The notes under the pieces: model-generated | What the model was told of the DNA's origin: nothing | Seen by the model: only the letters and a program-made list of their open reading frames with translations | The model's database searches: none | Position numbers and translations under genes: made by a program | Part shown: positions 1-64,000 of the stretch, one piece after another | Layout of the letters: each line of letters opens with the position of its first letter | Position numbering within the stretch: the stretch's first letter is position 1 | Source: Gammaproteobacteria bacterium | GTDB taxonomy: Bacteria; Pseudomonadota; Gammaproteobacteria; Pseudomonadales; Pseudohongiellaceae | Assembly: GCA_947457195.1 (NCBI GenBank) | Contig: CANGUU010000007.1 | Location: forward strand, 2,967 to 66,966 | Reading direction: 5' to 3' | Length of the DNA: 64,000 nucleotides

Positions 1-1
1 G

Positions 2-139
2 CTGAACAAGCTGCGCACGCTGACACTCGGCCCGCAGGTGGAGTGGGCAGAGACCTTCTACCGCTTCAGCGCGGCCGAGCTGCATGAGTCACTGTCGGCG
101 TGGATCCAGCACCGGGTGGCCGGCATGCTGGCGCCGTGA
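2..139 (+). CDS. 3' end of an unidentified gene (C-terminal 45 codons only)
   Basis: An open frame runs from the window edge to TGA at 137-139 with GC-rich third positions (LNKLRTLTLGPQVEWAETFYRFSAAELHESLSAWIQHRVAGMLAP*). The fragment is too short to assign a family. Confidence 0.3.
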   Translation: MNKLRTLTLGPQVEWAETFYRFSAAELHESLSAWIQHRVAGMLAP

Positions 140-229
140 AGGCGGGGGCGCGACGTTGGCGCTCCGGGCGAGACTCCCGCCGTCGAGACGTTGCCGACAG
201 ACGGGCTTGGCGGTGGCGTCAGGTCGCTT

Positions 230-1561
230 TCAGGGCCCCGCTGGCGGGGCGTTGAGCTGCTCGCTCATGCGCTGCATGTCGTCGGCGCTGAGCGTGCCGG
301 CTTCCCGGTACAGCACCAGTGTCCAGCGCATGAGGTCGTAGCGGGCCTTCTGCAGGTCGCGCTGGGCGCCGAACTGGTCGCGCAGGGCATTGAGTACATC
401 CACGCTGGTCACTGTGCCGAGTTCGTAGCCGCGCTGCATGGCGGCGTAGGCGGTGGCGGTGGACTCAGCCAGCAATTGTGCGGCCTGGATGCGCGATTCC
501 CCGGCCTTGATCTGGAAGTACGCAGTCCGGGCGCGATCCTGCACTTCCAGGCTGGTCAGGCGCAGCTCGCTCTCGGCGATGTTGCGCTGGCTTTCGGCGG
601 CACGCACCTGCGCGCGGTTGCTGCCGCCGGCAAAGATCGGCATGGAAACATCCACGCCGATGTAGTTGATGTCGGCGCGGTCGAGCGGAAAGTTGTCGAA
701 GCCGGTGTTGGTGGTGGAGTGCTGTACCACCAGCGAAACGCGCGGCAGGTAGGCGCCGCGCTGCTGCGATATGGCGCGGTCGGCGGCGCGCAGCGCATAG
801 TCCCGGGCCTCGATGCGCTTGTTGTTGTCGCCCGCGCGCGTCAGCCATTCCTCCAGACTGCCCTCGAGCGGGGTAACCGTGACTTCATCGGGCAGGCGGC
901 TGAGCCCGCCCACGGCGATGCCGCTGCTGGCCTGCAGGTTGGCGCGCTCGATGGTCAGCACGCTTTCAGCATCGACGCGCCGGGTTTCCACGGCAGCGGC
1001 GCGCGCCTGGCCGTCGTAGAGGTCGGTGATCCTGGCGAGCTGCAGATTGAAGAGCTGCTGGATCTGGTTGACCTGATTGCGGGTGGCTTCCAGTTCGGAA
1101 TTGATCGAGCGCAGCGCGTCTTCGGCCTGCAGTGCTGTCAGGTAGTCGTCGGCTACGGCCGTGAGCAGTTCGGCCAGCTGGGCGTAGTACTCGGCTTCGT
1201 TTTGGCCTTCCAGCAGCGTAGCCTGCCGGCGCGCTTCGAATGCCTGCCAGCTGAACAACACCTGGCTCAGCTGCACGGCATAGCGTTCACCAGTGAACTC
1301 CTGCCGCCTGGCGTTTGCCGTACGGCTGTTGTCGGAGATGTTGGCCGTGGCGCTCACCTGCGGCAGCAGCTGGCCGGTGGCAGCATCGATGCGCGCCTCG
1401 CCGATCTTCCAGCGCTCCCGCGCTGCTTGCAGCAGCGGGCTGTAGTTGATGGCAGCGGTAAAGAAGTCTTCCAGCGTGGTCCCCGCGGGCTGAGGGTCCT
1501 GCGCGGAGGCAGTCGCACTGGCCACAAGACCAAGCGTCAGCACCAGAGCATGCAGTTTCAT
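230..1561 (-). CDS. TolC-family outer membrane efflux protein, type I secretion OMP component
   Basis: 443 aa with an N-terminal signal peptide (MKLHALVLTLGLVASATASA). The Q/A/L/R-rich two-repeat composition is typical of TolC. The start lies 2 nt after the stop of the upstream HlyD-family gene, making it the last gene of the ABC-MFP-OMP operon. Confidence 0.85.
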   Translation of the reverse strand: MKLHALVLTLGLVASATASAQDPQPAGTTLEDFFTAAINYSPLLQAARERWKIGEARIDAATGQLLPQVSATANISDNSRTANARRQEFTGERYAVQLSQVLFSWQAFEARRQATLLEGQNEAEYYAQLAELLTAVADDYLTALQAEDALRSINSELEATRNQVNQIQQLFNLQLARITDLYDGQARAAAVETRRVDAESVLTIERANLQASSGIAVGGLSRLPDEVTVTPLEGSLEEWLTRAGDNNKRIEARDYALRAADRAISQQRGAYLPRVSLVVQHSTTNTGFDNFPLDRADINYIGVDVSMPIFAGGSNRAQVRAAESQRNIAESELRLTSLEVQDRARTAYFQIKAGESRIQAAQLLAESTATAYAAMQRGYELGTVTSVDVLNALRDQFGAQRDLQKARYDLMRWTLVLYREAGTLSADDMQRMSEQLNAPPAGP

Positions 1562-1563
1562 GG

Positions 1564-2952
1564 TCAGTCTTCCCGGAAGCTGCGGGCAACGGAATCGGAA
1601 AGCGGCTTCAGCAGATACTGGATGAAGGTACGCGCCCCGGTGGTGATGAACACCTCGGCCGGCATGCCGGGCACGAGCTCCTGTCCGTTCAGTTCCGTGA
1701 GGGATTCAGGCTTCAACGCCAGGCGTGCCAGGTAGAACTGGGTACCCTGCGAATCGGTGAGGATATCGGCCGAGACCGTGGTCACCGTACCGTACAGCAC
1801 CGGTACCGTGCGGCTATTCATGGCGGTCATGCGGACGGATGCCTCTTGGCCGACTGCCACGCGGTCGATGTCCATCGGTGAGATCTTCGCTTCAATGATC
1901 AGCTCGTCGCTCTCCGGCACGATCTCGGCAATGATGGTACCGGGTGGCAGCACGCTCCCCGGCGTATGCACCGTGAGGCCATTGACGATGCCGGCCTCCG
2001 GTGTGCGGACTTCCGTGCGGCTCACTACGTCGGACAGCGCAGTGATGCGCTCGCGGTATTCCTGCAGGCGGGACTGGACGTCCGCGAGCTCCTCCACCAC
2101 ATCGGACTGCAGGCGGTTTTTCAATTGCAGGATCTGCAATCGGGTTTCCCCGATCTGGATTTGCGTGGACGCGATGGTAGCGGCCAGATCAGCGGCATCG
2201 CCATTGGTCAGGGTCAGGCTGCGCTCGAGTTCGCGCAGGCGGGATTTTTCCGCGAAGCCCTCGTCGAGCAACTGGCGGAAGTCCTGCACTTCGTCGCTGT
2301 AGGACGCAGCCAGTGCCAGTTTGCTTTCGCGTACGGCCTGCAATCCCTCCACGCGCGATTCGAGCTGACCGATGCGCTGTTCGAGCACGGAGATCTCGCC
2401 CTCGTTGGTGGTTTTGTTGGCCAGGAATATGCGCTGCTGCGCAGCCATTTCGGCGGCAGCTACCGGGTCGGACAGATCGAGGCCCGCAGGTGCTTCCACC
2501 GTGGTCTTGCCATCGCGCGCGGCCAGCAAGCGGGCCTCCAGCGCAAGCTGCGCTTTCAGCATGCCGCGGAGCGTGTCGAGCTGGCTGAGCGACTGCGTAT
2601 TGTCCATTTCCAGCAAGACATCGTTGGGCTGCACCTTGTCGCCATCGCTCACATGCACCACCTTGACGATACCGCCTTCCAGGTGCTGGATGGGCTTCTT
2701 GAACGACTTGACTGTGACCTGGCCCACGGCGTGGGCTGCGCTGTCGATGGGCGCCAGCACGGCCCACAGGCCGAACACGCCGAACACCAGCCCTGCCACG
2801 AGCAAGCCGATACGCTTCGGTGCATCGATATTGCTTTCATCGCTCGATGCGCGTTCGCGTACGACCAGTACGTCTTCCAGGCGCGCCAGTGCGCCCCCTG
2901 CCGTGTTCGGCACCGGCTCCTTGCCGAACACCACGCCTGAATTGTCTGCCAC
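1564..2952 (-). CDS. HlyD-family type I secretion periplasmic adaptor (membrane fusion protein)
   Basis: 462 aa. It has a single N-terminal TM helix (IGLLVAGLVFGVFGLWAVLAPI), a lipoyl-like hairpin (GGIVKVVHVSDGDKVQPNDVLLEMD), a long coiled coil and a C-terminal beta-barrel domain. It lies between the ABC and TolC genes. Confidence 0.9.
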   Translation of the reverse strand: MADNSGVVFGKEPVPNTAGGALARLEDVLVVRERASSDESNIDAPKRIGLLVAGLVFGVFGLWAVLAPIDSAAHAVGQVTVKSFKKPIQHLEGGIVKVVHVSDGDKVQPNDVLLEMDNTQSLSQLDTLRGMLKAQLALEARLLAARDGKTTVEAPAGLDLSDPVAAAEMAAQQRIFLANKTTNEGEISVLEQRIGQLESRVEGLQAVRESKLALAASYSDEVQDFRQLLDEGFAEKSRLRELERSLTLTNGDAADLAATIASTQIQIGETRLQILQLKNRLQSDVVEELADVQSRLQEYRERITALSDVVSRTEVRTPEAGIVNGLTVHTPGSVLPPGTIIAEIVPESDELIIEAKISPMDIDRVAVGQEASVRMTAMNSRTVPVLYGTVTTVSADILTDSQGTQFYLARLALKPESLTELNGQELVPGMPAEVFITTGARTFIQYLLKPLSDSVARSFRED

Positions 2953-2997
2953 GGCCTTATTCCTGATATCCGAGAGGGGAGATGTTTTGATGCCCGT

Positions 2998-4716
2998 TCA
3001 TGCCGCCGACCCGAGTTTGGGGGCAGGTTGGGCCAGCTGGCTCAGTACCTGCTCGCGCGGGCCAAAGCCCAGCATGGCGCCATCTTTAAGCACCAGCACC
3101 TTGTCGACCGTACCGAGAATCATGGTGCGATGGCTCACGATCACCACCGTACAGCCGGCCGCCTTGATGCGCTGAATGGCCAGCACCAGTTCACGTTCGC
3201 CCTGATCGTCGAGGTTCGAGTTCGGCTCGTCCAGCACCAGCAGGCGTGGCTCGCCATAGATCGCTCGCGCCAGCCCGATGCGCTGGCGCTGCCCACCGGA
3301 CAGCACGCCGCCGCTGCCGCCGATCACCGTATCGTAGCCCTCCGGTTGGCGCAGGATCAGGTCATGCACGCCGGACATCTGCGCGGCCGCCACGATTTTT
3401 TCGGCATCGCGCTCGCCGAAGCGGCAGATGTTGTCGGCGATCGTCCCGTCGAAGAGTTCGATGTCCTGCGGCAGGTATCCGATGTAGGGACCCAGGTCCT
3501 GGCGGTTCCAGAGGGTGATGTCGGCGCCGTCCAGCCGCACTTTGCCGCTGGCCGACGGCCATACGCCGAGGATGGCGCGCGCCAGCGTGGATTTGCCGGA
3601 GGCGCTCGGGCCGATCACGCCCAGCACTTCACCGGCGGCGAGCTGGAAGTTGATGCCGCGCAGCACCGGCACTCGCGCACCCGGCGGCGTCACATAGATT
3701 TGCTCTACCGACAGGTGTCCGAGCGGGGCCGGCAGTTGTAGCCGCTCATTGGTGGCTGGTACCTGTTCGAGCAGCGCGCAGAGGCGCTCGTACTGGGCGC
3801 GGGCGACCGAGAATGATTTCCACGTGCCCACCAGCATATCGATCGGGGCCAGCGCACGACCAAGCAGCAAGGAGCCCGCCACCATCGCGCCGCCGGTCAC
3901 CTCCTGGTTGAGCGCCAGCCAGGCGCCCAGTCCCAGGATGAGCGACTGCACCACCTGTCGGAAGGTCTTCGACATCGATGTGAGGAAGCCGGCCATCTTG
4001 CTGGCCTCGGCCTGCTGGCGGAGAACTTCCTCGCTGTACTGCTGTTGGCGGCGGCGAATCGCCGAAGTCATGCCCATCGCCTCGATGACCTCGGCATTGC
4101 GCAGGCTATTGACCAAGTGAGCGTTGGCCTTCGCCATCTCGACGTTGGCATCCTTGAGGCGACCGGTGGTGCTGATGTCGGTTACGTAGGCCAGACCGGC
4201 CATCACGATGGCGGCGAAGATCGTCATCAGCCCGTAGCTGTAATGGAACATGAACATCACTGCCAGGTAGATGGGAAACCACGGCACGTCGAAAAAGGCA
4301 AAAATACCGTTGCCGGTGAGAAACTGCCGGAGACTGGTGAGGTCGTTGATGGCCTGAGCGTTGCCCTTGCCCTGTGTTGACTGCAGCGCCGTCTTGAAGG
4401 TTGCGTTGAACACGCGCTCACGCAGGGAGCGCTCGATCTTGTTGCTGGCGAACACCAGCAGATAGGAGCGCACCCACTCGAATGCACCGGTAGCCACCAG
4501 CAGGAACAGTACCAGCAGCGTGAGATACAGCAGGGTGGAGTAGCTGCCGCTGGCTAATACACGATCGTAGACCTGCATCATGTATAGGATCGGCGCAAGT
4601 TGCAGAATATTGATCGCTGCACTGAAGGCGCCGGCGTAGATGAAGTGCTGCCGGATCGCCTGCAGCGCATCCAGCAGTTCCCTCGGTGGTTTCGGATAAT
4701 TGAAGTTCTTCATCAC
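2998..4716 (-). CDS. Type I secretion system permease/ATPase (PrtD/RsaD type, no C39 peptidase domain)
   Basis: 572 aa with an N-terminal 6-TM domain (LAPILYMMQVYDRVL motif). Walker A is GPSASGKST, the ABC signature is LSGGQRQR and Walker B is LLVLDEP. The size and the lack of an N-terminal peptidase domain fit RTX/S-layer exporters. Confidence 0.9.
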   Translation of the reverse strand: MMKNFNYPKPPRELLDALQAIRQHFIYAGAFSAAINILQLAPILYMMQVYDRVLASGSYSTLLYLTLLVLFLLVATGAFEWVRSYLLVFASNKIERSLRERVFNATFKTALQSTQGKGNAQAINDLTSLRQFLTGNGIFAFFDVPWFPIYLAVMFMFHYSYGLMTIFAAIVMAGLAYVTDISTTGRLKDANVEMAKANAHLVNSLRNAEVIEAMGMTSAIRRRQQQYSEEVLRQQAEASKMAGFLTSMSKTFRQVVQSLILGLGAWLALNQEVTGGAMVAGSLLLGRALAPIDMLVGTWKSFSVARAQYERLCALLEQVPATNERLQLPAPLGHLSVEQIYVTPPGARVPVLRGINFQLAAGEVLGVIGPSASGKSTLARAILGVWPSASGKVRLDGADITLWNRQDLGPYIGYLPQDIELFDGTIADNICRFGERDAEKIVAAAQMSGVHDLILRQPEGYDTVIGGSGGVLSGGQRQRIGLARAIYGEPRLLVLDEPNSNLDDQGERELVLAIQRIKAAGCTVVIVSHRTMILGTVDKVLVLKDGAMLGFGPREQVLSQLAQPAPKLGSAA

Positions 4717-4990
4717 TGGCCTTTGTGTGCGCCGGCTGCATGGGCTGCGAGCGTAGAGCGCGTGGGGAGTGGTGTGACCGCCGATGGAACCCCAGGCGAA
4801 GTTCCCGCGGAGCTCTGTGGCGCAGAGCCCGCCATACCGCGCTCTGTTTTTGCCTTGTGGCGCGCTACCCGTCGTGCCGTGTTTATGGTGGCATTCGGGC
4901 GCCTTTCAATCGGGAGCGGTCAATTCCGGGTGGATTGTAGCCGAAGGCGGTGGTCACACCTACATCCCATTGGTCGGCACCGCGCCACGG

Positions 4991-5692
4991 TCAAAGCTCC
5001 TTGCTGCCCTCCACGTAGCTCTTCAGCAGGGCCAGCGAAGGGATCAGCAGGCGCGCGGCACCGTCGCGCTGTACCACGCCTTCCTGCTGCAAGGTCTGGA
5101 AGACGCGCGTGACCGTTTCTCGGCTGAGATTGAGCATGATGGCGATCTCCATGTGGGTGGGAGGATTGCGGATCTGCCCTTGCTGCAGTGCTGATTTTTC
5201 CTGCTCCTCCACCAGCAGCCACAGCTGCCAGCACACGCGCTGGGCGATGTTGGGCAGGCCGAGCAATGAGCGCTGCAAAGTGAGTTGCCGCACGCGGCGC
5301 GCCAGACGCTCGCCGAGAGAGGTGACCACCGGTGGGCAGGTTTCCATGGCGTCACGCAGCGCTGGCAACGGCACCCAGACCACCATCGCCGGCGCCAGCA
5401 CGATCACGAACTCCGGCTGTGGGCCGCTGTCGAACAGCGCGAGTTCGCCGCAGAAATCCCCGGGCTCTACGAAAAACAGCCCCACTTCGCGGCCGTCGAC
5501 GGTAAAATCCACGCCCTGCAGACGGCCCTCGAACAGAAAGCAGACGCGCTCTCCCCGCTCGCCGGCCTTCAGCACCACGGCGCGGCGCGCAAAACGCTCC
5601 ACGCTGCTTTGCTGGGCAAGCAGCCCCCGGCCGCTTGCAGGCAGCAGGCGGAGCAGGGGAAACGCGCTGAGCAGCTCGGGTGTGACGACCAT
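4991..5692 (-). CDS. Crp/Fnr-family transcriptional regulator (cNMP-binding-like domain plus C-terminal HTH)
   Basis: 233 aa. The beta-roll core is GDFCGELALF. The C-terminal HTH THMEIAIMLNLSRETVTRVFQTLQQEGVV has a recognition helix R-E-T-V-T-R that matches E. coli CRP RETVGR (R180/E181/R185). By manual alignment the phosphate-binding Arg-Ser of CRP appears replaced by Pro-Glu. Confidence 0.85.
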   Translation of the reverse strand: MVVTPELLSAFPLLRLLPASGRGLLAQQSSVERFARRAVVLKAGERGERVCFLFEGRLQGVDFTVDGREVGLFFVEPGDFCGELALFDSGPQPEFVIVLAPAMVVWVPLPALRDAMETCPPVVTSLGERLARRVRQLTLQRSLLGLPNIAQRVCWQLWLLVEEQEKSALQQGQIRNPPTHMEIAIMLNLSRETVTRVFQTLQQEGVVQRDGAARLLIPSLALLKSYVEGSKEL

Positions 5693-5811
5693 CAGCAGTC
5701 CAGGAAAGCCCCGACAGCCTGGTGGCGGAAAACGCCCAGGCCGGGAGCCGGAAAGACGGAGGCGAGTATAAGTGTCTGAGTTGTAACGGCAAACCGCGGA
5801 TGCGGCAGCCG

Positions 5812-5827
5812 TGTGACCTCGGTCACT
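5812..5827. promoter_or_regulatory. CRP-type box TGTGA-CCTCGG-TCACT (9/10 to TGTGA-N6-TCACA) in the divergent promoter between the Crp-family gene and the FecR/CHASE2 operon
   Basis: Read directly from the sequence. The site centre is 5819.5. A TATACT hexamer on the minus strand (5770-5765) would place the centre near -61.5 for the regulator gene. A TAACAT hexamer on the plus strand (5850-5855) would place it near -42.5 for the FecR operon. Both -10 assignments are by eye only. Confidence 0.45.
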
Positions 5828-6014
5828 TCAGCCCGGGCGCCGCCGGCAGTAACATTTGTGTTCACGAAAACCCGCAAGCGCTCGACTGCAGGAGGGCTTG
5901 ATCCGGTGAAGGCCCGACAGAATGTAGAGTAGCTGCCGCTCGGGTGGGTGGCAGACAGCAGCAGCTGCTGGAGCTGCTCAGGTGAACGTCAAACAGACAG
6001 GTGAGGTTGCTGCC

Positions 6015-7439
6015 ATGCAACGCGTGTCACGGACAATTCCCGCTTTTGCGCTCGCCGCCACTACGCTGCTGGCCGCGGCTGTTGCCAGCGCGTCCGGGGT
6101 AGCGCCAGTGCTGGCCATCGGTGAAATCACGCTCGTGCTCGGCAAGGCCGAAGTCAAGCGCGCCGGTGGCGCCGTGGTGCCCGCCACCGTGGGCCTGCCG
6201 GTGCACGTCAACGACCTGATCGAAACCAATGCGCGCGGCCACGTACACGTGCACTTCGTCGACGATGCGCTGGTGAGCGTGCGGCCGCAGAGCCGGCTGG
6301 AGATCCTGCGCTATGACTACGACCCGGCCCGCCCCGCCGAATCCGCAGTCAAGATGAACCTCATCGAAGGCGAAACCCACGCCATTTCCGGCGAGGCCGC
6401 CAAGGCCGCGCGCCAGAATTACCGCATGAACACGCCCATCGCTGCCATCGGCGTGCGCGGCACGGACTACACGGTCACCGCCTCGCGTGAGGCCGTCACC
6501 GCCATCGTCAACGAAGGGGCCATCGTGGTGGCGCCGTTTTCCAGCGGTTGCTCGGCTGACACGCTCGGGCCCTGCAACCAGGGTGCCGTGGAGCTGAACG
6601 GCTATTCGCGTGAGCTGCTGGCACTCAGTGCCGACGCCGCCGGCGTGCGCTCCACGCTGCTGCCGCTCGGGCCGGTGGAAGGCCGCGCCGCCGAATTGCA
6701 GACGGCACCCAGCCCAGAACCGCAGGCCACCGCCAAGCAGGCCGAAGGCCAGCAGCTCTACAACGACACGGTCTCCACCCGTACTGTGAACACCAAGTTG
6801 GCCAGCTCCAGCGAATCCGCCAAGGCGCCAGCCGCTCCCACGCCGCTGGCGCCCACCCCGGTGCCGGTCACGCCCGCCCCTCCGCCCGTGCCTGAATTCA
6901 CGCCGCCCGTAGCCGTGCCTGCCACCACGCTCGCCAGTCAGGGCCAGCTGGTGTGGGGCCGCTGGACCGAAAACAACCTGGCCAACGAGCGCATCTCGGT
7001 TTCGTACGATGTCGCCCGCCAAGATGGCCGCAGCGTGTCGGTGGGCAACACGGTCTACGCGCTGTTCCGCGCCAGCGGCAGCGAGACCGTCTTCAAGCCC
7101 ACGCTCGGCGTGCTGCAGTTCAGCTTGCAGAAAGCGCAGGCCCTCTACAGCACGGCCGGCCGGACCGACCTCATGGGCGTTTCCGGCGGCAAATTGCAGC
7201 TGGACTTCGAACAGGCGCTGTTTTCCACCACGTTGCAGCTCAGCCACGAGGCGCTCGGTAATTACCAGTTCGCCACCAGCGGGCGTATTTATTCCGGCGG
7301 CGTGTTCCACGCCAACAACGAGACGCAGGCCATGGCCGGCGCACTCAGTTACGACAACAAGGAAGCCGGCTACTTCTTCGAGCGCACGCTGCCCGGCGGC
7401 ACCATCTCCGGCATCACCCTGTGGAACCGCGCCCCGTGA
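6015..7439 (+). CDS. Secreted FecR-domain protein with Pro-rich linker and C-terminal beta-rich domain
   Basis: ATG 6015 is preceded by AGGTGAGG (5999-6006). The signal peptide is MQRVSRTIPAFALAATTLLAAAVASA with no lipobox Cys. The FecR-like segment is GEITLVLGKAEVKRAGG...VHVNDLIETNARGHVHVHFVDDALVSVRPQSRLEI. A Pro-rich linker (APAAPTPLAPTPVPVTPAPPPVP) is followed by a roughly 170-aa domain with an alternating-hydrophobic pattern. An alternative GTG start lies at 5982. Confidence 0.75.
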   Translation: MQRVSRTIPAFALAATTLLAAAVASASGVAPVLAIGEITLVLGKAEVKRAGGAVVPATVGLPVHVNDLIETNARGHVHVHFVDDALVSVRPQSRLEILRYDYDPARPAESAVKMNLIEGETHAISGEAAKAARQNYRMNTPIAAIGVRGTDYTVTASREAVTAIVNEGAIVVAPFSSGCSADTLGPCNQGAVELNGYSRELLALSADAAGVRSTLLPLGPVEGRAAELQTAPSPEPQATAKQAEGQQLYNDTVSTRTVNTKLASSSESAKAPAAPTPLAPTPVPVTPAPPPVPEFTPPVAVPATTLASQGQLVWGRWTENNLANERISVSYDVARQDGRSVSVGNTVYALFRASGSETVFKPTLGVLQFSLQKAQALYSTAGRTDLMGVSGGKLQLDFEQALFSTTLQLSHEALGNYQFATSGRIYSGGVFHANNETQAMAGALSYDNKEAGYFFERTLPGGTISGITLWNRAP

Positions 7440-9433
7440 AAAACAGCGCCGCCATGGCCGCCTTGCTCCGGATACCCGGCCGCCTGATCGGCCAGTGGCA
7501 GCCGTGGCAGGCGCGTGCCGGACTGCTGGCCGGTGCCGGCCTGCTCACGCTGTTGCTGCAGGCCCTGCTGCCGTCCCTGGTTTCTGGCGTCGAGGAGCAG
7601 CTCGGCAGTCTCGGATGGCGCCTCGCGCCCGATGCCCGGCAGGAAGAGCGCATCAACATCATTGCGATCGACGAGAAGAGCCTCGCCGAGGTGGGCCCGT
7701 GGCCCTGGTCGCGGCAGACCATGGCGCAGCTTGCCACCGCCCTGCAGCAGGCCGGCGTGCAGCTGCAGGCCTACGACATCGCCTTCCCCGAAGCCCGTGA
7801 GGGCGACGATGCCTTCGCCGCCGCGCTGGCCGGCACCAGCGCCGTGCTGGCGCAGGTGCCCGACCTGCTCAATCCGGGCCAGATCACCACCACCGGCCTG
7901 CTCGGGTCGCCGCTGCTCGGCGTGGCCTGCAGCAACGCCGCCAGCACCGGCAGCTACACCGGCAACACGGCCGCGCTGGCCGGCATCGCCGCCGGCCATG
8001 CCACGCCCATCGTCGACGGTGATGGCGCGGTGCGCCGCGTGCCGGCCTATATCTGTGTGAACGGGCAGCCCTATCCGGCACTGGCGTTGAGTGCCCTGCT
8101 CGCCGCCACCCGCACGGACAGCTGGCAGGCCACGCGCAGCACAGGCGCCGGGCCCTGGCAGGCGGTGCAGCAACTCACCTTCGCGGCCTACCCCGGGCTT
8201 GCCATTCCCCTCGACGCCGACGGCAATTTCCGCGTGTCGTTCCGCCAGTCCCCCGACGCCTACCGCGCAATTTCGGCCGCCGACGTGCTGGCCGGCCGCG
8301 TAGACCCCGGCGTGCTGGCCAACAGCTGGGCGCTGGTCGGCTTCACCGCCTTCGGCATGAACGATGTCGTCCCCACTCCCTTCAACGGCGCCGCCCACGG
8401 CGTGGAACTGCAGGCCCGCATCCTTGCCAGCGTGCTCGACGCCAACGTCCCCTTCACCCCGCGGGCGGCGCCCTGGCTGCTGGCGCTGCTGTGTGCCGGT
8501 TTCGCCGCCCTGCTGTGGGGGCTGGCCGCCGCGCGGGAGCGGCTCGGTAACTATGGGTTGGCGGCCGGTGCTCTGCTGCTGCCGGCGCTGGCGCTCTATG
8601 TCCACATGCAGGTGCTGGCACAGTCCGCCTGGTGGCTGGGCTGGTTTGCGCCGGCCGTGTTCGGGTTCCTGGCGGGCAGCCTGTTGCTGCTGCAGGAATA
8701 TGCCCGAGTGCGTTTCGAGCGGGCGCGGGTGTTTGGCAACCTCAGCAGCTACCTGCCAGCCGAGGTGGCCGAGGCCATTGCCTTCAGCCTTCCCGGTTCG
8801 TCGGTGAATGCCGAGCGCCGCAACGTGACGCTGCTCAGTGCCGATCTGCGCAATTTCTCGGCCTTCGGCGAAGCGCGGCCGCCCGAAGAATCGGCGGCGC
8901 TGCTGCACATGTTCTTCAGCAAAAGCACCGAGATCGTGGAGCGTTGCCACGGCCGCATCCACGAATTCAAGGGCGATTCGCTGCTGGCCGTGTGGGAAGG
9001 CAGCGACGCCAAGGCCGCCAACCACGCGGTGCAGGCCGCCCTGCTCATGCAGAGCGCCATCAGCGAGTTCCTGCCGCAGCACCCCCCTGCAGGGCTTGAG
9101 CCGCTGGCGCTCGGCATCGGCATCGAACAGGGGCCGGTGCTCATCGGCTCGCTGGGTTCGGCCCAGCGCCGCAGCCATACGCTGCTGGGCGAAACGGTCA
9201 CCATCACGCTGCGCATTCAGGAGATGACTGCCGAACTCGCCCATCCCGTGCTGATCGGCGAATGCGCTGCCCGCCAGCTGGCGGATCTGGCGCTGGTGTC
9301 GCAGGGCAGCTACCTGCTGGCCGGCCTGCGCAATCCGCATATACTCTACGCGCTTCCGTTCAGCGCCCTGGCGCAGGCAACTGCCAGGATCGAACAGCCT
9401 CCTCTCAGAGTGGTGCGCGGCGGACGCAGTTGA
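7436..9433 (+). CDS. CHASE2-domain membrane sensor fused to a class III adenylate/guanylate cyclase
   Basis: The GTG start overlaps the FecR stop (GTGA, 7436-7439). The architecture is an N-terminal TM, a roughly 300-aa periplasmic CHASE2-like domain, three TM helices (APWLLALLCAGFAALLWGLAAA...) and a cyclase domain. The cyclase domain has metal Asp motifs (LLSADLRNFS, FKGDSLLAVW) and GETVTITLRIQ. The Lys in FKGD is compatible with ATP specificity but does not prove it. The start could also be 7421 or 7454. Confidence 0.85.
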   Translation: MKNSAAMAALLRIPGRLIGQWQPWQARAGLLAGAGLLTLLLQALLPSLVSGVEEQLGSLGWRLAPDARQEERINIIAIDEKSLAEVGPWPWSRQTMAQLATALQQAGVQLQAYDIAFPEAREGDDAFAAALAGTSAVLAQVPDLLNPGQITTTGLLGSPLLGVACSNAASTGSYTGNTAALAGIAAGHATPIVDGDGAVRRVPAYICVNGQPYPALALSALLAATRTDSWQATRSTGAGPWQAVQQLTFAAYPGLAIPLDADGNFRVSFRQSPDAYRAISAADVLAGRVDPGVLANSWALVGFTAFGMNDVVPTPFNGAAHGVELQARILASVLDANVPFTPRAAPWLLALLCAGFAALLWGLAAARERLGNYGLAAGALLLPALALYVHMQVLAQSAWWLGWFAPAVFGFLAGSLLLLQEYARVRFERARVFGNLSSYLPAEVAEAIAFSLPGSSVNAERRNVTLLSADLRNFSAFGEARPPEESAALLHMFFSKSTEIVERCHGRIHEFKGDSLLAVWEGSDAKAANHAVQAALLMQSAISEFLPQHPPAGLEPLALGIGIEQGPVLIGSLGSAQRRSHTLLGETVTITLRIQEMTAELAHPVLIGECAARQLADLALVSQGSYLLAGLRNPHILYALPFSALAQATARIEQPPLRVVRGGRS

Positions 9434-9468
9434 GTTGCCCGCCACTTTCGGAGTTCCCTGGCGCTGTG

Positions 9469-10929
9469 ATGCTTGCCGCCCCTTCCAACCTGTGGGAGCA
9501 CAGGTCTGCGACGTCCTTGCCGCGCTCGGGTCCGCACGGTCACGCTCAGCCTTCCCGCTGCTCCGCTTCCCGCCCGGTCTCCCGGCCGCCCGTCTTGCTT
9601 CGCCGCTGGCGTGTTGGCGCCTTGCTCGCGCCTTTGCTGCTGGTGCTGGGGTTGCCCGCCGCGCTCGGGCAAACATGCCCGCCGCTGCAACCTTATTACC
9701 CGGCCAGCAACCCCGCCCCACCGGAGGAGTGGCAGGCGCGGCTGCCACAGCTGGAGGCCTTGCTGGAAAACTGCCTGCAAAGCGCCGAGTACTTTGCGCT
9801 GCTGGGCGCCGCCCGGCTCAACAGCGGGCAGGTGCCGGCGGCAGTGGAATCGCTGGAGCGCGCGCTGCTGCTGCAGCCCGGCCACGGTGCCGCCCAGATC
9901 GACTACGCCGAAGCGCTGTACCTCAGCGGCCAGCTGTTCCCGGCGCTGGAACTGAACGAGACAGTGCTCGGCCGCAGTGACCTGCCCCCCGCCCTGCGGC
10001 CGGTGATCGAGGCACGGCAGCAGTTCTGGCGCGGGCAGACCCGGCGCCGCCAGCTTTCGCTGGAAGCCACTGCCGGCTACGACACCAACCTCAACAACGC
10101 CCCCACGCGCGGCGACCTGACGCTTACCTTCGGCGGCACGCCGGTCACGCTCAGCGTGGACCCGCAGTTCCGCCCGGTGGAAGGCCGCTTTGGCAACCTG
10201 CGTGCCGGCGGCGTGTGGCAGTGGCTCACCCCCGACCACCAGCATGACTTTACGGCCAACCTGCGCGGCCGCTTCACCGGCAGCGGCGCCACCGCGCTCA
10301 ACCAGGCCCAGTGGCGCTACGGCTTCAGCCGGCCCGGCCGCCACACGGTGTGGACGGCCAACGTAGGCAGCAGCCACATGAGCTTTGGGGGTAACGCCCT
10401 CTACAGCGTGGGCGAAACCCTCCTTACGCTGGGCTGGAACAGCGCCGGCCGCTGCCAACCCGCCCTGAGCGGTGGCCTGCAGACCCTGCACTACCACGGC
10501 CAGCGGGTGATGGACGGTCTGGAGGCCAGCCTGACCGCCAGCCTCGGCTGCCGGTCGGCCAGCGGCCGCCAGCAGCTACGGGTAGACGCCGGCGGACTGG
10601 ATAACAGCGCCAGCAGCGCCAACCGGCCCGGCGGCGACCGCGCCGGCTGGAACCTGCGGCTGGGCTGGCAGTACCAGTCCGGCCGGCACCTGTGGAGCGC
10701 GCTCTACAGCCACGCCAGCGTAGAAGACCAGCGCGGCTACAGCCCGCTGCTGGCCAATGGAGCCACCCGCCGGTTGGGCAACCGGGTGCTCCTGCTGCGC
10801 TACCAATGGGGCTTTGCGGAGGGCGCCGCCTTGGTGCTGGGGCTGAGCCACCAGGCCCAGTCCAGCAACCTGCAACCGTTCCAGAATCGTGGCACTGCAA
10901 CCGAAGTGGGACTGCTGCTCAACTTCTAG
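9469..10929 (+). CDS. TPR-containing outer-membrane beta-barrel protein (possibly Slam/DUF560-like)
   Basis: The signal-like segment is LLRRWRVGALLAPLLLVLGLPAALG. TPR-like helices follow (SAEYFALLGAARLNSGQVPAAVESLERALLLQPGHGAAQIDYAEALY). About 300 aa of amphipathic beta strands begin at LSLEATAGYDTNLNNAP and end in the aromatic terminus GLLLNF. The start is uncertain: ATG 9469 or TTG 9595. The Slam/DUF560 assignment is my pattern recognition only. Confidence 0.55.
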   Translation: MLAAPSNLWEHRSATSLPRSGPHGHAQPSRCSASRPVSRPPVLLRRWRVGALLAPLLLVLGLPAALGQTCPPLQPYYPASNPAPPEEWQARLPQLEALLENCLQSAEYFALLGAARLNSGQVPAAVESLERALLLQPGHGAAQIDYAEALYLSGQLFPALELNETVLGRSDLPPALRPVIEARQQFWRGQTRRRQLSLEATAGYDTNLNNAPTRGDLTLTFGGTPVTLSVDPQFRPVEGRFGNLRAGGVWQWLTPDHQHDFTANLRGRFTGSGATALNQAQWRYGFSRPGRHTVWTANVGSSHMSFGGNALYSVGETLLTLGWNSAGRCQPALSGGLQTLHYHGQRVMDGLEASLTASLGCRSASGRQQLRVDAGGLDNSASSANRPGGDRAGWNLRLGWQYQSGRHLWSALYSHASVEDQRGYSPLLANGATRRLGNRVLLLRYQWGFAEGAALVLGLSHQAQSSNLQPFQNRGTATEVGLLLNF

Positions 10930-11134
10930 CCTTTTCCAAGTCTTTACAGCTGCTTACAGGCAATTCTTTACACTCGCTGTCAGGTGCTTGCAATGCCCTA
11001 CACGGCACGGTAGTCTTGCCACGCTTGTACTGCCCCTGACCAGCTCTTGCTCGCGCTGGGGCGTGGTCCAGTGCAAGGCAGTACCACGAACAACGTAGCA
11101 GGGCGGTCCGCAGTGGCCGGGAAAATGGCAGGTC

Positions 11135-11150
11135 TGTGACGCGAGTCACA
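11135..11150. promoter_or_regulatory. Perfect CRP consensus box TGTGA-CGCGAG-TCACA upstream of the S-layer-like gene
   Basis: Read directly: tgtga (11135-11139), cgcgag, tcaca (11146-11150). The centre is 11142.5, 117 bp upstream of ATG 11267, in a 337-bp lower-GC intergenic region. Confidence 0.6.
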
Positions 11151-11171
11151 CGCAGTGGCCAAGCCCGCCAG

Positions 11172-11177
11172 TAATAT
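11172..11177 (+). promoter_or_regulatory. Putative -10 hexamer TAATAT for the S-layer-like gene
   Basis: The TAATAT hexamer implies a TSS near 11184. That puts the CRP box centre at -41.5 (class II geometry) and gives a 5' UTR of about 83 nt ending in a strong SD, AAGGAG (11252-11257). This is a by-eye assignment with no TSS data. Confidence 0.3.
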
Positions 11178-11266
11178 CCACCCTGCTACAAGAGGCGAAA
11201 TTCCTCTACAAACCCAGTACCACTTGCCTTACCAACAACACCCTAAACTCCAAGGAGATATACAAG

Positions 11267-14200
11267 ATGGCGTCTATATCCGCTGAAGGCCGCAGTGAAC
11301 TCATTGCCCTTTACGTCACCATGTTCAACGCAGCCCCGAGCGCAGCCAACCTGTCTGCCATCGTGGGCCAGAGAGAAGGTGGCGCCAGCCTCGTGGCCGT
11401 TGCCAATACTCTGGCAGCCAGCCCCGATTTCGCCCGCCAGTATCCGGGCTTCCTGACGGCCGACGAATTTGCCAACCGTCTGGCCACCAACATGCTGGGC
11501 AGTGAGGTTTCCGCTGCCACTCGTGACTGGGCCGTGAACTACGTTCGCAGCCAGCTCACCTCCGGCCGCGCCGCCACTGCTGTGGTCACCGAGGCCGTCC
11601 AGGCCCTGCGCGGCACCACCAACACCGAATTTGCCAATGCCAAAGCACTGCTGGCCAACAAAGTGGAAGTTGCTTCCTACTACGCAATCTCGAAGGAGCA
11701 GCCAGCCGATTCCCAGGTTGTCATGATTGGTGTTACCAGTACTGCCTCGACGGTTGTCAGTGCAAAAACCGCAATCGATAGCATTGCGAGCGTAGTGGCT
11801 GGCCAGACCTTCACGCTCACTACCAGCGCCAACACGGGTGCCCTGTTTACTGGTGGTGCCGGTGACGATTCCTACAACGGCGATTTGAGCGGCGGCAACA
11901 ACACTCTGAATGCGCTGGATCGTCTCGATGGCGGCGCAGGGACGGATACGCTGAACGCTGTATTGGCGTCCGACGTTACGCCCGCCAGCATTGCCAACAT
12001 CGAAAACATCGTGGCTACTGCCTCGGGTGGCGCGCGTGAACTCAACCTGGTCAATGCACCAGGAGTCCGGTCTGTAAGCTCCACGTCCTCCTCTGGCGGC
12101 GTGATGACGGTCAGCGGCATTGCTGCTGGTGCATCGCTTGCCGTCAACTCCCAGTCCGTCGGCGCCACGTTCAACTACGCCGACACCTCGGGTACGCAAT
12201 CAATCGCCCTTGGCGTAGCCGGTGTAACAGGCGCAGCCCCTGTCACGGTAAACGGAGTAGAAACAATTGCCGTAACGGCAACGGGTTCCGCCAGCACCTA
12301 CCAGCTGTCGGCCGATGCACTGACCTCGGTGAGCTTTGCCGGTTCGGCTGCGCAAACCGTCACTCTGGCCGGTATGACCGGCACCTCTAGCTTCAACGCG
12401 GGTGCTGCTACCGGTGCTGTCAACCTGACCCTGATCAACCAGTCTATTCTGGCGTCCACCACGCGCGTGACCGTCACCGGCGGAACTGGTAACGATACGC
12501 TGACTGTCGGCGCCCATACGCAGTCCGACCTCAACGTCTCTGCCGGTGCTGGCAACGACACGGTAAGCCACAGCAGTGTTTCCACCACTGATACCCTCAG
12601 CGGCGGCGATGGAACCGATACGCTGAGCACCACAATGGCTTCCGCCAATGCGATCGATGCATCCGCCCCACTCACACGCATCATTACCGGCTTTGAGCGC
12701 ATTACGATCACTGACGCGTTCGACGGTACCCTTAGCCTATCCAACATCGACACTGGGCTTGTCCAGGTCAATCTGGCAGACGGTGCATCCGGCGCTGGTG
12801 CGTTGATGACTGGCGGTGACGCCATCACCGGCCCTGCGGGCACGCTGACAGTGAACGTTGGTGGCTCCTCTGCAGGTAACGCCACGACCATGGGCGGCGC
12901 ACTTACCGTGACGGACACCGGTACAGCGACGACGGACTCGGTAATCATCAACAATACGGCTGTCAACACCACGACTGCCCTTGGCATCAACGTGTTTAAC
13001 GCCCAAAACATCACGTCCACCGGCTATGAGAATGTCACCATTGGCGTTGGTAGCTCGGGTACGACTGCACCGGCGTCTACGATTGGTACACTCACCATTA
13101 CGCCGGACGATTTGACGGCAGCCATATCGCTCACACTGACCGGTGGAAACGATGTGACCATCTCAAGCGTGACATCGACGGGAACTGGTCGCCTGACCAT
13201 TGACGCCTCTGCCGTCAATGCCGGAACCGACAGCCCATACGTTCAGATCGACGCAGTTACCCTCGGAACAGGTGGCACTGCCAGCATCATTGGTTCTGCT
13301 GGTAACGACAGCATCACCAGCGGAACTGTTGCACAGACGATCTCCGGCGGTGCTGGTAACGATACCATCACCGGTGGCACAGCCGCCGACAACATCAGCG
13401 GCGATGCTGGCAACGACACCATCACTGATGGCGCGGGTGGCAATGACACTATCGCTGGTGGTGATGGTAACGACACGATCACCGTGACGGGTACCTCTAC
13501 CGTAAGCGTAGATGGTGGTGCCGGTAACGACACCATTAACATCGGTAGCGTATTGTCGGCGCTTGACACCGTAAGCGGGGGTGATGGTACCGATACTCTC
13601 CGTTACTCCAGTGCCGTTACCGCAGACGTTGCTGTAGGGGTGGCAGGCTTCGAAACGCTGCGCGCCGACGCTGCGCTAACGCAGGATATGGTGCAGTTCG
13701 TAAATAATGCTGGCTTTACCCGCTTGATCAACCAGGTTGCTGGTGCCGTAACGTTCAACAACGTCGGCAGCGCCGTGACCTCGTTCACCGCGGGCGTTGC
13801 GGGCTCAACGACTACTATTGATCGCCTGCTGGATACGACATCCAACAGCCTCTCGGTATCACTGACCACTGCAACGACGACGACTGCACTCACTGCAAGT
13901 GATGAAGAAACTATCACGGTGAGTTCCAGCTTGACTGGTGCAGTCACCCTGACCACACTGACGGCGGACGACTTGACCACGCTGAATATTGGCGGTCTTG
14001 GCGCCGTTACCATCACCAACATCGCCAATGCAGCCAACTTGGCTGCAATCAATATCACGACCTCGGCGGCGGTATCGGTGAATGGAAACCAGTCCACGGT
14101 TAATATGACGGCGACCGGTACATCAGCATTCGCCAACACCATTACCGGTGGTTCTGGCAATGACGTGATCACGGGTGGTTCTGCAGCAGATAGCCTCACG

Positions 14201-14869
14201 GGCGGCGGCGGCGCCGATACCGTCTCCGGTGGTAACGGCGACGATATCTTGCTGGGTGGCAGCGGTGCCGACAGCATCACGGGCGGTGAAGGCTCCGATA
14301 GCGTTACTGGTGGCACTGGCAACGACACCGTGGTTCTTACCGAGAACTCCGCTGTAGCGGACACGGTGGTTCTGTCCACAGCGGCTACCAATGGTGTTGA
14401 TACCATCGTCGGTTTTGCGGCGGGTGCAGGGGCAGACATCATCCAGTTCGTCAATGCCGACACCACGCAGGCCGATGCTGCAGGCGCAGGCGCATTCCAA
14501 GACATTGCTGCAGTCACCTTGGTGAACGCTGCCGCCTACGATCTGGCCGCAGTCATCAACACTGCTACAATTTCCGTGGTGGAACTGCGAGGCACAACCG
14601 CAGCCAACGGCGATCTGGGTGCGGCGACCGATGGTTCAGAATTGCTGAAGTTACTCGGCACCGCCGACTCGGCAGCGACCGGCATCACCGTTGACAACAA
14701 CGGTGATCAGCTCTTCCTGGTAGCGTACGACAACGGCAATGCCTACCTGTTCCATGCAAACTCCGGTGCTGACACTACCGTCTCAGCCTCTGAGATCCGG
14801 TTGGTGGGTATCCTCACGGGTATCACGGTTGGTGCAATTGCTGACGGCGACATCGTAAGCTTGGCCTAA
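11267..14869 (+). CDS. RTX-repeat, T1SS-secreted S-layer-like surface protein (RsaA-type architecture)
   Basis: 1200 aa, rich in Thr/Ala/Gly/Ser/Val, and I saw no Cys. The N-terminal helical domain of about 150 aa is not repeat-like. Long beta-strand repeats follow. Two blocks of GGxGxD nonapeptides are present (GGAGNDTITGGTAADNISGDAGNDTITDGAGGNDTIAGGDGNDTI and GGSGNDVITGGSAADSLTGGGGADTVSGGNGDDILLGGSGADSITGGEGSDSVTGGTGNDTV). There is no N-terminal signal peptide. The C-terminus ...LFLVAYDNGNAYLFHANSGADTTVSASEIRLVGILTGITVGAIADGDIVSLA has the style of uncleaved T1SS signals. Confidence 0.8.
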   Translation: MASISAEGRSELIALYVTMFNAAPSAANLSAIVGQREGGASLVAVANTLAASPDFARQYPGFLTADEFANRLATNMLGSEVSAATRDWAVNYVRSQLTSGRAATAVVTEAVQALRGTTNTEFANAKALLANKVEVASYYAISKEQPADSQVVMIGVTSTASTVVSAKTAIDSIASVVAGQTFTLTTSANTGALFTGGAGDDSYNGDLSGGNNTLNALDRLDGGAGTDTLNAVLASDVTPASIANIENIVATASGGARELNLVNAPGVRSVSSTSSSGGVMTVSGIAAGASLAVNSQSVGATFNYADTSGTQSIALGVAGVTGAAPVTVNGVETIAVTATGSASTYQLSADALTSVSFAGSAAQTVTLAGMTGTSSFNAGAATGAVNLTLINQSILASTTRVTVTGGTGNDTLTVGAHTQSDLNVSAGAGNDTVSHSSVSTTDTLSGGDGTDTLSTTMASANAIDASAPLTRIITGFERITITDAFDGTLSLSNIDTGLVQVNLADGASGAGALMTGGDAITGPAGTLTVNVGGSSAGNATTMGGALTVTDTGTATTDSVIINNTAVNTTTALGINVFNAQNITSTGYENVTIGVGSSGTTAPASTIGTLTITPDDLTAAISLTLTGGNDVTISSVTSTGTGRLTIDASAVNAGTDSPYVQIDAVTLGTGGTASIIGSAGNDSITSGTVAQTISGGAGNDTITGGTAADNISGDAGNDTITDGAGGNDTIAGGDGNDTITVTGTSTVSVDGGAGNDTINIGSVLSALDTVSGGDGTDTLRYSSAVTADVAVGVAGFETLRADAALTQDMVQFVNNAGFTRLINQVAGAVTFNNVGSAVTSFTAGVAGSTTTIDRLLDTTSNSLSVSLTTATTTTALTASDEETITVSSSLTGAVTLTTLTADDLTTLNIGGLGAVTITNIANAANLAAINITTSAAVSVNGNQSTVNMTATGTSAFANTITGGSGNDVITGGSAADSLTGGGGADTVSGGNGDDILLGGSGADSITGGEGSDSVTGGTGNDTVVLTENSAVADTVVLSTAATNGVDTIVGFAAGAGADIIQFVNADTTQADAAGAGAFQDIAAVTLVNAAAYDLAAVINTATISVVELRGTTAANGDLGAATDGSELLKLLGTADSAATGITVDNNGDQLFLVAYDNGNAYLFHANSGADTTVSASEIRLVGILTGITVGAIADGDIVSLA
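13340..13602 (+). repeat. RTX Ca-binding nonapeptide repeat block 1 (coding repeat)
   Basis: Tandem GGxGNDTI units are read in frame from Ile692 onward, with further GGAGNDTINIG and GGDGTDTL units up to about 13602. Confidence 0.8.
14141..14335 (+). repeat. RTX Ca-binding nonapeptide repeat block 2 (coding repeat)
   Basis: Seven consecutive GGxGxDx(L/I/V)x units are read in frame, from ITGGSGNDV to GGTGNDTVV. Confidence 0.85.
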
Positions 14870-14891
14870 CCCGTAATATCTTGGCGTAATG

Positions 14892-14926
14892 AAAACCCGC
14901 CCCCCAAAAGGGGGCGGGTTTTTTTT
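14892..14926 (+). terminator. Rho-independent terminator after the S-layer-like gene
   Basis: A 9-bp GC stem (cccgccccc at 14896-14904 pairing with gggggcggg at 14910-14918) has a 5-nt loop and is followed by T8 (14919-14926). It is preceded by A4, so it may be bidirectional. Confidence 0.85.
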
Positions 14927-15113
14927 GGCTATTCTTCCGAGACCATGCCTGAGGTAGCGTAAGCCCCTCTCCTATGCGATTCACCCACTAACAACAGGCC
15001 ACACCTGCAGGGAATGTGCGGCGAGGTGACGAAGCCCGACGCCACCAAAGACTTCAACGCCGCAAACTGGGATGCATAACGACGCCCCGACTTGCAGAGG
15101 AACTCTCCCCCTC

Positions 15114-15398
15114 ATGACACTGCATCAGCACACCCGGGAACGACTGCTGGCACATCTCGCTGCTGCGGGAACAAAGGAGCAGCCCGGCGTACTCAACAAC
15201 GCGCTCAGACTCCTCGCCAAGTGGCGAAGTGCATTGATTCAAGACGTGGTACTGAAGCAGCATGGTACGGTGGTACAGCAAGGGCCACTCCAAGGACTAG
15301 AGTTCGTGGAGGCATCAGCAGAGGGTTGCCATATTGCGAAACTGCTTGGAACTTACGAGCAAGCCTTTCAGCCATTCATTGAACAGGCGGTGGGCTGA
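15114..15398 (+). CDS. Hypothetical protein; possibly the detached N-terminal part of the downstream methyltransferase
   Basis: The ORF is in the same frame as 15408-15935, separated by TGA-GGG-TAA-AAA. The upstream boundary is uncertain (ATG 15072 or 15114). No motif was recognised. Confidence 0.35.
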   Translation: MTLHQHTRERLLAHLAAAGTKEQPGVLNNALRLLAKWRSALIQDVVLKQHGTVVQQGPLQGLEFVEASAEGCHIAKLLGTYEQAFQPFIEQAVG

Positions 15399-15407
15399 GG
15401 GTAAAAA

Positions 15408-15935
15408 ATGGTTGTCAACATCGGCTGTGCCGAGGGCTACTATACTGTTGGTATCGCACGACGCTTGCCCAACAGCCGCATTCTGGCATTTGATTCGTAT
15501 GCACTTGCCCGTCAAACCTGCAAGCGTCTCGCGCAAATGAACGGAGTCAGCCAGTCGGTGCATATTGGGCATCAGTTCGAGCCAGGGGACTTTGCTGCCC
15601 TGCCGTCGCAGGACACCCTTGTGCTCTGCGATATTGAAGGTGCTGAAGGGGCGCTGCTTGCACCTACGCAAGCACCTAACCTGGCCAATCTTGACCTGAT
15701 TGTAGAGAGCCATGAATGTCTCGTGCCGGGAATCACCAAAACTTTGATTGAGCGCTTTGCAAGCACCCACGACATCACGCTGGTGCAAGATACCGGGCAG
15801 CGCAATCTCGAATCCCCAGCGCCGTGGTTTCTGGGACTCTCGCACCTCGATCAATTGTTGGCCGTATGGGAGTGGCGCTCTGGTCCAACGCCATGGCTTG
15901 TGATGAGGAGCCGCACTGGCCGCGAAGCAGCATGA
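15408..15935 (+). CDS. Class I SAM-dependent methyltransferase (FkbM-like style)
   Basis: 175 aa. The ATG is preceded by GAGGG. The SAM-binding glycine motif is VVNIGCAEGYYTVGIA, followed by an acidic residue after beta2 (ILAFDS). The stop overlaps the next start (ATGA at 15932-15935). Confidence 0.65.
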   Translation: MVVNIGCAEGYYTVGIARRLPNSRILAFDSYALARQTCKRLAQMNGVSQSVHIGHQFEPGDFAALPSQDTLVLCDIEGAEGALLAPTQAPNLANLDLIVESHECLVPGITKTLIERFASTHDITLVQDTGQRNLESPAPWFLGLSHLDQLLAVWEWRSGPTPWLVMRSRTGREAA

Positions 15936-17596
15936 CGGCCGCTATCTATTTTCATCCGGAAGCCTACTCCACCAGCGGCCCCAAGCTGATGGGGCGCAAC
16001 GCAGCAGGAGAGTCGTTCCTGCGAGGATTCCTGACCCATGCCACTGCAACCCAATGGTGGGCCCAGGTACAACGACCAGAGCATGGCACGGCCTTCGCGC
16101 ACATTGTCCGCCAGCACGGCCGTCATGAGCCGGTGAAGATCATCGACAACCGCGCGCTGCCCTCACTCGCCGATGCAAGCGTCGTCTACTACCCCGGCCC
16201 CGGTATCGGTTCGCATGCACTTGAGCGCGCGGCGTATGGACACGGCGCCTGGAGTCTGTGCGGGATCACCCATACCACCAGCAGCGCCGTGGCTATGGAC
16301 GCTATCACAGCGCTCATCACGCAACCGGTATACCCTTGGGACGCCGTGATATGTACATCCACGGCAGTCAAGGACAATGTCAACCGCCTGCTGCAAGCGC
16401 AGGTCGACTACCTGCAGGACCGACTCGGTATTACCCGCCTGCCCCTGCCACAGTTGCCGGTGATTCCGCTGGGTATCCACACCACTGACTTTGAATTCAG
16501 CCCACAACAGCGGTTCGAAGCTCGTGCGCGGCTTGGCCTTAGCGAGCGCCATGATGCCTTGGTAGTACTTTATGTGGGCAGGTTGTCCTTCCATGCCAAG
16601 GCCCACCCGCTTGCCATGTACCAGGCGCTCGAAGCAGCCGCTCGGCGCAGTGGCAGGGATGTCGTGTTGGTGGAATGTGGCTGGCATGCCAACGAGTCGA
16701 TAAAGCAGGCCTTCGTTGCTGCGCAGCAGTCGGCTTGTCCATCAATCACCTGTCGACTGCTCGACGGTAGGAGCTCGGCGGATCGAGAAACTGCCTGGGC
16801 TGCAGCCGATGTGTTCTGTTCATTATCGGATAACATCCAGGAGACCTTCGGTATTGTCCCCATCGAAGCGATGGCAGCCGGGCTGCCGGTGGTAGTGTCC
16901 GACTGGGACGGCTACAAGGATACGGTGCGCCACGGCATTGACGGGTTCCGCATCCCCACTACCATGCCAGCACCCCGCTTAGGAGGCGATCTTGCAATGC
17001 GCCATGCGCTTGAGATCGATACCTATGACATGTACTGCGGACATACATGTTCGCTGGTGGCGGTCGATGTGCAGGCGGCCGCCGCTGCCTTCACTGCCTT
17101 GTTTGAGTCACCGGAGGCACGACGTCGCTACGGTATGGCTGCCAGGCAGCATGCACGGGAGCATTACGACTGGGGCGTGATTATTCCGCGCTATGAGCAG
17201 CTCTGGCGTGAACTTGGAGAGCGGAGACAGGCGAGCGCAGCAGGACTCAAGACACTGCCTTTTCCGTGGCCTGCACGCATGGATCCATTCCACAGTTTTG
17301 CCAGCTATCCAAGCCAGACCCTTACGGCTGATAGTCTATTGGAAGTGGTGGACTCCGAACCGGCCGTGGCAGCCGCCAGACTGGCGCAGTACCGCGGACT
17401 GGCGATGGTCAGCTTCGCGAAGACCGTCCTCCCCAGCGACGATGAAACCACAGCCATCTTGCAGAACGCTTACCGTTACGGCGGGGCTGCGACGGCTGCA
17501 AACTTACTGACTGGTATCGTGCCTGCCCGGCAGCCGTACGTACTCCGAGCACTCTCCTGGCTACTGAAGTTGGGAATCCTGCGACTGCGAGCATGA
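15932..17596 (+). CDS. Glycosyltransferase family 4 (GT-B fold)
   Basis: The start at ATG 15932 overlaps the upstream stop. The C-terminal GT4 signature region is FCSLSDNIQETFGIVPIEAMAAGLPVVVSDWDGYKDTV (the EX7E region). Confidence 0.8.
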   Translation: MTAAIYFHPEAYSTSGPKLMGRNAAGESFLRGFLTHATATQWWAQVQRPEHGTAFAHIVRQHGRHEPVKIIDNRALPSLADASVVYYPGPGIGSHALERAAYGHGAWSLCGITHTTSSAVAMDAITALITQPVYPWDAVICTSTAVKDNVNRLLQAQVDYLQDRLGITRLPLPQLPVIPLGIHTTDFEFSPQQRFEARARLGLSERHDALVVLYVGRLSFHAKAHPLAMYQALEAAARRSGRDVVLVECGWHANESIKQAFVAAQQSACPSITCRLLDGRSSADRETAWAAADVFCSLSDNIQETFGIVPIEAMAAGLPVVVSDWDGYKDTVRHGIDGFRIPTTMPAPRLGGDLAMRHALEIDTYDMYCGHTCSLVAVDVQAAAAAFTALFESPEARRRYGMAARQHAREHYDWGVIIPRYEQLWRELGERRQASAAGLKTLPFPWPARMDPFHSFASYPSQTLTADSLLEVVDSEPAVAAARLAQYRGLAMVSFAKTVLPSDDETTAILQNAYRYGGAATAANLLTGIVPARQPYVLRALSWLLKLGILRLRA

Positions 17597-18837
17597 AGAT
17601 CCTTTTCATCCACCAGAATTTCCCCGGTCAGTTCAAGCACCTGGCGCCGGCGCTGGTAGCAGGAGGACACGAGGTGTTCGCTACCACCATGCGCGAAAAG
17701 GAGCGCAGGGTGGTGGACGGAGTGACCTTGATCCCCTACACGAACACCCGCGGCTCGACGCCCAACATCCATCCGTGGGCTACCGATTTCGAAACCCAGA
17801 TCATCCGTGCCGAAGCCTGCTTCCATGCGGCGTTGGCGCTGCGCGCCTCCGGCTTTGCCCCCGATCTGATCATTGCCCACCACGGATGGGGCGAAAGCCT
17901 TTTCCTGAAGGAGGTGTGGCCTCAGGCCCGGTTGGCCATCTACTGCGAATTCTTTTACCGGTCGGAGGGGGCAGACACGAACTTCGATCCCGAGTTTCCA
18001 CCCAAGGATGCTGGCGAGGTGTGCCGCCTGCACCTGAAGAACGTCAATAACCTGCTTCACTTTGAAGTGGCTGATGCAGGACTCAGTCCCACGCAGTGGC
18101 AGGCCAGTACTTTTCCGTCGCGCTTTCGCAGCAAGATTACCGTCGTGCACGATGGCATCGATACAGCGCTGCTGACGCCCAATCCGGCGGCCAGAATCAC
18201 GCTCAACGGTACATTACAGCTCACGCGCGAGAACGAAGTGATCACCTTCGTCAACCGCAACCTCGAACCGTATCGCGGGTATCACATCTTCATGCGCGCG
18301 TTGCCGGACATATTGCGGCGGCGCCCCAACGCGCGGGTGCTGTTGGTGGGCGGCGACGACGTGAGCTACGGGGCCCGGCCCGCGGAGGGCAGGAAATGGC
18401 GCGATATTTTTGCTGAAGAGGTGCGTCCCCACATAAGCGCCGCCGATTGGGCGCGGGTGCATTTCCTCGGCCATATTCCCTACCAGCATTTTGTTCCGTT
18501 GCTGCAGCTGTCGACGGTGCATGTGTACCTCACCTACCCCTTCGTGCTGTCGTGGAGCCTGCTGGAGGCCATGAGCGTGGGCTGCGCCATCGTGGCCAGC
18601 AATACCGCGCCGCTGCGCGAGGCAATTGAGCACGACAAGACTGGCCGAATGGTGGATTTTTTCGACGTGGCCGGCCTCGCCGATGAAGTGTGCGCCCTGC
18701 TCGCGGACCCGGCCGCTCGCCTGCGGCTCGGGCAGTCTGCCCGCGCCTTTGCCCGCCTCCACTACGATCTGCGGAGCGTCTGCCTGCCACAGCAACTGGC
18801 CTGGGTTGAGAGTCTGCTGAAACGCCGTAATCCCTGA
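17593..18837 (+). CDS. Glycosyltransferase family 4 (GT-B fold)
   Basis: 414 aa, with an ATGA overlap to the previous gene. The N-terminus is MKILFIHQNFPGQFKHLAPAL. The C-terminal motif is YPFVLSWSLLEAMSVGCAIVASNTAPLREAI. Confidence 0.8.
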   Translation: MKILFIHQNFPGQFKHLAPALVAGGHEVFATTMREKERRVVDGVTLIPYTNTRGSTPNIHPWATDFETQIIRAEACFHAALALRASGFAPDLIIAHHGWGESLFLKEVWPQARLAIYCEFFYRSEGADTNFDPEFPPKDAGEVCRLHLKNVNNLLHFEVADAGLSPTQWQASTFPSRFRSKITVVHDGIDTALLTPNPAARITLNGTLQLTRENEVITFVNRNLEPYRGYHIFMRALPDILRRRPNARVLLVGGDDVSYGARPAEGRKWRDIFAEEVRPHISAADWARVHFLGHIPYQHFVPLLQLSTVHVYLTYPFVLSWSLLEAMSVGCAIVASNTAPLREAIEHDKTGRMVDFFDVAGLADEVCALLADPAARLRLGQSARAFARLHYDLRSVCLPQQLAWVESLLKRRNP

Positions 18838-19011
18838 AATCTGGCGGACCCCGGGTCGGGGCCTGCGACCGACGCCGCAAACGCGAGGGTCTGCTGCGGT
18901 GTGCCATACCGGCCCCACCCGTTGCTGGTGCCTGGGGCAAGTGCTACCGTTCGCCGCCCTTGCACCAGGTACTGCTCCCCGTTGTCCACAGGCCACTCCG
19001 GCACCCTCCCC

Positions 19012-19797
19012 ATGCCCGAACTCCACGTCGTTAGCTGGCAAGACCACGGCGCCAAGCGCTGGCTCAAGCCTTTCTCTTACGCGTTCGCCGCTGGCGATCA
19101 ATTGGTGGCCCTGGGCCTGGCCGAAGTGCCGCGTGCTGCGATGGTGCTGCCGCTGGCCTTTGCCAAGAGCGGGGGCAGTTACCTGCCAGTGGCGGTGCTC
19201 GGCTTCAAGCAGGGCCACAATTTGGTCGTGAGCGCAGACGGTCGCTGGCTGCCTGATTACGTGCCGCTGTTCTTCCGCAGCCACCCGTTCCGGCTGGCCC
19301 GCAATGCCGACGGCAACTTTGTGCTTTGCGTGATCGGCGACAGCGGACTCATCACGGACGGGCCTGCCGGCAACCGGTTCTACGACGATGAACGCAAGCC
19401 TACGCCGGAAACCAGCGCCATCGGCACCGCACTGCTGCAGTTGGAAAACGACAAGGCCTCGATGCTGAAGGCCACCGCCATCCTCGCCGAGCACGACGCC
19501 ATCGAGCCTTGGCCGTTCCGCGTGCAGGAGGCCGAGGGCATCAAGACCTACGAAAACGTCTACCGCGTGAACGAAAGCAAGCTGAACCAGCTCCCCGCCG
19601 ATGCACTGGCGGCCCTTCGCAACAGCGGTGGCCTGGTACTGGCCTATGCGCAGCTGCTTTCCATGCAGCACCTGCCGCAACTGGCGGCCGCGGCGCCGCG
19701 TAGCGCCTGGGGCCAGCAGAACCCCGAGCCTGTGCGCCGGGTTGCCGCCCTCAACATCGTCGATGACAATGGCACGCTGTCGTTTGCCCACTTGTAG
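19012..19797 (+). CDS. SapC-family protein
   Basis: The start is at ATG 19012. Segments typical of SapC are LAEVPRAAMVLPLAF...YVPLFFRSHPFRLARNADGNFVLCV. The family was named from the Campylobacter fetus sapCDEF S-layer secretion locus. Confidence 0.7.
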   Translation: MPELHVVSWQDHGAKRWLKPFSYAFAAGDQLVALGLAEVPRAAMVLPLAFAKSGGSYLPVAVLGFKQGHNLVVSADGRWLPDYVPLFFRSHPFRLARNADGNFVLCVIGDSGLITDGPAGNRFYDDERKPTPETSAIGTALLQLENDKASMLKATAILAEHDAIEPWPFRVQEAEGIKTYENVYRVNESKLNQLPADALAALRNSGGLVLAYAQLLSMQHLPQLAAAAPRSAWGQQNPEPVRRVAALNIVDDNGTLSFAHL

Positions 19798-19818
19798 CCG
19801 TCTCTCGCGGAACCCTGC

Positions 19819-20697
19819 ATGCGCCATGCTGGTTTGACACCGCCTTTGCTCCGCCGCGCCGCAGCGGCCGGCGGCGTACCGTGCGCCGCAGTCCGGCTGA
19901 TCCCCGCCGTGCGGGCTGCATTTCCTGCGGCAGCACGCGCGGCGGTCTGTGCGGTATCGATCCTCGCCACCACGCCCACCCTGCAGGCGCAGGAGCTTAC
20001 CCTGTTCGAACCGGTGGACACCGGCGGCGCTGCCGAGCTGCCGGAGGGCCCGCAGCCGCTGGAGCCGCAGAACGGCCAGCCAGCCTTTACCGTGCGCGGC
20101 ACCCTGCAGGTGGGTGACCAGTACCGCGCCGTGCTGGTGGATCGTGCCGGTCAGAGCCGCACGGTCACCTGGCAGCCCGGCGCGGTGGTGCCGCTGCCCG
20201 GCTACGCGGGCTTTGGCGTGACCCGCATCGATGCGCGCACGGTATCGCTGCAGCACCCGGCGTCCGACCCCTGCGTCGCCGCCGCTGCCCAGGGCGTTAC
20301 CTGCCAGGACGGCAGCACCTCGCTGCTGCGCGTGGCCACCGCCAGCGCGCCGCTGCAGCAGGCCCCGGCCGCCGTGGGCCCCACACCGCCGGCGCAAGAC
20401 CTGCCAGCGGTCGACCTGCCACCCATGAATCCCTTCGAAGCCGCCATCCGCGCCCAGGCCGCGCAGCAGCAGGCCGGTGGCCAGCCCGGCACCTTCGTGA
20501 ATCCTTTCAACGGCGAAACCCAGATCATCGAGCTCGGTTCGCCCGAGGGGCAGCAGCAGCGCGAAGCCCGCCAGCAGGCGCGGCAGGAGCGGCTCAACCG
20601 CCTGCAGCTGCAGCGCATCCCCGCCGACCAGGTGCCGCCCGGCATGCGCGTGGTGACCACGCCCTTTGGCGACCGCCTGGTGCCGGTCGGGCAATGA
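19819..20697 (+). CDS. Hypothetical secreted protein (beta-rich N-terminal domain, Q/P-rich tail)
   Basis: 292 aa with a signal-like segment ending TPTLQAQE. The stop overlaps the GT2 start (ATGA at 20694). I could not assign a family. The core FTVRGTLQVGDQYRAVLVDRAGQSRTVTWQPGAVVP...VTRIDARTVSL is reminiscent of PilP/GspC-HR type beta-sandwiches. Confidence 0.45.
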   Translation: MRHAGLTPPLLRRAAAAGGVPCAAVRLIPAVRAAFPAAARAAVCAVSILATTPTLQAQELTLFEPVDTGGAAELPEGPQPLEPQNGQPAFTVRGTLQVGDQYRAVLVDRAGQSRTVTWQPGAVVPLPGYAGFGVTRIDARTVSLQHPASDPCVAAAAQGVTCQDGSTSLLRVATASAPLQQAPAAVGPTPPAQDLPAVDLPPMNPFEAAIRAQAAQQQAGGQPGTFVNPFNGETQIIELGSPEGQQQREARQQARQERLNRLQLQRIPADQVPPGMRVVTTPFGDRLVPVGQ

Positions 20698-21530
20698 GCC
20701 AGCCGGGCCCGCTTCCCGCGGCCGGCGGCACAGGCTGCCTCAGCACGTCGCTCGTGACCTTCCGCGCCGATCGTGCGCTGCTGCAGCGCACGCTGGCCGC
20801 CTACGCCGCCGCCACCGCGCCGCTGCTGGACTGTGGCTGGCGCTGCCAGCTCACCGTGGTGGACAACGCCAGCAGCCCGGCTGACCGTGCCGCCCTGCAG
20901 GCGCTCTTGCCACCCACCGCCACGCTGCTGGCCAACCAAGGCAACCCGGGCTTCGGCCGCGCCCACAATCAGGTGATCGCCGCTGCCGCGTCGGATTTCC
21001 ACCTCATCCTCAATCCCGACCTCGACATGGCGCCGGACGCGCTGACCGAAGGCCTGCGTTACCTGCAGCAGCACGCCGCGGTGGTGGCGGTGTCGCCAAG
21101 CTGCCGCAATGGCAGCGGCCAGCCGGAATCGCTCTGCAAGCGGCTGCCGAGCGTGCTGGACCTCACGCTGCGCGGCTTTGCGCCGGCCTGGCTGCGGCAG
21201 CGCTGCGCAGCGCGGCTGGCGCACTACGCCTGTGCCGACCTGCTCGCCGCCGCCACCCCCGTGGCCGTGCCGCTGGCCAGTGGCTGCTGGTTGCTCTGCC
21301 GCACCGCGGCACTGCAGGCCGTGGGTGGCTTCGACCCGCGCTACTTCCTCTACTTCGAAGACTTCGCGCTGTCGCTGGCCCTCACCCGCCACGGCGCACT
21401 GCACCACGTGCCGGCCTGCCGCGTGCTGCACCACGGGGGTCAGGCCGCACGCAAAGGCTGGCGCCACCGCTGGCTGTTTGCCCGCTCCGCGGCGCAGTTC
21501 TTCGCCCAGCACGGCTGGCGCTGGGCCTGA
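20694..21530 (+). CDS. Glycosyltransferase family 2
   Basis: 278 aa. The GT-A style motifs are STSLVTFRAD, VVDNASS, NQGNPGFGRAHNQ, ILNPDLDM and FFLYFEDFALS. Confidence 0.75.
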   Translation: MSQPGPLPAAGGTGCLSTSLVTFRADRALLQRTLAAYAAATAPLLDCGWRCQLTVVDNASSPADRAALQALLPPTATLLANQGNPGFGRAHNQVIAAAASDFHLILNPDLDMAPDALTEGLRYLQQHAAVVAVSPSCRNGSGQPESLCKRLPSVLDLTLRGFAPAWLRQRCAARLAHYACADLLAAATPVAVPLASGCWLLCRTAALQAVGGFDPRYFLYFEDFALSLALTRHGALHHVPACRVLHHGGQAARKGWRHRWLFARSAAQFFAQHGWRWA

Positions 21531-21534
21531 GCCC

Positions 21535-22431
21535 ATGGCAACACTGCTCATCACTGGTGCCAGCGGCTACCTCGGCCGCACCCTTGTACCGCTGGCTTTG
21601 GCCGCCGGGGATGCGGTGCGTGTGCTCACGCGGCACGCGGACCGGCTGAACGCGCTGCCCTGGGCCCCTGCGGTGGCAGTGGTGGAGGGAGACCTCGCCG
21701 ACCCCGCCGTCTGCGCCCGTGCCTGCGACGAAGTGGATGTGGTGCTGCACCTCGCCGGGCTGGCGCACGCCCGGGCCAGCGCCGCCGACTACCGCCGCGA
21801 GCTGCTGGACAACAGCCTGCAGCTGGCCGCCGCCGCCAGCGCGGCCGGCGCGCGCCGCTTCGTCTACCTCAGCAGCTGCAAGGCCGCCTACCCCGGCCAC
21901 TCACCTTACGCTCTCTACAAGCAGCGCACCGAGCACGCCCTGCTGGCGCTGGCACCGGCGCTGGACGTGGTCTGCCTGCGCCCGGGCCCGGTCTACGGCC
22001 CCGGTCTGCGCAACAACCTCGCCACCCTGCTGCAACTGGCGCGGCTGCGCTGGTTACCGTTCCTTCCACGAGGCACGGCCGCATTCAGCCTGATCGGTGC
22101 GGAGGACTGCGCGCGCGCCGTCCTGCTGGCCGCTACGCACCCGGCGCTGCCGGGCCGCGTGTGGGCACTCGACGATGGCGTGCAGTACACGCTGCCGGCG
22201 CTGGTAGCCGCCGTTCGCCGCCAGCACGGGCTGCCGGCAGTGCCGGTGCACCTGCCGGCCGGGTGGACGCGCCCGCTGCTCGGGCTGTTGCCGGTGCTGC
22301 GCCGGCGGGGCATCGGTCTGGCCACCGGCCACGTGCTGTTCGACGAGCACTACCCGGTGGACCCGGCTTTTGCGGAAGCCACCGGCTTTGCGGCCAGCAC
22401 CGATTTCTACCGGGAACTCGGCTCACTCTGA
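21535..22431 (+). CDS. NAD-dependent epimerase/dehydratase (extended SDR), possible sugar 4-ketoreductase/epimerase
   Basis: The Rossmann motif is LITGASGYLG and the catalytic YxxxK is SPYALYKQ. It is adjacent to rfbC and rfbB. Confidence 0.75.
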   Translation: MATLLITGASGYLGRTLVPLALAAGDAVRVLTRHADRLNALPWAPAVAVVEGDLADPAVCARACDEVDVVLHLAGLAHARASAADYRRELLDNSLQLAAAASAAGARRFVYLSSCKAAYPGHSPYALYKQRTEHALLALAPALDVVCLRPGPVYGPGLRNNLATLLQLARLRWLPFLPRGTAAFSLIGAEDCARAVLLAATHPALPGRVWALDDGVQYTLPALVAAVRRQHGLPAVPVHLPAGWTRPLLGLLPVLRRRGIGLATGHVLFDEHYPVDPAFAEATGFAASTDFYRELGSL

Positions 22432-22661
22432 GCCCACGGCTGCCCTCAGAAGCTTTCCAGCGTGAGCAGGGCGCTGTAGCCGCTGGCCAACGCGAGCGGT
22501 GCGCGCCATCGCTGCCGAGCTGACTGACCGGGCAGCCCACCTGCGCCGCTTGTGAGAGAATCACGGCGCCGGGCGCCAGCGGCCCGCCGTCGGTGCAGCC
22601 GGCTGCAGGCGCTACTACCTGCCACGCGTGCCCGGCATCTGGCCTGACCAAGGACTACTCG

Positions 22662-23204
22662 ATGCAACTCGTGCCCACCGCCCACCCCGACGTGCTGATC
22701 CTCGAGCCGCAGGTGCACGGCGATCACCGCGGTTTTTTTCTCGAGACCTTTCGCGGCTCGGTGTTTGCCGCGGCCGGACTGCCCGACGTGTTCGTGCAGG
22801 ACAACCACAGCCGGTCGGCGGCGGGCATCCTGCGCGGGCTGCACTACCAGCTTCAGCAGCCGCAGGGCAAGCTGGTGCGCTGCATCGCCGGCCGCGTGTT
22901 CGACGTGGCGGTGGACATCCGCCGGAGTTCCCCGCGCTTCCGCCAGTGGGTGGGCGTGGAGCTCAGCGCCGACAACAAGCGTGCGCTGTGGATACCGCCC
23001 GGCTTCGCTCACGGTTTTCTGGTGCTCGGTGAGTCGGCCGAGATCACTTACAAATGCACGACCTACTACCACCCGGCGTCGGACCGCAGCCTGCGCTGGG
23101 ACGACCCTACGCTGGGCATCGCCTGGCCGCTGGCGTCGGCGCCGGTGCTGTCCGACAAGGACCGGCTGGCACCGCTGCTGACGGCAGCCGAACTGTTCCC
23201 CTGA
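22662..23204 (+). CDS. rfbC: dTDP-4-dehydrorhamnose 3,5-epimerase
   Basis: 180 aa. Motifs are DHRGFFLETF, RGLHYQ and ALWIPPGFAHGF. Confidence 0.9.
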   Translation: MQLVPTAHPDVLILEPQVHGDHRGFFLETFRGSVFAAAGLPDVFVQDNHSRSAAGILRGLHYQLQQPQGKLVRCIAGRVFDVAVDIRRSSPRFRQWVGVELSADNKRALWIPPGFAHGFLVLGESAEITYKCTTYYHPASDRSLRWDDPTLGIAWPLASAPVLSDKDRLAPLLTAAELFP

Positions 23205-23254
23205 GCGCAGACGCCGGCCGGAATCAGGCCCCCCTACAGACAGGACCCTTCTTG

Positions 23255-24331
23255 ATGAAAGCACTCTTGGTCACCGGCGGCGCCGGTTTCATCGGCAGCA
23301 ACTTCGTGCACTTCTGGCAGGCGCGCCACCCCGGGCACACGCTGGTGGTGCTGGACGCGCTCACCTACGCCGGCAACCGTCACAATCTGCAGGCCTGCCA
23401 GGGCAGGGCGGGCTTCCACTTCGTGCACGGCAGCATCAACGACCAGCCGCTGGTGGAGCAGCTTCTCACCCAGTACGGCATCGACACCGTTGTGCACTTT
23501 GCCGCCGAAAGCCACGTGGACCGCTCGATCTACGGCCCCGACGCCTTCATCGAAACCAACGTGCTCGGCACGCACACGCTGCTGAAAGCCGCGCGCAAGG
23601 TGTGGAGCGAGCAGGGCGGCTTCGACGGCAAGCGTTTCCACCACGTGTCCACCGACGAGGTCTACGGCACGCTCGGCCCCGGCGATCCGGCCTTCTGCGA
23701 GACCACGCCTTACGCGCCCAATTCGCCCTACGCCGCCAGCAAGGCCTGCTCCGACCATCTGGTGCGCGCCTACCACCACACCTACGGGCTGCCGGTGACC
23801 ACCAGCAACTGCTCGAACAACTACGGCCCCTACCAGTTCCCCGAAAAACTGCTGCCCCTCTGCCTGCTCAACATCCTGCAGGGCAAGCCGCTGCCGCTGT
23901 ACGGCAATGGCCTGCAGATCCGAGACTGGCTGCATGTGGACGATCATAACCGGGGCATTGCGCTGATCCTCGACCGCGGCGCGCTCGGAGACACCTACAA
24001 CATCGGTGGCAACAACGAGTGGACCAATCTCGACACGGTGAAGCTGCTGTGCCGCACCGCAGACGCCGCGTTTGCGGCGGATCCTTCGCTCGCACGGCGC
24101 TTTCCCGAGAGCCCCTGCAGCCGCGGGCTGGAGGCAGCCAGCCTCATCACCTTCGTGAAGGACCGGCCCGGGCACGACACCCGTTACGCGATCGATGCCG
24201 GCAAGCTCACCCGCGAACTGGGCTACACTCCGGCGCACAGTTTCGCCGAGGGACTCGCGGCCACCGTGGCCTGGTACCTCGCCCACGAACCCTGGTGGCG
24301 CGGCATCCAGGACCAGAGTTACCGGCACTGA
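23255..24331 (+). CDS. rfbB: dTDP-glucose 4,6-dehydratase
   Basis: 358 aa. Motifs are VTGGAGFIGSNF, HFAAESHVDRS, the YxxxK PYAASKACSDHL and RPGHDTRYAID. Confidence 0.92.
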   Translation: MKALLVTGGAGFIGSNFVHFWQARHPGHTLVVLDALTYAGNRHNLQACQGRAGFHFVHGSINDQPLVEQLLTQYGIDTVVHFAAESHVDRSIYGPDAFIETNVLGTHTLLKAARKVWSEQGGFDGKRFHHVSTDEVYGTLGPGDPAFCETTPYAPNSPYAASKACSDHLVRAYHHTYGLPVTTSNCSNNYGPYQFPEKLLPLCLLNILQGKPLPLYGNGLQIRDWLHVDDHNRGIALILDRGALGDTYNIGGNNEWTNLDTVKLLCRTADAAFAADPSLARRFPESPCSRGLEAASLITFVKDRPGHDTRYAIDAGKLTRELGYTPAHSFAEGLAATVAWYLAHEPWWRGIQDQSYRH

Positions 24332-24366
24332 GACAACGCCCCCCGACGGGTGCGCGGAGACGCACG

Positions 24367-24981
24367 ATGCGCTTGACCACGATCGCCCTGCTGCTCATCG
24401 GCCTCTGTGCCTTGCTGGCGGCGCCGCTGCTGCGCGCCACCACCGTGCTGGAGCTCAGCTTCGAGGAACTGGTGGCCGGGTCGGCGGTGATCGTGCGCGG
24501 CAGTGTCGTTGGGCAACGCGCAGTCTTCGACGGTCAGCTGCCGCACACCGAGGTGGACGTGGCCGTGGCGGAAACCCTGAAAGGCCGTGCGCCGGCCCTG
24601 CTGACGCTGAGCTTCGTGGGTGGTGAACACGAGGGCGTGGAGTTGAGCGTGGCCGGCCAGTTCGTGCCACCACCGGGCAGCATCGGCGTGTTCTTCATCG
24701 ACGACCTTGGCACGCCGCTCGTCAATCCGCTCACCGGCTGGCACCAGGGTTTCTTTCCGCTGTTCACCGACCCGTTCGGCGACACCTGGCTCGACCTGCG
24801 GCAGCGACCGGATTTCCGCATTGCCGGGCTGCCCACCGAGCCGCTGGTAGCCAAGATGCAGGACCTCGGCTTCAGCGCCGCCGCCATCGAGCGCAGGGTA
24901 CCCGAGCTTGGTCTGTTCGCCTGGGAGGATTTCCGGGCGGCACTGCGAGCCGAAATCACCCGGCTGGCGGAGGCGCGCTGA
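24367..24981 (+). CDS. Hypothetical secreted protein, translationally coupled to the matrixin gene
   Basis: 204 aa with signal peptide MRLTTIALLLIGLCALLAAPLLRA. The stop/start overlap is TGATG at 24979-24983. No family was recognised. Confidence 0.5.
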   Translation: MRLTTIALLLIGLCALLAAPLLRATTVLELSFEELVAGSAVIVRGSVVGQRAVFDGQLPHTEVDVAVAETLKGRAPALLTLSFVGGEHEGVELSVAGQFVPPPGSIGVFFIDDLGTPLVNPLTGWHQGFFPLFTDPFGDTWLDLRQRPDFRIAGLPTEPLVAKMQDLGFSAAAIERRVPELGLFAWEDFRAALRAEITRLAEAR

Positions 24982-26534
24982 TGCGCGGCTGGCGGCGGCT
25001 TGTCTGCGCCACGGCAGCGCTGCGTTGCGTGCGGCCGGGCTGGCTGCTGCGCGCGGTCCGTGCGCCGAGCGGGCGACCTTCGGCCCGGGTGCTGGCGCTG
25101 ACGGCCTTGCTGTTACTGGCCGGCGGTGGCCTTGCCTTTACCACCGACGGTGATCGCTGGCTCACCGGCTCGACCACGATTTCCATTGGGTTGCCGGGAC
25201 GCTCGGTGGGAGGGGTGTCGTGGGGTGATGTGCTGGAGGAGGTGGCAACCGAGTGGACCAGCAAGACCAGCTTCCGCTTCGTGACCGACCGCAGCTACCG
25301 CAATCCCTGCACCGGCTATACGGCATCGACGTCCGGCACCGGCTTTCCGCGCGGCAACGGCGACGGCAGGAACGGCATAGACTTTCGCCCCAACGTCTGC
25401 GGTAACCGCTTCGGGGACACAACCCTGGCGATCACACTATCGCTGTTCAACAACACCCCGCTCGGGTTCAGTGAAATCATCGAGTCCGACATCGTCTTCA
25501 ACAGCGAGATCAATTGGGATGTGTATGACGGACCACGCCGCAGCAGCGTGGACTTCCGCCGCACGGCCCTGCACGAACTCGGGCACGTGCTCGGCCTGCA
25601 ACACGAGGAACGGGAGCCGGCCATCATGGCGCCGCGCATCAGCAACATCGACCGGCTGCAGGCCGACGACATCAGCGGTGCCAACAAACTGTACGGAGGC
25701 CCGGCCAACTGCGAGATCAGCGACCTCGGTCTCAACCGGCTGGTGCGCAACAGTCTGGGGCCTGGCGATTGCCGCATACTCGATCTGTTCCGCGGCGGTA
25801 ACGACACCAGCTTCGTCGACACCTACCGGCTGCGGCTCAGCCAGACCACACGCCTGCAGCTTTCCATGCGCTCCAGCCAGCTCGACAGCGTGTTGGTGCT
25901 CACCGACAGCAGGCTGCGCAGTCTCGACATCTTCGACGATACGGCAGGCCTCTGCGACGTGGCGGCGCTGGTGACCCTGCCGGCCGGCGAGTACCTGCTG
26001 CTGGCCAACACCTATGTGACTCCTGCCAAGTGTGCCGGCAACGTCGGTCCGTACACGTTGGCCGTCACCGAAACTGCCCAGCCCGTACTCGGCGACGTAC
26101 TGAATCTGGCTGCGGCGGCGCCGGCCGCGACGCTGATCACCGGCGGCGCCTCTGCCGACGGCGGGCTGACCTACCGCCGTTCCTTTGCTGCGACCGAGTC
26201 CTTCGACGTGCTGGCGCGCCTCGGCATCGACCCTGCCCACGTGGGGCAGGAAGGCCATCTGCTGGTGCTGGTCCGCCTGGCCAACGGTAGCCAGTTCGCA
26301 GTGGCCGGCAGCGGGCGCTTCCTGCCCTTCGATGGCAGCGCGTCCCGCCTGCCGCCCTTCCGCAGCGGCCGTTTGCAGGCGCTGGAGATCCTCGACATCG
26401 CCCGCGGCGTACAGGGGCGGGCGGCCGGACTGGCCGGTCAGCAGCTGCAGGTTTACGTGGGCTATGCGCTGGCGAGCCAGCCGGAAGCCGTGCATTTCGG
26501 TGGCCAGCCGATCGCGCTATCGATCGCGCCGTAA
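24981..26534 (+). CDS. Secreted matrixin-family (M10-like) zinc metalloprotease with PPC-like C-terminal domains
   Basis: The zinc motif is HELGHVLGLQHE (HExxHxxGxxH), with a Met-turn candidate at AIMAP. The C-terminal regions resemble pre-peptidase C-terminal beta-sandwich domains (CRILDLFRGG...YRLRLSQTTRLQLSM...AGEYLLLANTY). Confidence 0.8.
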   Translation: MRGWRRLVCATAALRCVRPGWLLRAVRAPSGRPSARVLALTALLLLAGGGLAFTTDGDRWLTGSTTISIGLPGRSVGGVSWGDVLEEVATEWTSKTSFRFVTDRSYRNPCTGYTASTSGTGFPRGNGDGRNGIDFRPNVCGNRFGDTTLAITLSLFNNTPLGFSEIIESDIVFNSEINWDVYDGPRRSSVDFRRTALHELGHVLGLQHEEREPAIMAPRISNIDRLQADDISGANKLYGGPANCEISDLGLNRLVRNSLGPGDCRILDLFRGGNDTSFVDTYRLRLSQTTRLQLSMRSSQLDSVLVLTDSRLRSLDIFDDTAGLCDVAALVTLPAGEYLLLANTYVTPAKCAGNVGPYTLAVTETAQPVLGDVLNLAAAAPAATLITGGASADGGLTYRRSFAATESFDVLARLGIDPAHVGQEGHLLVLVRLANGSQFAVAGSGRFLPFDGSASRLPPFRSGRLQALEILDIARGVQGRAAGLAGQQLQVYVGYALASQPEAVHFGGQPIALSIAP

Positions 26535-26625
26535 GGGCGCCGACCGGTGGTCGTTCGTGTTCCTGCCGGGGGTAATTCCGCCTATAATCCGCGCCGTTTT
26601 TGACTTCAACCCCGAGGTATTTGCC

Positions 26626-27069
26626 GTGTCCGTCACCCTCAAGTCCCTGCTTGCCTTGTCGCTGTCTGCCCTCTGCGTGGCGCTGATCGCCACGCCTGCC
26701 GGCGCCGCCGTGAAGGACGAGATCGCGGCCCGCCTGCAGCCTGCCGGTGTTTCCTGCGTGTTCGGTGAACCCTGCGCCGCCGGCCTGAAGGTGCCAGGCG
26801 CCGAGAATCTGGCACCGCGTTCGGGTGAAGAGGTCTACGGCACGTTCTGTCAGGCCTGCCATGCCAGCGGCGCCAACAACGCACCGCTGTTTGCCAACGT
26901 CGACGCCTGGGCGCCGCGGATTGCCAAGGGCATCGACGCGCTCTACGACAGCGGCATCAACGGCTTCAACAACGGCGCCATGCCGGTGCGCGGCACCTGC
27001 GTGAACTGCAGCGACGACGAAATCAAGGCAGCGGTCGACCACATGGTGGCTGCCGCCGAGCCGAAGTAA
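26626..27069 (+). CDS. Cytochrome c5-family monohaem c-type cytochrome
   Basis: GTG 26626 is preceded by GAGGT. A signal peptide is present. The haem motif is CQACH, and the C-terminus GAMPVRGTCVNCSDDEIKAAVDHM is typical of c5. Confidence 0.8.
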   Translation: MSVTLKSLLALSLSALCVALIATPAGAAVKDEIAARLQPAGVSCVFGEPCAAGLKVPGAENLAPRSGEEVYGTFCQACHASGANNAPLFANVDAWAPRIAKGIDALYDSGINGFNNGAMPVRGTCVNCSDDEIKAAVDHMVAAAEPK

Positions 27070-27143
27070 GCGGGCAGGGCGGCTCGACGCGCCACACAGC
27101 GCCCGGCCCACGCCGGTATCCCGGACCGGGATCCCCAGTGTCC

Positions 27144-29159
27144 TCAGTCAAACAGACTCTTCATGCGCGCCAGCGCCTGCTTGCCGCGCGCTTTCACCTG
27201 CTCGGGGCTGCGGTCGCCACCGCGGCCTTCCCAGGCCAGCAGCTCCTGCGGCAGTTCGTCGAGAAAGCGACTGGCCGTGGTTTCCAGCCACTCGCCGTAC
27301 TGCTTGCGCTGCCGCGCCAGCGTGAACGTCAGTGAGCGCTGCGCGCGCGTGATGCCTACGTAGGCCAGCCGCCGCTCTTCCTCCACGCTGCCGCCGTCCA
27401 TGCTGTTGCGGTGCGGCAGCAGTTCCTCCTCCATGCCCATGATGAATACCACCGGGAATTCCAGGCCCTTGGCGGCGTGCAGCGTCATCAGCTGCACCCG
27501 GTTGGTTTCCTCCTCCTGCTCCTGCTGCTCCAGCAGGTCGCGCAGGATGAGTTTGTTGATGGCCGCTTCGAGGCTGTCGTCTTCGTCGTTGCCGCGCGCT
27601 TTCTCGATGCTGCGTTGCAGAGAGTCGAGCAGGGTCTGTACGTTGCCCTGCGCGCGTTCGGCGGCGGCCGGCGTGCTCGCCTGCTGCCGCAGCCAGTCGT
27701 CGTAGTGGATGTCGTCGAGCAACTCGCGTACCACAGTCAGTCCGTCGCCCCGTTCCATCAGTTCGCGCTTCTGGTTCATCCAGCCACCGAATTCCTGCAG
27801 CTTGTCGCGCTGGTTGTCGGCGAGCTGGCCGGCGAGGCCGAGGTGGGTGCAGGCCGCCAGCAGGCTGACCCCGGCAGTGTTGGCGTAGCGGCCGAGCGCC
27901 TCCAGCAGGCTCGGGCCGATCTTGCGACGCGGGGTGTTCACGCAGCGCAGGAAGGCGTTGTCGTCGTCGGGATTGATGAGCAGCTTCAGGTAGGCCATCA
28001 AGTCCTTGATCTCCACCCGCGAAAAAAACGACGTGCCGCCCGTCAGCACGTAGGGCACCTGGTGCGCCTGCAGCTGGATTTCCAGCAGCCTTGCCTGGTG
28101 GTTGCCGCGGTACAGCACGGCGAAGTCGCGGAAGCGCAGATTGGCGTGCGCCGCCATCAGCAGGATTTCGCTGGCGATGCGTTCTACCTCCGCCTCGTCG
28201 TTGGCGGTCGCCAGCACGCGGATGGGGTCGCCCTGGCCGTATTCGCTCCACAGGCTTTTTTCGAACACGTGCGGATTGTTGGCGATGAGGGCGTTGGCGG
28301 CGGTGAGGATGGTGTTGGTGGAGCGGTAGTTCTGCTCCAGCTTGATCACCTGCAGATTGGGGTAGTCCTGCTGCAGCAGGGCCATGTTTTCCGGCTTGGC
28401 GCCGCGCCAGGAATAGATCGACTGGTCGTCGTCGCCCACCACGGTCAAGCAGCCGCGCCCGCCGATCAGCAGCTTCACGAAGTGGTACTGCATGTTGTTG
28501 GTGTCCTGGTATTCGTCCACCAGCAGGTAGCGGATCTGGCGCCGCCATTTGTCCAGCACCGCCGGGTTCTGCTCGAACAGCTGCGTGGGCAGCATGATGA
28601 GGTCGTCGAAGTCCACGGCATTGAAGGCGCGCAGGCTGCGCTGGTAGTCCTCGTAGACGCGCGCGGCCAGCATTTCGTCGGGCGTGCTGGCGGCGGCCTG
28701 CGCCTGCGCCGGCGTGAGGAACTGGTTCTTGAACGTGGAGATCAGTGCGGCGAGTCGCTGCAGCTGGTCTTCCGCGCTGGCCAGGTCCTTGAGCAGCAGC
28801 TCCTTGAGCAGCGACAGGCAGTCGGTGTCGTCGAAGATGCTGAAGCTGCTCTTCAGCCCGAGGTGGCCGCATTCCCGGCGGATGATCTGCAGGCCGAGGT
28901 GGTGGAACGTGGAGATCACCAGGCCCTTGGCGCTCTGGCCCTGCAGCAGCTGGCTCACGCGCTCGCGCATTTCACGGGCGGCCTTGTTGGTGAAGGTGAG
29001 GGCAGCGATGTGCTGGGGCTGGTAGCCGCACTCGCCGATCAGGTAGGCGATCTTGCGGGTGATGACGCTGGTCTTGCCGGAGCCGGCGCCGGCCAGCACC
29101 AGCAGGGGGCCATCGAGATAGCGGACGGCGCTGAGCTGGCGGGCATTGAGCGGTTTCAT
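27144..29159 (-). CDS. rep: ATP-dependent DNA helicase Rep (UvrD/Rep superfamily 1)
   Basis: The start is at ATG 29159 (MKPLNARQLSAV). Motifs are AGAGSGKTSV, VDEYQDTN and TLHAAKGLEFPVVF. At 671 aa the size fits Rep. Confidence 0.88.
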   Translation of the reverse strand: MKPLNARQLSAVRYLDGPLLVLAGAGSGKTSVITRKIAYLIGECGYQPQHIAALTFTNKAAREMRERVSQLLQGQSAKGLVISTFHHLGLQIIRRECGHLGLKSSFSIFDDTDCLSLLKELLLKDLASAEDQLQRLAALISTFKNQFLTPAQAQAAASTPDEMLAARVYEDYQRSLRAFNAVDFDDLIMLPTQLFEQNPAVLDKWRRQIRYLLVDEYQDTNNMQYHFVKLLIGGRGCLTVVGDDDQSIYSWRGAKPENMALLQQDYPNLQVIKLEQNYRSTNTILTAANALIANNPHVFEKSLWSEYGQGDPIRVLATANDEAEVERIASEILLMAAHANLRFRDFAVLYRGNHQARLLEIQLQAHQVPYVLTGGTSFFSRVEIKDLMAYLKLLINPDDDNAFLRCVNTPRRKIGPSLLEALGRYANTAGVSLLAACTHLGLAGQLADNQRDKLQEFGGWMNQKRELMERGDGLTVVRELLDDIHYDDWLRQQASTPAAAERAQGNVQTLLDSLQRSIEKARGNDEDDSLEAAINKLILRDLLEQQEQEEETNRVQLMTLHAAKGLEFPVVFIMGMEEELLPHRNSMDGGSVEEERRLAYVGITRAQRSLTFTLARQRKQYGEWLETTASRFLDELPQELLAWEGRGGDRSPEQVKARGKQALARMKSLFD

Positions 29160-29350
29160 GCGGAGGGTACGGCGGCGGGCGGTGGGCGCGGGATGATAGC
29201 CGGGTTGCTCGGCTGGTGTCAGGGCTGGTTGGGGCCGGCCGCGCTGGCGGAAGCCGGGTACACGGTGGTCGAGCTGGCATAAAAACAGTGGCAGCCCGGG
29301 TGACGGTGGTCTATTACCAAGGCACGGGGACTTGCTCACAGGGAGGTGGC

Positions 29351-30883
29351 GTGGCTCTCGCTCTGGTCTACTCGCGCGCCACGCTCGGCATCGACGCACC
29401 CTTGGTCACGGTTGAAGTCCATCTCAGCGGCGGCTTGCCGAACTTCACCATCGTGGGGCTGCCCGAGGCCGGCGTGCGGGAAAGCCGCGAGCGGGTCCGC
29501 AGCGCCATCCTCAACGCCCAGCTGGATTTTCCGCAGCAGCGCATCACCATCAACCTGGCGCCGGCCGACCTGCCGAAGACCGGCGGGCGCTTCGACCTCG
29601 CCATTGCCGTGGGCATTCTGGCGGCGTCACGGCAGCTCGGCGGGGAGCGCCTGGCACGACTGGTGTTCGTCGGCGAGCTGGCGCTCGGTGGCGAAGTGCG
29701 CGGCGTGAGCGGACTGCTGCCGGGCCTGCTCGCCAACCGGCGCGAAGGGTTTGCCAGCGTGGTGCCGGCCGACAACGCTGAGGAAGCCGGGTTGCTGGCA
29801 GGCAGCGATGTGCATCTGTGCCGGCACCTGCTGGAGGTGCTGGCTTTTCTGCAGGGCTCGGCGGCGCTGCCGCGGCCGGGGGTGACTGCGCCGCAGCCAG
29901 CCGCTGCCGGGCCCGATCTCGACGACGTGGTGGGGCAGGAGGTGGCCAAGCGGGCGCTGCTGGTGGCGGCGGCAGGCGGCCACAACCTGCTGCTCCGCGG
30001 GCCACCAGGGACCGGCAAGACCATGCTGGCGAGCCGTCTGCCTTCGCTGCTGCCCCCGCTGGCGGCCGAGCAGGCGCTGGAGGTGGCGGCCATCCATTCG
30101 CTGGCGCCACACAAGGGCAGGCGCGAGCAGTGGTGGCAGGCGCCCTTTCGTGCCCCGCACCACACCAGCACGGCCGTGGCCCTAGCCGGTGGCGGCAGCA
30201 CCTTGCAGCCCGGCGAACTCAGTCTGGCGCACCGCGGTGTGCTGTTTCTGGACGAGTTGCCGGAGTTCAGCCCGCGGGCGCTGGAGGTGCTGCGCGAGCC
30301 GCTGGAAACCGGCTGCATCCAGATTGCGCGGGCCCGCTACCAGGTGCGCTTGCCGGCGCGCCTGCTGTTGGTGGCCGCCATGAATCTCTGTCCCTGCGGG
30401 CGGCTTGGCGGTGCCGCCGACAATCGCTGTACCTGTGCACCGGACCGCGTGCGGCAGTATCAGCAGCGGGTATCCGGGCCCTTGCTCGATCGCCTGGATC
30501 TGCATGTGAACGTACCGCCGATGGCCGAGGCCGACCGCCAGCTGCTGCTGCAGTCATCGCGTGGCGGTGGTCCCGGCAGCACCGCGCTGCGGGCGCAGGT
30601 AGTGGCCTGTCGGGCGCGGCAGCTGGCGCGCGCCGGCCGGCTGAATGCGGAGTTGGCGCCGGCCGACCTGCAGGCGCACTGTGAACTGCCGGCCGCCGAG
30701 CAGCGTCTGCTTGCCACCGCGATGCAGCGACTGCAGCTCAGCACCCGCGCCGTGCTGCGGGTGCTGCGCATCGCCCGCACCATCGCCGATCTGGCGCTGG
30801 CCGACGAGATAAGCGCGGGTCATCTGCTGGAAGCGGTCAACTACCGCCGTGGCGACACCGCCGCCGTGGCGCCGCCGGCCTGA
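29351..30883 (+). CDS. comM: YifB/ComM-family Mg-chelatase-like AAA+ ATPase
   Basis: GTG 29351 follows GGGAGG. The N-terminus is ALALVYSRATLGIDAPLVTVEVHLSGGLPNFTIVGLPE. Walker A is GPPGTGKT and Walker B is VLFLDELPEF. Confidence 0.9.
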   Translation: MALALVYSRATLGIDAPLVTVEVHLSGGLPNFTIVGLPEAGVRESRERVRSAILNAQLDFPQQRITINLAPADLPKTGGRFDLAIAVGILAASRQLGGERLARLVFVGELALGGEVRGVSGLLPGLLANRREGFASVVPADNAEEAGLLAGSDVHLCRHLLEVLAFLQGSAALPRPGVTAPQPAAAGPDLDDVVGQEVAKRALLVAAAGGHNLLLRGPPGTGKTMLASRLPSLLPPLAAEQALEVAAIHSLAPHKGRREQWWQAPFRAPHHTSTAVALAGGGSTLQPGELSLAHRGVLFLDELPEFSPRALEVLREPLETGCIQIARARYQVRLPARLLLVAAMNLCPCGRLGGAADNRCTCAPDRVRQYQQRVSGPLLDRLDLHVNVPPMAEADRQLLLQSSRGGGPGSTALRAQVVACRARQLARAGRLNAELAPADLQAHCELPAAEQRLLATAMQRLQLSTRAVLRVLRIARTIADLALADEISAGHLLEAVNYRRGDTAAVAPPA

Positions 30884-31618
<735 letters not shown>

Positions 31619-31625
31619 ACCACAC

Positions 31626-31646
31626 GCGGCGCCGCCAAGGCGCCGC
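31626..31646 (+). terminator. GC hairpin 8 nt after the glnB stop (weak terminator candidate)
   Basis: gcggcgcc-gccaa-ggcgccgc forms a perfect 8-bp stem. No T-tract follows, so confidence is low. Confidence 0.3.
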
Positions 31647-31692
31647 TCTGCACTAGCCGTTGCTGCTTTCAGGGTCCCGCGCGCGATCCTTT

Positions 31693-31756
31693 CCTCTCCG
31701 CCTCTCCGCCTCTCCGCCTCTCCGCCTCTCCGCCTCTCCGCCTCTCCGCCTCTCCG
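31693..31756. repeat. Perfect 8-copy tandem octanucleotide repeat (CCTCTCCG)8
   Basis: Counted directly. It lies in the 195-bp spacer between the convergent 3' ends of glnB and rsmE. Confidence 0.95.
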
Positions 31757-31813
31757 TCCCGTCTCTGCACCACTCGGTCATCGCCCACTTCCGCGTTTTC
31801 CAGGCCGGCAGCG

Positions 31814-32536
31814 TCAGTTTCCCCAGAGATACTGCAGCACCGCCAGTGCAGCGAGTGGTGCGGTCTCCGTGCGCAGCACGCGGGGGCCGAGCGCGAGTCC
31901 GCCGAAGCCGGCCACCTTGGCAGCAGCGATCTCGGCGGGTGCCAGTCCACCCTCCGGGCCGATGAGCAGGCAGACGCCGCCCTCGGGCCGGGTGCCACCC
32001 AGCGTGCCCTGCTCTTCATGGTCGAGCACGAAGCGGCGCGCGCCCGGCGCAGAGCCGAGCCACGCGTCGAGCGCCGTGGGCGGCAGCAGCAGCGGAATGC
32101 GCGCGCGGCCGCACTGTTCGCAGGCGCTGATCGCCACCTGCCGCCAATGCGCGGAGCGCTTGTCGCTGCGCTCACCCTGCAGCTTCACTTCGCAGCGCTC
32201 GGTGAAGAGCGGCGCGATCACGCTTACGCCGAGTTCCGTGCTCTTCTGGATGGCAAAGTCCATGCGCTCCCCGCGCGAAATGCCGAGGCCCAGCACCGTG
32301 TGCAGCGGCGATTCCGTGGCCACCGTGCGACCAGCACCTAGCTGCAGCTGCACGTCGTACTTGCCAACGCGGGTCACCTCCGCGTCGTAGTCGGCCCCGT
32401 CACCGTTGAACAGCCACACGCGGTCGCCGGCTCCAAGCCGCAGCACATGGGCCAGGTAATGGGCGCTCTGGCCCTGCAGTTCGGCCTGCCCGCCGGTCTG
32501 CAGGGGCTGTTCGGTGAAGAGACGGGACTGACGCAT
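31814..32536 (-). CDS. rsmE: 16S rRNA (uracil1498-N3)-methyltransferase
   Basis: 240 aa. Motifs are MRQSRLFTEQPL...AHYLAHVLRLGAGDRVWLFNGDG and the C-terminal LIGPEGGLAPAEI...LGPRVLRTETA. Confidence 0.88.
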   Translation of the reverse strand: MRQSRLFTEQPLQTGGQAELQGQSAHYLAHVLRLGAGDRVWLFNGDGADYDAEVTRVGKYDVQLQLGAGRTVATESPLHTVLGLGISRGERMDFAIQKSTELGVSVIAPLFTERCEVKLQGERSDKRSAHWRQVAISACEQCGRARIPLLLPPTALDAWLGSAPGARRFVLDHEEQGTLGGTRPEGGVCLLIGPEGGLAPAEIAAAKVAGFGGLALGPRVLRTETAPLAALAVLQYLWGN

Positions 32537-32688
32537 GCGGTGGATGCTCGGGTGGCGTTGGCGGCTGGGCGCGGGCGGCGAGGCTCGCGGCAGGGACGGC
32601 GGGCATTATCGCCAAAATGCGCGGCGTTCTTGCAGCTGTCACCGGAGCGCTGTCGTAACATCGTCCAGTGGTCGTGAGGCAGAGAGAG

Positions 32689-33909
32689 ATGACACTTCCG
32701 GTTTTGATCAATGGCGGCGGCATGGTGGGGCTGGCGCTGGCGCTGGCGCTGGCCGAAGCCGGTATCGGCGTGCATTTGCTCGAGGGTCAGGCGGCGCCGC
32801 TACCGCCCGGGCACTGGCAGGCGCTGCGGGCGCAGGCCGACTTCGATACCCGCGTTAGTGCCATCACGCTCGCCACCGAACGCCTGCTGCGCCGGCTCGG
32901 CGTGTGGGAGCCACTGCTGGCGCTGCGCACGAGTCCTTACCGCGACATGCGGGTGTGGGACGCCGACGGTACCGGCCACATTCACTTTGCCGCCGAAGAA
33001 GTGCAGTGCGAGGCGCTCGGCCACATCGTCGAAAATCGCCTGCTGTGCAGCGTGCTGGCCGCCTCGCTCGCCACCCATCCGCTGGCCCGCTGCGACTTTG
33101 GTCGCGGTCTGCACAGCGCCGAGCGCAGCGCCGCAGGAGACTGGAACGTGGTCTGCGACGACGGCACCGTGTTTAAGGCGCGTCTGCTGCTTGGTGCCGA
33201 CGGTGCCAGCTCGGTGGTGCGCGAGCTGGCTGGCGTTCCGACGCGCCGCTGGAGCTACCAGCAGCGGGCGCTGGTGTGCACGCTGCGTTCGACGCGTCCG
33301 CATGCCGGCACAGCCTTCCAGCGCTTCCTGCCGAGCGGGCCGCTGGCCCTGCTGCCGCTCTGCCTGCCAGGGGCCGAGACCCAGTGCTACAGCTCGCTGG
33401 TGTGGAGCTGCGACACGGCGCTCGCCGACGAACTGCTCGGCCTGCCGGAGCCGGCATTCCTGCAGCAGCTCACCCACGCCAGCGAGGGCGTGCTTGGCGA
33501 GATCGAGAGCGCCACCGCACGCAGCGCTCTCACGCTGCAGCAGCAGCACGCCGTGGACTACGTGCAGCCGGGGCTGGCGCTGATAGGCGATGCAGCCCAT
33601 ACCATCCACCCGCTGGCCGGGCAGGGCGTGAACCTCGGCTTCGCCGACGTGGAAAGTCTGGTGGCGGTGCTGGTGGTGGCAGAGCGCCGCGGCGAAGCGC
33701 TCGCCAGCCTGCCGGTGCTCACGCGCTACCAGCGTCAGCGCAAGGGCCCCAATCTCGGCATGATGCTGGCCATGGAAGCTTTCAAGCGCAGCTTCGGCAG
33801 CGACGCGCTGACCGTGCGCTGGCTGCGCAACGCAGGCCTGCGGCTGGCGGCGGGCTCGCTGCCGCTGAAGCGGGCTCTGATCCGCCAAGCCATGGGCTTG
33901 TCGGGCTAA
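32689..33909 (+). CDS. UbiH/UbiF/VisC/COQ6-family FAD-dependent ubiquinone biosynthesis hydroxylase
   Basis: The dinucleotide motif is INGGGMVGLALALALA. Further motifs are LLLGADGASSVVR and GDAAHTIHPLAGQGVNLG. Confidence 0.85.
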   Translation: MTLPVLINGGGMVGLALALALAEAGIGVHLLEGQAAPLPPGHWQALRAQADFDTRVSAITLATERLLRRLGVWEPLLALRTSPYRDMRVWDADGTGHIHFAAEEVQCEALGHIVENRLLCSVLAASLATHPLARCDFGRGLHSAERSAAGDWNVVCDDGTVFKARLLLGADGASSVVRELAGVPTRRWSYQQRALVCTLRSTRPHAGTAFQRFLPSGPLALLPLCLPGAETQCYSSLVWSCDTALADELLGLPEPAFLQQLTHASEGVLGEIESATARSALTLQQQHAVDYVQPGLALIGDAAHTIHPLAGQGVNLGFADVESLVAVLVVAERRGEALASLPVLTRYQRQRKGPNLGMMLAMEAFKRSFGSDALTVRWLRNAGLRLAAGSLPLKRALIRQAMGLSG

Positions 33910-33951
33910 TTGAGAATAATTATCATCCGCACCCCGCTGCGGAGTTTTCCC

Positions 33952-35043
33952 ATGCCCAAGAGTCTGCCCGCCCTGCTGTTGTTGCTGCCCCTGCTGCTGG
34001 TCGCCTGCAGCGCCGAGGAGGGGTCGGCCCCGGCCGCCGCTGCAGACTCGACCGTGGCTGCCCGGGCAGCGCACGAGGCCGCGCCTACCAGCACCGCCGC
34101 CGAGCCGGCTGGCCCGCTGGTGGTCTACTCTTCGCGCCAGGAATATCTGCTGAAGCCGATCTTCGACCGCTTCACCGCCGAGACCGGTATAGAGGTGCAG
34201 CTGCAGACCGGTGAAGAAGGTCCCCTGATCGCCCGTTTGCAGGCCGAAGGCGAGGGGACCTTTGCGGACATCCTGTACACGGTCGATGCCGGCAACCTGT
34301 GGTCGGCGGCCGAAAAAGGCCTGCTGGCGCCCACCGACTCGCCGGTGCTGGAGGAGAAGATCCCTGCGCAGCTGCGCGATCCGCAGAAGCGCTGGTTCGG
34401 GCTATCCGTGCGGGCCCGTACCCTCGTCTACTCCACCGAGCGGGTCAAACCGGAGGAGCTGTCGAGCTACGAGGCGCTCGCCGACCCGCGCTGGCGCGGG
34501 CGGCTCTGCCTGCGCACATCCAAGAAGGTCTACAACATGTCGCTGGTGGCCACGCTCATCGATCGGCTCGGCGAGGCCAGCACCGAGCAGATCGTGCGCG
34601 GCTGGGTGGCCAACCTTGCCACCCGCGTGATGAGCAGCGACAACCTCGTCATCGAGGCCATCGCCGCTGGCCAGTGCGATGTCGGCATAGTCAACACTTA
34701 CTATCTGGGGCAGGAGCAGCAGAAGAACCCGGCGATACCCGTGGCGCTGTTCTGGGCCAACCAGGCCGAAAGCGGGGTGCACGTCAACGTGTCGGGCGCC
34801 GGCATCACCCGCTACGCCAAGCACCCTGCTGCCGCCCAGCGCCTGCTCGAATGGCTAGCGTCCGATGCCCCGCAGCGGCTGTTCTCCGAGCTCAACCTTG
34901 AATACCCGGCCAACCCGGCCGTGGCGCCGGTCGACCTGGTGGCCAGCTGGGGCAGCTTCACGGCGGATCCCATCAACGTCGAGGTGGCGGGCCGCCTGCA
35001 GGCCGCCGCTGTGATGTTGATGGACCGGGCCGACTACCGCTGA
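33952..35043 (+). CDS. Fe(3+)-type ABC transporter periplasmic substrate-binding lipoprotein
   Basis: The lipobox is LLLVAC. The family-1 solute-binding style is LVVYSSRQEYLLKPIFDRFTAETGIEVQ and ...GIVNTYYLG. Iron specificity is inferred from resemblance to the FbpA/AfuA style only. Confidence 0.75.
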   Translation: MPKSLPALLLLLPLLLVACSAEEGSAPAAAADSTVAARAAHEAAPTSTAAEPAGPLVVYSSRQEYLLKPIFDRFTAETGIEVQLQTGEEGPLIARLQAEGEGTFADILYTVDAGNLWSAAEKGLLAPTDSPVLEEKIPAQLRDPQKRWFGLSVRARTLVYSTERVKPEELSSYEALADPRWRGRLCLRTSKKVYNMSLVATLIDRLGEASTEQIVRGWVANLATRVMSSDNLVIEAIAAGQCDVGIVNTYYLGQEQQKNPAIPVALFWANQAESGVHVNVSGAGITRYAKHPAAAQRLLEWLASDAPQRLFSELNLEYPANPAVAPVDLVASWGSFTADPINVEVAGRLQAAAVMLMDRADYR

Positions 35044-36683
35044 TGCGTGCCGGCGCCCTGCTGCGGCCCTGGCTCTGGCGCGCTGCCGGCGTGGCGCTGG
35101 CGCTCCTCGTGGCGCTGCCGCTGGCGGTGCTGTTTGCGGAGTGGGCCCACTTCGGCAGCGGCGAGCAGTTCATCTGGCAGCACCTGCTCGACACCAAGCT
35201 GGACCGGCTGGCGCTCAACACACTGCTGTTGCTGGCGGGCGTGGCGCTGGGAGTCGGGCTGGTCGGGGTGAGTCTGGCGGCGCTGGTCAGCCTCTGCGAG
35301 TTTCCGGGGCGGCGCTGGCTGGAGTGGGCGCTGCTGTTGCCGTTGGCGATCCCGGGCTACGTGATGGCCTTCGTGTTTCTCGGCCTCTTCAACTTTGCCG
35401 GCCCGCTGCAGACGGCGTGGCGGCAGTGGTTCGGTAGCAGCAGCGGCTTTCCCGACGTGCAGAGTCCACCCTTCGTGATCGCCGTGTTCACGCTGGTGCT
35501 ATACCCCTATGTCTACCTTCTGGTGCGCGCTGCGCTGCGGGCGCAGGGGCGGCAGTTGCTCGATGCCGCCCGCAGCCTCGGTTACTCGCCGCGCCGTGCC
35601 TTCCTGCACGTGCTGCTGCCGGTGGCGCGCCCGGCGATTGCCGGCGGCATCGCCCTGGTGCTCATGGAGACGCTGGCCGACTTCGGCGCGGTCAGCGTGT
35701 TCAACTACGACACATTCACCACGGCGATCTACAACGCCTGGTATGGGCTGTTCAATCTGGCGGTGGCCGCGCAGCTGGCGACGCTGCTGCTGGCCTTCGT
35801 GCTGGTGGCGCTGCTGCTCGAGCACTACAGCCGCCAAGGCGCTCGCTACACGCGCGACGAGCGCAGCCGTGACCTGCCGCGTTTTCCCCTGCGCGGATTG
35901 CAGGCGGTTGGCGCCACCCTGTGGTGCCTGCTCGTGCTGCTGGTGGCTTTCGTACTGCCGGTGGGGCAGTTGCTGCTGTGGGTCTTCGAGGCCGGCGTCG
36001 CCGAATACGACGACCGCTATCCCGAGTTCTTCGCCCACACGCTGGCGCTGGCCGCGCTGGCGGCCGTGGCGGCCGTGGCGGCGGCGCTGCTGCTGGCCCT
36101 GCTGCAGCGGCTGCCCGGCGGCCGCATCGCGCGCGGTCTGCAGGCACTCTGTACCCGGCTGGCCACGCTCGGCTACGCCTTGCCGGGTTCGGTACTGGCC
36201 GTGGGCATCCTGCTGGTGTTCGCCGGCGTCGACCGTGCGCTGGCCACGGTCGGCACCGGAACGACCCTCGTCGGCAGCGTGGTCGCCCTGCTGCTGGCCT
36301 ACCTCATGCGCTTCCTCGCCGTGGCCGTGGCGCCGGTGGAAACGGCGTTGGGGTCGGTGCGCCCGGCGCTGGTCGAAGCCGCCCGCAGCCTCGGCGTGGG
36401 CGGCGCACCGCTGCTGCGTCGGCTGGTCGTGCCCCTGCTGTGGCCCGGTCTCATGACGGCCGCGCTGCTGGTGTTCGTGGACGTGATGAAGGAAATGCCG
36501 GCCACGCTGATCCTGCGGCCCTTCGGCTGGGACACACTGGCCGTGCGCGTGTACCAGATGACCGCCGAAGGCCAGTGGCAGCGCGCGGCGCTGCCGGCGC
36601 TGACGCTGCTGCTGGCCGGTCTCGTGCCGGTGGTACTGCTGGTGAAAAACACCTTCGCCGCGCCGAAAAACCCCGGAATTTAA
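35043..36683 (+). CDS. Iron ABC transporter permease (duplicated 2 x 6-TM, FbpB-like)
   Basis: 546 aa, highly hydrophobic, with two internal repeats each carrying an EAA-like loop (LDAARSLGYSPRRAF and VEAARSLGVGGAPLL). The start overlaps the SBP stop. Confidence 0.85.
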   Translation: MRAGALLRPWLWRAAGVALALLVALPLAVLFAEWAHFGSGEQFIWQHLLDTKLDRLALNTLLLLAGVALGVGLVGVSLAALVSLCEFPGRRWLEWALLLPLAIPGYVMAFVFLGLFNFAGPLQTAWRQWFGSSSGFPDVQSPPFVIAVFTLVLYPYVYLLVRAALRAQGRQLLDAARSLGYSPRRAFLHVLLPVARPAIAGGIALVLMETLADFGAVSVFNYDTFTTAIYNAWYGLFNLAVAAQLATLLLAFVLVALLLEHYSRQGARYTRDERSRDLPRFPLRGLQAVGATLWCLLVLLVAFVLPVGQLLLWVFEAGVAEYDDRYPEFFAHTLALAALAAVAAVAAALLLALLQRLPGGRIARGLQALCTRLATLGYALPGSVLAVGILLVFAGVDRALATVGTGTTLVGSVVALLLAYLMRFLAVAVAPVETALGSVRPALVEAARSLGVGGAPLLRRLVVPLLWPGLMTAALLVFVDVMKEMPATLILRPFGWDTLAVRVYQMTAEGQWQRAALPALTLLLAGLVPVVLLVKNTFAAPKNPGI

Positions 36684-36780
36684 GCCTCCTCTGCAGCCGC
36701 GGAAAGCTGCCTTGCACGCCCCGGGGCAGTTGCCTATGATGCGGTGACGTTATTTTGGAAGGTTTTCCTGCTACCCACGC

Positions 36781-37167
36781 ATGAGCAACGCACCTGAGGG
36801 TTTGTACTATTCTGAGGCGCATGCCTGGCTGCAACTCGAGGATGGCAACACGGCCAGAATCGGCATCACCGATTTTGCCCAGCAGGCGCTCGGCGACGTC
36901 ATGCATGTGGAGCTGCCCGATCTCGCGCAGGTGGTCGCTGCCGGTGAGCAGGTGGTGCTGGTCGAGTCGGTCAAGACCGCCTCCGATGTGCCAAGCCCGG
37001 TGTCCGGCATCGTCGTGGCGGTCAATGAGGCGCTGCGCAAAACCCCCGAGCTGCTCAATACCTCTCCCTATGGCAACGGCTGGATTTACAGAATCCGTCT
37101 CAGCAACAAAGGTGATCTGCCGGACCTGCTCGATGCCGGCGCTTACCTCAGTACTTGTGCCGAGTGA
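36781..37167 (+). CDS. gcvH: Glycine cleavage system protein H
   Basis: 128 aa. Motifs are YSEAHAWL, GITDFAQQALGDV and the lipoyl-Lys motif VESVKTASD. Confidence 0.9.
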   Translation: MSNAPEGLYYSEAHAWLQLEDGNTARIGITDFAQQALGDVMHVELPDLAQVVAAGEQVVLVESVKTASDVPSPVSGIVVAVNEALRKTPELLNTSPYGNGWIYRIRLSNKGDLPDLLDAGAYLSTCAE

Positions 37168-37233
37168 ACCCGGCGCCCGGCGGCGGCTGCTCCCGGCGGG
37201 CAGCGCACCGCAGGGCAGGAACGGACTGGAATC

Positions 37234-37743
37234 GTGATAGACAGTGATGGCTACAGGCCCAATGTCGGGCTGATCATCTGCAACCCCGCCGGCAAGCTGC
37301 TGTGGGCCAAACGCGTGGGTCAGGATGCCTGGCAGTTCCCGCAGGGCGGCATCCAGCGCCACGAAAGCCCCGAAGCCGCCATGCTGCGTGAACTCAACGA
37401 AGAAGTCGGCCTCGAGCCGAGCGATGTGAGCGTGCTGGCCCGCACCAGCAGCTGGCTGCGCTACCGGCTGCCGGCCCATCTGGTGCGGCAACGGGCCGCG
37501 CCGGTGTGCATCGGCCAAAAACAGCTTTGGTTCCTGCTGAAGCTGGTGGGCGACAGCGGCCGCATCCGTTTCGACCGCGGCCACAAGGCCGAGTTCGAGG
37601 CCGTGCGCTGGATCGACTACTGGACCGCCGCCGACGAAGTGGTGGCCTTCAAGCAGGAAGTCTACCGGCTCGCCCTCGGTGAGCTGGAGTCGACTTACCG
37701 GCAATTACTGGCGCAGGCCGCAGAAGACAGCGGCGGCGTCTGA
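37234..37743 (+). CDS. rppH: RNA pyrophosphohydrolase (Nudix)
   Basis: The start is GTG. Motifs are [11 protein letters not shown] and the Nudix box [23 protein letters not shown]. It is followed by ptsP, as in many gammaproteobacteria. Confidence 0.92.
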
Positions 37744-37867
37744 TCGCCCGGCCGCAGGCTGCGGTCTGCCGAGCACCGGTGGCGCCTCGGCGTAGCGCTG
37801 CCATCCGCCGTCGGCCCGTTGCGGGCTGGCCTTGTTCCACCACCCACCAGGATGGCCTCGCCGACCC

Positions 37868-40141
37868 ATGCTCGACACCCTGCACAGCATCATGACCGAG
37901 GTGAATGGCGCGCGTGATCTCGACGCCACGCTGGACATCCTCGTCCGCCGCGTGCGCGCGGCGCTGCAGACCCGCGTCTGCTCCGTGTACCTGCTCGACC
38001 GGTCCAGCGGCCGCTACGTGCTGCTGGCGAGCCAGGGTCTGGACCCCGCCGCCGTCGGCAAGGTCAGTCTGGCGCCGCAGGAGGGTCTGGTGGGACTGGT
38101 GGCACAGCGCGCCGAGCCGGTGAATCTCGAAGTCGCCCGCGAGCACCCGCGCTACTACTACTTGCCGGAAACCCGCGAGGAGGAATACGAATCCTTCCTC
38201 GGCGTGCCGGTGATCCAGCACGCGCAGGTGCTGGGCGTGCTGGTGGTGCAGCAGCAGCAGCGCCGCAAATTCAGCCGTGAAGACGAGGCCTTTCTCATCA
38301 CCTTGTCGGCGCAACTGGCCCCGGTGATCGCGCTGGCAGAATCGAAGGTGGCGGCCCAGCGCGGTAACCCGGTCGGCAAGCCGGCCCGCGATCCCGTTTT
38401 TGCGGGCGTGCCGGGTGCGCCCGGCGTGGCCATCGCCCAGGCGATGACGGTGTTCATTCCTGCCGATCTCGGCGCCATTCCTACGCGCCCCTGCGGCGAT
38501 ATTGCCGCCGAGGTGCGCTTCTTCAATGATTGTCTGGAAACCGTGCGGCAGGACATCAGCGAGCTGAAGATCAAGATCAAGGGCCAGCTACGGCCGGAGG
38601 AGCGCGAACTTTTCGATGCCTACCTGCACATGCTGGCCGACAGCGCGCTTGGCGTCGAGGTGGTTGCTCTGATCGAGCAGGGCAACTGGGCACAGGGGGC
38701 ACTCGCCCAAGTGGCGCGCCAGCACATCAACAACTTTGCCAGCATCGACGACGACTACCTGCGCGAACGTGCCACCGATATCAAGGATCTCTGCTCGCGC
38801 GTGCTGTATTACCTGCAGGAGCAGCAGAAGAAGCAGCGCGTCTACCCCGAGCGCTGCATCCTGGTGTGCGAGGCGCTGTCGGCCGCCATGCTGGCGGACG
38901 TGCCGAAGGGTCAGCTGGTCGGGGTGGTCTCTGCCGAAGGCTCGGCCCATTCCCACGTGGCCATCCTCGCCAAGGCCATGGGCATGCCCGCCGTCATGGG
39001 CGTCGCCGACTTCCCCTTTGCCGAGCTCGATGGCCACGAGCTGATCGTGGATGGCCACCATGGCCGGGTCTACAGCGACCCCTCCGAGGCGCTGCGCCAG
39101 CGCTACCAGCAAATCGTGCGCGAAGAGGTGCAGCTCACCGAAGAACTGGAAATGCTTCGCGACCTGCCCTGCGAAACCCGTGACGGGTATCGTGTGGCCT
39201 TGTGGGTCAACACCGGCCTGCTGACCGACGTGCTGCGCTCGCGCGAACGCGGCGCCGAAGGCATTGGCCTGTTCCGCACCGAAGTCCCCTTCATGCTACG
39301 CGAAAGCTTCCCGACCGAAGACGAGCAGACCGAGATCTACCGCGAGCAGCTGCAAGCCTTCCATCCCAAGCAAGTGACCATGCGCACGCTCGACATCGGC
39401 GGTGACAAGCCGCTGCCCTATTTTCCGATCGACGAGGCCAACCCTTACCTCGGCTGGCGCGGGATCCGCGTCAGCATGGACCACCCCGAGCTGTTTCTGG
39501 CGCAGGTGCGCGCCATGCTGCGGGCCAGCGTGGGCCTCGACAACCTGCAGATCCTGCTGCCGATGATCAGCAAGGTCGGTGAGATCGACAGCGCGCTGCT
39601 GCTCATCCGCCGCGCCCAGCGTGAACTGTTCGAGGAAGGCTACGCCGTGCGGACGCCGCCGATCGGCGTGATGATCGAGGTGCCGGCCATGGCCTGGCAG
39701 ATCGATGCGATCGTGCGCCGTGCTGACTTCATTTCCGTGGGCAGCAACGATCTCACGCAGTACATGCTCGCTGTCGATCGCAACAATCCGCGCGTCACCG
39801 GCCTGTTCTCGCACCTGCACCCGGCCGTGCTGCGCGTGCTGCACAAGATCGCCGGTGAGGTGACGGCCGCCGGCAAGCGACTCAGCATCTGTGGCGAAAT
39901 GGCCGGTAGTCCGGCGGCGTCCGTCCTGTTGATGGCGATGGGCTTCGACATCCTGTCGATGAATGCCACCAATCTGCAGCGGGTGAAGGCATTGCTGCGC
40001 GACGTCACGTTGGTGCAGGCCCAGCGCCTGCTCGAGCATGCGTTGCAGCAGGAGGACTCCGAGGCCGTCGAAACGTTGCTGGAGGAAGCACTGCAGGGTC
40101 TGGGCGTGAGCCGGCTCCTGCAGGCAGCGCGCGAGGGCTGA
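37868..40141 (+). CDS. ptsP: Phosphoenolpyruvate-protein phosphotransferase PtsP (EI-Ntr, GAF-containing)
   Basis: 757 aa from ATG 37868. It has an N-terminal GAF domain, the phospho-His region GSAHSHVAILAKAMGMPAV, and the motifs GIGLFRTE and GSNDLTQY. Confidence 0.92.
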   Translation: MLDTLHSIMTEVNGARDLDATLDILVRRVRAALQTRVCSVYLLDRSSGRYVLLASQGLDPAAVGKVSLAPQEGLVGLVAQRAEPVNLEVAREHPRYYYLPETREEEYESFLGVPVIQHAQVLGVLVVQQQQRRKFSREDEAFLITLSAQLAPVIALAESKVAAQRGNPVGKPARDPVFAGVPGAPGVAIAQAMTVFIPADLGAIPTRPCGDIAAEVRFFNDCLETVRQDISELKIKIKGQLRPEERELFDAYLHMLADSALGVEVVALIEQGNWAQGALAQVARQHINNFASIDDDYLRERATDIKDLCSRVLYYLQEQQKKQRVYPERCILVCEALSAAMLADVPKGQLVGVVSAEGSAHSHVAILAKAMGMPAVMGVADFPFAELDGHELIVDGHHGRVYSDPSEALRQRYQQIVREEVQLTEELEMLRDLPCETRDGYRVALWVNTGLLTDVLRSRERGAEGIGLFRTEVPFMLRESFPTEDEQTEIYREQLQAFHPKQVTMRTLDIGGDKPLPYFPIDEANPYLGWRGIRVSMDHPELFLAQVRAMLRASVGLDNLQILLPMISKVGEIDSALLLIRRAQRELFEEGYAVRTPPIGVMIEVPAMAWQIDAIVRRADFISVGSNDLTQYMLAVDRNNPRVTGLFSHLHPAVLRVLHKIAGEVTAAGKRLSICGEMAGSPAASVLLMAMGFDILSMNATNLQRVKALLRDVTLVQAQRLLEHALQQEDSEAVETLLEEALQGLGVSRLLQAAREG

Positions 40142-40205
40142 ACGCGCCCCCCGCGCTTATCCCTGCGTTTGGCGGTACCGAACACCGGCAGCGGAGGAGC
40201 CGCCC

Positions 40206-42425
40206 ATGACGACTGCACGCAAGGTCCCCGAACTGACGCTGGAGGTGCAGGGTATGTCCTGTGCTTCCTGCGTTGCCCATGTCGAAAAAGCCCTGCTCGC
40301 CGTCCCGGGCGTCAGTGACGCCAGTGTGAACCTGGCGCTGCAGACCGCCAGTGTGCGGGGCCCTGCCTTGCAGATCAGGCCGCTGGTGGACGCCGTGGAG
40401 GCCGCCGGCTATCACGCCAGCGTGCGGGATCCGGCAACAACGGCCGGGCACACGGCGGCAACACTGCCCGAGCGGCGGGCATTCTGGATCGCAGCGCTGC
40501 TCAGCGCTCCCCTGCTGCTGCCCATGTTGGCCCAGTGGCTGGGGTGGCACCTGATGCTCGGCGGTACGCTGCAGTGGGTGCTTGCCACACCGGTGCAGTT
40601 CTGGGCGGGCTGGCGCTTCTACCGCGGCGCCTGGGCGGCGCTGCAGCACCACACGGCCACCATGGACACGCTGGTGACACTCGGGACTTCCGCGGCCTAC
40701 GGGCTCTCCCTGGTGCATGTCCTGCGCGGTGGTGGCCCGGATGTCCTGTACTTCGAGGCAGGCTCCACGGTGATCACGCTGATCCTGCTGGGCAAGTGGC
40801 TGGAGGCGCGCGCACGCCACCAGACCATGGCCGCCATCCGCGCGCTGCAGAACCTGCGGCCAGCGCTGGCGTGGGTTCGCGGTGAAGCCGGGGAGCGCGA
40901 AGTACCAGCCGCTGACCTGCGCGTAGGCGACCTGCTGCTCGTGCGGCCCGGCGAGCGTGTCGCCGCTGACGGCGAGATCGTCAGTGGCAGCAGCCATCTC
41001 GACGAAGCACTCCTCACGGGCGAGAGCACGCCACAGCTGCGCGAGGCGGGCGCGCGGGTGCTGGGCGGTGCGATCAATCTCGACGGCCCGCTGGAGGTGC
41101 GCGTCGCTGCCATCGGGGCCGAAACCCTGCTCGCCCGCATCCTCCGGCTGGTCGAACAGGCCCAGACCCGCAAGGCGCCGGTCCAGCAACTGGCCGATCG
41201 CGTCAGCGCGCTGATGGTGCCGGCCGTGCTGTGTGTGGCGGGGCTCACGCTGCTTGGGTGGGGCTGGGGTGCTAGCCACTGGGAACAGGGCATCCTCAAC
41301 GCCGTGTCCGTCCTCATCATCGCCTGCCCCTGCGCACTCGGTCTCGCCACGCCAACGGCCCTGCTGGCCGGCACTGGCATCGCGGCGCAGCATGGCATCC
41401 TGATTCGCGATGCCGCCGCACTCGAACGTGCTCGCGCGCTCGACGTGGTTGCCTTCGACAAGACCGGCACGCTGACGCAGGGGCGGCCGCGCGTGCGCTA
41501 CACACTGGCCGCCGACGGCAGTGAGACGGAAGTGCTGCGTATCGCCGCGGCGCTGCAGCGCGGCAGCGAGCACCCATTGGCGGGCGCGGTGCAGCAGGCT
41601 GCGCAGCGGTCGCGGTTGGTGCTGCCGGCAGTCCAGGGCCTCCAGACCTTGCCCGGGCGTGGCGTGACCGCTGAACTCGAGGGCCGTCGCTGCTGGTTCG
41701 GCAACCGGCGATTGCTGGAAGACGTCGGTGTGCCGCCCGCGGCGATCGCCGCGCTGGGCGCGCGGCTGCCGACTGGCTTGACCAGTTCCTGGCTGGCCCG
41801 ACGTGAGCCGCAGGGGGTGGTGCTGCTGGGAGCCGTGCTGTTCGAGGATACCCTGCGCGAGACCGCCGGCGCGGCTGTCGCCGCCTTGCGCACACTCGGC
41901 ATCCACACGCTCATGCTCAGTGGCGACAACCAGGCGGTAGCCGATGCCATCGCCGTCGCAGTCGGTCTCGACGAGGTGAGGGCCAATGTGCTGCCAGAGC
42001 AGAAGGCGGAGATCTTGGCGGAGCTGCAGCAGCAAGGCAGGGTCGTCGGCATGGTCGGTGATGGCATCAACGATGCGCCGGCCCTGGCGCAGGCCGATGT
42101 CGGGATCGCCATGGGGGCCGGCACCGATGTCGCCATGCAGACCGCAGGCATCACCCTCATGCGCAGCGACCCGCTCTGCGTCGCTGATGCGATCGCCATC
42201 TCCCGGCAGACCTGTCGAAAGATCCGCCAGAATCTTTTCTGGGCCTTCGTCTATAACCTGCTGGGGATACCGTTGGCAGCATTCGGCCTGCTGAGCCCGA
42301 TGCTCGCCGGCGCCCTCATGGCCCTCAGCAGTGTCAGCGTGGTCAGCAACGCCCTGCTGCTGCGCTACTGGCGTCCTTACCGCCGGCCCCGGTCCGCGCC
42401 GGTGACCGGTTCACCCGCACCCTGA
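40206..42425 (+). CDS. copA: Copper-translocating P1B-type ATPase
   Basis: The N-terminal HMA domain carries MSCASCV. Other motifs are the TM CPC motif (IIACPCALGLATP), FDKTGTLT and GDGINDAPAL. Confidence 0.9.
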   Translation: MTTARKVPELTLEVQGMSCASCVAHVEKALLAVPGVSDASVNLALQTASVRGPALQIRPLVDAVEAAGYHASVRDPATTAGHTAATLPERRAFWIAALLSAPLLLPMLAQWLGWHLMLGGTLQWVLATPVQFWAGWRFYRGAWAALQHHTATMDTLVTLGTSAAYGLSLVHVLRGGGPDVLYFEAGSTVITLILLGKWLEARARHQTMAAIRALQNLRPALAWVRGEAGEREVPAADLRVGDLLLVRPGERVAADGEIVSGSSHLDEALLTGESTPQLREAGARVLGGAINLDGPLEVRVAAIGAETLLARILRLVEQAQTRKAPVQQLADRVSALMVPAVLCVAGLTLLGWGWGASHWEQGILNAVSVLIIACPCALGLATPTALLAGTGIAAQHGILIRDAAALERARALDVVAFDKTGTLTQGRPRVRYTLAADGSETEVLRIAAALQRGSEHPLAGAVQQAAQRSRLVLPAVQGLQTLPGRGVTAELEGRRCWFGNRRLLEDVGVPPAAIAALGARLPTGLTSSWLARREPQGVVLLGAVLFEDTLRETAGAAVAALRTLGIHTLMLSGDNQAVADAIAVAVGLDEVRANVLPEQKAEILAELQQQGRVVGMVGDGINDAPALAQADVGIAMGAGTDVAMQTAGITLMRSDPLCVADAIAISRQTCRKIRQNLFWAFVYNLLGIPLAAFGLLSPMLAGALMALSSVSVVSNALLLRYWRPYRRPRSAPVTGSPAP

Positions 42426-42518
42426 ACCACTGCCCCGTGCGCGGGCCGCGCTACGGACCAGGCGCCGCTTGCCGCTATACTCGGCTGCTGTCCCCTTCAC
42501 TGCCTGGGCGCTGTTGAC

Positions 42519-43313
42519 ATGCTCATCCTGCCCGCAATAGACCCGGTGGCGCTGGCCCTCGGTCCGCTGCAGATCCGCTGGTATGCCCTGACCTACCTGT
42601 TTGGCTTTGCCATGGCCTGGTGGCTGGGCACGCGCCGCGCCGCGCGTCCCGACTCCGGGTGGACGCCGCAGCAACTCGGCGACCTCATCACCAATGGCAT
42701 GCTGGGCGTGATCCTCGGCGGCCGCATCGGCTACGTGCTGTTCTATGACCTCGCCGGCGTGCTCGCCGACCCCCTGAAGATCGTGCGGGTGTGGGAGGGC
42801 GGCATGTCCTTCCACGGGGGCTTTCTCGGTGTGCTGGTGGCCGTGGCCTGGTATGCGCGCAGTGTCGGCAAGGATCTGCGTGACGTGCTCGACTTCGTGG
42901 CACCGCTTACCCCGCTCGGTCTCGGGGCGGGCCGCCTGGGCAACTTCATCAACGGCGAGCTGTGGGGCCGCCCCACCGATGTCGCCTGGGCCACGGTGTT
43001 TCCGCAAGACCCCAGTCAGCTACCGCGGCATCCATCGCAGCTCTATCAGTTCTTCCTCGAAGCGGTGGTGCTGTTCGTGGTGCTCTGGTGGTTCTCCAGC
43101 ACCCCGCGGCCACGCTTTGCCGTCGGCGGCCTGTTCTGCCTCGGCTACGGGCTGCAGCGCTTCGCCATCGAGTTCTTCCGTCAGCCCGACGCCCAGCTCA
43201 ATTTCGTGATGTTCGACTGGATGACGCGTGGCCAGCAGCTGTCCATTCCGATGATCGTGGCGGGCGTGGCGATCCTGGTGTGGGCCTATCGCCAGCCGGC
43301 GCGGGGGGTCTGA
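42519..43313 (+). CDS. lgt: Prolipoprotein diacylglyceryl transferase
   Basis: 264 aa. Motifs are [40 protein letters not shown] and HPSQLYQF. Confidence 0.92.
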
Positions 43314-44107
43314 TGCAGCAATACCACGACCTCATGCGCCGCATTCTCGCCGAGGGTGTGCGCAAGCAGGACCGCACCGGCACCGGTACGCTGTCGGTGT
43401 TCGGGCACCAGCTCCGCTTCGACTTGCAGCAGGGCTTTCCGCTCGTCACCACCAAGAAGCTGCACCTGCGCTCGATCATCCACGAGCTGCTGTGGTTCCT
43501 CAGCGGCGACACCAACATCAAATACCTGAAAGAAAACGGCGTCAGCATCTGGGACGAATGGGCCGACGCCAACGGCGACCTCGGTCCGGTCTATGGTCGC
43601 CAGTGGCGCGCCTGGCCCGGCAAGGACGGCGGCACCATCGACCAGATCAGCAAGGTAGTGCATAGCATCAAGCACAACCCCGATTCGCGTCGCCACATGG
43701 TGGTCGCCTACAACCCCACCTTTGTCGACGAGATGGCGCTGCCGCCCTGCCATTCGCTGTTCCAGTTCTACGTGGCCAACGGCAGGCTCTCGTGCCAGCT
43801 CTACCAGCGCTCGGCCGATGTGTTTCTCGGCGTGCCGTTCAACATCGCCTCCTACGCGCTGCTGACGCACCTCATGGCGCAGCAGTGCGATCTGGGGGTG
43901 GGGGACTTCGTGTGGACAGGGGGCGATACCCATCTGTACCTCAACCACCTGGAGCAGGTGCAGACCCAGCTGGCGCGCACGCCCTACCCGCTGCCACAGC
44001 TGCTCATCAAGCACAGACCGCCGAGCGTCTTCGACTACCGCTTCGACGACGTGGAAATCGTGAACTACCAGTGCCACCCGCCGATCAGTGCGCCGGTGGC
44101 GGTATGA
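43313..44107 (+). CDS. thyA: Thymidylate synthase
   Basis: 264 aa. Motifs are [27 protein letters not shown], the catalytic Cys in [12 protein letters not shown], and DTHLYLNH. Confidence 0.95.
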
Positions 44108-44625
44108 ACATCGCCCTCATCGTCGCCGCCGCCCGTAATCGCGCCATCGGTCTCAACAACCGGATGCCGTGGCACCTGCCGGAAGACCTCAAGTATTTCA
44201 AGCGCGTCACGCTCGGCAAGCCCGTCATCATGGGTCGCAACACCTTCGAGTCCATCGGCAGGCCGCTGCCCGGTCGCCCCAACATCGTCATCAGCCGCAA
44301 TGCCGGCTACCAGGCGGCAGGTGTCACGCTGGTCACCTCGCTGGCGGAAGCACTCTCCGCTGCCGAGCGCCTGCTGCCCGCCGGTCAGGACGAAGTCATG
44401 GTGATCGGTGGCGCGCAGATCTACGCGCAGGCGCTCCCGCTGGCCAGCCGGCTCTACCTGACTGAGGTCGACGCCGAGCCCGAGGCGGATGCTTTCTTCC
44501 CGCCGCTCGACCGGCAGGTCTGGCGTGAGACCGCACGCGCGCGACACCCGGCCTGCGACCGCAATCCCCATGCCTACAGTTTCGTGGTGCTGGAGCGACA
44601 TGCCGAGGCGAGTCCCCATGCCTGA
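44104..44625 (+). CDS. folA: Dihydrofolate reductase
   Basis: 173 aa, with an ATGA overlap to thyA. Motifs are [55 protein letters not shown] and VIGGAQIY. Confidence 0.92.
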
Positions 44626-46153
44626 TGTCACGCGTATTCCCGTCCTCATCGTCGGCTCCGGCGCCGCCGGCACGCTGCTCGCGCTGGAACTCGCGCGGCA
44701 TGGCGTGGAGTTCCGTTGCGTGGACCGTCTGCCGCAGCCTTCGCGCTACTCGCGGGCTGTCACGGTGCATGCGCGTTCGCTGGAAATGTTCGCGCGCATC
44801 GACGAGGGCCTGCTGCAGCGCTTTCTGACGCGCGGTATCCACAGCCCTGGCTACGTGATGCATTACGTCGACGCCGCCGGCACGCGCCGCGAGGTGCGGC
44901 CGGGGCTGGACTTCACGGCACTCGACTCGCGCTACCCCTTCCTGCTGCTGCACGGTCAGGATGACACCGAGGCCCATCTGCGCGCGCATTTGCACGAGCG
45001 CTACGGGCGCAGAACCGAGTGGGGCGTGACCTGCACCCACGTCGTGCAGACGGGCGATGTCATCACCGTCACCCTGCAGGACGCCGAGGGCATCGAGGAA
45101 GTCGTGGAGTGCCGGTACCTCGTGGCCTGCGACGGCGCCAACTCGCGCATCCGCCAGCAACTGCAGTGGGAGCAGGATGGCAGCGACTACGCCGGTACCG
45201 TGCTGCAGAACCTCGACATCCACCTGCACGGCTTTCCCGATGACCCCGACTGGGTGCACTACTGCATGGGCCCCGACCATTTCGTGATGGTCGTGAGGCT
45301 GCCCGGCGGTCATTTCCGCCTGCTCATGAGTCAGCCCGCCGACAAGGCCGCGCCCGACGCCGTGCCCGAGCAGGTGTTCGGCAACATCCTCGACCAGCAC
45401 TTCGACGGCATCCACCTCGACGAGGCTGTGTGGCACTCACGTTGGGGCAGCCGTATCCATCTCGCCCGCCATTACCGCAAGGGCAATGTGTTCCTGGCCG
45501 GCGATGCCGCGCACGTGCATTCCACGGCGGGCGGTCAGGGCATGAACTGCTGCCTGCAGGATGCCTATAACCTGGGCTGGAAGCTTGCCTATGTGTTGCA
45601 GGGCAAGGCACCAGCTGCGCTGCTCGACAGCTACGAGCTGGAGCGCAAGCCCATCGGCAGCCAGGTGATCGCGGCTGCCTCGGCGATCCATACCCTGTTC
45701 ATGGCAGGGCGCAATAGCGATCCGGCCGAGCTGCTGACGCTACGCGAGTCCGGCCAGCTGCAGGCGCTTGTTGCGCAGGTCAGCGGTCTCAGCTACCACT
45801 ACCGCAGCGCGCTGGACGCCGGCAAGCCCGGGCTGCAACCCGGAGATCGCGTCCCTGATCTCGCGCTGCCGCAGGGCTCGCTCTATGCGCTCTCGCGCCA
45901 TGCGCGCCATGTGCTGGTATTGGCCAGTGCCGGTCCGCTTTCGGCGGCGCAGCGGGCTCAGCTGACGCAGGCGCTGGCCCCCTACGGTGCCGTGTTACAA
46001 CCGCTCACTGTCGAGCATGCGCCAGCCGCGCTGCTAAAAGCCGGCGCCGACCAACTGCTGTTGATCCGCCCCGACGGCTATCTCGCGCTGCGGGCACCGC
46101 TGTTCGATACCGCTGCGCTGGCGCAGTACGCCGCGCAGCACTGGCTGAGTTAG
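44618..46153 (+). CDS. FAD-dependent aromatic-ring monooxygenase (PheA/TfdB style)
   Basis: ATG 44618 overlaps the folA 3' end by 8 nt. Motifs are VLIVGSGAAGTLLALELARHG, ACDGANSRIR and GDAAHVHSTAGGQGMN. The substrate is unknown. Confidence 0.8.
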   Translation: MPDVTRIPVLIVGSGAAGTLLALELARHGVEFRCVDRLPQPSRYSRAVTVHARSLEMFARIDEGLLQRFLTRGIHSPGYVMHYVDAAGTRREVRPGLDFTALDSRYPFLLLHGQDDTEAHLRAHLHERYGRRTEWGVTCTHVVQTGDVITVTLQDAEGIEEVVECRYLVACDGANSRIRQQLQWEQDGSDYAGTVLQNLDIHLHGFPDDPDWVHYCMGPDHFVMVVRLPGGHFRLLMSQPADKAAPDAVPEQVFGNILDQHFDGIHLDEAVWHSRWGSRIHLARHYRKGNVFLAGDAAHVHSTAGGQGMNCCLQDAYNLGWKLAYVLQGKAPAALLDSYELERKPIGSQVIAAASAIHTLFMAGRNSDPAELLTLRESGQLQALVAQVSGLSYHYRSALDAGKPGLQPGDRVPDLALPQGSLYALSRHARHVLVLASAGPLSAAQRAQLTQALAPYGAVLQPLTVEHAPAALLKAGADQLLLIRPDGYLALRAPLFDTAALAQYAAQHWLS

Positions 46154-46252
46154 CGCCACACACGCAGATGGTCTGGGCAGCAGCGCTCTGGTGTAATGCC
46201 CTGCCAGGCAGGCACGCGTTGCTGCCAGGTTCTTTCGCCGAGGGACCCTGCC

Positions 46253-47209
46253 ATGAACAAGCGCATCCAGGAACTCAACGAGCAGATCAAGCGACTGGAG
46301 GCGGAGCTGCGGCAGGAAATCCAGCGCATACGCCTCCAGACCTATGAGATCCGTGATCGTGCCGTGCACTTCCGCGACGAGATCCGCGCGGAGCATCGCG
46401 CGCAGCTGGTGCGGGTGTATCGGTACCTTCGGCACGCCAAGCTCAAGCATCTGCTCACGGCACCGGTGATCTGGTTATGCCTGTGGCCGGCCTTGCTGCT
46501 CGATCTCATCGTTACGCTCTACCAGGCTGTGTGCTTTCCGGTGTACGGCATTCCCAAGGTGAAGCGCGCCGACCACATCGCCATCGATCGCCACTACCTC
46601 GGCTATCTCAACGTCATTGAAAAGCTCAACTGCCTCTACTGCAGCTACTTCAATGGTGTGCTGGCCTATGTGCGCGAGATCGCCGGACGTACCGAGCAAT
46701 ACTGGTGTCCCATCAAGCACGCTGCCCAACTCAAGAGCCAGCACAGCCGCTACGGGCGCTTTGCCGAATACGGTGATGCGGAGACGTTCCGTCGCGAATT
46801 TCCACGCTTGCGCCAGGATTTCACCGACACGCAACCCTTCATCCTGAACCGGGATCCCGCCGGCAGTTACTTCACCGACGAACTCTGCCACATCAACGAG
46901 CTGTGCAACTCGGCTGACGATCCAGCCGTCTCGGTGGCGGAGGCGCGCGTAGAGCCCGGTGTCACCACGCGCTGGCACCGCTTGCGCGGGACCGTGGAGC
47001 GCTACGTGATCCTGAGTGGCAGCGGCAGTGTCGAGGTGGGGGACTTGCTGCCGACGACGGTGACGGCGGGCAGCGTCGTGGTGATTCCCGCCAGCTGCCG
47101 GCAGCGTATCCGCAACACCGGCAGCAGCGACCTCGTGTTCCTGGCCCTCTGTTCGCCACGCTTCGAGCAGCACAACTACGAAGACGTCGAGCACGCCGCC
47201 ACGCCCTGA
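46253..47209 (+). CDS. Fusion protein: N-terminal coiled-coil/TM/Cys-rich domain plus C-terminal cupin domain
   Basis: 318 aa. It has a coiled coil (NEQIKRLEAELRQEIQRI), a TM segment (LLTAPVIWLCLWPALLLDLIVTLY), a Cys cluster (LNCLYCSY...WCPIKH) and a C-terminal cupin-like beta-barrel (RWHRLRGTVERYVILSGSGSVEVGD...VVVIPASCRQRIRNTG). Confidence 0.5.
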   Translation: MNKRIQELNEQIKRLEAELRQEIQRIRLQTYEIRDRAVHFRDEIRAEHRAQLVRVYRYLRHAKLKHLLTAPVIWLCLWPALLLDLIVTLYQAVCFPVYGIPKVKRADHIAIDRHYLGYLNVIEKLNCLYCSYFNGVLAYVREIAGRTEQYWCPIKHAAQLKSQHSRYGRFAEYGDAETFRREFPRLRQDFTDTQPFILNRDPAGSYFTDELCHINELCNSADDPAVSVAEARVEPGVTTRWHRLRGTVERYVILSGSGSVEVGDLLPTTVTAGSVVVIPASCRQRIRNTGSSDLVFLALCSPRFEQHNYEDVEHAATP

Positions 47210-47276
47210 CCGTCACGTCCGGCGGGCGAGCCTGCTGCAAAGGCCTGGCTGGCCCGCCGGGCGCTGCCTGCGTGCT

Positions 47277-48128
47277 TCATTCGCCAATCAGTTGCCGTAC
47301 CTTCCAGTGACCGTATGCCGGTGCCAGCTGTTCCTGCAGGCGTGGCAGCAGCGACCGCAGCGCGCCCGGCAGCGTGAAGGGCGGGTTCACCACCAGCATG
47401 CCGCTGGCCGTGAGTCCGTGGCCACCGCGGTCCGGCGCCACGCCGAGTTCGAACTGCCAGAGATCCCGCACACCGCTGCGCTGCAGGCCCGTCAGGAGCG
47501 ACTCGACATCCAGGCGCTCCACCACCGGGTACCACAGCAGCAGCTGCGCGGCGCGCATGCGCTGCTGCAGGTCGGCGATCAGTCTCACCACCTTGCGGTA
47601 GTCATCCTTGCGCTCGTAGGAGGGATCGATCAGGACCACGGCCCGCTTCTGTACCGGCGGCAGCAGCGCCAGCGCTCGCTGGTAACCGTCGGCCTGCTCC
47701 ACACTGCAGCGGCGGTCCCCCTGCAGGTGCCCCGCCAGCAGCTCCACGTCGGTCGGGTGCAGCTCGCAGAGATGCAGGTGGTCCTGCCGTCGCAGCAGGC
47801 CCGCCGCCAGGAGCGGCGACCCCGGGTACTGCCGACGCGCCAGCCAGGGCTGTACGGCAGCCGCGTAGCCGGCCAACAGGTCGTGTTCCTCGCCCGTGGT
47901 CGCTGCCAGCAGCCCGGCGAGATCGAGCCGCAGAATGCCGGCACTCGCCTCGCCGGTCTGCAGCGCCTGTTCAGAGCGCAGGCTGTAGCGGCCGGCCCCG
48001 GCGTGGGTATCGAGAAAGAACAGCGCGGCCTCCTTGCGCAGCGCGTACTGCAGCGTGGCGCACAGCACCAGATGCTTGAGGATGTCGGCGTGGTTGCCGG
48101 CGTGGAAGGCGTGGCGGTAGGAAAGCAT
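47277..48128 (-). CDS. rlmJ: 23S rRNA (adenine2030-N6)-methyltransferase
   Basis: 283 aa with N-terminus MLSYRHAFHAGNHADILKH. Other motifs are LDTHAGAG and VLIDPSYE. Confidence 0.9.
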   Translation of the reverse strand: MLSYRHAFHAGNHADILKHLVLCATLQYALRKEAALFFLDTHAGAGRYSLRSEQALQTGEASAGILRLDLAGLLAATTGEEHDLLAGYAAAVQPWLARRQYPGSPLLAAGLLRRQDHLHLCELHPTDVELLAGHLQGDRRCSVEQADGYQRALALLPPVQKRAVVLIDPSYERKDDYRKVVRLIADLQQRMRAAQLLLWYPVVERLDVESLLTGLQRSGVRDLWQFELGVAPDRGGHGLTASGMLVVNPPFTLPGALRSLLPRLQEQLAPAYGHWKVRQLIGE

Positions 48129-48226
48129 GGGCGTAAGACCTCAGCCGGCAGGGGGTGGGCAGTCGCGCGCGCGGCGGCGTGACCGGGGAAGGACGTGCGG
48201 GGTGGCGTGCCTGGGGTCGTTGGCAT

Positions 48227-49474
48227 TCACAGGCCGTACTGCAGGCGCTTGTTCAGGCTGCGCCAGTGGTGGCGCAGCAGCAGCTTGTCGGTCTCGGCCA
48301 TCGGCAGGTCATCGAGTGCGGCCGGCCACAGCGTACGGGCGCGCTCCACGGTCTCCGCCAGCAGCGGTCGGAGCTGCCGCCAGGGCACTCCCACGGCGGC
48401 ACTCCACTGCGCGAAGTGGCGGAACTCCAGCGCCGACCAGTCGACACACTCGCCGATGGCGAGCGGCGGACGCCCGGCGCTGGGTGGGGCGAAGCCGAGA
48501 TCGTAGGCCGGGGCCAGCGTGGCGCGCTGGCCGTCGTCGTAGCGCAGGCTCCAGTTCTTGAGGTGCTGGTCGCCGTTGCCGAGCAGCACGTTGACCAGCA
48601 AGCGCTGGGCGAAGGCGCGCACGTTGCCGAGCCCCTGGGGTGTGTAGCGGTAGAGCAGTCGGCCGATTTGTACCGCATCGCAGGCCCGGTACTTGGCCGA
48701 GGGAGCAACGCCGAGCGCCTGTGCCAGATCCTCGACCTGCACGGCGCTGCCGTCGGGACGGCGATCGAAGCGGCGCACGGCGAGGGCGGGTTCGCTGACC
48801 GCCTCGGCGGGGATCTCTGCATTCCAGTCGGCGGCCGGCACCAGCTGCGCTTCCACACAGGGCACGCCGGCCAACCCGGCAAGCTGGAGGGCGCTGAACT
48901 CGGCGCGGGTCGCCGCAGGCTGTGCGGCGGTGGGCAGCTTGAGCAACCAGTCGGCCGCGGCAGCCGGGCAGGGCCGCAGCGTGCCTCCATCGAGGCGGAC
49001 TGCCAGCTTGGGCTGCTTGCCGCCGAGGGCCGTCAGCCCCGTCAGCGGCAGTGGCGGCACCGCTAGCGGCTGGACGTGGGCCGTGTAGTCGAGCACCCCG
49101 GGGGGGATGCGCTCCGGCGGCAGGGCCTCGATCTGCCAGGCACCGGGCAGCGCCTGCCCCAGGCAGGCCAGCAGATCGAAGGGGGCGGCCACCAATTCTG
49201 CAGACAGCCAACGCCGCCCGCCGGCCTCCGGCAGCAGATTGGCCAACAGCGGTGGCAACTCGTCGCTGCCGCGCCAGGCCGAGGCAAACAGGGCCCGGGC
49301 ACGTGGATGCAGGCCGGTGCCGGCCAGCGTCAGGGCAGGGCGCTGCGGCAGCTCACGCCAGGCCGGGTCGAACAGCAGCAGCAGGGCGCCGGGCTGCCGC
49401 AGCAGATGGCCGACCACGCTGCCGTGAAGCCGCAGTTGCAGCACGTGCAGGCTGTGGCGCCGTTCAGCGGGCAT
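48227..49474 (-). CDS. hipA: HipA-family type II toxin (Ser/Thr kinase fold)
   Basis: 415 aa. The N-terminal HipA coupling domain is LHVLQLRLHGSVVGHL. The catalytic-loop style motif is LLGNGDQHLKNWSL. It overlaps the hipB 3' end by 11 nt. Confidence 0.85.
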   Translation of the reverse strand: MPAERRHSLHVLQLRLHGSVVGHLLRQPGALLLLFDPAWRELPQRPALTLAGTGLHPRARALFASAWRGSDELPPLLANLLPEAGGRRWLSAELVAAPFDLLACLGQALPGAWQIEALPPERIPPGVLDYTAHVQPLAVPPLPLTGLTALGGKQPKLAVRLDGGTLRPCPAAAADWLLKLPTAAQPAATRAEFSALQLAGLAGVPCVEAQLVPAADWNAEIPAEAVSEPALAVRRFDRRPDGSAVQVEDLAQALGVAPSAKYRACDAVQIGRLLYRYTPQGLGNVRAFAQRLLVNVLLGNGDQHLKNWSLRYDDGQRATLAPAYDLGFAPPSAGRPPLAIGECVDWSALEFRHFAQWSAAVGVPWRQLRPLLAETVERARTLWPAALDDLPMAETDKLLLRHHWRSLNKRLQYGL

Positions 49475-49760
49475 GTTGACCGAGCAGACCGGCCCAGGGA
49501 TCTTCCAAGGCCTGCGCGGCCGGGGCCGGGCTGGCGGCGCCCTCGAGCAGGGCCGCCACGGCAGCTACCCGGTCCTGCGGGATGAGCAGCAGCGTGGCGT
49601 CGAGCGCCCCGGCAATACTGAGCAGGGTATCCAGCCGTGGATTGCCGTTGGCCTCGATGCGCTGGTACTGCTGCTGGTCCATGCCGATGCGCGACTTGAG
49701 GTCACCCTGCTGCAGGCCGAGTGCCAGCCGCCGTTGCTTTAATTGCTCGTGCAGATGCAT
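49464..49760 (-). CDS. hipB: HipB-like XRE-family HTH antitoxin
   Basis: 98 aa. The HTH is LKQRRLALGLQQGDLKSRIGMDQQQYQRIEANGNPRLDTLLSIAGAL. It lies immediately upstream of hipA and overlaps it. Confidence 0.75.
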   Translation of the reverse strand: MHLHEQLKQRRLALGLQQGDLKSRIGMDQQQYQRIEANGNPRLDTLLSIAGALDATLLLIPQDRVAAVAALLEGAASPAPAAQALEDPWAGLLGQHAR

Positions 49761-49789
49761 GCCGCTGCTCCTGAGGGAGGGGGCAAGTG

Positions 49790-49915
49790 TAGCCCTGCAG
49801 GACGGGGAGATAAAAGTGCGTAATACAGCTTTTTAATTGTTGAAATCTGAGTGCAATCTGGAGATTTGTTAATAAAATCGATTATAAAAAGATGTAATAC
49901 AACGTTTATGACTAA
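49790..49915 (-). promoter_or_regulatory. AT-rich spacer upstream of hipBA (probable promoter/operator region)
   Basis: About 120 bp are far more AT-rich than anything else in the window. The spacer contains two direct copies of TGTATTAC (on the minus strand) and an AATCGATT palindrome. I could not convincingly place a canonical -35/-10 pair or a TATCC-N8-GGATA HipB operator. Confidence 0.4.
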
Positions 49916-50520
49916 AGTGTCTGCTCGCCCCACCGGTGCGGACCACTGTCCAGCCCGAACAGGTCGAGCGCCCGCCCGACGCTTTGCTCCACCATGTCCT
50001 GCAGGCTGGCCGGCCGCGCATAGAACGCCGGCACCGGTGGCATCACCACCGCCCCCATCTGCGTCACGTTAAGCATGGCCTGCAGGTGGCCGGCGTGCAG
50101 CGGCGTTTCGCGCACCATCAACACCAGGCGCCGCCGTTCCTTGAGCACCACGTCGGCAGCGCGGCTGAGCAGGGAGGCCGTCACCCCGCTGCTGATTTCG
50201 CCGAGGGTGCGGATCGAGCAGGGCGCCACCAGCATACCGAGCGAGCGAAAGCTGCCGCTGGCCAGTGCCGCGCCGATGTCGCTGTTCTGGTAGTGCCGGT
50301 CGGCAAGCGCACAGAGCTCGGCGTACTTGAGGTCGGTCTCGTGGCCGAGCGTGACGATGGCCGACTTGCTTGCTACCAGGTGGCTTTCGATGCCCAGCCG
50401 CCGCAGCAGCTGCAACGCCGTGATGCCATACACGATGCCGCTGGCCCCGCTGATGCCCACGATCAGGCGCGCCGGGACCGGCGCAGGGATCACCGCCGGC
50501 GAATGTGGCGTGGAATTCAT
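49912..50520 (-). CDS. ubiX: UbiX-family flavin prenyltransferase
   Basis: 202 aa from ATG 50520. Motifs are RLIVGISGASGIVYG, VLMVRETPLH and MPPVPAFY. Confidence 0.9.
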   Translation of the reverse strand: MNSTPHSPAVIPAPVPARLIVGISGASGIVYGITALQLLRRLGIESHLVASKSAIVTLGHETDLKYAELCALADRHYQNSDIGAALASGSFRSLGMLVAPCSIRTLGEISSGVTASLLSRAADVVLKERRRLVLMVRETPLHAGHLQAMLNVTQMGAVVMPPVPAFYARPASLQDMVEQSVGRALDLFGLDSGPHRWGEQTL

Positions 50521-50631
50521 ATATGCTTGCCGCTCTTCGAAGAAACCGGTCTCCAAGGCTGCGTGCCGGCAGAATCTGCGCACCAGCCTTGCCCGGTTTG
50601 GCCGCATTGTACTCACTCAGCCGTTCACCCG

Positions 50632-52551
50632 ATGCCTCTGTTCCGCCTCGACGATATCCAGCTCGCCTACGGCACGCATGTGCTGCTCGACCATGTCTCG
50701 TTCACCCTGCAGCCGGGTGAACGCTGGGGCCTGCTCGGGCGCAACGGCGCCGGTAAATCGACCTTCCTCAAGCTGCTGAGTGGCCAGATCAAGGCCGACG
50801 GCGGCGAATTTTGGGTACAGCCGGAAACCCGGGTGGCCTACCTGGATCAGGAGCTGCCAACCGCCAGCGCGCAGACCGTGTTCGACTACGTGGCCGACGG
50901 GCTGGCCGGTCCGGCCGCCCTCATCAAGCAATTCCACCACCTGATCGAGCAGGAGCCGACCCCCGCCGTGCTCCGGCAGCTCGACGAAGTGCAGCGCGAC
51001 ATCGACACCCAGAACGCCTGGAGCGTGCAGCAGCGAGTCGACAGCATCATCTCCACACTGCAGCTGCCCGCCCACAAGCAGATGCAGGAGCTTTCCGGTG
51101 GCTGGGCCCGGCGGGTGGCGCTCGGCCGTGCCCTGGTCAGCGATCCGGACGTGCTGCTCCTGGACGAACCCACCAACCACCTCGACATCCCGGCCATCCA
51201 GTGGCTCGAAAAACAGCTGCAGGACTACCGCGGCGCCGTGGTGGTCATCACCCACGATCGCTCGTTCCTGCAGGCGGTGGCCAACCGTATTCTCGAACTC
51301 GACCGTGGCCTGCTGCGCCTGTGGCAGCACGACTACCGTCGCTTCCTGGTATTTCGTGACCAGCAGCTCGAAGCCGAAGCCAAGGCCAACAGCGAATTCG
51401 ACAAGAAGCTGGCGCAGGAAGAGGTGTGGATACGTCAGGGCATCAAGGCACGTCGTACGCGCAACGAAGGCCGTGTGCGGGCCCTGGAAGCCATGCGCGA
51501 GGAGTTCAGGGCGCGGCGCGTGGTGGAAGGCAAGGCCAGCATGCAGCTCAACAGCGCCGAGCAGAGCGGCAAGGTGGTGATGGAGCTCGAGGATATTTCA
51601 CACGGCTACGGCGACCGCCAGCTGATCCGCCACTTCTCCACCAAGGTGCTGCGCGGTGACAAGATCGGGCTCATTGGCCCCAACGGCGGCGGCAAGACCA
51701 CGCTGCTGAAGATCCTGCTCGGCCAGCTGCAGCCCGAGCGCGGCAAGGTGAAGATCGGCACCAAGCTGGAGCTGGCCTATTTCGACCAGCTCCGCGGTGA
51801 ACTCGCGCCGGAAAAAAGCGTGCGGGACAACCTCGCTGAGGGCAGCGACTACGTCGAGATCAACGGCAAGCCACGCCATGTGATTTCGTATCTGCAGGAA
51901 TTCCTGTTTACACCGGACCGGCTGCGCCAGCCGGTGAAGTCGCTGTCCGGTGGCGAGCAGAACCGGCTCATTCTGGCGCGCCTGTTCAGCAAGCCAGCCA
52001 ACCTGCTGGTGCTCGACGAGCCCACCAATGACCTCGATCTGGAAACCCTCGAGCTGCTGGAAGAGCTGCTGCTGCAGTTCGAAGGCACCCTGCTGCTGGT
52101 GAGTCACGACCGCGCCTTCCTCGACAACGTTGTGCAAAGCTGCATCGTGTTCGAAGGTGGAGGCCGTGTGCAGCGCTACGTGGGTGGCTATGCCGACTGG
52201 GTGCGGCAGGGCGGGGAGTTCAGCGAGCCGGCAGCGCAACCGGCCGCTGCCCCGGCCAACCCGTCGAGCCCGGCCCCTGCTTCCGTGCCGGCTGCTGCAG
52301 CGCCCGCCGCCCAGCCTGCGCCCAGCGCTGCCAAGCCCAAGCTGAGCTACAAGGAGCAGCGCGAACTCGAGCAGCTGCCGCGAGACATCGACGCGACGGA
52401 ACAGGAGATCGCCAGGCTGGAAGCGGCAGTCGCGGCACCGGGCTTTTTCCAGAAGCCCCACGCCGACACCGAGCCGGTGTACCGGCAGCTCGGGCTGGCC
52501 CAGCAGAAGCTTGAGCGTCTCTACCTGCGCTGGCAGCAGCTGGAAGGCTAG
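50632..52551 (+). CDS. uup: ABC-F family ATPase (Uup-like) with C-terminal coiled coil
   Basis: 639 aa with two cassettes and no TM domain. Cassette 1 has GRNGAGKST, LSGGWARRVALGRAL and LLLDEPTNHLD. Cassette 2 has GPNGGGKTT, LSGGEQNRLILARL and LVLDEPTNDLD. An Ala/Pro-rich linker and a terminal coiled coil follow. Confidence 0.85.
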   Translation: MPLFRLDDIQLAYGTHVLLDHVSFTLQPGERWGLLGRNGAGKSTFLKLLSGQIKADGGEFWVQPETRVAYLDQELPTASAQTVFDYVADGLAGPAALIKQFHHLIEQEPTPAVLRQLDEVQRDIDTQNAWSVQQRVDSIISTLQLPAHKQMQELSGGWARRVALGRALVSDPDVLLLDEPTNHLDIPAIQWLEKQLQDYRGAVVVITHDRSFLQAVANRILELDRGLLRLWQHDYRRFLVFRDQQLEAEAKANSEFDKKLAQEEVWIRQGIKARRTRNEGRVRALEAMREEFRARRVVEGKASMQLNSAEQSGKVVMELEDISHGYGDRQLIRHFSTKVLRGDKIGLIGPNGGGKTTLLKILLGQLQPERGKVKIGTKLELAYFDQLRGELAPEKSVRDNLAEGSDYVEINGKPRHVISYLQEFLFTPDRLRQPVKSLSGGEQNRLILARLFSKPANLLVLDEPTNDLDLETLELLEELLLQFEGTLLLVSHDRAFLDNVVQSCIVFEGGGRVQRYVGGYADWVRQGGEFSEPAAQPAAAPANPSSPAPASVPAAAAPAAQPAPSAAKPKLSYKEQRELEQLPRDIDATEQEIARLEAAVAAPGFFQKPHADTEPVYRQLGLAQQKLERLYLRWQQLEG

Positions 52552-52955
52552 GCCTGGCGAACGGCGGTGGCTTCGATCTCCACCAGCAGCGCCGGGTGCG
52601 CCAGACCCGCCACGGCGAGCAAGGTACCGCTGGGTTTGACCGCGCAGGCCTGCAGCTCCCGCGTCACCACGTCATAGGCCGCGTTGAAGGTGGCCATGTC
52701 GGTGGTGTAGTAGTTGAGCCGCACCAGATCGCCGGGGCCGTAACCGGACTGAGCGAGCAGCACACGCAAATTGGCAAAGGCCTGCTCCAGCTGTGCGCGC
52801 ATGTTGCCGGGGTGCAGCGGGAGGCCGTCCGCATCCACCGAGGTCTGGCCGGAGCAGTACAGCACCTGGCCGGACGCCGCCGTCTCCACCGCCTGCGAAA
52901 ACGACAGCGGATCCTGCCACTGCCAGGGATTGATGGCGCGCGGCGCGTGGCTCAT
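52548..52955 (-). CDS. RidA/YjgF-family protein
   Basis: 135 aa. Its start overlaps the stop of the upstream 1260-aa gene by 4 nt. The motifs LYCSGQTSVD...YTTDMATFNAAY...AGLAHPALLVEIEATA fit the RidA style. Confidence 0.8.
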   Translation of the reverse strand: MSHAPRAINPWQWQDPLSFSQAVETAASGQVLYCSGQTSVDADGLPLHPGNMRAQLEQAFANLRVLLAQSGYGPGDLVRLNYYTTDMATFNAAYDVVTRELQACAVKPSGTLLAVAGLAHPALLVEIEATAVRQA

Positions 52956-55900
52956 TGGTCGCGGCTCAGGCGGCGGAAGTACTCGGCTACCGACTCCTGG
53001 TATTCGTCAGGTACGGCATCGCCCTGCGCCGTGCGTACGTTGGCCTTGCCCGGCTTGCCCTGCTGGTCGAGACCCACTTCGAGCTGCTCGATCAAGGCCA
53101 GCATCTCGCCATACTCCTGCGCGAGGATGCCGTCGTTGCGATTGGCCTGCTGGCCTTCCAGGCGCCGCAGCATCTCGTACATCTGGTTGAGTTCCTCGGG
53201 CGTGAGGTCGGCGGCCGACAGCGCCTGCCGTGCCTGCCGGGTGAAATCACCGAGGTTGTCGTAGAAGTTCTCCGGCAGGTTGATCGGCCCGTTGAACAGG
53301 CTGTCGCTGCCGTTCCAGTCGCGCGCACCGCCACGGAAACCTCCGCGGAAGGCGTCACCACCCCCACCCCCGCCGGTATTGGCCTGCTGGTTGCCGCCCT
53401 GCTGTGCGCCACCGGCCTGACCCTGTCCGGGTTGGCCCTGCTGGGCCTGGCCCTGTTGCTGGCCGCTGGGATCGGGCTGACCCTGGCCGGTGCCTTCCTG
53501 CGCGGTGCCGCCCTGCGCAAGTTGCCGCAGTTGCGCCCGCAGATCCTGTACCTGCTGCCGCGCACGGTCGAGATCGGTGGCGGCGCCGCGGCCGGCACTT
53601 TCCGCCAGCTGCTCGGCACGCTGCAGGCGTTCGCTGAGGCTGCGCATGCCGGCCGTCACCGCGCTTTCGTTGCCGGCAATGTAGAGACCGTAGCCCGCGT
53701 CGATATAGAGCGCAGCGTCGCTGATCGCCTGCTGGATTTCGCTTTGCGCCATGTCGTTGTTGGCGCGCTGCAGTTCATCGTTGGCCTGCGGCAGTTCTTT
53801 GCCGTAGTTGGCCATGGTGTTCATCATGTCTTGCTGCAGCTTCTGCAGGTCGGCCGACAAGTCGCGCTTGGCTTCGGCCAGCTGCATTTCTTCGGTGAGG
53901 CTCATGCCGCGGCTGTTGGCGTCGGTACCGGCCTCGCGCTCCTTCACGGCCTTTTCCATGGCCTGTGCCAGCTGCTGCTCCATGCGCTCCTGCTCGCGCA
54001 GCATGTCCTCGGCACGGCTTGCCATGCTCTGGAAGGCCTCCTGCATGCCGGCCACCTGGTCTTCGGCGATCTGGTCGCGGGCCTGCTGCAGTTGGCGGCT
54101 CGCCTCTTCGGCGGCGCGCTGCATCTCTTCCGGGCTGAGGTTGCCCTGCATGCCCTGTTGCGCCTGGTTCATGGCACGCAGTGCACTGTCCATGCGGCGC
54201 TGCAGTTCGCTCTGGGCGATCTGTTCACCGCCCTGCGACTGACCTTCGCCACCCTGTGCGGTCTGGCTGCCCTGCTGCCCGCCCTGGCCCGCCGAGCCTC
54301 CCTGGGCGGACTGGCCCTGCTGACCATCCTGCCCTTGCTGGCCCTGTTGCCCCTGCTGGCCGCCCTGACCTTGCTGACCCTGTTGACCCTGCTGCCCGTT
54401 CTGCGCCTGCTGCTGACGGGTGAGCTGCAGTTGCTGCAGCTGCTCACGCAGCTGCTCGGCTTCGCGGCGCAGCATTTCCTGCTGGTAGCGCTGGGCATCG
54501 GTGAGCTGCTGCTGGTTACGCAGGTTATTGGCCAGCTGCTGCTGACGCTGCGCCAGCTCGTCGAGCTGCTGCATGATGTCTTCGGCCTGCTGCTGTTGCT
54601 GCTGGGGACTGACGTTGTTGCCGGTTTCGTATTGATTGAGCGAGAGGTCCATTTCCAGCTCGAACATTTCCGCCAGATCCTGGCTGGAGCGGCCACCGCC
54701 GCCACCGCCACCGCCCTGCTGCTGCGACACCGTGATGTCGTTGAACACCGACTCGGCCCGCAGCAGCTGCTGCAGCGCCTCCTGCGCCGGCTGGATGGCT
54801 TCGTTGAGCTGTATGCCGGCCAATTGCTCGGACGCCGGGTACATGCTCTGTACGGCCAGATCCATGTGGGTGACGAATTCGCGGATCTGTTCGTCGTTGT
54901 CGAGGCCACGGGCGCGGGTGCGGTCAGCCAGCGTCTTGGCCTGCTCTGCCAGCGTGGTCTGCAGTTCGGAAAGCAGCTTGGAGTTGATCTCCACCTGACC
55001 CTTGGCGTCGCCCTCGCTCTGTTCGCGGATGAGGTTCCACGTGGAAACGATGATCTGGCGCTGGCGCTGGGAAATCTCGTCCTGCTGCTGGCCGCCCCCA
55101 CCGCCGCCTCCACCGCCACCGGACAGCTGCGACTGCGAGTAGCGCCGGTTGTACGGCTGCACCTGGATGAAGAACATGTCGGTGCGCACCACCTGACTGT
55201 GGTCGGTGGCTTCCGCGTAGTAGGAAATCAGGTCGCCCGGCTGCAGGGGCACGAGCTCCTCGGCGGGCTCGGCCGCGGCCACCGCAGCCTCGGCAGACTC
55301 GCCGGCCGCGGGCTCGGCCGCGTCGGCTTCGTCGTCCAGCACGATGTTGAACTGGCCGATCGCCGTACCGCCGCTCAGGCTCGGCGTGGGCTTGCCTCGC
55401 AGGCTTTCCAGCATGAACAGGTGTTCGGTGGTGATCTCGCGCGCGGGCTGCTCCAGCAGATCGACCTTCTGGAACTCTCCGCCGTTGACCGAGTATTGCA
55501 GCGCCAGCGTCTGCAGGCCGTAATCGTCCTTGGCCTCGATGCGCGTCAGCACTTCTTCGATGCTGCTGGCGTTGTAGTCACCGCCGGGCTTGACCACCTT
55601 CAATTCGGGCTTGCCATCTTCGGCGATGCGGATGAAGTAGTCGTCGGACAAGCGTACCTGCTCGCCACCAACGACTGCCGCCAGGTAGTACTCGCCCTCG
55701 GTGGTCACGGTGAAGCCGCTGCTGCCGACTGTGCCGGCCAGCTCCAGGTTCTGGGCACTGCCGTTCAGCACCAGCCGACCTTCGCTGAGCGGCGTGGTGG
55801 TGGTGATCTTGAGGTCGATGCGCGTTTCCGGCAGCGCCTCGATGTCACCGTCGTTGGACACCTCCGGTTCACGCGCCGTCCAGTCCGGGAAGGTGTAGGT

Positions 55901-56734
55901 GAGCTCGAGCGCCTCGATGCCCGGCACCTCCACTACGCTGATGCCGTACTCGGGGCTGCGGATACCGCCGGCGCTCACGTAGTACCGCGTGTCCTGCTGC
56001 AGCGAAAAGAAGGTGAATTCGAAACCCAGCGCACTCTCCACCATGTCGACGTCCTGCCAGTCGCCGCCGCTGTCCTGAATGTGGATCAGCGTCTCGTCGG
56101 GGTCGAAGCCCGCCATGACAGCCAACACTCGCACGTTGGTACCGCGCCGTACGCTCTGGTCGCCGGGCGTCACCGCAATGCTCTGCGGCGGCAGCAGATC
56201 ATCGACGGCCCAACCGGCCAGCAGGTTGCGCAGCGAGTAGTCGAGCAGACCGGGCCCGGCAATCAACAGGTACAGCAGCAGGGCAGCCGCCACACCGAGC
56301 ACACCGCCGGCGGTCTGCAGCTCCCGCGTGGGCACCACGGCGCCGGCCGGCTGGCGGGCGCTGATCTTCAGTGCATCTTCTGCGAGCAGGTCGAGGAAGG
56401 GATTGTTCTCGGCCTTCATCTGCAGGTAGGTCTGCACCCGGCCGTTGAACTCTGGCACCCGCTGCTCGACGAGGCCGCTCAGGCCTTCCTTGAGCTGCTG
56501 CAGCGGATCGGCCAGCGCGCGCACCGCCACACCAGCCACGGCCAGTACCAGCAGGATGCGGAACACGTTGGTGGTGGTGGCAGCGAAGCCGCTCTCGGCG
56601 GAAAACCAGGAGCCCACGCCACCGATCACCAGCACGACCAGTACCAGCGCGGCACTGCCGCGCAGCAGGGTGAGCCGGCGCAGGCGAGCACTGCAGTCGG
56701 CGAGATAGCGATCAAGTCTGTTGGTAGCGTTCAT
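52952..56734 (-). CDS. 1260-aa membrane-anchored Q/G-rich coiled-coil protein (DUF4175/TIGR02302-like)
   Basis: Three N-terminal hydrophobic segments are present (LLRGSAALVLVVLVIGGVGSWF, FRILLVLAVAGVAVRAL and GGVLGVAAALLLYLLIAGPGLL). A beta-rich region of about 350 aa follows, then long Gln/Glu/Ala coiled coils interrupted by poly-Gly (GGGGGGGGGG) and (GQQ)n tracts. The position after MoxR-DUF58-VWA genes matches what I recall for DUF4175-type proteins. Confidence 0.55.
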   Translation of the reverse strand: MNATNRLDRYLADCSARLRRLTLLRGSAALVLVVLVIGGVGSWFSAESGFAATTTNVFRILLVLAVAGVAVRALADPLQQLKEGLSGLVEQRVPEFNGRVQTYLQMKAENNPFLDLLAEDALKISARQPAGAVVPTRELQTAGGVLGVAAALLLYLLIAGPGLLDYSLRNLLAGWAVDDLLPPQSIAVTPGDQSVRRGTNVRVLAVMAGFDPDETLIHIQDSGGDWQDVDMVESALGFEFTFFSLQQDTRYYVSAGGIRSPEYGISVVEVPGIEALELTYTFPDWTAREPEVSNDGDIEALPETRIDLKITTTTPLSEGRLVLNGSAQNLELAGTVGSSGFTVTTEGEYYLAAVVGGEQVRLSDDYFIRIAEDGKPELKVVKPGGDYNASSIEEVLTRIEAKDDYGLQTLALQYSVNGGEFQKVDLLEQPAREITTEHLFMLESLRGKPTPSLSGGTAIGQFNIVLDDEADAAEPAAGESAEAAVAAAEPAEELVPLQPGDLISYYAEATDHSQVVRTDMFFIQVQPYNRRYSQSQLSGGGGGGGGGGQQQDEISQRQRQIIVSTWNLIREQSEGDAKGQVEINSKLLSELQTTLAEQAKTLADRTRARGLDNDEQIREFVTHMDLAVQSMYPASEQLAGIQLNEAIQPAQEALQQLLRAESVFNDITVSQQQGGGGGGGGRSSQDLAEMFELEMDLSLNQYETGNNVSPQQQQQQAEDIMQQLDELAQRQQQLANNLRNQQQLTDAQRYQQEMLRREAEQLREQLQQLQLTRQQQAQNGQQGQQGQQGQGGQQGQQGQQGQDGQQGQSAQGGSAGQGGQQGSQTAQGGEGQSQGGEQIAQSELQRRMDSALRAMNQAQQGMQGNLSPEEMQRAAEEASRQLQQARDQIAEDQVAGMQEAFQSMASRAEDMLREQERMEQQLAQAMEKAVKEREAGTDANSRGMSLTEEMQLAEAKRDLSADLQKLQQDMMNTMANYGKELPQANDELQRANNDMAQSEIQQAISDAALYIDAGYGLYIAGNESAVTAGMRSLSERLQRAEQLAESAGRGAATDLDRARQQVQDLRAQLRQLAQGGTAQEGTGQGQPDPSGQQQGQAQQGQPGQGQAGGAQQGGNQQANTGGGGGGDAFRGGFRGGARDWNGSDSLFNGPINLPENFYDNLGDFTRQARQALSAADLTPEELNQMYEMLRRLEGQQANRNDGILAQEYGEMLALIEQLEVGLDQQGKPGKANVRTAQGDAVPDEYQESVAEYFRRLSRDQ
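54235..54415 (-). repeat. Coding low-complexity tract (GQQ/GGQ)n within the 1260-aa gene
   Basis: It translates to QQAQNGQQGQQGQQGQGGQQGQQGQQGQDGQQGQSAQGGSAGQGGQQGSQTAQGGEGQSQGGEQ. The DNA shows imperfect 9-bp periodic ctg-ccc/ctg-acc units. Confidence 0.75.
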
Positions 56735-56749
56735 GCATACCTCCGGGCA

Positions 56750-58768
56750 TCAGAAGGTGCCTGTCTTGAGATTCAGATAACGGGCGCTGAGCAGTGATTC
56801 GGCGAGCAGGAACAGCGCCATCAGCAGCAGGAAGGCGCGCCACAGTTCGATTTCTTCGGCATCGTCACGGCGCTGCTCGGCCAGCGCCATGTCGGTGGCC
56901 ACCTCTGCAGAGCCGGCCGCGGAGCGAATGCCGCTTTGCCAGTTGGCCAGCGTATCGGCGCTCATCTGGCCAAGGTCGGACTCACGCTGGTCCGGGTTGA
57001 CGGCGACCAGCACTTCGCCTGCGGGCGTGAAGACCTGGTAGTACCCGGTGAGCTGCAGCCTGACTTCCTGCGCCTCGGTGGTGTCCTGCAGCGACAGCAG
57101 GCTCTGGCCATTGGGGTCGATGACCTGGCCGGAGGCCCCGCCGCTCTGGTTGAGTTGCAGGTAACTGTCGGCCGTCTGGGCCCGCACCAGCAGTTTTTCG
57201 TCGGACAGGTACTGGGCGGCCTCGGCCATGAAGCTCACGAATACCGGCTTCACCGGCAGGTCGGCACTGCTGTTGTCGAGCGCCGCCGTGAACAGCAGCA
57301 CGCGGCCCGCGCCGAGGCTGCGCTCGAGCAGCACCGGAATCTGGCCTTCCTGGGTGATCAGCAGTCGATCCTCTGCCGCCGGCGTGACCTTGAGCGGATG
57401 TACGTTGACGTTGGCCCAGCCGCTGCCATCGCGCAGCGCCGGATGGCTGATGTCGATCTGGGCGATCGGGACCGGCGCCGCGTCGTTGCCCGGCCCCGCC
57501 GCGCTGACGCCGAGCCCGAGCAGCGGCAGCGCGGAAAGGCCGGCACTCTGGGGTCCCAGCGCGGCAAATACCGCCCCACCCCCGCGGACGTAGTCGGTGA
57601 GTGCCCCTGCCAGTGCGCCGTCGACGGCACCGAGATCATCGATGATCACCCAGGGGTAACGCGGCAGGATGCGCGCATCGACGTCGTCGATCAGCGTGGG
57701 CTCGGCCGCGTAGCCGCGGGGCGCCGTGGCGAGGGCGGCGCTGAGGTAGGTCACGCCAAGCGATGCGGGATCGGTGGTCAGTAGCAGCACCGGCGCCGGT
57801 GGCGAGTTGTCGAATACCGTGTAGCGCACATCGTCGTCGGGCAGGGTGTCGGTCGGTTGCAGGGCAACATCCACGCGGTTGTCGCCGGCGGCGAACGCCG
57901 CGCCCTCGAAGACCAGTTGGGCGACACCGTTGACGTCGGCCGGCACGGGCTGCGTGAGTTGCGCCACGCCGTTGACGCTGAGGGTGGCTTCGCGCTCGCC
58001 GGCGGCGAGCGCACCGTTGCTCACGCGGACGCTGACCAGCACGCGATCGCGGCTGTCGACCGACACGCTTTCTACGCTGGCATTGCGAACGGCAGTATCG
58101 ACCACCGGCTGCAGATCGAGCGTGACAGGCAGGCCGTTGACGACGTCCGGAATCATGTCGGCGAAGCGTATGGCCTGACCGGTCAGCTGCAGATCGCTGA
58201 CGAGGTGAAGGCTCACCGGCGCCGGGCTCTGTTCGAGCAGTGGATCGAGCGCCGCCACCATGGCACCGAAGTCGAGGCGGCCATTGTCGGCGGCCAGTGT
58301 GCCGAGCAGTTCCCGTACGTCGTCGGCATCGGAGGTGGGCTCCACCAGCGTGGCGACGGTGGTGCTGGCGCTGTAGAGACTCACACTGTCATCGCTGCCC
58401 ATGGCATCGAGCAGGGCGGCAACGCGCTCCCGCGCCGCGGCCATGCGACCGCCTTCCCGCATCGAAAACGAGGTATCCACCACGATGACGTGGTGCAGGC
58501 TGTCACTGCCGGCGGCCAGGGCATCCGGGTCTTGCAGCAGGATGGGCCGGGAAAAGGCGATGGCAAGCAGCGCAAGGAAGGCCATTCGCAGTGCCATCAG
58601 CAGGAGGTAACGCAGTTTGCGCTGCACATGGATGCGCTTCCGCGACGGTTCGAGGAAGCGGGTGGTGGCAAACTTCTCCCGTTCGGTGGTCTGCATCTCC
58701 AGGCGGTGCAGCCACCAGGGCAGGGCGAGACCGAGCAGCCCGAGCAGGAACAGTGGCGCTATCAGCAT
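56750..58768 (-). CDS. BatA-N-terminal-domain / VWA-like membrane protein
   Basis: 672 aa. The N-terminal double-TM motif is MLIAPLFLLGLLGLALPWWLHR...LLLMALRMAFLALLAIAFSRPIL. The MIDAS-like motif is VVDTSFSM (DxSxS). A C-terminal TM is present (WRAFLLLMALFLLAESLL). Confidence 0.65.
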   Translation of the reverse strand: MLIAPLFLLGLLGLALPWWLHRLEMQTTEREKFATTRFLEPSRKRIHVQRKLRYLLLMALRMAFLALLAIAFSRPILLQDPDALAAGSDSLHHVIVVDTSFSMREGGRMAAARERVAALLDAMGSDDSVSLYSASTTVATLVEPTSDADDVRELLGTLAADNGRLDFGAMVAALDPLLEQSPAPVSLHLVSDLQLTGQAIRFADMIPDVVNGLPVTLDLQPVVDTAVRNASVESVSVDSRDRVLVSVRVSNGALAAGEREATLSVNGVAQLTQPVPADVNGVAQLVFEGAAFAAGDNRVDVALQPTDTLPDDDVRYTVFDNSPPAPVLLLTTDPASLGVTYLSAALATAPRGYAAEPTLIDDVDARILPRYPWVIIDDLGAVDGALAGALTDYVRGGGAVFAALGPQSAGLSALPLLGLGVSAAGPGNDAAPVPIAQIDISHPALRDGSGWANVNVHPLKVTPAAEDRLLITQEGQIPVLLERSLGAGRVLLFTAALDNSSADLPVKPVFVSFMAEAAQYLSDEKLLVRAQTADSYLQLNQSGGASGQVIDPNGQSLLSLQDTTEAQEVRLQLTGYYQVFTPAGEVLVAVNPDQRESDLGQMSADTLANWQSGIRSAAGSAEVATDMALAEQRRDDAEEIELWRAFLLLMALFLLAESLLSARYLNLKTGTF

Positions 58769-58787
58769 GCTGGCGTCCTCGACCGGT

Positions 58788-59695
58788 TCATCCGCGCTTC
58801 TCCCGGAAGGTCAGGTAGCTGTGTAGGGCCTTGTCGAGCGGCTCGCTGGTGTTGATCAGCACATGGTCGCAGTTGATGCCGCTGGCCGCGCTCTGGATGG
58901 CGGCAATGTGGGCGGCGATGCGCTCCCGGTACTCGCGCTGCATGAAGGTGGGCGACACTTCGACGGCCTGGCCGGTTTCCATGTCTTCGTACAGTGTGGA
59001 CTGCTTGATGTCGGGGGCGATCTCGCCGGCATCGAGCAAGTGGAACAGGATGACGTCCTGACCCTGCACCGCGAGAGGCCTGACGTTGTCGAGCAGTTCC
59101 TGCGTGTCGCAGTAGAAGTCCGAGATGACTGCCACCAACCCACGGCGCCGGATGTGTTCGTGGAAGCGCGTCATCGGCTTGTGGATGGCCGTGCCTTTCT
59201 GTGCCTCGGCGTGGTCGAGAGTATGGATGACCCCCTGCAGCGACCCGCTGCGCGAGGTTGGCGGTCGGTAGGACAGCACCTCGTCGGCGAACACCATCAC
59301 GCCGACGGCGTCGTGCTGGCGGGAGGCCAGATAGGCCAGCGAGGCGGCCAGGTACTTGCCCACCTGCAGCTTGCTCACACCGCGGCTGCCGTAGCCCATG
59401 GAGGCGGAGCTGTCGAGCATGATGAGCAGATGGCTGTTGGTTTCGCCGAGGAAGCGCTTGATGTAGGTCTTGTCGGTGCGCGCGTAGACGTTCCAGTCGA
59501 TGTAGCGTGGATCGTCCCCTTCGCCATAGGCGCGGTACTCCACGAACTCCTGGCTGAAGCCGAACTTCGGCGAGCGGTGCAGGCCGATCACGAAGCCTTC
59601 GACCACGGCCTTCGCCACCAGTTCGAGATTCGCCAGCGACGCCAGGACCTTGGGGTCCAGCAGCCGCATGGGATTGTTGTGGGCGCTGGCGCTCA

Positions 59696-59699
<4 letters not shown>
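58788..59699 (-). CDS. DUF58-domain protein (VWA-like partner of MoxR)
   Basis: 303 aa. Motifs are GLHRSPKFGFSQEFVEYRAYGEGDDPRYIDWNVYARTDKTYIKRF and LIMLDSSASMGYGS. The start overlaps the MoxR stop by 4 nt. Confidence 0.85.
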
Positions 59700-60727
<1,028 letters not shown>

Positions 60728-60763
60728 GGGCTTTTCCTGTGGGTCGGTGGACTGGTGAGCGGT

Positions 60764-63109
60764 TCATGGGGCACTCGCAGCGGCGTCGGCAGCGGTACTG
60801 CGGCTCAGCTTCAGCAGCAGCGCCTGCGCCTCCCGGTAGGTTGGGGCGATGTCGATTGCCTGCATCAGGTACTGCATGGCGGAGTCGCGATCACTCAGCG
60901 CGTCGAAGGCGGTGGCGATCTTGAGATTGGCTTGCGCCTGATCAGGCGGGTTCAGGGCCAGCAGCACCTGATACTCCCGCAGTGCCAGTGCCGGATCGTC
61001 ATGGGCCAGATACAGGTCGCCGAGCTTGAGGTGCAGTTCCTGCGAGAACGGGTCGGCCCAGACCACATCCTTCAGCACCTCGAAGGCCTGCTCGCTGTTG
61101 CCGCGCGCGGTGTAGCCCTCGGCCAGTGTCAGCAGCGGCCGCGGGGCATAGCCGCCTTTCTGCCAGAAGGTTTCCAGGGTCCTGAATTCGTTGTCGGTGT
61201 CATCGAGGCGGCTGTAGGCCCGCGCGAGCGCGACATAGGGACTGTCGGGCTCGACGTAGTCGGGGAAGGCGACCACGCCACGTTGCCCGGCAGCAACGGC
61301 GCTCTGCCAGTCCTCTGCTTCCAGGGCCTCGAAGGCGGCCTTCTGATCCGCCTGCCAGCCCGGCAGGTTGCGCAGCAGCTTGCCGTACTCGATGTCGATG
61401 AATTCCTTGAACTGCTTGTCGAAGGTGTCCGTGTCGATGCCGAGAACCTCCGGCATGGCCACGTCCAGCGGCTTGCCGTCGCGGAAGTAGTACAGCATGT
61501 CCACGATCTTCTCGACGCCGTACTCGAGGGCGATGAAGTCCATGATCAGGCCGCCCTGCATGTAGGAAACGATCACCTGATCCTCGTAGGAGGGTCGCAT
61601 GAACCCGTCATCCATGCTCGCCACCGGCAGGAACTTGCCCTCGCTCATGGCCTGGTAGACGTTGAGGGGGATCTTGCGGCCCGGCGTCGGTCCGCTGCGC
61701 CATTCCTCGAACACGGCGATGCCTTCGGTATACCAGCGCGGTACCAGATGGTTGCTGGCCTCGACGGTATAGACGTGGGCCATTTCATGCCAGAGCGTGG
61801 TGCCCCAGTGGTAGGCCTCACCACGCGGGTGGGCGGTCGGTGAATCCATGGCCAGCAGGTAACCGAAGGTGACACCAAGCAGGCCGACACCGGGCATACC
61901 GATGGAGCGGACGATGAAGTCCTCGTGGTTGGGATAGACCTCGATCACCACCGGCTCGCGGGCCGTGAAGCGGTAGCGTTCGCCGTAATGGCGCATGCTG
62001 GCTTCGGTGAGTTCCCGCACGTAGTCCTTGAGAACGTCGGATTCCTTCTTGTCGAGGCGCAGGCTGAGCGCGGGGAAAGGTCCCTCGGGCGGGTCGGGAA
62101 AGTTGAACACTTCCATGTCGTTGACGAACACCTGCAGCATGCGCATCAGATTGGTGGCGGTGGGGTTGAAGGCGTCGCCGGCGTAGGACGTCTCGATGTG
62201 ATCCACACCCTTGGTGACCTGATTCAGCCGCAGGTAGTTCTGGCCGAGTTCGAGGTGGGCCTGCCAGTGCTTCGGTTCGAGGGCCACTGCTTTTTCGTAG
62301 AAATCGCCGGACTCCCGGTAGCGGCGCGTGATCATGGCGTAGTAGCCGGGAATGGCCCAGGCATCGCCGTAGGCTGGATTTTCGGCCAGGGCGCGGTCCA
62401 CGAAGCGCTGGTAAGGCTGCAGTTGCATGAAGGCCTTGGCCGCTTCCAGCGCGTGCAGTTCCAGCTGACTGAGGCCACCTTCCTCGGCCACGCGACGCGC
62501 CTCGGGCAGAATCTCGTCGGCCTTGTCGAACTCGTCGTCGCGCAGGGCGTTGTGCAGCAGCATCAAGAGGCCGCGCAGGCGGGCCCCGGCGGGCGCTAGC
62601 CCGTTTTCCACCACGGACGCCAGCAAACCGTTGATTTCTTCGGGGTCGCCATTGCCCTCGGCGGCGGCTTCGGCCGCACCGATCTTCGCCCAGGCGGAGT
62701 CGGCGTCGATGGCGAGCGCTTCGTTGAACAGCTTGTAGGCTTCGTCGTACTGGTAAGTGCGCCTGAACAACTCGCCCCAGCGGATGCGCAGCAGGGCATT
62801 TTGCGGTTCGGCATTGACGGCCTGCTGAAACAGGCCGTTGGCCGCCTGCAGGTCGCCGAGCGCCCAGACGGCCTCGGCGCGAATACCGAGGGAGCCGGCG
62901 CTGCCCGACAGACTGCGGTAGCAGCCTTCGGCCGCCGCCGTCTCGCCCCGCCAGTACTGTTGTTCGCAGGCCAGCAGGCCCGGATCGTCCAGCACCCCGT
63001 AGAGCGGCTCGCGCGCCTGCAGGTCGGCGGCTGCGGGGGCGAGCAGCAGGCCGAGCCGTGCGATCCGCAGCAGGCGCGGCAACTTCCGCCGTCTACTGCC
63101 CAAGGCCAC
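60764..63109 (-). CDS. Secreted TPR-repeat protein with central HEXXH gluzincin (peptidase-MA-like) domain
   Basis: 781 aa with a GTG start at 63109 and signal-like segment LPRLLRIARLGLLLAPAAADLQA. There are N- and C-terminal TPR stretches. The central motif is WHEMAHVYTVEASNHLVPRWYTEGIAVFEEW, that is HEXXH plus a downstream Glu. Confidence 0.6.
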   Translation of the reverse strand: MALGSRRRKLPRLLRIARLGLLLAPAAADLQAREPLYGVLDDPGLLACEQQYWRGETAAAEGCYRSLSGSAGSLGIRAEAVWALGDLQAANGLFQQAVNAEPQNALLRIRWGELFRRTYQYDEAYKLFNEALAIDADSAWAKIGAAEAAAEGNGDPEEINGLLASVVENGLAPAGARLRGLLMLLHNALRDDEFDKADEILPEARRVAEEGGLSQLELHALEAAKAFMQLQPYQRFVDRALAENPAYGDAWAIPGYYAMITRRYRESGDFYEKAVALEPKHWQAHLELGQNYLRLNQVTKGVDHIETSYAGDAFNPTATNLMRMLQVFVNDMEVFNFPDPPEGPFPALSLRLDKKESDVLKDYVRELTEASMRHYGERYRFTAREPVVIEVYPNHEDFIVRSIGMPGVGLLGVTFGYLLAMDSPTAHPRGEAYHWGTTLWHEMAHVYTVEASNHLVPRWYTEGIAVFEEWRSGPTPGRKIPLNVYQAMSEGKFLPVASMDDGFMRPSYEDQVIVSYMQGGLIMDFIALEYGVEKIVDMLYYFRDGKPLDVAMPEVLGIDTDTFDKQFKEFIDIEYGKLLRNLPGWQADQKAAFEALEAEDWQSAVAAGQRGVVAFPDYVEPDSPYVALARAYSRLDDTDNEFRTLETFWQKGGYAPRPLLTLAEGYTARGNSEQAFEVLKDVVWADPFSQELHLKLGDLYLAHDDPALALREYQVLLALNPPDQAQANLKIATAFDALSDRDSAMQYLMQAIDIAPTYREAQALLLKLSRSTAADAAASAP

Positions 63110-64000
63110 CTCCCGCCGGTATCTCGAGGTCGAGCTCGGGCTTGATCACGTCGCGTTCGCCGCGGGCCGCGTCGATCTGCTCACTGACCTCGGCTGCCTG
63201 CAGCACCAGGCTCTGCAGCTGCGCGAGGTAGTCGGCGGAGGAGAGGCTGTTGCGTCGCAGCTGCAGCTCTTCGATCTGTGCATCGAGCTGCTGGCGCCGT
63301 TCGATCAGCCGGGTCATGGCGTCGTCACCGCTGGCTTCGGCGATCTCGGTCTTGAGCTGCAGCGCATTCAGTCGCGACAGGTTGAACTGGGCGGCCCCGT
63401 CGCCGCGCAGCTGGGCATGTTCGGTGGCGAGTTTGCCTTCGTCCTGGAAGTAGGCCGACACCCGGCCATCGGCGTAATCGAAGGCTTCCTGGATGCTTAT
63501 GCTGTTGTTCTTGTTGAGATCGGCTTCGGTCACGGTCAGTGCATCGGCGAAGAAGCGTCCGAACTGGGTGGCATTGCGCTCGTTGCCGTTGCGGGTGCCG
63601 GCGATCAGCAGGTACTTGCTTTCTGCGGCAGCGTCGGCTGCCGGGCGCGCCGCGGGCCGCGCCGGCGCATCGTCGCGTGGTGCCGGTGCACCGGTGATCT
63701 GTTCCACCAGCGCGCCGCTGGCGCTGCCGGTGCTGACGAGGAAGTGCGTGCCGCCGGGCAGTTTTTCCAGCACGTCCTTCAGGTCGCCGTGGGTCAGATC
63801 GGGGCCGGGGATGTTGAACTTGTAGGTTTCCCCGTCGAAGCTGCCGTGACCGAGCAGGTAGATGGCCGCGCGGTCACCGGCCTGCATCTTCTTGCCGAGG
63901 TCGGCGAAATGGCCGAGCACGGCCGTACGGGTGGCAGCCTCTCCGCTGAAAGTGAACAGCTTGTCGGCGTCGGTCATGGACTCCGATGCCGCCACCACTT
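63093..64000 (-). CDS. Caspase/C13-like fold protein with C-terminal coiled coil (5' end outside window)
   Basis: This partial ORF runs off the window. The His-Gly motif is IYLLGHGSFDG, and FLVSTGSASGAL sits where C13/C14 peptidases carry the A-C-x-S-G nucleophile. Later segments typical of caspase-like proteins are FGRFFADALTVTEADLNKNNSISIQEAFDYADGRV and ATEHAQLRG. A coiled coil follows (QLDAQIEELQLRR). Its stop overlaps the next gene by 17 nt. Confidence 0.45.
   Translation of the reverse strand, partial: VVAASESMTDADKLFTFSGEAATRTAVLGHFADLGKKMQAGDRAAIYLLGHGSFDGETYKFNIPGPDLTHGDLKDVLEKLPGGTHFLVSTGSASGALVEQITGAPAPRDDAPARPAARPAADAAAESKYLLIAGTRNGNERNATQFGRFFADALTVTEADLNKNNSISIQEAFDYADGRVSAYFQDEGKLATEHAQLRGDGAAQFNLSRLNALQLKTEIAEASGDDAMTRLIERRQQLDAQIEELQLRRNSLSSADYLAQLQSLVLQAAEVSEQIDAARGERDVIKPELDLEIPAGGGLGQ

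Follow-up and report, generated by a model that had tools for sequence, protein, structure and literature searches.

A putative S-layer regulon: conserved linkage of an RsaA-like RTX gene and a type I secretion operon to a CHASE2 cyclase-like sensor and a CRP-type regulator in Pseudohongiellaceae

In a Gammaproteobacteria bacterium of the Pseudohongiellaceae, sensory and regulatory genes lie between a type I secretion system (T1SS) operon and the gene of its presumed substrate, a large RTX protein, which raises the question of whether these genes control production of a surface layer (S-layer), and through what signal. The window analyzed here is a 64,000-nt stretch of DNA (CANGUU010000007.1, positions 2,967-66,966, assembly GCA_947457195.1). 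Its minus strand carries a TolC-family outer-membrane channel (OEP; 230-1561), a HlyD-family periplasmic adaptor (MFP; 1564-2952), a PrtD-type ABC permease/ATPase lacking a C39 domain (2998-4716), and a CRP/FNR-family regulator with Pfam cNMP_binding and HTH_Crp_2 domains (4991-5692). The ABC protein and the adaptor score well above the cut-offs of TIGR01842 (737.5 bits against 510) and TIGR01843 (366 against 208.65), while the channel falls just below that of TIGR01844 (220.4 against 225.15) and matches Pfam OEP at 6.6e-50. On the plus strand follow a periplasmic FecR-domain protein with a signal peptide (5982/6015-7439; Pfam FecR 2.8e-10, N-terminal hydrophobic segment, gene call of 474 aa), an inner-membrane CHASE2 and Guanylate_cyc sensor (7421/7436-9433; Pfam 8.4e-45 and 5.9e-11), a protein matching TPR families with a signal peptide (~9469-10929), and the 1200-aa RTX protein (11267-14869; HemolysinCabind). 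Beyond these, also on the plus strand, Pfam identifies two GT4 glycosyltransferases of 590 aa and 414 aa, the latter with a Glyco_trans_4_3 domain (15824-18837), and a SapC-family protein (18901-19797; Pfam SapC 1.5e-51). A first-pass annotation had located the secretion, regulator, sensor-operon, and RTX genes correctly and is confirmed in its observations; for the TPR gene, its presence stands but the proposed start at 9262, which overlaps the cyclase, does not, as public gene calls give a protein of 486 aa starting at ~9469, and the start codon is best regarded as uncertain.

The first-pass annotation had read these genes as one functional unit and proposed gene-neighborhood conservation as a check, and the comparison bears this out. 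The order TolC-MFP-ABC-crp followed divergently by fecR-CHASE2 cyclase-TPR is kept in about 75 Pseudohongiellaceae genomes, being present in practically all of about 70 loci with sufficient flank at cyclase identities of 52-67%, and the TolC gene retains its place in nearly all related loci. The same gene set recurs in unrelated lineages, namely Janthinobacterium, Cycloclasticus, Rhodocyclaceae, and two unassigned contigs, one from Logan and one from JGI, and across the loci compared the linkage of cyclase and regulator is tight and ancient. For four of seven RTX homologs outside Pseudohongiellaceae, no module of this kind lies within 10 kb.

Two sites resembling the CRP consensus TGTGA-N6-TCACA suggest how these genes are tied together. 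Box 1, TGTGACCTCGGTCACT (5812-5827), has one mismatch and is common to the divergent regulator and sensor promoters; box 2, TGTGACGCGAGTCACA (11135-11150), is a perfect match upstream of the RTX gene. They are the only matches with at most one mismatch in the window. At least two matches anywhere is not unusual by chance (25 of 100 shuffles), but it is unusual that both sit in the two promoter regions of a single cluster. Across 1.32 Mb from related loci, 136 of 160 such boxes fall at these two homologous positions, a degree of conservation which settles that the boxes are genuine; 17 stray one-mismatch boxes correspond to the chance rate of ~1 per 64 kb. Of 75 loci, 74 have box 1 in the corresponding place, its last base almost never being A; at the position of box 2, 60 loci have a perfect box and two more have one with a single mismatch. 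Perfect boxes also precede the S-layer-type gene in Janthinobacterium, Cycloclasticus, and loci L089 and L096: the Janthinobacterium locus has four, before fecR, the RTX gene, and the T1SS ABC gene, a layout repeated in L089, and the Cycloclasticus locus (L093) and L096 have boxes before fecR and before a large S-layer-like gene.

In both cases a conserved TAnnnT -10 element lies 29.5 bp downstream of the box center, the geometry of class II (-41.5) activation. For the fecR-cyclase-TPR operon this element is TAACAT (5850-5855, plus strand), which puts box 1 at about -41.5/-42.5, and TAnnnT is conserved at this distance across 75 loci. For the RTX gene it is TAATAT (11172-11177, plus strand), conserved as TAtncT in 61 loci; the geometry of -10 element and box would place the transcription start so that box 2 lies at -41.5, with an implied 5' UTR of ~83 nt. 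A consensus scan found a sigma-70-like promoter for the regulator (5765-5792, minus strand; TTGCCG, a 16-nt spacer, and TATACT) with box 1 at about -61.5, and relatives keep the homologous words ATTATA/TAGCAA. The activator-type positions at sensor operon, regulator, and RTX gene thus uphold, together with conservation, the earlier claim of CRP boxes in both promoter regions. No CRP box belonging to the T1SS operon itself was found in this lineage. The spacer between crp and the ABC gene contains a conserved -10-like TACAAT (4934-4939, minus strand), and 64 such spacers repeatedly show G(T/C)TACAAT or TATAAT ahead of GGTTGAAA-like words; this element is probably a box-independent promoter of the T1SS operon. 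Directly after the RTX gene, an intrinsic terminator with CCCCCAAAAGGGGG and a T run (14901-14924, plus strand) indicates that the gene is monocistronic.

The local regulator is a candidate to bind these boxes, and a competitor for that role is a global cAMP-CRP or Vfr encoded elsewhere, which would make the locus part of a catabolite-type regulon and leave the local CRP-like protein with some other function. TGTGA-N6-TCACA is indeed the generic CRP consensus, and related Pseudomonadales regulators use it. Against this reading, the boxes in the 1.32 Mb of flanks are essentially restricted to this locus, one of them sits in the promoter region of the local regulator itself, and box and local regulator are still paired in Betaproteobacteria. 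The local protein has also kept a CRP-type recognition helix, SRETVTR, with equivalents of R180, E181, and R185 (Arg-Glu-x-x-x-Arg) in 75 of 75 orthologs; in the RETVGR helix of CRP proteins, the residues in first, second, and last place touch DNA directly (PMC10187061). We consider control by a global CRP very improbable. What the regulator senses is a separate matter. The first-pass annotation had proposed that an envelope signal activates the CHASE2 cyclase and that the resulting cNMP acts on a CRP-family factor; taken literally, the cyclase would make cAMP or cGMP, and the adjacent regulator would bind it and turn on S-layer gene and sensor operon alike. Rhodospirillum centenum offers a precedent, as CgrA-cGMP acts in this way at a perfect TGTGA-N6-TCACA box (PMC4681086), and the ancient, tight linkage of cyclase and regulator would fit such a scheme. 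Yet the regulator has a non-canonical ligand loop, GELALFDSGPQPEFV, in which the residues holding the cyclic phosphate, Arg-Ser/Thr, have become Gln-Pro, with a conserved Glu after them, and the adenine-contacting Thr-Ser has become Leu/Met-Thr, so that the R82/S83 and T127/S128 equivalents are absent in all 75 orthologs. RS, or RT in CgrA, is listed as the signature of cNMP-binding CRPs (PMC10187061). The CRP equivalog model, whose cut-off is 266 bits, reaches only 70 bits here, and the protein constitutes a subfamily of its own, with a Pro-Glu conserved in this loop. The sensor departs from the canon as well. Hydropathy predicts one transmembrane segment, CHASE2, and three further segments before a non-canonical class III cyclase-homology domain in the cytoplasm (E510, T582, T589). 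In 79 of 79 orthologs, Glu (Glu510 here) occupies the Lys position and T, A, S, G, or V stands in place of the catalytic Asn, a sign that the catalytic role of this Asn is lost. In loci L093 and L096 the transition-state Arg is gone too. Conversely, the metal-binding Asp470 and Asp514 and residues Arg578 and Arg593 are kept in 78-79 of the 79, and Glu510 aligns with the Glu of chain 2W01, the guanylyl cyclase Cya2 of Synechocystis, which makes GTP conceivable as the substrate. The Janthinobacterium, L089, and Rhodocyclaceae relatives are canonical on both sides: the first specificity position of the cyclase is Lys or Arg, its Asn and Arg are both there, and the regulator has an Arg-Ser loop. 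The betaproteobacterial messenger is therefore most likely cAMP. For Pseudohongiellaceae neither the production of a cyclic nucleotide by the cyclase nor its action on the regulator was borne out, and we regard the cyclic-nucleotide scheme as doubtful there.

A further question is what the circuit controls. The RTX protein could be a T1SS exoprotein of a different kind, for instance an adhesin or a component of matrix or biofilm, in which case the circuit would control adhesion; a role of cAMP-CRP in biofilm maintenance is documented in Shewanella (PMC8938473). Many exoproteins share RTX repeats and folds of the beta-roll or beta-helix type, and the Pfam and NCBIfam S-layer models gave no match to this protein. 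Its AF2 model (pLDDT 85.6) nevertheless has the RsaA-style arrangement of a helical N-domain (residues 1-171) followed by a long beta-rich region, and the six best Foldseek matches are all RsaA, with E-values of 1.6e-15 to 2.6e-12, some ten orders of magnitude better than generic RTX proteins (next match E = 2e-3), despite low TM-scores of 0.20-0.29. In sequence, the match to RsaA 5n97 has an E-value of 1.9e-6 at an identity of only about 20%. The protein lacks Cys, consists of 54% T/A/G/S, and is very acidic (102 acidic vs 26 basic residues), and 54 orthologs agree in the N-terminus but are hypervariable in the body. The monocistronic, terminated gene also speaks against a different exoprotein, as do the adjoining SapC and O-antigen-type sugar genes. 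A SapC gene lies near the locus in many relatives, and this family takes its name from the S-layer secretion locus of Campylobacter fetus. The two GT4 glycosyltransferases form a cassette of low GC and GC3 with the RTX gene and are 44-73% identical to those beside RTX homologs in unrelated taxa; some RTX homologs are labelled S-layer protein by JGI. The earlier description as an RsaA-like RTX protein thus holds for the modelled fold, and we treat the protein as an S-layer candidate; a role solely in adhesion or matrix formation appears unlikely, though it keeps some weight.

Comparison with known systems shows which part of the arrangement has precedents. Pairs of a CHASE2 or guanylyl cyclase and a CRP-like regulator that autoregulate through a perfect CRP box exist as Sinorhizobium meliloti Clr/CyaD1/NsrA and R. 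centenum CgrA/Gcy, so the first-pass view that nothing comparable is known stands only for the coupling to an S-layer/T1SS locus; our literature search returned no description of this circuit or of such a pair coupled to an S-layer/T1SS locus. As here, CgrA is encoded with cyclase-related genes, and the perfect box before its cluster produces a feed-forward loop (PMC4681086; PMC10187061). Unlike the Gln-Pro regulator described here, CgrA keeps the RT signature and binds cGMP, and cyst formation via sigma factors, rather than an S-layer/T1SS locus, is its output. S. meliloti combines inner-membrane CHASE2 cyclases (CyaD1/CyaD2/CyaK) with the outer-membrane beta-barrel NsrA of ~1200 aa and the CRP-like Clr, whose targets include the FecR-domain protein SMc02177 and the TPR protein SMb20495 (PMC5498481; PMC7529298). 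Clr binds both cAMP and cGMP, however, its box is different (TGTTN8AACA or the relaxed HGTYHCNNNNGRWACA), and the outputs are infection control, succinoglycan, and motility, with no S-layer or T1SS; our regulator matches Clr (7pza) weakly, at 37.9 bits. CRP-family regulators that act without cAMP also have precedents in Xanthomonas and Lysobacter Clp and in Thermus; such apo-active proteins are controlled by other factors, as in the inhibition of Clp by c-di-GMP (PMC10187061). In contrast to Clp, our regulator invariably has a CHASE2 cyclase-like sensor operon as its partner, and it matches Clp (3iwz) less well than CRP itself. FecA-FecR-FecI likewise encodes together an outer-membrane protein, a periplasmic FecR-domain part, and a cytoplasmic transcription factor, but the likeness is conceptual only, as an ECF sigma factor, TonB-dependent receptor, and anti-sigma domain are absent here and the membrane component is a CHASE2/cyclase-homology protein.

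On the S-layer side, Caulobacter crescentus RsaA, the best structural match, resembles our candidate as an RTX-type S-layer protein in which a helical N-terminal domain is followed by a long body rich in beta structure, and it is exported by a PrtD/AprD-type T1SS without C39 domain (RsaD/E/F). To our knowledge no dedicated sensor, regulator, or CRP box has been described for rsaA, and none turned up in the literature searched. Campylobacter fetus sapA-sapCDEF resembles our locus in a conserved S-layer N-terminus with a variable remainder, an adjoining T1SS, and a SapC-family gene. In C. fetus, S-layer variation comes from inversions of DNA among sap homologs, rather than from a sensor and regulator module.

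Our preferred model, which we hold to be probable, is a self-contained local regulon for surface-layer production, in which the CRP-family regulator acts via the two boxes and is fed by the sensor. The regulator would recognize both boxes and, from box 2, activate the terminator-bounded RsaA-like gene in class II mode, its product being exported via the adjacent PrtD-type T1SS and perhaps forming an S-layer lattice. From box 1 it would activate the divergent fecR-CHASE2 "cyclase"-TPR operon, also as class II, and probably its own gene as class I, closing a feedback loop. The FecR-domain, CHASE2, and TPR proteins may together form an envelope-spanning sensor that reports the state of the envelope or surface to the regulator. 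A C-terminal outer-membrane beta-barrel is probable in the TPR protein but weakly assigned, being suggested by a signal-like N-terminal segment, a C-terminus (...LLLNF) ending in an aromatic residue, and weak OMP_b-brl, Porin_4, and TPR_Slam matches in a few orthologs. Because cyclase domain and ligand loop both depart from canonical cNMP chemistry in this lineage, the step from sensor to regulator here probably does not use a cyclic nucleotide in the ordinary way; the probable alternatives are another ligand, contact between the proteins themselves, or a regulator active in the apo form, and the sensor operon could also be an output of the regulator only.

In conclusion, the first-pass interpretation is supported in part: by sequence comparison the transcriptional wiring is well supported, and the cyclic-nucleotide link is not in this lineage. 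What appears to be new, cyclase/CRP pairs being known already, is the coupling of a CHASE2 cyclase-like sensor and a CRP-type regulator to an S-layer/T1SS locus. Taken together, the comparative data indicate that S-layer gene, secretion pump, envelope sensor, and CRP-type regulator constitute one conserved gene circuit in many bacteria.

All eight genes that the first-pass annotation had named in this region were found in the window. Encoded together on the minus strand are a TolC/OEP outer-membrane channel (230-1561), an HlyD-family adaptor (MFP; 1564-2952) and an ABC transporter without a C39 domain (2998-4716), which is the composition of a PrtD/AprD/RsaD-type type I secretion system (T1SS). 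The adaptor (TIGR01843, 366 bits) and the PrtD-type transporter (TIGR01842, 737 bits) score above the model cut-offs; the channel is a clear match to Pfam OEP and falls marginally under its TIGR01844 cut-off (220.4 bits, cut-off 225.15). A CRP/FNR-family regulator of 233 residues follows (4991-5692, minus strand) and is divergent from a plus-strand sensor operon comprising a FecR-domain protein (6015-7439), a CHASE2 protein with a class III cyclase-homology domain (7436-9433) and a TPR protein (about 9469-10929). The RTX protein, at 1200 residues, is encoded at 11267-14869 on the plus strand, and 3' of it lie two small ORFs, two GT4 glycosyltransferase genes, a SapC-family gene, more glycosyltransferase genes and genes for nucleotide-sugar enzymes. 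The relatives of the window are Pseudohongiella and other Pseudohongiellaceae (Gammaproteobacteria). An Rfam scan of window positions 1-20000 found no known RNA families. Elsewhere in the stretch, a 517-residue Peptidase_M10 (matrixin-type) protein at 24981-26534, which lies some 10 kb away from the T1SS, could also be secreted, and at 52952-58768 (minus strand) a 1260-residue ORF without a Pfam match adjoins a BatA/VWA protein, comparable to an aerotolerance-type (Bat) operon.

Both CRP boxes reported by the first-pass annotation were confirmed, as TGTGACCTCGGTCACT in the spacer between crp and fecR (5812-5827) and as a perfect TGTGACGCGAGTCACA ahead of the RTX gene (11135-11150); these are the sole matches to TGTGA-N6-TCACA with at most one mismatch in the whole 64 kb. 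For comparison, 80 genomic loci (1.32 Mb) around orthologs of the cyclase were collected, and every window protein was mapped onto them. The order TolC-MFP-ABC-crp, divergent from fecR-CHASE2-TPR, recurs in essentially every sufficiently flanked locus at cyclase identities of 52-67%, bearing out the expectation that the neighbourhood would be conserved. The loci contain 160 boxes with at most one mismatch, 74 of which lie in the crp-fecR spacer and 62 (60 of these perfect) just 3' of the TPR gene and before the large gene that comes next. Seven further perfect boxes include one preceding a displaced RTX gene and six that overlap the stop codon of crp, shortly before the T1SS ABC gene, in a single Pseudohongiella subclade where they form a third, perfect box (L020:7434, L027:7428, L042:7421, L051:7493, L052:3543 and L072:7362, L numbers denoting compared loci). 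The leftover 17 one-mismatch boxes correspond to the chance rate. Together, synteny and box conservation rule out a chance co-location of these genes and boxes. The two sites differ in quality: the S-layer-gene box is nearly always perfect, unlike the crp-fecR spacer box, which ends in T, C or G rather than the consensus A in 71 of 74 loci, and this asymmetry could set an occupancy hierarchy.

When the loci are aligned on the boxes, a conserved TAnnnT element becomes apparent, beginning at each site 29.5 bp away from the centre of the box, the spacing of a class II (-41.5) arrangement. In the window these elements are TAACAT at 5850-5855, on the fecR side of the first box, and TAATAT at 11172-11177, on the RTX side of the second. 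The regulator has a sigma-70-like promoter of its own on the minus strand (TTGCCG, 16-nt spacer, TATACT; 5792-5765), which places the first box near -61.5, a class I position. The spacer between crp and the ABC gene contains a conserved TACAAT/TATAAT-like element, and neither the spacer scan nor the whole-locus scan found a box there in the window. An intrinsic terminator (14901-14924) directly follows the RTX gene, which is thus a box-controlled monocistronic unit, with an inferred 5' UTR of about 83 nt. Many Pseudohongiellaceae, including loci L008, L024, L042 and L055, have a conserved 5' UTR motif (CTTGGCACAnCCGA ... TCGGATAAAAC) about 30-110 nt 3' of the S-layer-gene box; the window and L006 lack it and have a short hairpin instead (AGAGG-CGAAATT-CCTCT in the window, about 11195-11212).

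The product of the box-controlled gene resembles an S-layer protein. It contains RTX Ca-binding repeats (HemolysinCabind, 2.8e-28), with 16 GGxGxD-like motifs clustered at residues 676-771 and 961-1015, and fits the uncleaved C-terminal architecture of T1SS substrates, whose secretion signal offers no consensus to test against. Its composition is 54% Thr/Ala/Gly/Ser with zero Cys, and it is very acidic. About 345 residues of the sequence align with RsaA (E about 2e-6), which goes beyond generic RTX matches, and some of its RTX homologs are labelled S-layer protein by JGI. An AlphaFold (AF2) model computed from 38 homologs (mean pLDDT 85.6) consists of a helical N-terminal domain (about residues 1-171, helices 6-171) followed by long beta-rich domains, which is the overall fold of RsaA, a helical N-terminal anchoring domain with an extended beta-rich domain. 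The first six ranks in a Foldseek search of the PDB are all Caulobacter crescentus RsaA (E 1.6e-15 to 2.6e-12, probability 1.00) and the next match is at E 2e-3; TM-scores to RsaA are only 0.20-0.29, low values of the kind that an extended multi-domain protein should give. A generic RTX toxin or protease is ruled out, as the protein has none of the domains of a protease, lipase or toxin and every other fold ranks behind RsaA. In 54 Pseudohongiellaceae loci, the box is followed after about 120 nt by the start of a gene that encodes a conserved N-terminus (MAIT.EAR.EII.LVVGMFGAAPGA...) with a highly variable remainder, and almost all complete ORFs are about 720-2400 residues long. In sequence terms, a conserved N-terminus with a variable body is the pattern of S-layer proteins that have a conserved anchoring domain. 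The protein may form a two-dimensional lattice anchored to the LPS O-antigen, to which this N-terminus and the sugar, glycosyltransferase and SapC genes near the RTX gene point indirectly.

The RTX gene lies in a low-GC island (11000-18840; GC 0.57-0.60) with a GC3 of about 0.65, compared to about 0.8-0.88 in neighbouring genes, and shares it with the two small ORFs and the two GT4 glycosyltransferase genes. The closest RTX homologs, at 50-56% identity, are outside Pseudohongiella; the organism-named one is from Janthinobacterium (54%), and those closer than it are from metagenome contigs. The 414-residue glycosyltransferase of the island shares 62-73% identity with those encoded next to RTX homologs in Janthinobacterium, Rhodocyclaceae and others; for the regulatory genes, identity between the window and the same unrelated taxa is only 28-37%. 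Taken together, this suggests horizontal exchange, the S-layer gene and its glycosyltransferases behaving like a cassette that can be swapped while the control region above it is conserved.

Outside the family, we examined what surrounds seven RTX homologs of other taxa, and also loci reached via relatives of the regulator. Janthinobacterium sp. BJB412 (L084) has crp-VanZ-TPR-CHASE2 cyclase divergent from fecR-RTX, followed further on by GT-GT-ABC-MFP-OEP, with four perfect boxes: one before fecR, one before the RTX gene and two before the T1SS ABC gene (18221 and 18273). One contig (L089) has the same layout and boxes, the perfect ABC-gene pair falling at 16323 and 16375. In a Rhodocyclaceae MAG (L087), crp, the CHASE2 cyclase and the TPR protein are beside the RTX gene, and no TGTGA-N6-TCACA-type box was found in this locus. 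Cycloclasticus (L093) possesses crp divergent from fecR-CHASE2-barrel-like protein-large RTX-like gene, and its boxes, before fecR and before the large gene, are perfect; a further contig (L096) has the same parts, and there the box before the large gene is perfect and that of the crp-fecR spacer has one mismatch. Methylobacter (L094) retains the four-gene core and a one-mismatch spacer box, with no adjoining RTX gene, and four of the seven RTX homologs have no module within 10 kb. The association recurs in two proteobacterial classes and is not universal. Two of these loci have further features. In L096, IS605-family TnpB/TnpA genes (17790-19466) and two RPA/TrfA-like replication protein genes (5189-6127 and 11171-12091) are interspersed with the module, a hint that mobile DNA can carry it. 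In L086 (GCA_003279455.1), an RTX homolog without the cyclase/CRP module is near a 985-residue T1SS ABC transporter (17825-20782), the N-terminus of which weakly matches cNMP_binding and Peptidase_C39 and may represent a different nucleotide-secretion link.

The hydropathy of the FecR, CHASE2 and TPR proteins fits an envelope-spanning sensor, the FecR protein carrying a signal peptide. The CHASE2 protein (Pfam CHASE2, 8.4e-45, residues 47-365) has hydrophobic segments at 31-49, 348-366, 375-393 and 401-419, giving one transmembrane segment, a periplasmic CHASE2 domain, three transmembrane segments and a cytoplasmic cyclase domain as output. The TPR protein, which may be an outer-membrane TPR/beta-barrel protein of the Slam, PgaA or NsrA kind, begins with a signal-like segment and ends in ...LLLNF, the terminal F or W being conserved. 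TPR repeats are clear in 28 of 29 family members, and barrel families match rarely among these 29 (OMP_b-brl in 2, Porin_4 in 2, TPR_Slam in 3). A PDB profile search with 29 orthologs returned TPR proteins only and no barrel, and a single-sequence AF2 model (pLDDT 36.6) was unusable. The only NCBIfam matches of the FecR protein are weak ones, far under the cut-offs, to the Leptospira surface lipoproteins LipL45 and Lsa33, and the few TPR-protein orthologs that match the Slam TPR family do so weakly; taken together, these matches raise the idea that the TPR/barrel protein may expose the FecR-domain protein at the cell surface.

The regulator is a member of the CRP/FNR superfamily by its Pfam matches (cNMP_binding 6.5e-13, HTH_Crp_2 1.3e-13, Crp 5.2e-06), and it matches the structures of GlxR, Mycobacterium tuberculosis Crp, CAP and Vfr. 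Its recognition helix, SRETVTR, carries the Arg-Glu-x-x-x-Arg pattern, invariant in 75 of 75 orthologs, which would fit TGTGA half-sites. The ligand-binding residues are a different matter. The signatures for cNMP binding in CRP proteins are RS (RT in CgrA) and TS (review, PMC10187061). The ligand loop of the window regulator reads GELALFDSGPQPEFV, and alignment to GlxR places Gln-Pro where GlxR has Arg-Thr and CAP has Arg82-Ser83; Arg occupies the phosphate-binding position in none of the 75 orthologs. Leu-Thr stands at the base-contacting Thr127-Ser128 of CAP, the first of these C-helix positions being Met in 56 orthologs, Leu in 17 and Ala in 2. The CRP equivalog model NF008732 (NCBIfam) scores the regulator at 70.2 bits, far below its cut-off of 266. 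A search of 1.84 billion cluster representatives (50%-identity clusters) found no canonical Arg-Ser/Thr pair in the best ~30 full-length clusters, most of which have Glu two positions on; more distant clusters mostly have PRSA. A Burkholderiales regulator of this subfamily (L095:10001-10702), encoded at the very end of its contig, has the loop GQPRPEFV, with the Arg kept and Pro-Glu already present, and may be intermediate between canonical PRSA and non-canonical PQPE.

The cyclase shows a corresponding change. Its homology domain (Pfam Guanylate_cyc) has the metal-binding D470 and D514, invariant in 79 of 79 orthologs, and retains Arg578 and Arg593, the latter in 78 of 79. The transition-state Asn of active class III cyclases is replaced by Thr589, and no ortholog has Asn (Thr in 63, Ser in 6, Ala in 5, Gly in 4, Val in 1). 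In class III enzymes the substrate is specified by a residue pair, Lys/Asp or Lys/Thr for ATP and Glu/Cys or Glu/Gly for GTP. The window pair is Glu510/Thr582, with Glu in all 79 orthologs; we know of no characterisation of the Glu/Thr combination. Adenylate cyclases have Lys at the position of Glu510, which aligns with the Lys of the engineered adenylate-cyclase fusion 6FHT and with the Glu of chain 2W01, which we take to be the Cya2 guanylyl cyclase. The Cycloclasticus and L096 cyclases have lost the transition-state Arg too, and that of L096 has Lys, not Glu. In Janthinobacterium, L089 and Rhodocyclaceae, the cyclases are canonical: the first specificity residue is Lys or Arg, the second is Thr, and Asn and Arg are both present. 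Their regulators have an Arg-Ser loop. The cyclic-nucleotide link envisaged in the first-pass annotation is thus not supported for the window lineage, in which the ligand-loop Arg-Ser and the catalytic Asn are absent, and fits the residues of these canonical loci. Ordinary cAMP/cGMP signalling is doubtful in the window lineage on these residues. That regulator and cyclase change together argues that the partners work together. Several independent co-variation events were considered and set aside: regulator identity is 41-50% among non-canonical forms, compared with 36-37% to canonical forms, and the non-canonical forms are probably one clade, so the loss may be a single evolutionary event.

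How the circuit would operate can be proposed from this arrangement. The local regulator would bind both boxes. From class II positions it would activate two units, the S-layer gene and the sensor operon, and from a class I position probably its own gene as well. Export of the S-layer protein would be the task of the T1SS, which would be expressed from its own promoter in the window lineage and under box control in other lineages. The FecR/CHASE2/TPR proteins would detect some condition of the envelope or surface and in turn modulate the regulator, most simply via cAMP in the canonical branch. For the window branch there are three candidates: the cyclase may make a weak or altered product, its homology domain may contact the regulator directly, or the regulator may be apo-active, with the sensor operon as an output. 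We tentatively suggest, as a possibility to which we give well below even weight, that a CHASE2 adenylate cyclase and a cAMP-CRP, paired ancestrally, both lost their canonical messenger chemistry in the clade to which the window belongs together with Cycloclasticus, Methylobacter and other relatives of the Pseudohongiellaceae, the cyclase being without its catalytic Asn and sometimes its Arg, and the regulator without Arg-Ser and with a conserved Pro-Glu. The pair would have stayed strictly linked and wired to the same boxes, and would work without cAMP or cGMP, through direct control by the cyclase-homology domain or a shared new ligand, as a trans-envelope feedback that keeps S-layer production in step with the state of the surface.

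Precedents exist for the parts. RsaA/RsaDEF and SapA/SapCDEF are T1SS-exported S-layer systems. In R. centenum, a perfect CRP box serves the CRP homolog CgrA in the autoregulation of a cyclase cluster (PMC4681086, PMC10187061), and the CyaD1/D2/K-NsrA-Clr system of S. meliloti joins CHASE2 cyclases and an outer-membrane protein to a CRP-like regulator that has FecR-domain and TPR proteins among its targets (PMC5498481, PMC7529298). Clp-type regulators are CRP-like and act without cAMP (PMC10187061). In the literature covered, which excludes most subscription journals, we found no such module wired to an S-layer/T1SS locus and nothing on S-layers in Pseudohongiella. What would be new here is the combination of known pieces, with solid comparative support, and a surprising paired loss of messenger-chemistry residues. 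For annotation, the labels "adenylate/guanylate cyclase" and "cAMP-binding CRP" are unsafe for these genes.

Often no protein in the cell is more abundant than the S-layer protein, and how its level is set in Gram-negative bacteria is poorly understood; to our knowledge, the model S-layer systems have no dedicated regulator. The locus offers a concrete circuit, with one regulator, two conserved operators in textbook activator geometry, an envelope-spanning sensor, a T1SS and an exchangeable S-layer/glycosyltransferase cassette. At least two proteobacterial classes possess this circuit, and strains of Janthinobacterium and Pseudohongiella that can be cultivated are among its carriers. The circuit is also a natural experiment in signalling evolution, in which a branch with a canonical cyclase and cAMP-type receptor can be compared to a sister branch without the hallmark residues, where synteny and operators are retained despite the loss of these residues in both partners.

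Follow-up and report, generated by a model that had tools for sequence, protein, structure and literature searches.

The window, i.e. the whole stretch of 64,000 nucleotides analysed here, corresponds to contig C7 of a gammaproteobacterial genome assembly of the family Pseudohongiellaceae (2.8 Mb, 64% GC, 139 contigs). It contains two sets of genes that diverge from a common spacer, with the gene of a Crp/Fnr-family regulator and two secretion genes on the minus strand, and a FecR–cyclase–TPR operon followed by an RTX gene on the plus strand. The spacer itself carries a CRP-type box (box 2) between two predicted promoters, whereas its sister site (box 1) lies upstream of the RTX gene:

1564-2952, minus strand: HlyD-type fusion protein (Pfam)
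2998-4716, minus strand: ABC exporter (Pfam)
4991-5692, minus strand: Crp/Fnr-family regulator of 233 aa (Pfam cNMP_binding and HTH_Crp_2)
5758, minus strand: predicted start of the regulator gene, placed from the -10 position only
5765-5770, minus strand: predicted -10 element TATACT of the regulator-gene promoter (promoter scan; TATAAT in most relatives)
5787-5792, minus strand: predicted -35 element TTGCCG, spaced 16 nt from the -10 (relatives have TTGCTA or TTGCCA)
5812-5827, no strand assigned: box 2, TGTGACCTCGGTCACT, predicted operator of the local Crp-family regulator (motif match and conservation)
5850-5855, plus strand: predicted -10 element TAACAT of the sensor-operon promoter, 22 nt past the box and without a -35
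5862, plus strand: predicted start of the FecR–cyclase–TPR operon, placed from the -10 position only
6015-7439, plus strand: secreted protein with a FecR domain, encoded first in the divergent operon (Pfam FecR; signal peptide in the translation)
7421-9433, plus strand: CHASE2 class III nucleotide cyclase (Pfam CHASE2 and Guanylate_cyc)
9262-10929, plus strand: TPR-containing protein, encoded last in the sensor operon (weak TPR Pfam matches; synteny)
11135-11150, no strand assigned: box 1, the perfect site TGTGACGCGAGTCACA upstream of the RTX gene, in the same predicted regulon
11267-14869, plus strand: RTX repeat protein, a likely type I secretion substrate (Pfam HemolysinCabind)

The gene order HlyD–ABC–regulator and, divergently, FecR–cyclase–TPR–box–RTX is kept in close relatives on all contigs that are long enough. 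Among the related loci of the wider set described below, every one of the 77 with upstream DNA has a FecR gene divergent to the regulator gene, and so does the window; the cyclase gene follows FecR in all 68 where the DNA extends so far, and the ABC gene comes next after the regulator gene in 74 out of 80. The possibility of a third box in front of the ABC gene was rejected, as only 4 of these 74 gaps behind the regulator gene contain a match of 8/10 or better and no box is conserved there, and a scan of the gap in the window found neither a promoter nor a minus-strand terminator. The ABC and HlyD genes may thus be co-transcribed with the regulator gene and fed by its promoter, in which case any control of this promoter may also reach the secretion genes. 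Past the regulator stop codon (4934-4958, minus strand) there is a lone TGTGA half-site with a TACAAT hexamer 14 nt further on and no second half-site; no such site is conserved in the relatives.

The sequence and coordinates given for box 2 in the initial annotation were recovered exactly. The site is a 9/10 match to TGTGA-N6-TCACA with the inner palindrome GTGACC/GGTCAC, also as originally described, and its two inverted 5-bp half-sites, placed 6 bp apart, make it a DNA site of the CRP/CAP type. The length first reported for the regulator-FecR spacer holds, at 289 bp, when translation of FecR is taken to begin at the GTG at 5982, but becomes 322 bp with the ATG at 6015, the likelier start, which has GGTGAGG as its ribosome-binding site and a signal peptide after it. 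Taken by itself, the window does not set the match apart from chance: two sites with at most one mismatch were found in the 64 kb against 0.99 expected, and two or more appeared in 25 of 100 shuffled sequences. The whole genome holds only 14 sites at this level of mismatch, fewer than its base composition predicts, and most of them fall within coding sequence. An RNA element in the spacer was rejected, as the only Rfam match, at 20.5 bits, stays below the gathering score of 44. The predicted 153-nt FecR leader also contains a 13-nt inverted repeat with 85% complementarity (AGTAGCTGCCGCT / AGCAGCAGCTGCT; 5928-5969).

The case for box 2 is a comparative one. A close set of regulator orthologues was obtained from 20 of 40 relatives searched (59-93% identity; 19 from the same genus and one from the same family), and among the 19 with upstream DNA the box was found as a 9/10 match in 18 and as an 8/10 match in one. 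For a wider set, one genome per species was scanned, which gave 246 relatives, and 80 loci (L049-L128) were kept, from metagenome-assembled genomes classified as Pseudohongiellaceae, Pseudohongiella, OM182, or unclassified Gammaproteobacteria or Pseudomonadales. The initial annotation had made the site depend on its presence in orthologous loci, and a 9/10 box was found in all 77 wider-set loci with upstream DNA, or 78 out of 78 when the window is counted, compared with 1.3% of shuffled versions of the same spacers. In every one of the 78 loci it takes the form TGTGA-N6-TCAC[T/C/G] and lies between the regulator gene and the divergent FecR gene. These loci are related and their counts are not independent, so that the argument lies in the fixed half-sites as opposed to their diverged surroundings. 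In a non-redundant set of 62 loci (no more than 80% identical across 136 nt around the box), no variation occurs in TGTGA (positions 1-5) or in TCAC (positions 12-15), whose columns reach 2 bits, only C or T stands at position 6 and only A or G at position 11, and the immediate flanks are a purine on the left and a pyrimidine on the right, whereas the central bases drift. Fixed half-sites around a drifting centre are the pattern expected of a protein-binding site, and the variable N6 argues against a conserved RNA hairpin. Given the contrast between real and shuffled spacers, box 2 is confirmed, on comparative grounds, as a genuine and strictly conserved operator of the CRP type, at which docking by the regulator is predicted.

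Box 1 is perfect in 13 of 13 loci and is followed 21-23 nt downstream by TA(G/A)TAT, the same geometry as that of box 2. Five sites in the genome have a perfect TGTGA-N6-TCAC core, two of which are coding, one is intergenic without promoter geometry, and the remaining two are boxes 1 and 2; these are also the only two, genome-wide, that combine the perfect core with a TAnnnT hexamer at 20-22 nt. A large genome-wide regulon was therefore rejected, as most of the 14 sites are coding and only two unite core and class II geometry, and the regulon looks local, with two sites. As for the other matches, the site on contig C3 (AGTGACGGCTGTCACA; 29505-29520), of the TGTGA-N6-TCACT type on the other strand, is placed between two plus-strand genes whose translations resemble VacJ/MlaA and MlaC homologues, with a TATAAT 32 nt downstream, which is neither class I nor class II spacing, and probably arose by chance. 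On contigs C18 (33820) and C1 (25827), sites with one core mismatch are followed by TAnnnT at 20-21 nt (TGTGGGATTATTCACC and CGTGAAACTGGTCACG).

The protein encoded beside the box belongs to the Crp/Fnr superfamily by both of its Pfam domains, each above the cut-off (PF00027, 48.9 bits; PF13545, 51.1 bits), and its PDB matches are GlxR, Mtb CRP and CAP. Its recognition helix, SRETVTR, compared with RETVGR in E. coli CRP, is invariant in all orthologues and, as aligned with E. coli CRP and 19 orthologues, retains the equivalents of the CRP residues R180, E181 and R185, which read TGTGA. It thus has the Arg-Glu-x-x-x-Arg pattern of proteins that bind sites of the CRP/CAP type. Against the NCBIfam CRP equivalog NF008732, the regulator scores 70.2 bits, below the cut-off of 266, and is no orthologue of CRP or Vfr. 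The only other full Crp-type helix-turn-helix protein of the genome (contig C33:2166-2972) is, by its E--SR helix and the cluster of Cys residues near its N terminus, a classic FNR, and helices of the FNR type read TTGAT-N4-ATCAA. A housekeeping CRP/Vfr orthologue had been put forward as a second possible binder and is ruled out, since none was found in the genome. The local regulator, with the only CRP-type reading helix found in the genome, thus appears to be the sole candidate for binding the box.

On the side of the sensor operon, the plus-strand TAACAT was found at 5850-5855, as proposed. With the start taken 7 nt past this -10, the centre of the box (5819.5) falls at -42.5, the spacing originally calculated. 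A sigma-70 scan of 5500-6200 gave neither a -35 match nor a full promoter on the plus strand. Across the family, a TAnnnT hexamer begins 21 nt past the box in most loci, and 22 nt past it in the window and its closest relative, so that the predicted box centre is at -41.5 in most loci and at -42.5 in the window. The T, A and final T of this hexamer hold 1.6-1.7 bits and are the sole other columns of the spacer above 1.5 bits. A site near -41.5 over an absent or poor -35 element is characteristic of class II activator-dependent promoters, and Crp/Fnr proteins bound at -41.5 usually activate. The near-class-II placement put forward for the sensor operon therefore has strong backing from a fixed distance of 21-22 nt across the family and from the lack of a -35 element, and a class II role of the box for the FecR–CHASE2 cyclase–TPR operon is well supported by these comparisons, being the best-supported part of the first reading. 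What counts against it is that the spacing in the window, 22 nt (-42.5), departs from the canonical 21.

The side of the regulator gene gives a more mixed picture. The minus-strand TATACT is present at 5770-5765, and the box centre lies at -61.5 when the start is taken 7 nt past this -10, both in agreement with the first description. Together with TTGCCG, this hexamer forms the only sigma-70-like promoter detected by the scan of 5500-6200, and most relatives show a minus-strand TATAAT with TTGC(T/C)A at the same 16-nt spacing. Class I sites are found at -61.5, -72.5, -82.5 and so on, all on the same helical face, and positions from -74.5 to -77.5 fall off this face, as known from E. coli. The proposed class I reading fits 61 of the 78 loci, in which the box centre lies at -60.5 to -63.5 from the predicted regulator start, but not another 12, mainly of one clade, in which it is shifted by 12-15 bp off the helical face, to between -74.5 and -77.5. 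The class II spacing on the FecR side is unchanged in the shifted clade. The clade loci with 12-15 additional bases on the regulator-promoter side of the box are L091, L097, L098, L102, L103, L109, L110 and L112, and additional bases at this place are also seen in L099, L100 and L113. In general, the linker of 20 nt that separates the box from the regulator promoter is constant in length but not in sequence, and both untranslated regions vary freely in length. The regulator promoter is near-consensus and, judging from its elements, may not need activation. Because of this and of the 12 loci that are off face, autoregulation is only plausible, with roughly even odds.

Taken together, these data suggest a mechanism in which box 2 would be the operator of the Crp-family regulator encoded beside it. 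Bound as a dimer some 41.5-42.5 bp ahead of the FecR–CHASE2 cyclase–TPR start, the regulator would stand in for the absent -35 element and recruit the RNA polymerase, as in class II activation, and the RTX gene, 5.3 kb away, would be controlled through the same arrangement around its perfect box. The dimer on box 2 would also sit about 61.5 bp upstream of the near-consensus promoter of the regulator, which probably also supplies the type I secretion genes, and to which it may add a modest class I boost in most lineages. We infer from the sequences that the regulator binds the box and acts there as an activator, and likewise the start sites and any cyclic-nucleotide dependence; a point against this explanation is that the activating surfaces of the regulator are not readable from its sequence. 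As a whole, the reading in which the regulator acts at box 2, with a class II role for the sensor operon and a possible class I role for its own gene, seems the best explanation, with a probability of about 0.75.

Several other readings have to be weighed against this one. A match like that of box 2 in a single window is within chance, which would leave room for a fortuitous palindrome, or for a site bound by FNR or by an unrelated factor. However, the conservation of the box in 78 out of 78 loci with invariant half-sites, its constant company with the regulator gene, and the FNR-type helix of the only other Crp/Fnr protein found make this reading very improbable. The regulator could also bind box 2 and repress the sensor operon, since a protein centred at -41.5 would overlap the -35 region. 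Such repression is improbable too, although less so, because the plus-strand promoter has no -35 element to occlude and its weak TAnnnT -10 is the signature of activator dependence, because the RTX gene presents the same geometry, and because activation is the rule for Crp/Fnr proteins at this position. A far stronger contender, though still on the less probable side, is that box 2 serves the sensor operon only, the regulator and secretion genes being constitutive and without autoregulation, and the -61.5 spacing a by-product of a compact spacer. The regulator promoter of most relatives, with its TATAAT and a -35 matching in four to five of six positions, is in keeping with such a constitutive role, as are the 12 loci that preserve the box and its class II spacing with the regulator promoter 12-15 bp out of phase, and the -10 columns, whose register is kept much better on the right-hand side than on the left. 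On the other hand, a mere by-product would hardly explain why 61 of 78 loci hold the box at -60.5 to -63.5 despite a diverging linker and freely varying untranslated regions, and autoregulation by Crp-family proteins from such sites is described for R. centenum and M. tuberculosis (PMC4681086, PMC5499769).

A further alternative concerns the feedback through the cyclase. The best PDB match of this enzyme is 2w01, which we take to be the Synechocystis guanylyl cyclase Cya2, and its motifs HEFKGD and GETVTITLR keep both metal-binding Asp residues and the catalytic Arg. It has a Glu at the ATP-specifying Lys position (in HEFKGD), as in 2w01 and unlike its engineered variant 6fht, which has Lys, and a Thr in place of the catalytic Asn (in GETVTITLR). 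The residues required of a class III adenylate cyclase, namely two metal-binding Asp, a Lys/Asp or Lys/Thr pair that specifies the substrate, and a catalytic Asn and Arg, are thus incomplete, although the Pfam domain itself is present. The conservation of the motif residues in 12 orthologues points to a cyclase that is under selection, and its tight family-wide linkage with the regulator argues that both work together. When the regulator is aligned to E. coli CRP and GlxR, Glu72 and the beta-roll are conserved. Among the signature residues of cAMP binding (Arg82-Ser83 and Thr127-Ser128; PMC10187061), however, the Arg82-Ser83 pair of the phosphate contact is replaced by Pro-Glu (or Gln-Pro, depending on gap placement) and the Thr127-Ser128 pair of the base contact by Leu-Thr, in both cases in every orthologue. 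As the regulator lacks the cAMP-binding Arg-Ser, a cyclic-nucleotide feedback through the cyclase is unproven, and the signatures argue against canonical binding. A feed-forward loop like that of CgrA would require that the product of the activated cyclase stimulate the regulator in its binding to DNA. The circuit may therefore include no cyclic-nucleotide loop, with a regulator that is ligand-independent or senses something else, and a cyclase that is an output and not an input, a reading that stays somewhat short of an even bet and is favoured by the changed phosphate and base contacts, by the CRP equivalog score of 70 against 266 bits, by the precedent of Cmr, a Crp-family protein that works without cAMP (PMC5499769), and by the presence on contig C91 of a canonical stand-alone cNMP-binding protein beside another cyclase. 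Against it stand the linkage between regulator and cyclase, which is without exception across the family, the conserved Glu72 and beta-roll, and the analogous gene sets of R. centenum and S. meliloti, which are cyclic-nucleotide circuits (PMC4681086, PMC5498481). The pair on contig C91 (5239-5760 and 6050-6631) comprises a second class III cyclase and a small cNMP-binding protein with a canonical Arg-Ser-Ala phosphate cassette, a possible alternative cyclic-nucleotide receptor in this genome.

Another aspect of box 2 is its last base. Position 16 of the box (5827 in the window) is T in 41, C in 20 and G in 17 of the 78 loci, and A in none, whereas position 1, its symmetry partner, is always T, and position 16 of the RTX box is A in 13 of 13. 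A quick tree built from the regulator proteins requires 12 or more changes of state at position 16, and A is the outcome of none; were targets random, the probability of missing this base throughout would be about (2/3)^12 = 0.008, a rough figure that ignores mutation bias and tree uncertainty. Box 2 hence seems to be held one base short of a perfect palindrome. Purely as a hypothesis, this could make it a feedback site of lower affinity that fires later than the RTX promoter, or could avoid a loop that locks itself on. The broader proposal that the box is deliberately imperfect, thereby setting up a two-threshold circuit, and that regulator and cyclase signal through something other than cAMP, is an unlikely one.

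The concept of a single site shared by divergent promoters is already known. Eleven divergent promoter pairs of E. coli share one CRP site (PMC3105977), and a model study indicates, as quoted in that report from El-Robh and Busby 2002, that one CRP dimer can activate both sides. The present case resembles E. coli CRP in its single 16-bp site, one dimer and divergent promoters, with the same half-site sequence, but the local protein is no CRP orthologue, its regulon is apparently local with two sites, and any dependence on cAMP is hypothetical. In M. tuberculosis, Cmr regulates both cmr and rv1676 from a single site between them, without cAMP (PMC5499769). Here too a gene for a Crp/Fnr-family protein and a divergent gene surround a single site, although Cmr differs in its motif, in its redox sensing and in the partial repression of its own gene.

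In R. centenum, the spacer ahead of the gcyB-gcyC-cgrA cluster separates divergent genes and contains a perfect TGTGA-N6-TCACA that is bound by CgrA (PMC4681086). As a feed-forward loop, CgrA drives its own expression along with that of the cyclase-associated genes, and the divergent RC1_3784 is also CgrA-dependent (PMC4681086). The RC1_3784 / RC1_3785-gcyB-gcyC-cgrA region and the present locus share a Crp-family regulator, a box of the TGTGA-N6-TCACA type in a divergent spacer and a cyclase-associated operon. The CgrA box is perfect and its gene is inside the activated operon, whereas here the box is 9/10 and the regulator lies on the opposite strand with a strong promoter of its own; likewise, CgrA keeps the Arg-Thr phosphate contact and binds cGMP, whereas the phosphate-binding residues are missing in the present regulator. 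In the case of S. meliloti, Clr adjoins a CHASE2 cyclase and has boxes before a FecR-domain gene and a TPR gene (PMC5498481), so that Clr with CyaD1 (CHASE2), SMc02177 (FecR) and SMb20495 (TPR) displays the same cast of domains (PMC5498481). The Clr box is, however, TGTT-N8-AACA (relaxed form HGTYHCNNNNGRWACW) instead of TGTGA-N6-TCACA, and Clr is a global regulator fed by many cyclases, with genes that are partly dispersed and without the type I secretion and RTX genes of the present locus. A literature search found no paper on this locus in the Pseudohongiellaceae. What is new here is box 2 itself, its geometry on both sides, the lack of a CRP orthologue and the rule at base 16, and the locus appears to combine known themes with a local two-site regulon tied to type I secretion.

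In any case, these results provide a wiring diagram for a conserved eight-gene circuit of widespread, uncultured aquatic Gammaproteobacteria, whose members include a sensor, a cyclase, a regulator, a secretion system and a secreted RTX protein. One and the same regulator seems to act through two sites of unequal quality, with the feedback arm running through box 2, and two features are unusual, namely the kept imperfection of this box and the missing nucleotide pocket of the regulator. If, as in the unlikely two-threshold reading, selection avoids the perfect palindrome, the secreted RTX protein would respond first, and more regulator activity would be needed to set off the loop that amplifies the sensor and the regulator. 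Finally, this lineage of the Crp family seems to keep the DNA code of CRP without its nucleotide pocket, and so bears on how regulators may change their ligand without a change of DNA target.

What the first reader, a model, noticed from the sequence alone, without database searches (positions are those of the whole stretch)
6015..10929. Three-gene envelope sensor module: secreted FecR-domain protein, CHASE2 nucleotide cyclase, TPR/outer-membrane barrel
The three genes are co-oriented. The first two are translationally coupled through a GTGA overlap at 7436-7439, and the third starts within about 36-160 bp. Together they span all envelope layers: a periplasmic or secreted FecR-fold protein, an inner-membrane CHASE2 sensor with a cytoplasmic class III cyclase output, and an outer-membrane barrel with a periplasmic TPR arm. 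The ligand of CHASE2 domains is, to my knowledge, still unknown. A fixed partnership with a FecR-fold protein and an OM barrel would point to a trans-envelope signalling relay analogous in logic to FecA-FecR-FecI, but ending in cNMP synthesis.
Basis: partly seen in the sequence, partly recalled or inferred. Interest (0 to 1): 0.75.

Follow-up and report, generated by a model that had tools for sequence, protein, structure and literature searches.

The report
Envelope sensor cyclase controlling a secreted protein
The three genes are real: a periplasmic FecR-domain protein, an inner-membrane CHASE2 cyclase and an outer-membrane TPR-barrel, forming the input of a conserved eight-gene circuit with a Crp-like regulator, a type I secretion system and a large RTX protein; the concept has precedent, but this version has unusual parts.

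Summary
Genes 6015-7439 (FecR domain), 7436-9433 (CHASE2 plus class III cyclase, GTGA overlap) and 9469-10929 exist as described. The third gene has no barrel Pfam family. A confident AlphaFold model shows a TPR arm plus a 14-strand outer-membrane barrel.

The triad is the input half of a larger unit. Across 80 species genomes, mostly Pseudohongiellaceae, the barrel gene is preceded by:
- the cyclase in 77/78 loci
- the FecR gene in 76/77
- a divergent Crp-like regulator in 72/73
- a type I secretion operon in about 64/67.

CAP-type boxes (TGTGA-N6-TCACA) lie in the crp/FecR intergenic region in 74/74 loci and upstream of the downstream RTX-like gene in 60/74.

Three features are unusual:
- The cyclase carries the guanylate-cyclase-type Glu and lacks the transition-state Asn.
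- The Crp-like protein lacks the cyclic-phosphate-binding Arg (QPE replaces RS/RT).
- The FecR protein ends in a TbpB-like 8-strand barrel, so it and the TPR-barrel resemble a Slam/T11SS cargo and translocon pair.

The relay idea is plausible but not new. Precedents are S. meliloti NsrA-CyaK-Clr, the Campylobacterota CHASE2/FecR/TPR cluster and the Burkholderia FecR-CHASE2 kinase operon. Verdict: a new variant of a known kind. Interest 0.55.

The parts
230..1561 (-). TolC-like outer-membrane factor of a type I secretion system
   Evidence: Pfam OEP, E 6.6e-50. Present upstream in 62/65 orthologous loci.
1564..2952 (-). HlyD/AprE-type membrane-fusion protein of the T1SS
   Evidence: Pfam HlyD_3 and HlyD_D23. 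HH_AprE and Beta-barrel_AprE on the source contig. Present in 64/67 loci.
2998..4716 (-). T1SS ABC transporter
   Evidence: Pfam ABC_membrane plus ABC_tran. Present in 64/67 loci.
4991..5692 (-). Crp/Fnr-family regulator, divergent from g1. It has a CAP-like recognition helix (SRETVTRV). Its phosphate-binding cassette reads GPQPEF instead of ..RS/RT..
   Evidence: Pfam cNMP_binding, HTH_Crp_2 and Crp. Alignment to GlxR and M. tuberculosis Crp. The QPE motif and the RETV.R helix are conserved in about 72 orthologues. Present in 72/73 loci.
5765..5792 (-). Sigma-70-like promoter match (TTGCCG-16-TATACT) for the crp strand. It places the CAP-type box near -61.5.
   Evidence: Consensus scan only. 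This is weak evidence.
5812..5827 (.). CAP-type box TGTGACCTCGGTCACT in the crp/g1 divergent intergenic region
   Evidence: One of only two matches (<=1 mismatch) in the 64-kb window. A box is present in the same intergenic region in 74/74 orthologous loci.
6015..7439 (+). g1, a secreted (Sec signal peptide, no lipobox) FecR-domain protein. Layout: signal peptide aa 1-28; FecR-like beta domain aa 36-217 (nt 6120-6665); disordered Pro/Ala-rich linker aa 221-299 (nt 6675-6911); C-terminal handle plus 8-strand barrel aa 300-474 (nt 6912-7436).
   Evidence: Pfam FecR. AF2 model pLDDT 80.9. Foldseek: PupR CCSSD 6OVK and anti-sigma 4M0N for the N-terminal domain; TbpB, LbpB, fHbp and lipocalin barrels for the C-terminal domain. 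aa 38-108 match the MpIBP anchoring domain 5IX9. Cys179/Cys187 are invariant.
7436..9433 (+). g2, a CHASE2 receptor class III nucleotide cyclase. Layout: TM1; periplasmic CHASE2 (nt ~7559-8515); three TMs; cyclase-transducer element; catalytic domain (nt ~8816-9316). It overlaps g1 by GTGA.
   Evidence: Pfam CHASE2 E 8.4e-45 and Guanylate_cyc E 5.9e-11. Hydropathy. Best solved relative is Cya2 guanylate cyclase 2W01, E 5e-23. Catalytic residues tabulated over 79 orthologues.
9469..10929 (+). g3, an outer-membrane protein. Layout: signal peptide aa ~47-67; periplasmic TPR arm aa 85-189 (nt 9721-10035); 14-strand beta barrel aa 192-485 (nt 10042-10923) with a conserved hairpin in loop 1; C-terminal Phe.
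   Evidence: AF2 pLDDT 88.9. Foldseek matches BcsC, OmpG, CymA and PelB. TPR in 46/46 relatives; no PF04575 hit. Family size about 650 clusters at E<1e-10.
11135..11150 (.). Perfect CAP-type box TGTGACGCGAGTCACA, 117 nt upstream of the RTX-like gene
   Evidence: An equivalent box lies within 600 bp downstream of g3 in 60/74 loci. It follows the RTX-like gene where that gene is displaced or inverted (L025, L066, L074).
11267..14869 (+). 1200-aa RTX-repeat protein, probably the T1SS substrate and regulatory target. It resembles an S-layer protein or adhesin.
   Evidence: Pfam HemolysinCabind E 2.8e-28. GGxGxD repeats near the C-terminus. tblastn relatives lie downstream of g3 in most loci. SapC and glycosyltransferase genes follow.

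Best explanation
The three genes form the sensory input of a self-contained envelope-to-gene circuit.

**Parts**
- g3 sits in the outer membrane as a 14-strand barrel with a periplasmic TPR arm.
- g1 is exported to the periplasm. It has two folded ends joined by an ~80-residue Pro/Ala-rich linker: an N-terminal FecR-type domain, of the kind found beside CHASE2 sensors elsewhere, and a C-terminal 8-strand barrel.
- g2 is an inner-membrane receptor cyclase whose periplasmic CHASE2 domain controls a cytoplasmic class III cyclase.

**Proposed mechanism (inferred)**
A change at the cell surface or outer membrane is picked up by g3. It is passed through g1, whose C-terminal barrel is docked to g3 and whose FecR domain contacts CHASE2. 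This alters cyclase activity. The product is most likely cGMP, because the base-specifying residue is the Glu of guanylate cyclases. The signal is read out by the divergently encoded Crp-family regulator. That regulator binds the conserved TGTGA-N6-TCACA boxes. It thereby controls its own strand (crp, and possibly the T1SS genes downstream of it), the sensor operon and the large RTX-type surface protein exported by the adjacent T1SS.

**Shown**
- Domains, folds and topology.
- Strict synteny across 80 species genomes.
- Conserved catalytic Asp, Asp and Arg.
- Conserved CAP-type boxes at both promoter regions.

**Inferred**
- Who binds whom.
- The direction of signal flow.
- The nucleotide made.
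- Whether the Crp-like protein senses that nucleotide.
For: - Domain and fold assignments.
- Extracytoplasmic hallmarks: signal peptides, invariant Cys pairs and a terminal Phe on the barrel.
- Tight g1/g2 coupling: GTGA overlap in the window, and a 1-nt overlap to 2-nt gap in the orthologues.
- Synteny in 80 species-level genomes whose g3 is only 37-87% identical: cyclase 77/78, FecR 76/77, Crp 72/73, ABC 64/67, MFP 64/67, OEP 62/65.
- The same layout (Crp, FecR protein, CHASE2 cyclase, g3-like barrel, giant protein, two boxes) on a Methyloprofundus plasmid at about 30-35% identity.
- CAP-type boxes: the only two in the 64-kb window sit in the two relevant intergenic regions. They are conserved in 74/74 and 60/74 loci, at a density of 1.6/kb against 0.026/kb elsewhere. 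The box travels with the RTX-like gene when that gene moves.
- The regulator has the CAP recognition helix RETVxR (PMC10187061).
- Cyclase residues: both metal Asp 79/79, Arg 78/79, and Glu at the Cya2 E488 base-specificity position 79/79.
- Precedent: S. meliloti NsrA (outer-membrane barrel) is required for signalling through the CHASE2 cyclases CyaK/CyaD1/D2 to Clr (PMC7529298, PMC13001267).
Against: - No interaction among the three proteins was tested or modelled.
- The Crp-like regulator lacks the RS/RT phosphate-binding signature (Gln-Pro instead) and the TS base-contact signature. These are conserved differences (PMC10187061), so canonical cNMP binding is doubtful.
- The cyclase lacks the transition-state Asn in 79/79 orthologues (Thr, Ser, Ala or Gly instead), so activity may be low or altered.
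- The Methyloprofundus homologue has Lys (adenylate type) and lacks the Arg, so nucleotide specificity is not uniform across the wider group.
- Most synteny comes from one family-level lineage, so part of the conservation is inheritance.
- g3 is less tightly linked to g2 than g1 is. Gaps are 36-230 nt, and foreign genes are inserted in L006 and L007.
Confidence: 0.5

Rival explanations
1. g1 and g3 are a Slam/type 11 secretion-like cargo and translocon pair. The TPR + 14-strand barrel g3 moves g1 across the outer membrane, recognising its C-terminal 8-strand barrel. g1 is then displayed on the surface or released, like the unlipidated hemophores. Its FecR/anchoring-type N-terminal domain acts outside the cell. 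The CHASE2 cyclase either senses g1 traffic or load, or only co-regulates it.
For: - g3 has the Slam architecture: a ~120-aa periplasmic TPR region plus a 14-strand barrel (definition in PMC8406197).
- g1 has the described cargo layout of N-terminal effector, beta 'pedestal' and C-terminal 8-strand barrel. Its best structural matches for that part are the Slam cargos TbpB, LbpB and fHbp (PMC12282271).
- The two genes are always adjacent.
- There are weak sequence hints in divergent g3 relatives: TPR_Slam in 17/86 and PF04575 in 2/86.
- g1 aa 38-108 resemble the cell-surface anchoring domain of an RTX adhesin.
Against: - No significant PF04575 hit in 46 + 86 family members.
- No TbpBBD or Lipoprot_C hit in 44 g1 relatives.
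- Foldseek TM-scores for the g1 C-terminal domain are low (0.2-0.4), and lipocalins match about as well.
- FecR-domain proteins pair with CHASE2 sensors in operons that are not described as having a barrel gene, and there carry a peptidoglycan-binding LysM domain (PMC5192318). That points to a periplasmic role.
- A cyclase gene translationally coupled to a mere cargo gene would be unexplained.
Confidence: 0.2
2. The circuit is real, but the link between cyclase and regulator is not a canonical 3',5'-cAMP/cGMP step. One possibility is that the cyclase makes a different nucleotide, read by the QPE-type pocket. Another is that the cyclase domain is a low-activity or scaffolding domain and the Crp-like protein responds to another ligand or to none.
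For: - Two conserved departures occur together: the cyclase has no transition-state Asn and has Glu at the base-specifying site, and the regulator lacks both cNMP-binding signatures.
- All characterised cNMP-binding CRPs listed in the review keep the Arg (PMC10187061).
- The Methyloprofundus cyclase also lacks the catalytic Arg, while its regulator keeps xPEF.
Against: - Both metal-binding Asp, the Arg and the Glu are under strict conservation in 78-79/79 orthologues. That is expected for an active enzyme.
- The regulator keeps the Gly-Glu of the ribose-binding site and the whole cNMP-binding fold.
- No alternative receptor or enzyme is encoded in the conserved locus.
Confidence: 0.2
3. g3 is an export porin for a polysaccharide or another envelope component, like BcsC, PgaA or PelB. 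It serves the neighbouring glycosyltransferase and S-layer genes and is not part of the sensor.
For: - The best Foldseek matches are BcsC, with PelBC also listed. These are TPR-plus-barrel exopolysaccharide exporters.
- Glycosyltransferase and sugar-nucleotide genes lie downstream in the window.
Against: - g3 stays next to the FecR and CHASE2 genes in 77/78 loci, while the downstream genes vary and are unrelated in L004 and L005.
- The barrel has 14 strands. PgaA is described as a 16-strand barrel (PMC8406197).
- No synthase of the Bcs, Pga or Pel type was seen in the loci examined.
- TM-scores to BcsC are only 0.35-0.39.
Confidence: 0.05

Closest known systems
Sinorhizobium meliloti NsrA - CyaK/CyaD1/CyaD2 - Clr pathway
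   Same: - An outer-membrane beta-barrel protein is genetically required for activation of inner-membrane CHASE2 class III cyclases.
- The cyclic nucleotide is read by a Crp-family regulator encoded next to a cyclase gene.
- A FecR-domain protein (SMc02177) is encoded in the cyaD1/clr neighbourhood.
Sources: PMC7529298, PMC13001267, PMC5498481.
   Different: - NsrA is described with its barrel at residues 600-1200. tblastn of g3 against the plasmid collection, which holds pSymB (stated from memory to carry nsrA), found no similarity.
- Clr uses a different recognition helix and site.
- The review lists an RS-type signature for every characterised cNMP-binding CRP; the regulator here has QPE.
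- SMc02177 is a Clr target that was not needed for signal perception.
- No T1SS/RTX output is described there.
Campylobacterota cAMP cluster (CHASE2 adenylate cyclase + phosphodiesterase + FecR-domain protein + TPR protein), Mo et al. 2022, PMC9239204
   Same: The same triad of domain types is clustered and was proposed to act in one pathway.
   Different: - It is described only as a gene cluster.
- It includes a phosphodiesterase, which is absent here.
- No divergent Crp gene, T1SS or RTX target is reported in the passages read.
- Homology of its TPR protein to g3 was not tested.
Burkholderia BiofilmReg operon and P. aeruginosa PA4035-type pair (LysM/FecR protein + CHASE2 histidine kinase), PMC5192318
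   Same: A secreted FecR-domain protein is encoded immediately upstream of a CHASE2 sensor. This shows that the FecR-CHASE2 partnership does not depend on the output domain.
   Different: - The output is a histidine kinase and response regulator.
- The FecR protein carries LysM rather than a C-terminal 8-strand barrel.
- The fourth gene is DUF4136, not a TPR-barrel.
Slam / type 11 secretion system (DUF560 outer-membrane protein plus TbpB-like cargo)
   Same: - The translocon architecture is a periplasmic TPR region plus a 14-strand barrel.
- The cargo architecture is an N-terminal effector plus a C-terminal 8-strand barrel.
- The two genes are adjacent.
Sources.
   Different: - No significant match to PF04575, TbpBBD or Lipoprot_C.
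- A signalling cyclase is encoded between the two genes.
- No TonB-dependent receptor partner is present.
FecA-FecR-FecI / PupB-PupR cell-surface signalling
   Same: - The g1 N-terminal domain has the FecR (PF04773) fold. Its nearest solved matches are an anti-sigma factor (4M0N) and the PupR cell-surface signalling domain (6OVK).
- The logic of outside-to-inside signalling through an outer-membrane barrel is shared.
   Different: - No TonB-dependent transducer, plug or STN domain.
- No cytoplasmic anti-sigma domain or TM segment in g1.
- No ECF sigma factor in the locus.
- The output is a nucleotide cyclase.
Synechocystis Cya2 (CHASE2 guanylate cyclase) and Rhodospirillum centenum GcyB/GcyC-CgrA cGMP circuit
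   Same: - Cya2 is the best solved relative of the catalytic domain and shares the base-specifying Glu (E488).
- In R. centenum, guanylate cyclase genes share an operon with a Crp homologue, behind a perfect TGTGA-N6-TCACA box (PMC10187061).
   Different: - Cya2 keeps the catalytic Asn.
- CgrA keeps the RT signature.
- In the passages read, neither is described with FecR or barrel partners, or with a T1SS output.

Membership tests
CHASE2 sensor domain (PF05226) | Significant match to the family profile | tested here: met
   E 8.4e-45, 153.8 bits against a cutoff of 26.3.
CHASE2 sensor domain (PF05226) | Extracytoplasmic domain bounded by one N-terminal TM and further TMs ahead of the output domain | tested here: met
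   Hydropathy shows a TM at ~27-50 and three TMs at 343-419 (665-aa numbering). This is a prediction only.
Class III nucleotide cyclase (PF00211) | Significant match to the catalytic-domain profile and to solved cyclases | tested here: met
   Pfam E 5.9e-11. Cya2 2W01 E 5e-23.
Class III nucleotide cyclase (PF00211) | Two metal-binding Asp and the transition-state Arg | tested here: met
   ADLRNF and EFKGD are present in 79/79 orthologues. The Arg in ..TLR is present in 78/79.
Class III nucleotide cyclase (PF00211) | Transition-state Asn (G-D/E-T-V-N motif) | tested here: not met
   The window has GETVTITLR. The position is Thr, Ser, Ala, Gly or Val and never Asn in 79 orthologues.
Guanylate-type specificity (as in Cya2) | Glu instead of Lys at the base-specifying position four residues before the second metal Asp | tested here: met
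   The query Glu aligns with Cya2 E488. The E488K variant (6FHT) is an adenylate cyclase. Glu is present in 79/79 orthologues. The actual substrate was not tested.
FecR domain (PF04773) | Significant profile match and FecR/PupR-like fold | tested here: met
   E 2.7e-10, and 44/44 relatives match. Foldseek hits 4M0N and 6OVK_R at E ~1e-5, TM 0.5.
FecR-type anti-sigma regulator (cell-surface signalling) | N-terminal cytoplasmic anti-sigma domain plus TM, with ECF sigma and TonB-dependent transducer genes as partners | tested here: not met
   g1 begins with a cleavable-type signal peptide. No sigma factor or TonB-dependent receptor appears in the gene lists of the locus.
FecR-type anti-sigma regulator (cell-surface signalling) | Self-cleaving Gly-Thr site (FecR G181/T182) | tested here: inconclusive
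   g1 has an invariant G149-T150-D151 in the VRGTDY motif. FecR cleavage at G181/T182 is taken from PMC12036975. Positional equivalence and cleavage were not tested.
Slam / T11SS outer-membrane protein (DUF560, PF04575) | Periplasmic N-terminal TPR region followed by a 14-strand barrel | tested here: met
   AF2 model. Definition from PMC8406197.
Slam / T11SS outer-membrane protein (DUF560, PF04575) | Significant match to PF04575 | tested here: not met
   0/46 close relatives and 2/86 distant relatives match, with best E 0.02, which is sub-threshold. TPR_Slam matches 17/86 with best E 0.003.
T11SS cargo | C-terminal eight-strand beta-barrel (TbpBBD / lipoprotein C type) | tested here: inconclusive
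   The model has 8 strands at aa 366-472 and matches TbpB, LbpB and fHbp with low TM-scores. No Pfam hit to those families in 44 relatives.
Exopolysaccharide TPR-porins (BcsC/PgaA/PelB) | A 16-strand or larger barrel, with a cognate synthase operon | tested here: not met
   g3 has 14 strands. No Bcs, Pga or Pel synthase was seen in the loci examined, and the downstream genes vary.
cNMP-binding CRP (CAP/GlxR/Clr/CgrA type) | cNMP-binding and HTH_Crp domains with an R-E-x-V-x-R recognition helix | tested here: met
   Pfam hits. SRETVTRV is conserved. Cognate TGTGA-N6-TCACA boxes are conserved.
cNMP-binding CRP (CAP/GlxR/Clr/CgrA type) | RS/RT phosphate-binding signature and TS/TN base-contact signature | tested here: not met
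   GPQPEF aligns to GPRTSS of GlxR and M. tuberculosis Crp. The C-helix has LT in place of TN. QPE is conserved in the orthologues. Signature definitions are from PMC10187061.
S. meliloti NsrA-type receptor | Sequence similarity to NsrA | tested here: not met
   tblastn of g3 against the plasmid collection, which holds pSymB NC_003078.1 (said from memory to carry nsrA), gave only the Methyloprofundus hit. A distant relationship is not excluded.
Type I secretion system | Adjacent ABC transporter, membrane-fusion protein and TolC-like factor, plus an RTX-repeat substrate | tested here: met
   Pfam hits. Source-contig annotation. RTX repeats. Secretion itself was not tested.

The most novel reading that the evidence does not exclude
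The locus encodes an orthogonal second-messenger circuit with a re-purposed secretion pair as its antenna.
- A Slam/T11SS-like barrel (g3) holds the C-terminal 8-strand barrel of g1.
- The Pro-rich linker of g1 spans the periplasm, so that its FecR domain gates the CHASE2 domain. That would give CHASE2 a protein ligand rather than a small molecule.
- The atypical cyclase (Glu specifier, no Asn) makes a nucleotide that is read by a Crp-family receptor which has replaced the universal phosphate-binding Arg with Gln-Pro-Glu. This insulates the circuit from the cell's ordinary cAMP/cGMP pools.
Probability: 0.12. Interest if true: 0.85.

Novelty: new variant of a known kind. Interest (0 to 1): 0.55.

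Why it matters
What CHASE2 domains sense is still essentially unknown. The only functional lead is the S. meliloti outer-membrane protein NsrA. This locus offers a compact and strictly conserved version of the same logic. Every component is adjacent: barrel, FecR-domain connector, CHASE2 cyclase, regulator, operator sites, target gene and its secretion system. It also occurs in cultured bacteria (Pseudohongiella spirulinae and strain LSUCC0112).

That makes several questions directly testable:
- Is the immediate CHASE2 ligand a partner protein (the FecR domain)?
- Can Slam-like barrels serve in signalling?
- How does a Crp-family protein work without the canonical cyclic-phosphate Arg?
- Do bacteria use cGMP to control an S-layer or RTX surface protein?

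If the answers are ordinary, this remains a well-annotated example of a known type of pathway.

Tried and rejected
- **Slam/DUF560 membership by sequence.** I scanned 46 close and 86 distant g3 relatives against Pfam. Only sub-threshold hits appeared. It is rejected as a demonstrated membership and kept as an architectural resemblance.
- **A solved relative for the g3 barrel.** A family profile against PDB sequences found only TPR proteins.
- **Homology of g3 to S. meliloti NsrA.** tblastn against the plasmid collection, which includes pSymB, found nothing in Sinorhizobium.
- **Locating cyaK on pSymB.** The hit I followed (L008) is a different cyclase without CHASE2. The CHASE2-only query did not reach S. 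meliloti 1021. I dropped this line.
- **Reading Garnerone 2018 and Tian 2012.** Neither paper is held.
- **Sampling distant CHASE2 cyclases for their neighbours.** The g2 homologue search listed only 56-89% identical orthologues. The reverse question, what fraction of all CHASE2 cyclases have FecR and barrel partners, was therefore not answered here.
- **T11SS cargo Pfam families in g1 relatives.** None were found.
- **A CAP-type box in front of the T1SS ABC gene.** It is present in only 5 loci, so separate Crp control of that promoter is not supported.
- **Terminator and promoter scans inside the triad.** Nothing exceeded chance.

Full report
**1. The observation**

The window is part of a 307-kb metagenomic scaffold (ENA ERZ28613074, scaffold_10). 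An independent gene caller on that scaffold called the same three genes: 6015-7439 (474 aa), 7436-9433 (665 aa) and 9469-10929 (486 aa).

The GTGA overlap at 7436-7439 can be read directly from the sequence. In four orthologous loci the two genes overlap by 1 nt or are 2 nt apart.

Pfam gives the following:
- g1: FecR, E 2.7e-10.
- g2: CHASE2, E 8.4e-45, and Guanylate_cyc, E 5.9e-11.

g1 begins with a Sec-type signal peptide (…AAVASASG) and has no lipobox. g2 has one TM, a ~300-residue periplasmic segment, three TMs and a cytoplasmic cyclase.

The window protein gives only sub-threshold TPR hits and no barrel family, and DUF560/Slam does not match. The TPR assignment nevertheless holds across the family: 46/46 relatives match, and a family profile hits TPR structures at E 1e-13. 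An AlphaFold2 model built on 46 homologues is confident (pLDDT 88.9, pTM 0.78). It shows a signal peptide, TPR helices at aa 85-189 and 14 long antiparallel strands at aa 192-485, ending in a C-terminal Phe. Foldseek returns outer-membrane proteins only. BcsC (TPR plus barrel) is first, followed by the 14-strand OmpG and CymA.

The caveats are that Slam membership is not shown by sequence, and that the g3 start codon is uncertain (9469, or about 120 nt downstream).

**2. The triad is half of a larger conserved unit**

Upstream on the opposite strand lie four genes:
- a TolC-like factor (230-1561)
- an AprE/HlyD-type membrane-fusion protein (1564-2952)
- an ABC transporter (2998-4716)
- a Crp/Fnr-family regulator (4991-5692), divergent from g1.

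Downstream lies a 1200-aa RTX-repeat protein (11267-14869). It is followed by glycosyltransferases and a SapC-family gene.

A scan of one genome per species found 162 genomes with a g3 relative. Most are Pseudohongiella, Pseudohongiellaceae or other Pseudomonadales metagenome-assembled genomes. The set also includes the cultured strain LSUCC0112 (L057), and the cyclase family includes Pseudohongiella spirulinae (P0345).

I checked the 80 loci returned by tblastn with the window proteins, counting only loci with enough upstream DNA:

| Gene found upstream of g3 | Loci |
|---|---|
| CHASE2 cyclase | 77/78 |
| FecR protein | 76/77 |
| Crp-like gene | 72/73 |
| ABC transporter | 64/67 |
| Membrane-fusion protein | 64/67 |
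| TolC-like factor | 62/65 |

g3 identity across these loci is only 37-87%. This is more than recent common ancestry, although most loci belong to one family-level lineage.

A much more distant copy sits on a 42-kb Methyloprofundus plasmid (cyclase 36% identical, barrel 29%). It has the same order: Crp, FecR protein, CHASE2 cyclase, g3-like barrel, then a 1640-aa protein.

**3. Regulatory wiring**

The regulator has the CAP recognition helix (SRETVTRV). A search for TGTGA-N6-TCACA with at most one mismatch finds only two sites in the 64-kb window, about what chance would give in the window as a whole:
- 5812-5827, in the crp/g1 divergent region
- 11135-11150, a perfect palindrome 117 nt upstream of the RTX gene.

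In the orthologous loci a box is present in 74/74 crp-FecR intergenic regions and within 600 bp downstream of g3 in 60/74. Site density is 1.6 per kb in these regions against 0.026 per kb elsewhere. Where the RTX-like gene has been displaced or inverted (L025, L066, L074), a perfect box lies beside it. The Methyloprofundus plasmid has both boxes as well.

A weak sigma-70 match on the crp strand would put the first box near -61.5, a classical class I position. That rests on a consensus scan alone.

I take it as well supported that the Crp-like protein controls the divergent promoter region and the RTX-like gene. The divergent region would serve its own gene, possibly the T1SS genes downstream of it, and the sensor operon.

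**4. Three unusual parts**

*(a) The cyclase.* Its closest solved relative is Synechocystis Cya2, itself a CHASE2 guanylate cyclase. The two PDB sequences 2W01 (wild type) and 6FHT (E488K, converted to an adenylate cyclase; PMC5995499) differ at exactly the residue that aligns with the Glu in the window's HEFKGD. Adenylate cyclases in the same alignment have Lys there.

Across 79 orthologues:

| Catalytic feature | Result |
|---|---|
| First metal-binding Asp | 79/79 |
| Second metal-binding Asp | 79/79 |
| Base-specifying Glu | 79/79 |
| Transition-state Arg | 78/79 |
| Transition-state Asn | never present (Thr, Ser, Ala, Gly or Val instead) |

The enzyme is therefore probably active and guanylate-type, but it is not canonical. 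Neither point was tested.

*(b) The regulator.* In alignment with GlxR and M. tuberculosis Crp, the phosphate-binding RT(S) is replaced by Q-P-E (GPQPEF), and the C-helix TN is replaced by LT. QPE is conserved in the orthologues, and the Methyloprofundus protein has APEF. A recent review lists an RS or RT signature for every characterised cNMP-binding CRP, including the cGMP receptor CgrA (PMC10187061). Whether this protein reads the cyclase's product is therefore the weakest link of the relay.

*(c) The FecR protein.* The AlphaFold model (pLDDT 80.9) has two folded domains separated by a disordered Pro/Ala-rich stretch at aa 221-299.
- The N-terminal domain matches an anti-sigma factor (4M0N) and the PupR cell-surface signalling domain (6OVK). 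Its first 70 residues match the anchoring domain of the MpIBP RTX adhesin (5IX9).
- The C-terminal domain is a small beta 'handle' plus an 8-strand barrel. Its matches are TbpB, LbpB and fHbp, with lipocalins next.

TbpB, LbpB and fHbp are cargos of Slam/type 11 secretion. The outer-membrane component of that system is defined as a periplasmic TPR region plus a 14-strand DUF560 barrel. Its cargos are defined as an N-terminal effector plus a C-terminal 8-strand barrel (PMC8406197, PMC12282271). g3 and g1 therefore resemble a translocon and cargo pair in architecture.

Sequence support is only sub-threshold. Among 86 distant g3 relatives, TPR_Slam matches 17 and PF04575 matches 2, with best E 0.02. 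No cargo family matches any of 44 g1 relatives.

**5. Mechanism**

My preferred reading (confidence about 0.5) is a trans-envelope relay:
1. g3 in the outer membrane detects a change.
2. g1 acts as a periplasm-spanning connector, with its barrel end at g3 and its FecR end at CHASE2.
3. g2 converts the signal into cyclic-nucleotide synthesis, probably cGMP.
4. The Crp-like regulator sets expression of the sensor, of itself (and perhaps the T1SS genes downstream of it), and of the RTX-type surface protein.

The shown steps are the folds, the topology, the synteny, the catalytic-site conservation and the operator conservation. The contacts, the stimulus, the nucleotide and the ligand of the regulator are inferred.

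The main rivals are:
- g3 exports g1 as a T11SS-like cargo (0.2).
- The cyclase-to-regulator step is non-canonical or absent (0.2). This overlaps with the main model rather than excluding it.
- g3 is an unrelated polysaccharide porin (0.05). This is disfavoured because g3 stays with the sensor genes while the downstream genes change.

**6. Comparison with what is known**

The concept has clear precedents:
- S. meliloti uses the outer-membrane barrel protein NsrA upstream of the CHASE2 cyclases CyaK, CyaD1 and CyaD2, and the Crp-family regulator Clr (PMC7529298, PMC13001267). The FecR-domain gene smc02177 lies in the cyaD1/clr neighbourhood, though it was not needed for signal perception (PMC5498481).
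- Campylobacterota cluster a CHASE2 cyclase with a phosphodiesterase, a FecR-domain protein and a TPR protein (PMC9239204).
- Burkholderia and P. aeruginosa place a LysM/FecR protein directly upstream of a CHASE2 histidine kinase (PMC5192318).

I did not find the following described: this g3 family (about 650 clusters at E < 1e-10, no Pfam family for the barrel), the Slam-like pairing of g1 and g3, the QPE-type regulator, the Asn-less Glu-type cyclase, or the T1SS/RTX output with conserved operators. I rate it a new variant of a known kind, interest 0.55.

**7. Limits**

- No protein-protein prediction or experiment was possible.
- The reverse census, the share of all CHASE2 cyclases that have these partners, was not obtained.
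- Two key S. meliloti papers could not be read.
- Remote homology of g3 to Slam or NsrA remains open.

Noticed in passing
window 1-26534: The whole left part of the window looks like a surface-protein island. It holds a T1SS, an RTX-repeat protein with a DUF4214-like N-terminus, two GT4 glycosyltransferases, a SapC-family gene (seen on the source contig), sugar-nucleotide dehydratase and epimerase genes, and a Peptidase_M10 (serralysin-like) gene at 24981-26534 that could be a second T1SS substrate. This is reminiscent of S-layer loci.
   Followed up: partly
window 11001-18000: G+C drops from about 0.69 (6-11 kb, the sensor operon) to 0.57-0.61 across the RTX gene and the glycosyltransferase genes. 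This may reflect the repeat-rich, Thr/Ala/Gly-rich coding sequence or a different origin for this segment.
   Followed up: no
window 52952-56734 (- strand; a 1280-aa ORF also lies on the + strand at 52955-56797): A 1260-aa ORF with no Pfam hit at E <= 1e-5. A nearly full-length ORF runs antisense to it. Which strand is coding was not resolved.
   Followed up: no
L006 8974-9864; L007 4830-5768: In two loci a foreign gene sits between the cyclase and the barrel gene: a PDDEXK_2 protein in a contig whose g3 protein a source labels Hyphomicrobiales, and a RepA replication initiator on the Methyloprofundus plasmid. The g2-g3 junction therefore tolerates insertions, unlike the g1-g2 junction.
   Followed up: partly
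L016, L054: Two contigs carrying the cluster are labelled 'MAG: Klebsiella pneumoniae'. Given that the other carriers are Pseudohongiellaceae and Pseudomonadales, these are probably mis-binned or mislabelled contigs.
   Followed up: no
L007 (AP023241.1, Methyloprofundus plasmid pINp10): A 42-kb plasmid of a mussel-gill methanotroph MAG carries a diverged copy of the circuit. Its cyclase has Lys (adenylate type) at the specificity site and lacks both the catalytic Asn and the Arg. Its regulator keeps the xPEF motif, and both CAP-type boxes are present.
   Followed up: partly
window 6459-6467 (g1 aa 149-151): An invariant Gly-Thr-Asp lies in the VRGTDY motif of the FecR domain. FecR and FoxR self-cleave at a Gly-Thr bond in their periplasmic domain, so g1 might be autoprocessed into two associated fragments.
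   Followed up: partly
window 37832-40141: A GAF-domain enzyme I homologue (PtsP-like), followed by a heavy-metal P-type ATPase at 40206-42425. These are ordinary housekeeping genes unrelated to the finding.
   Followed up: no
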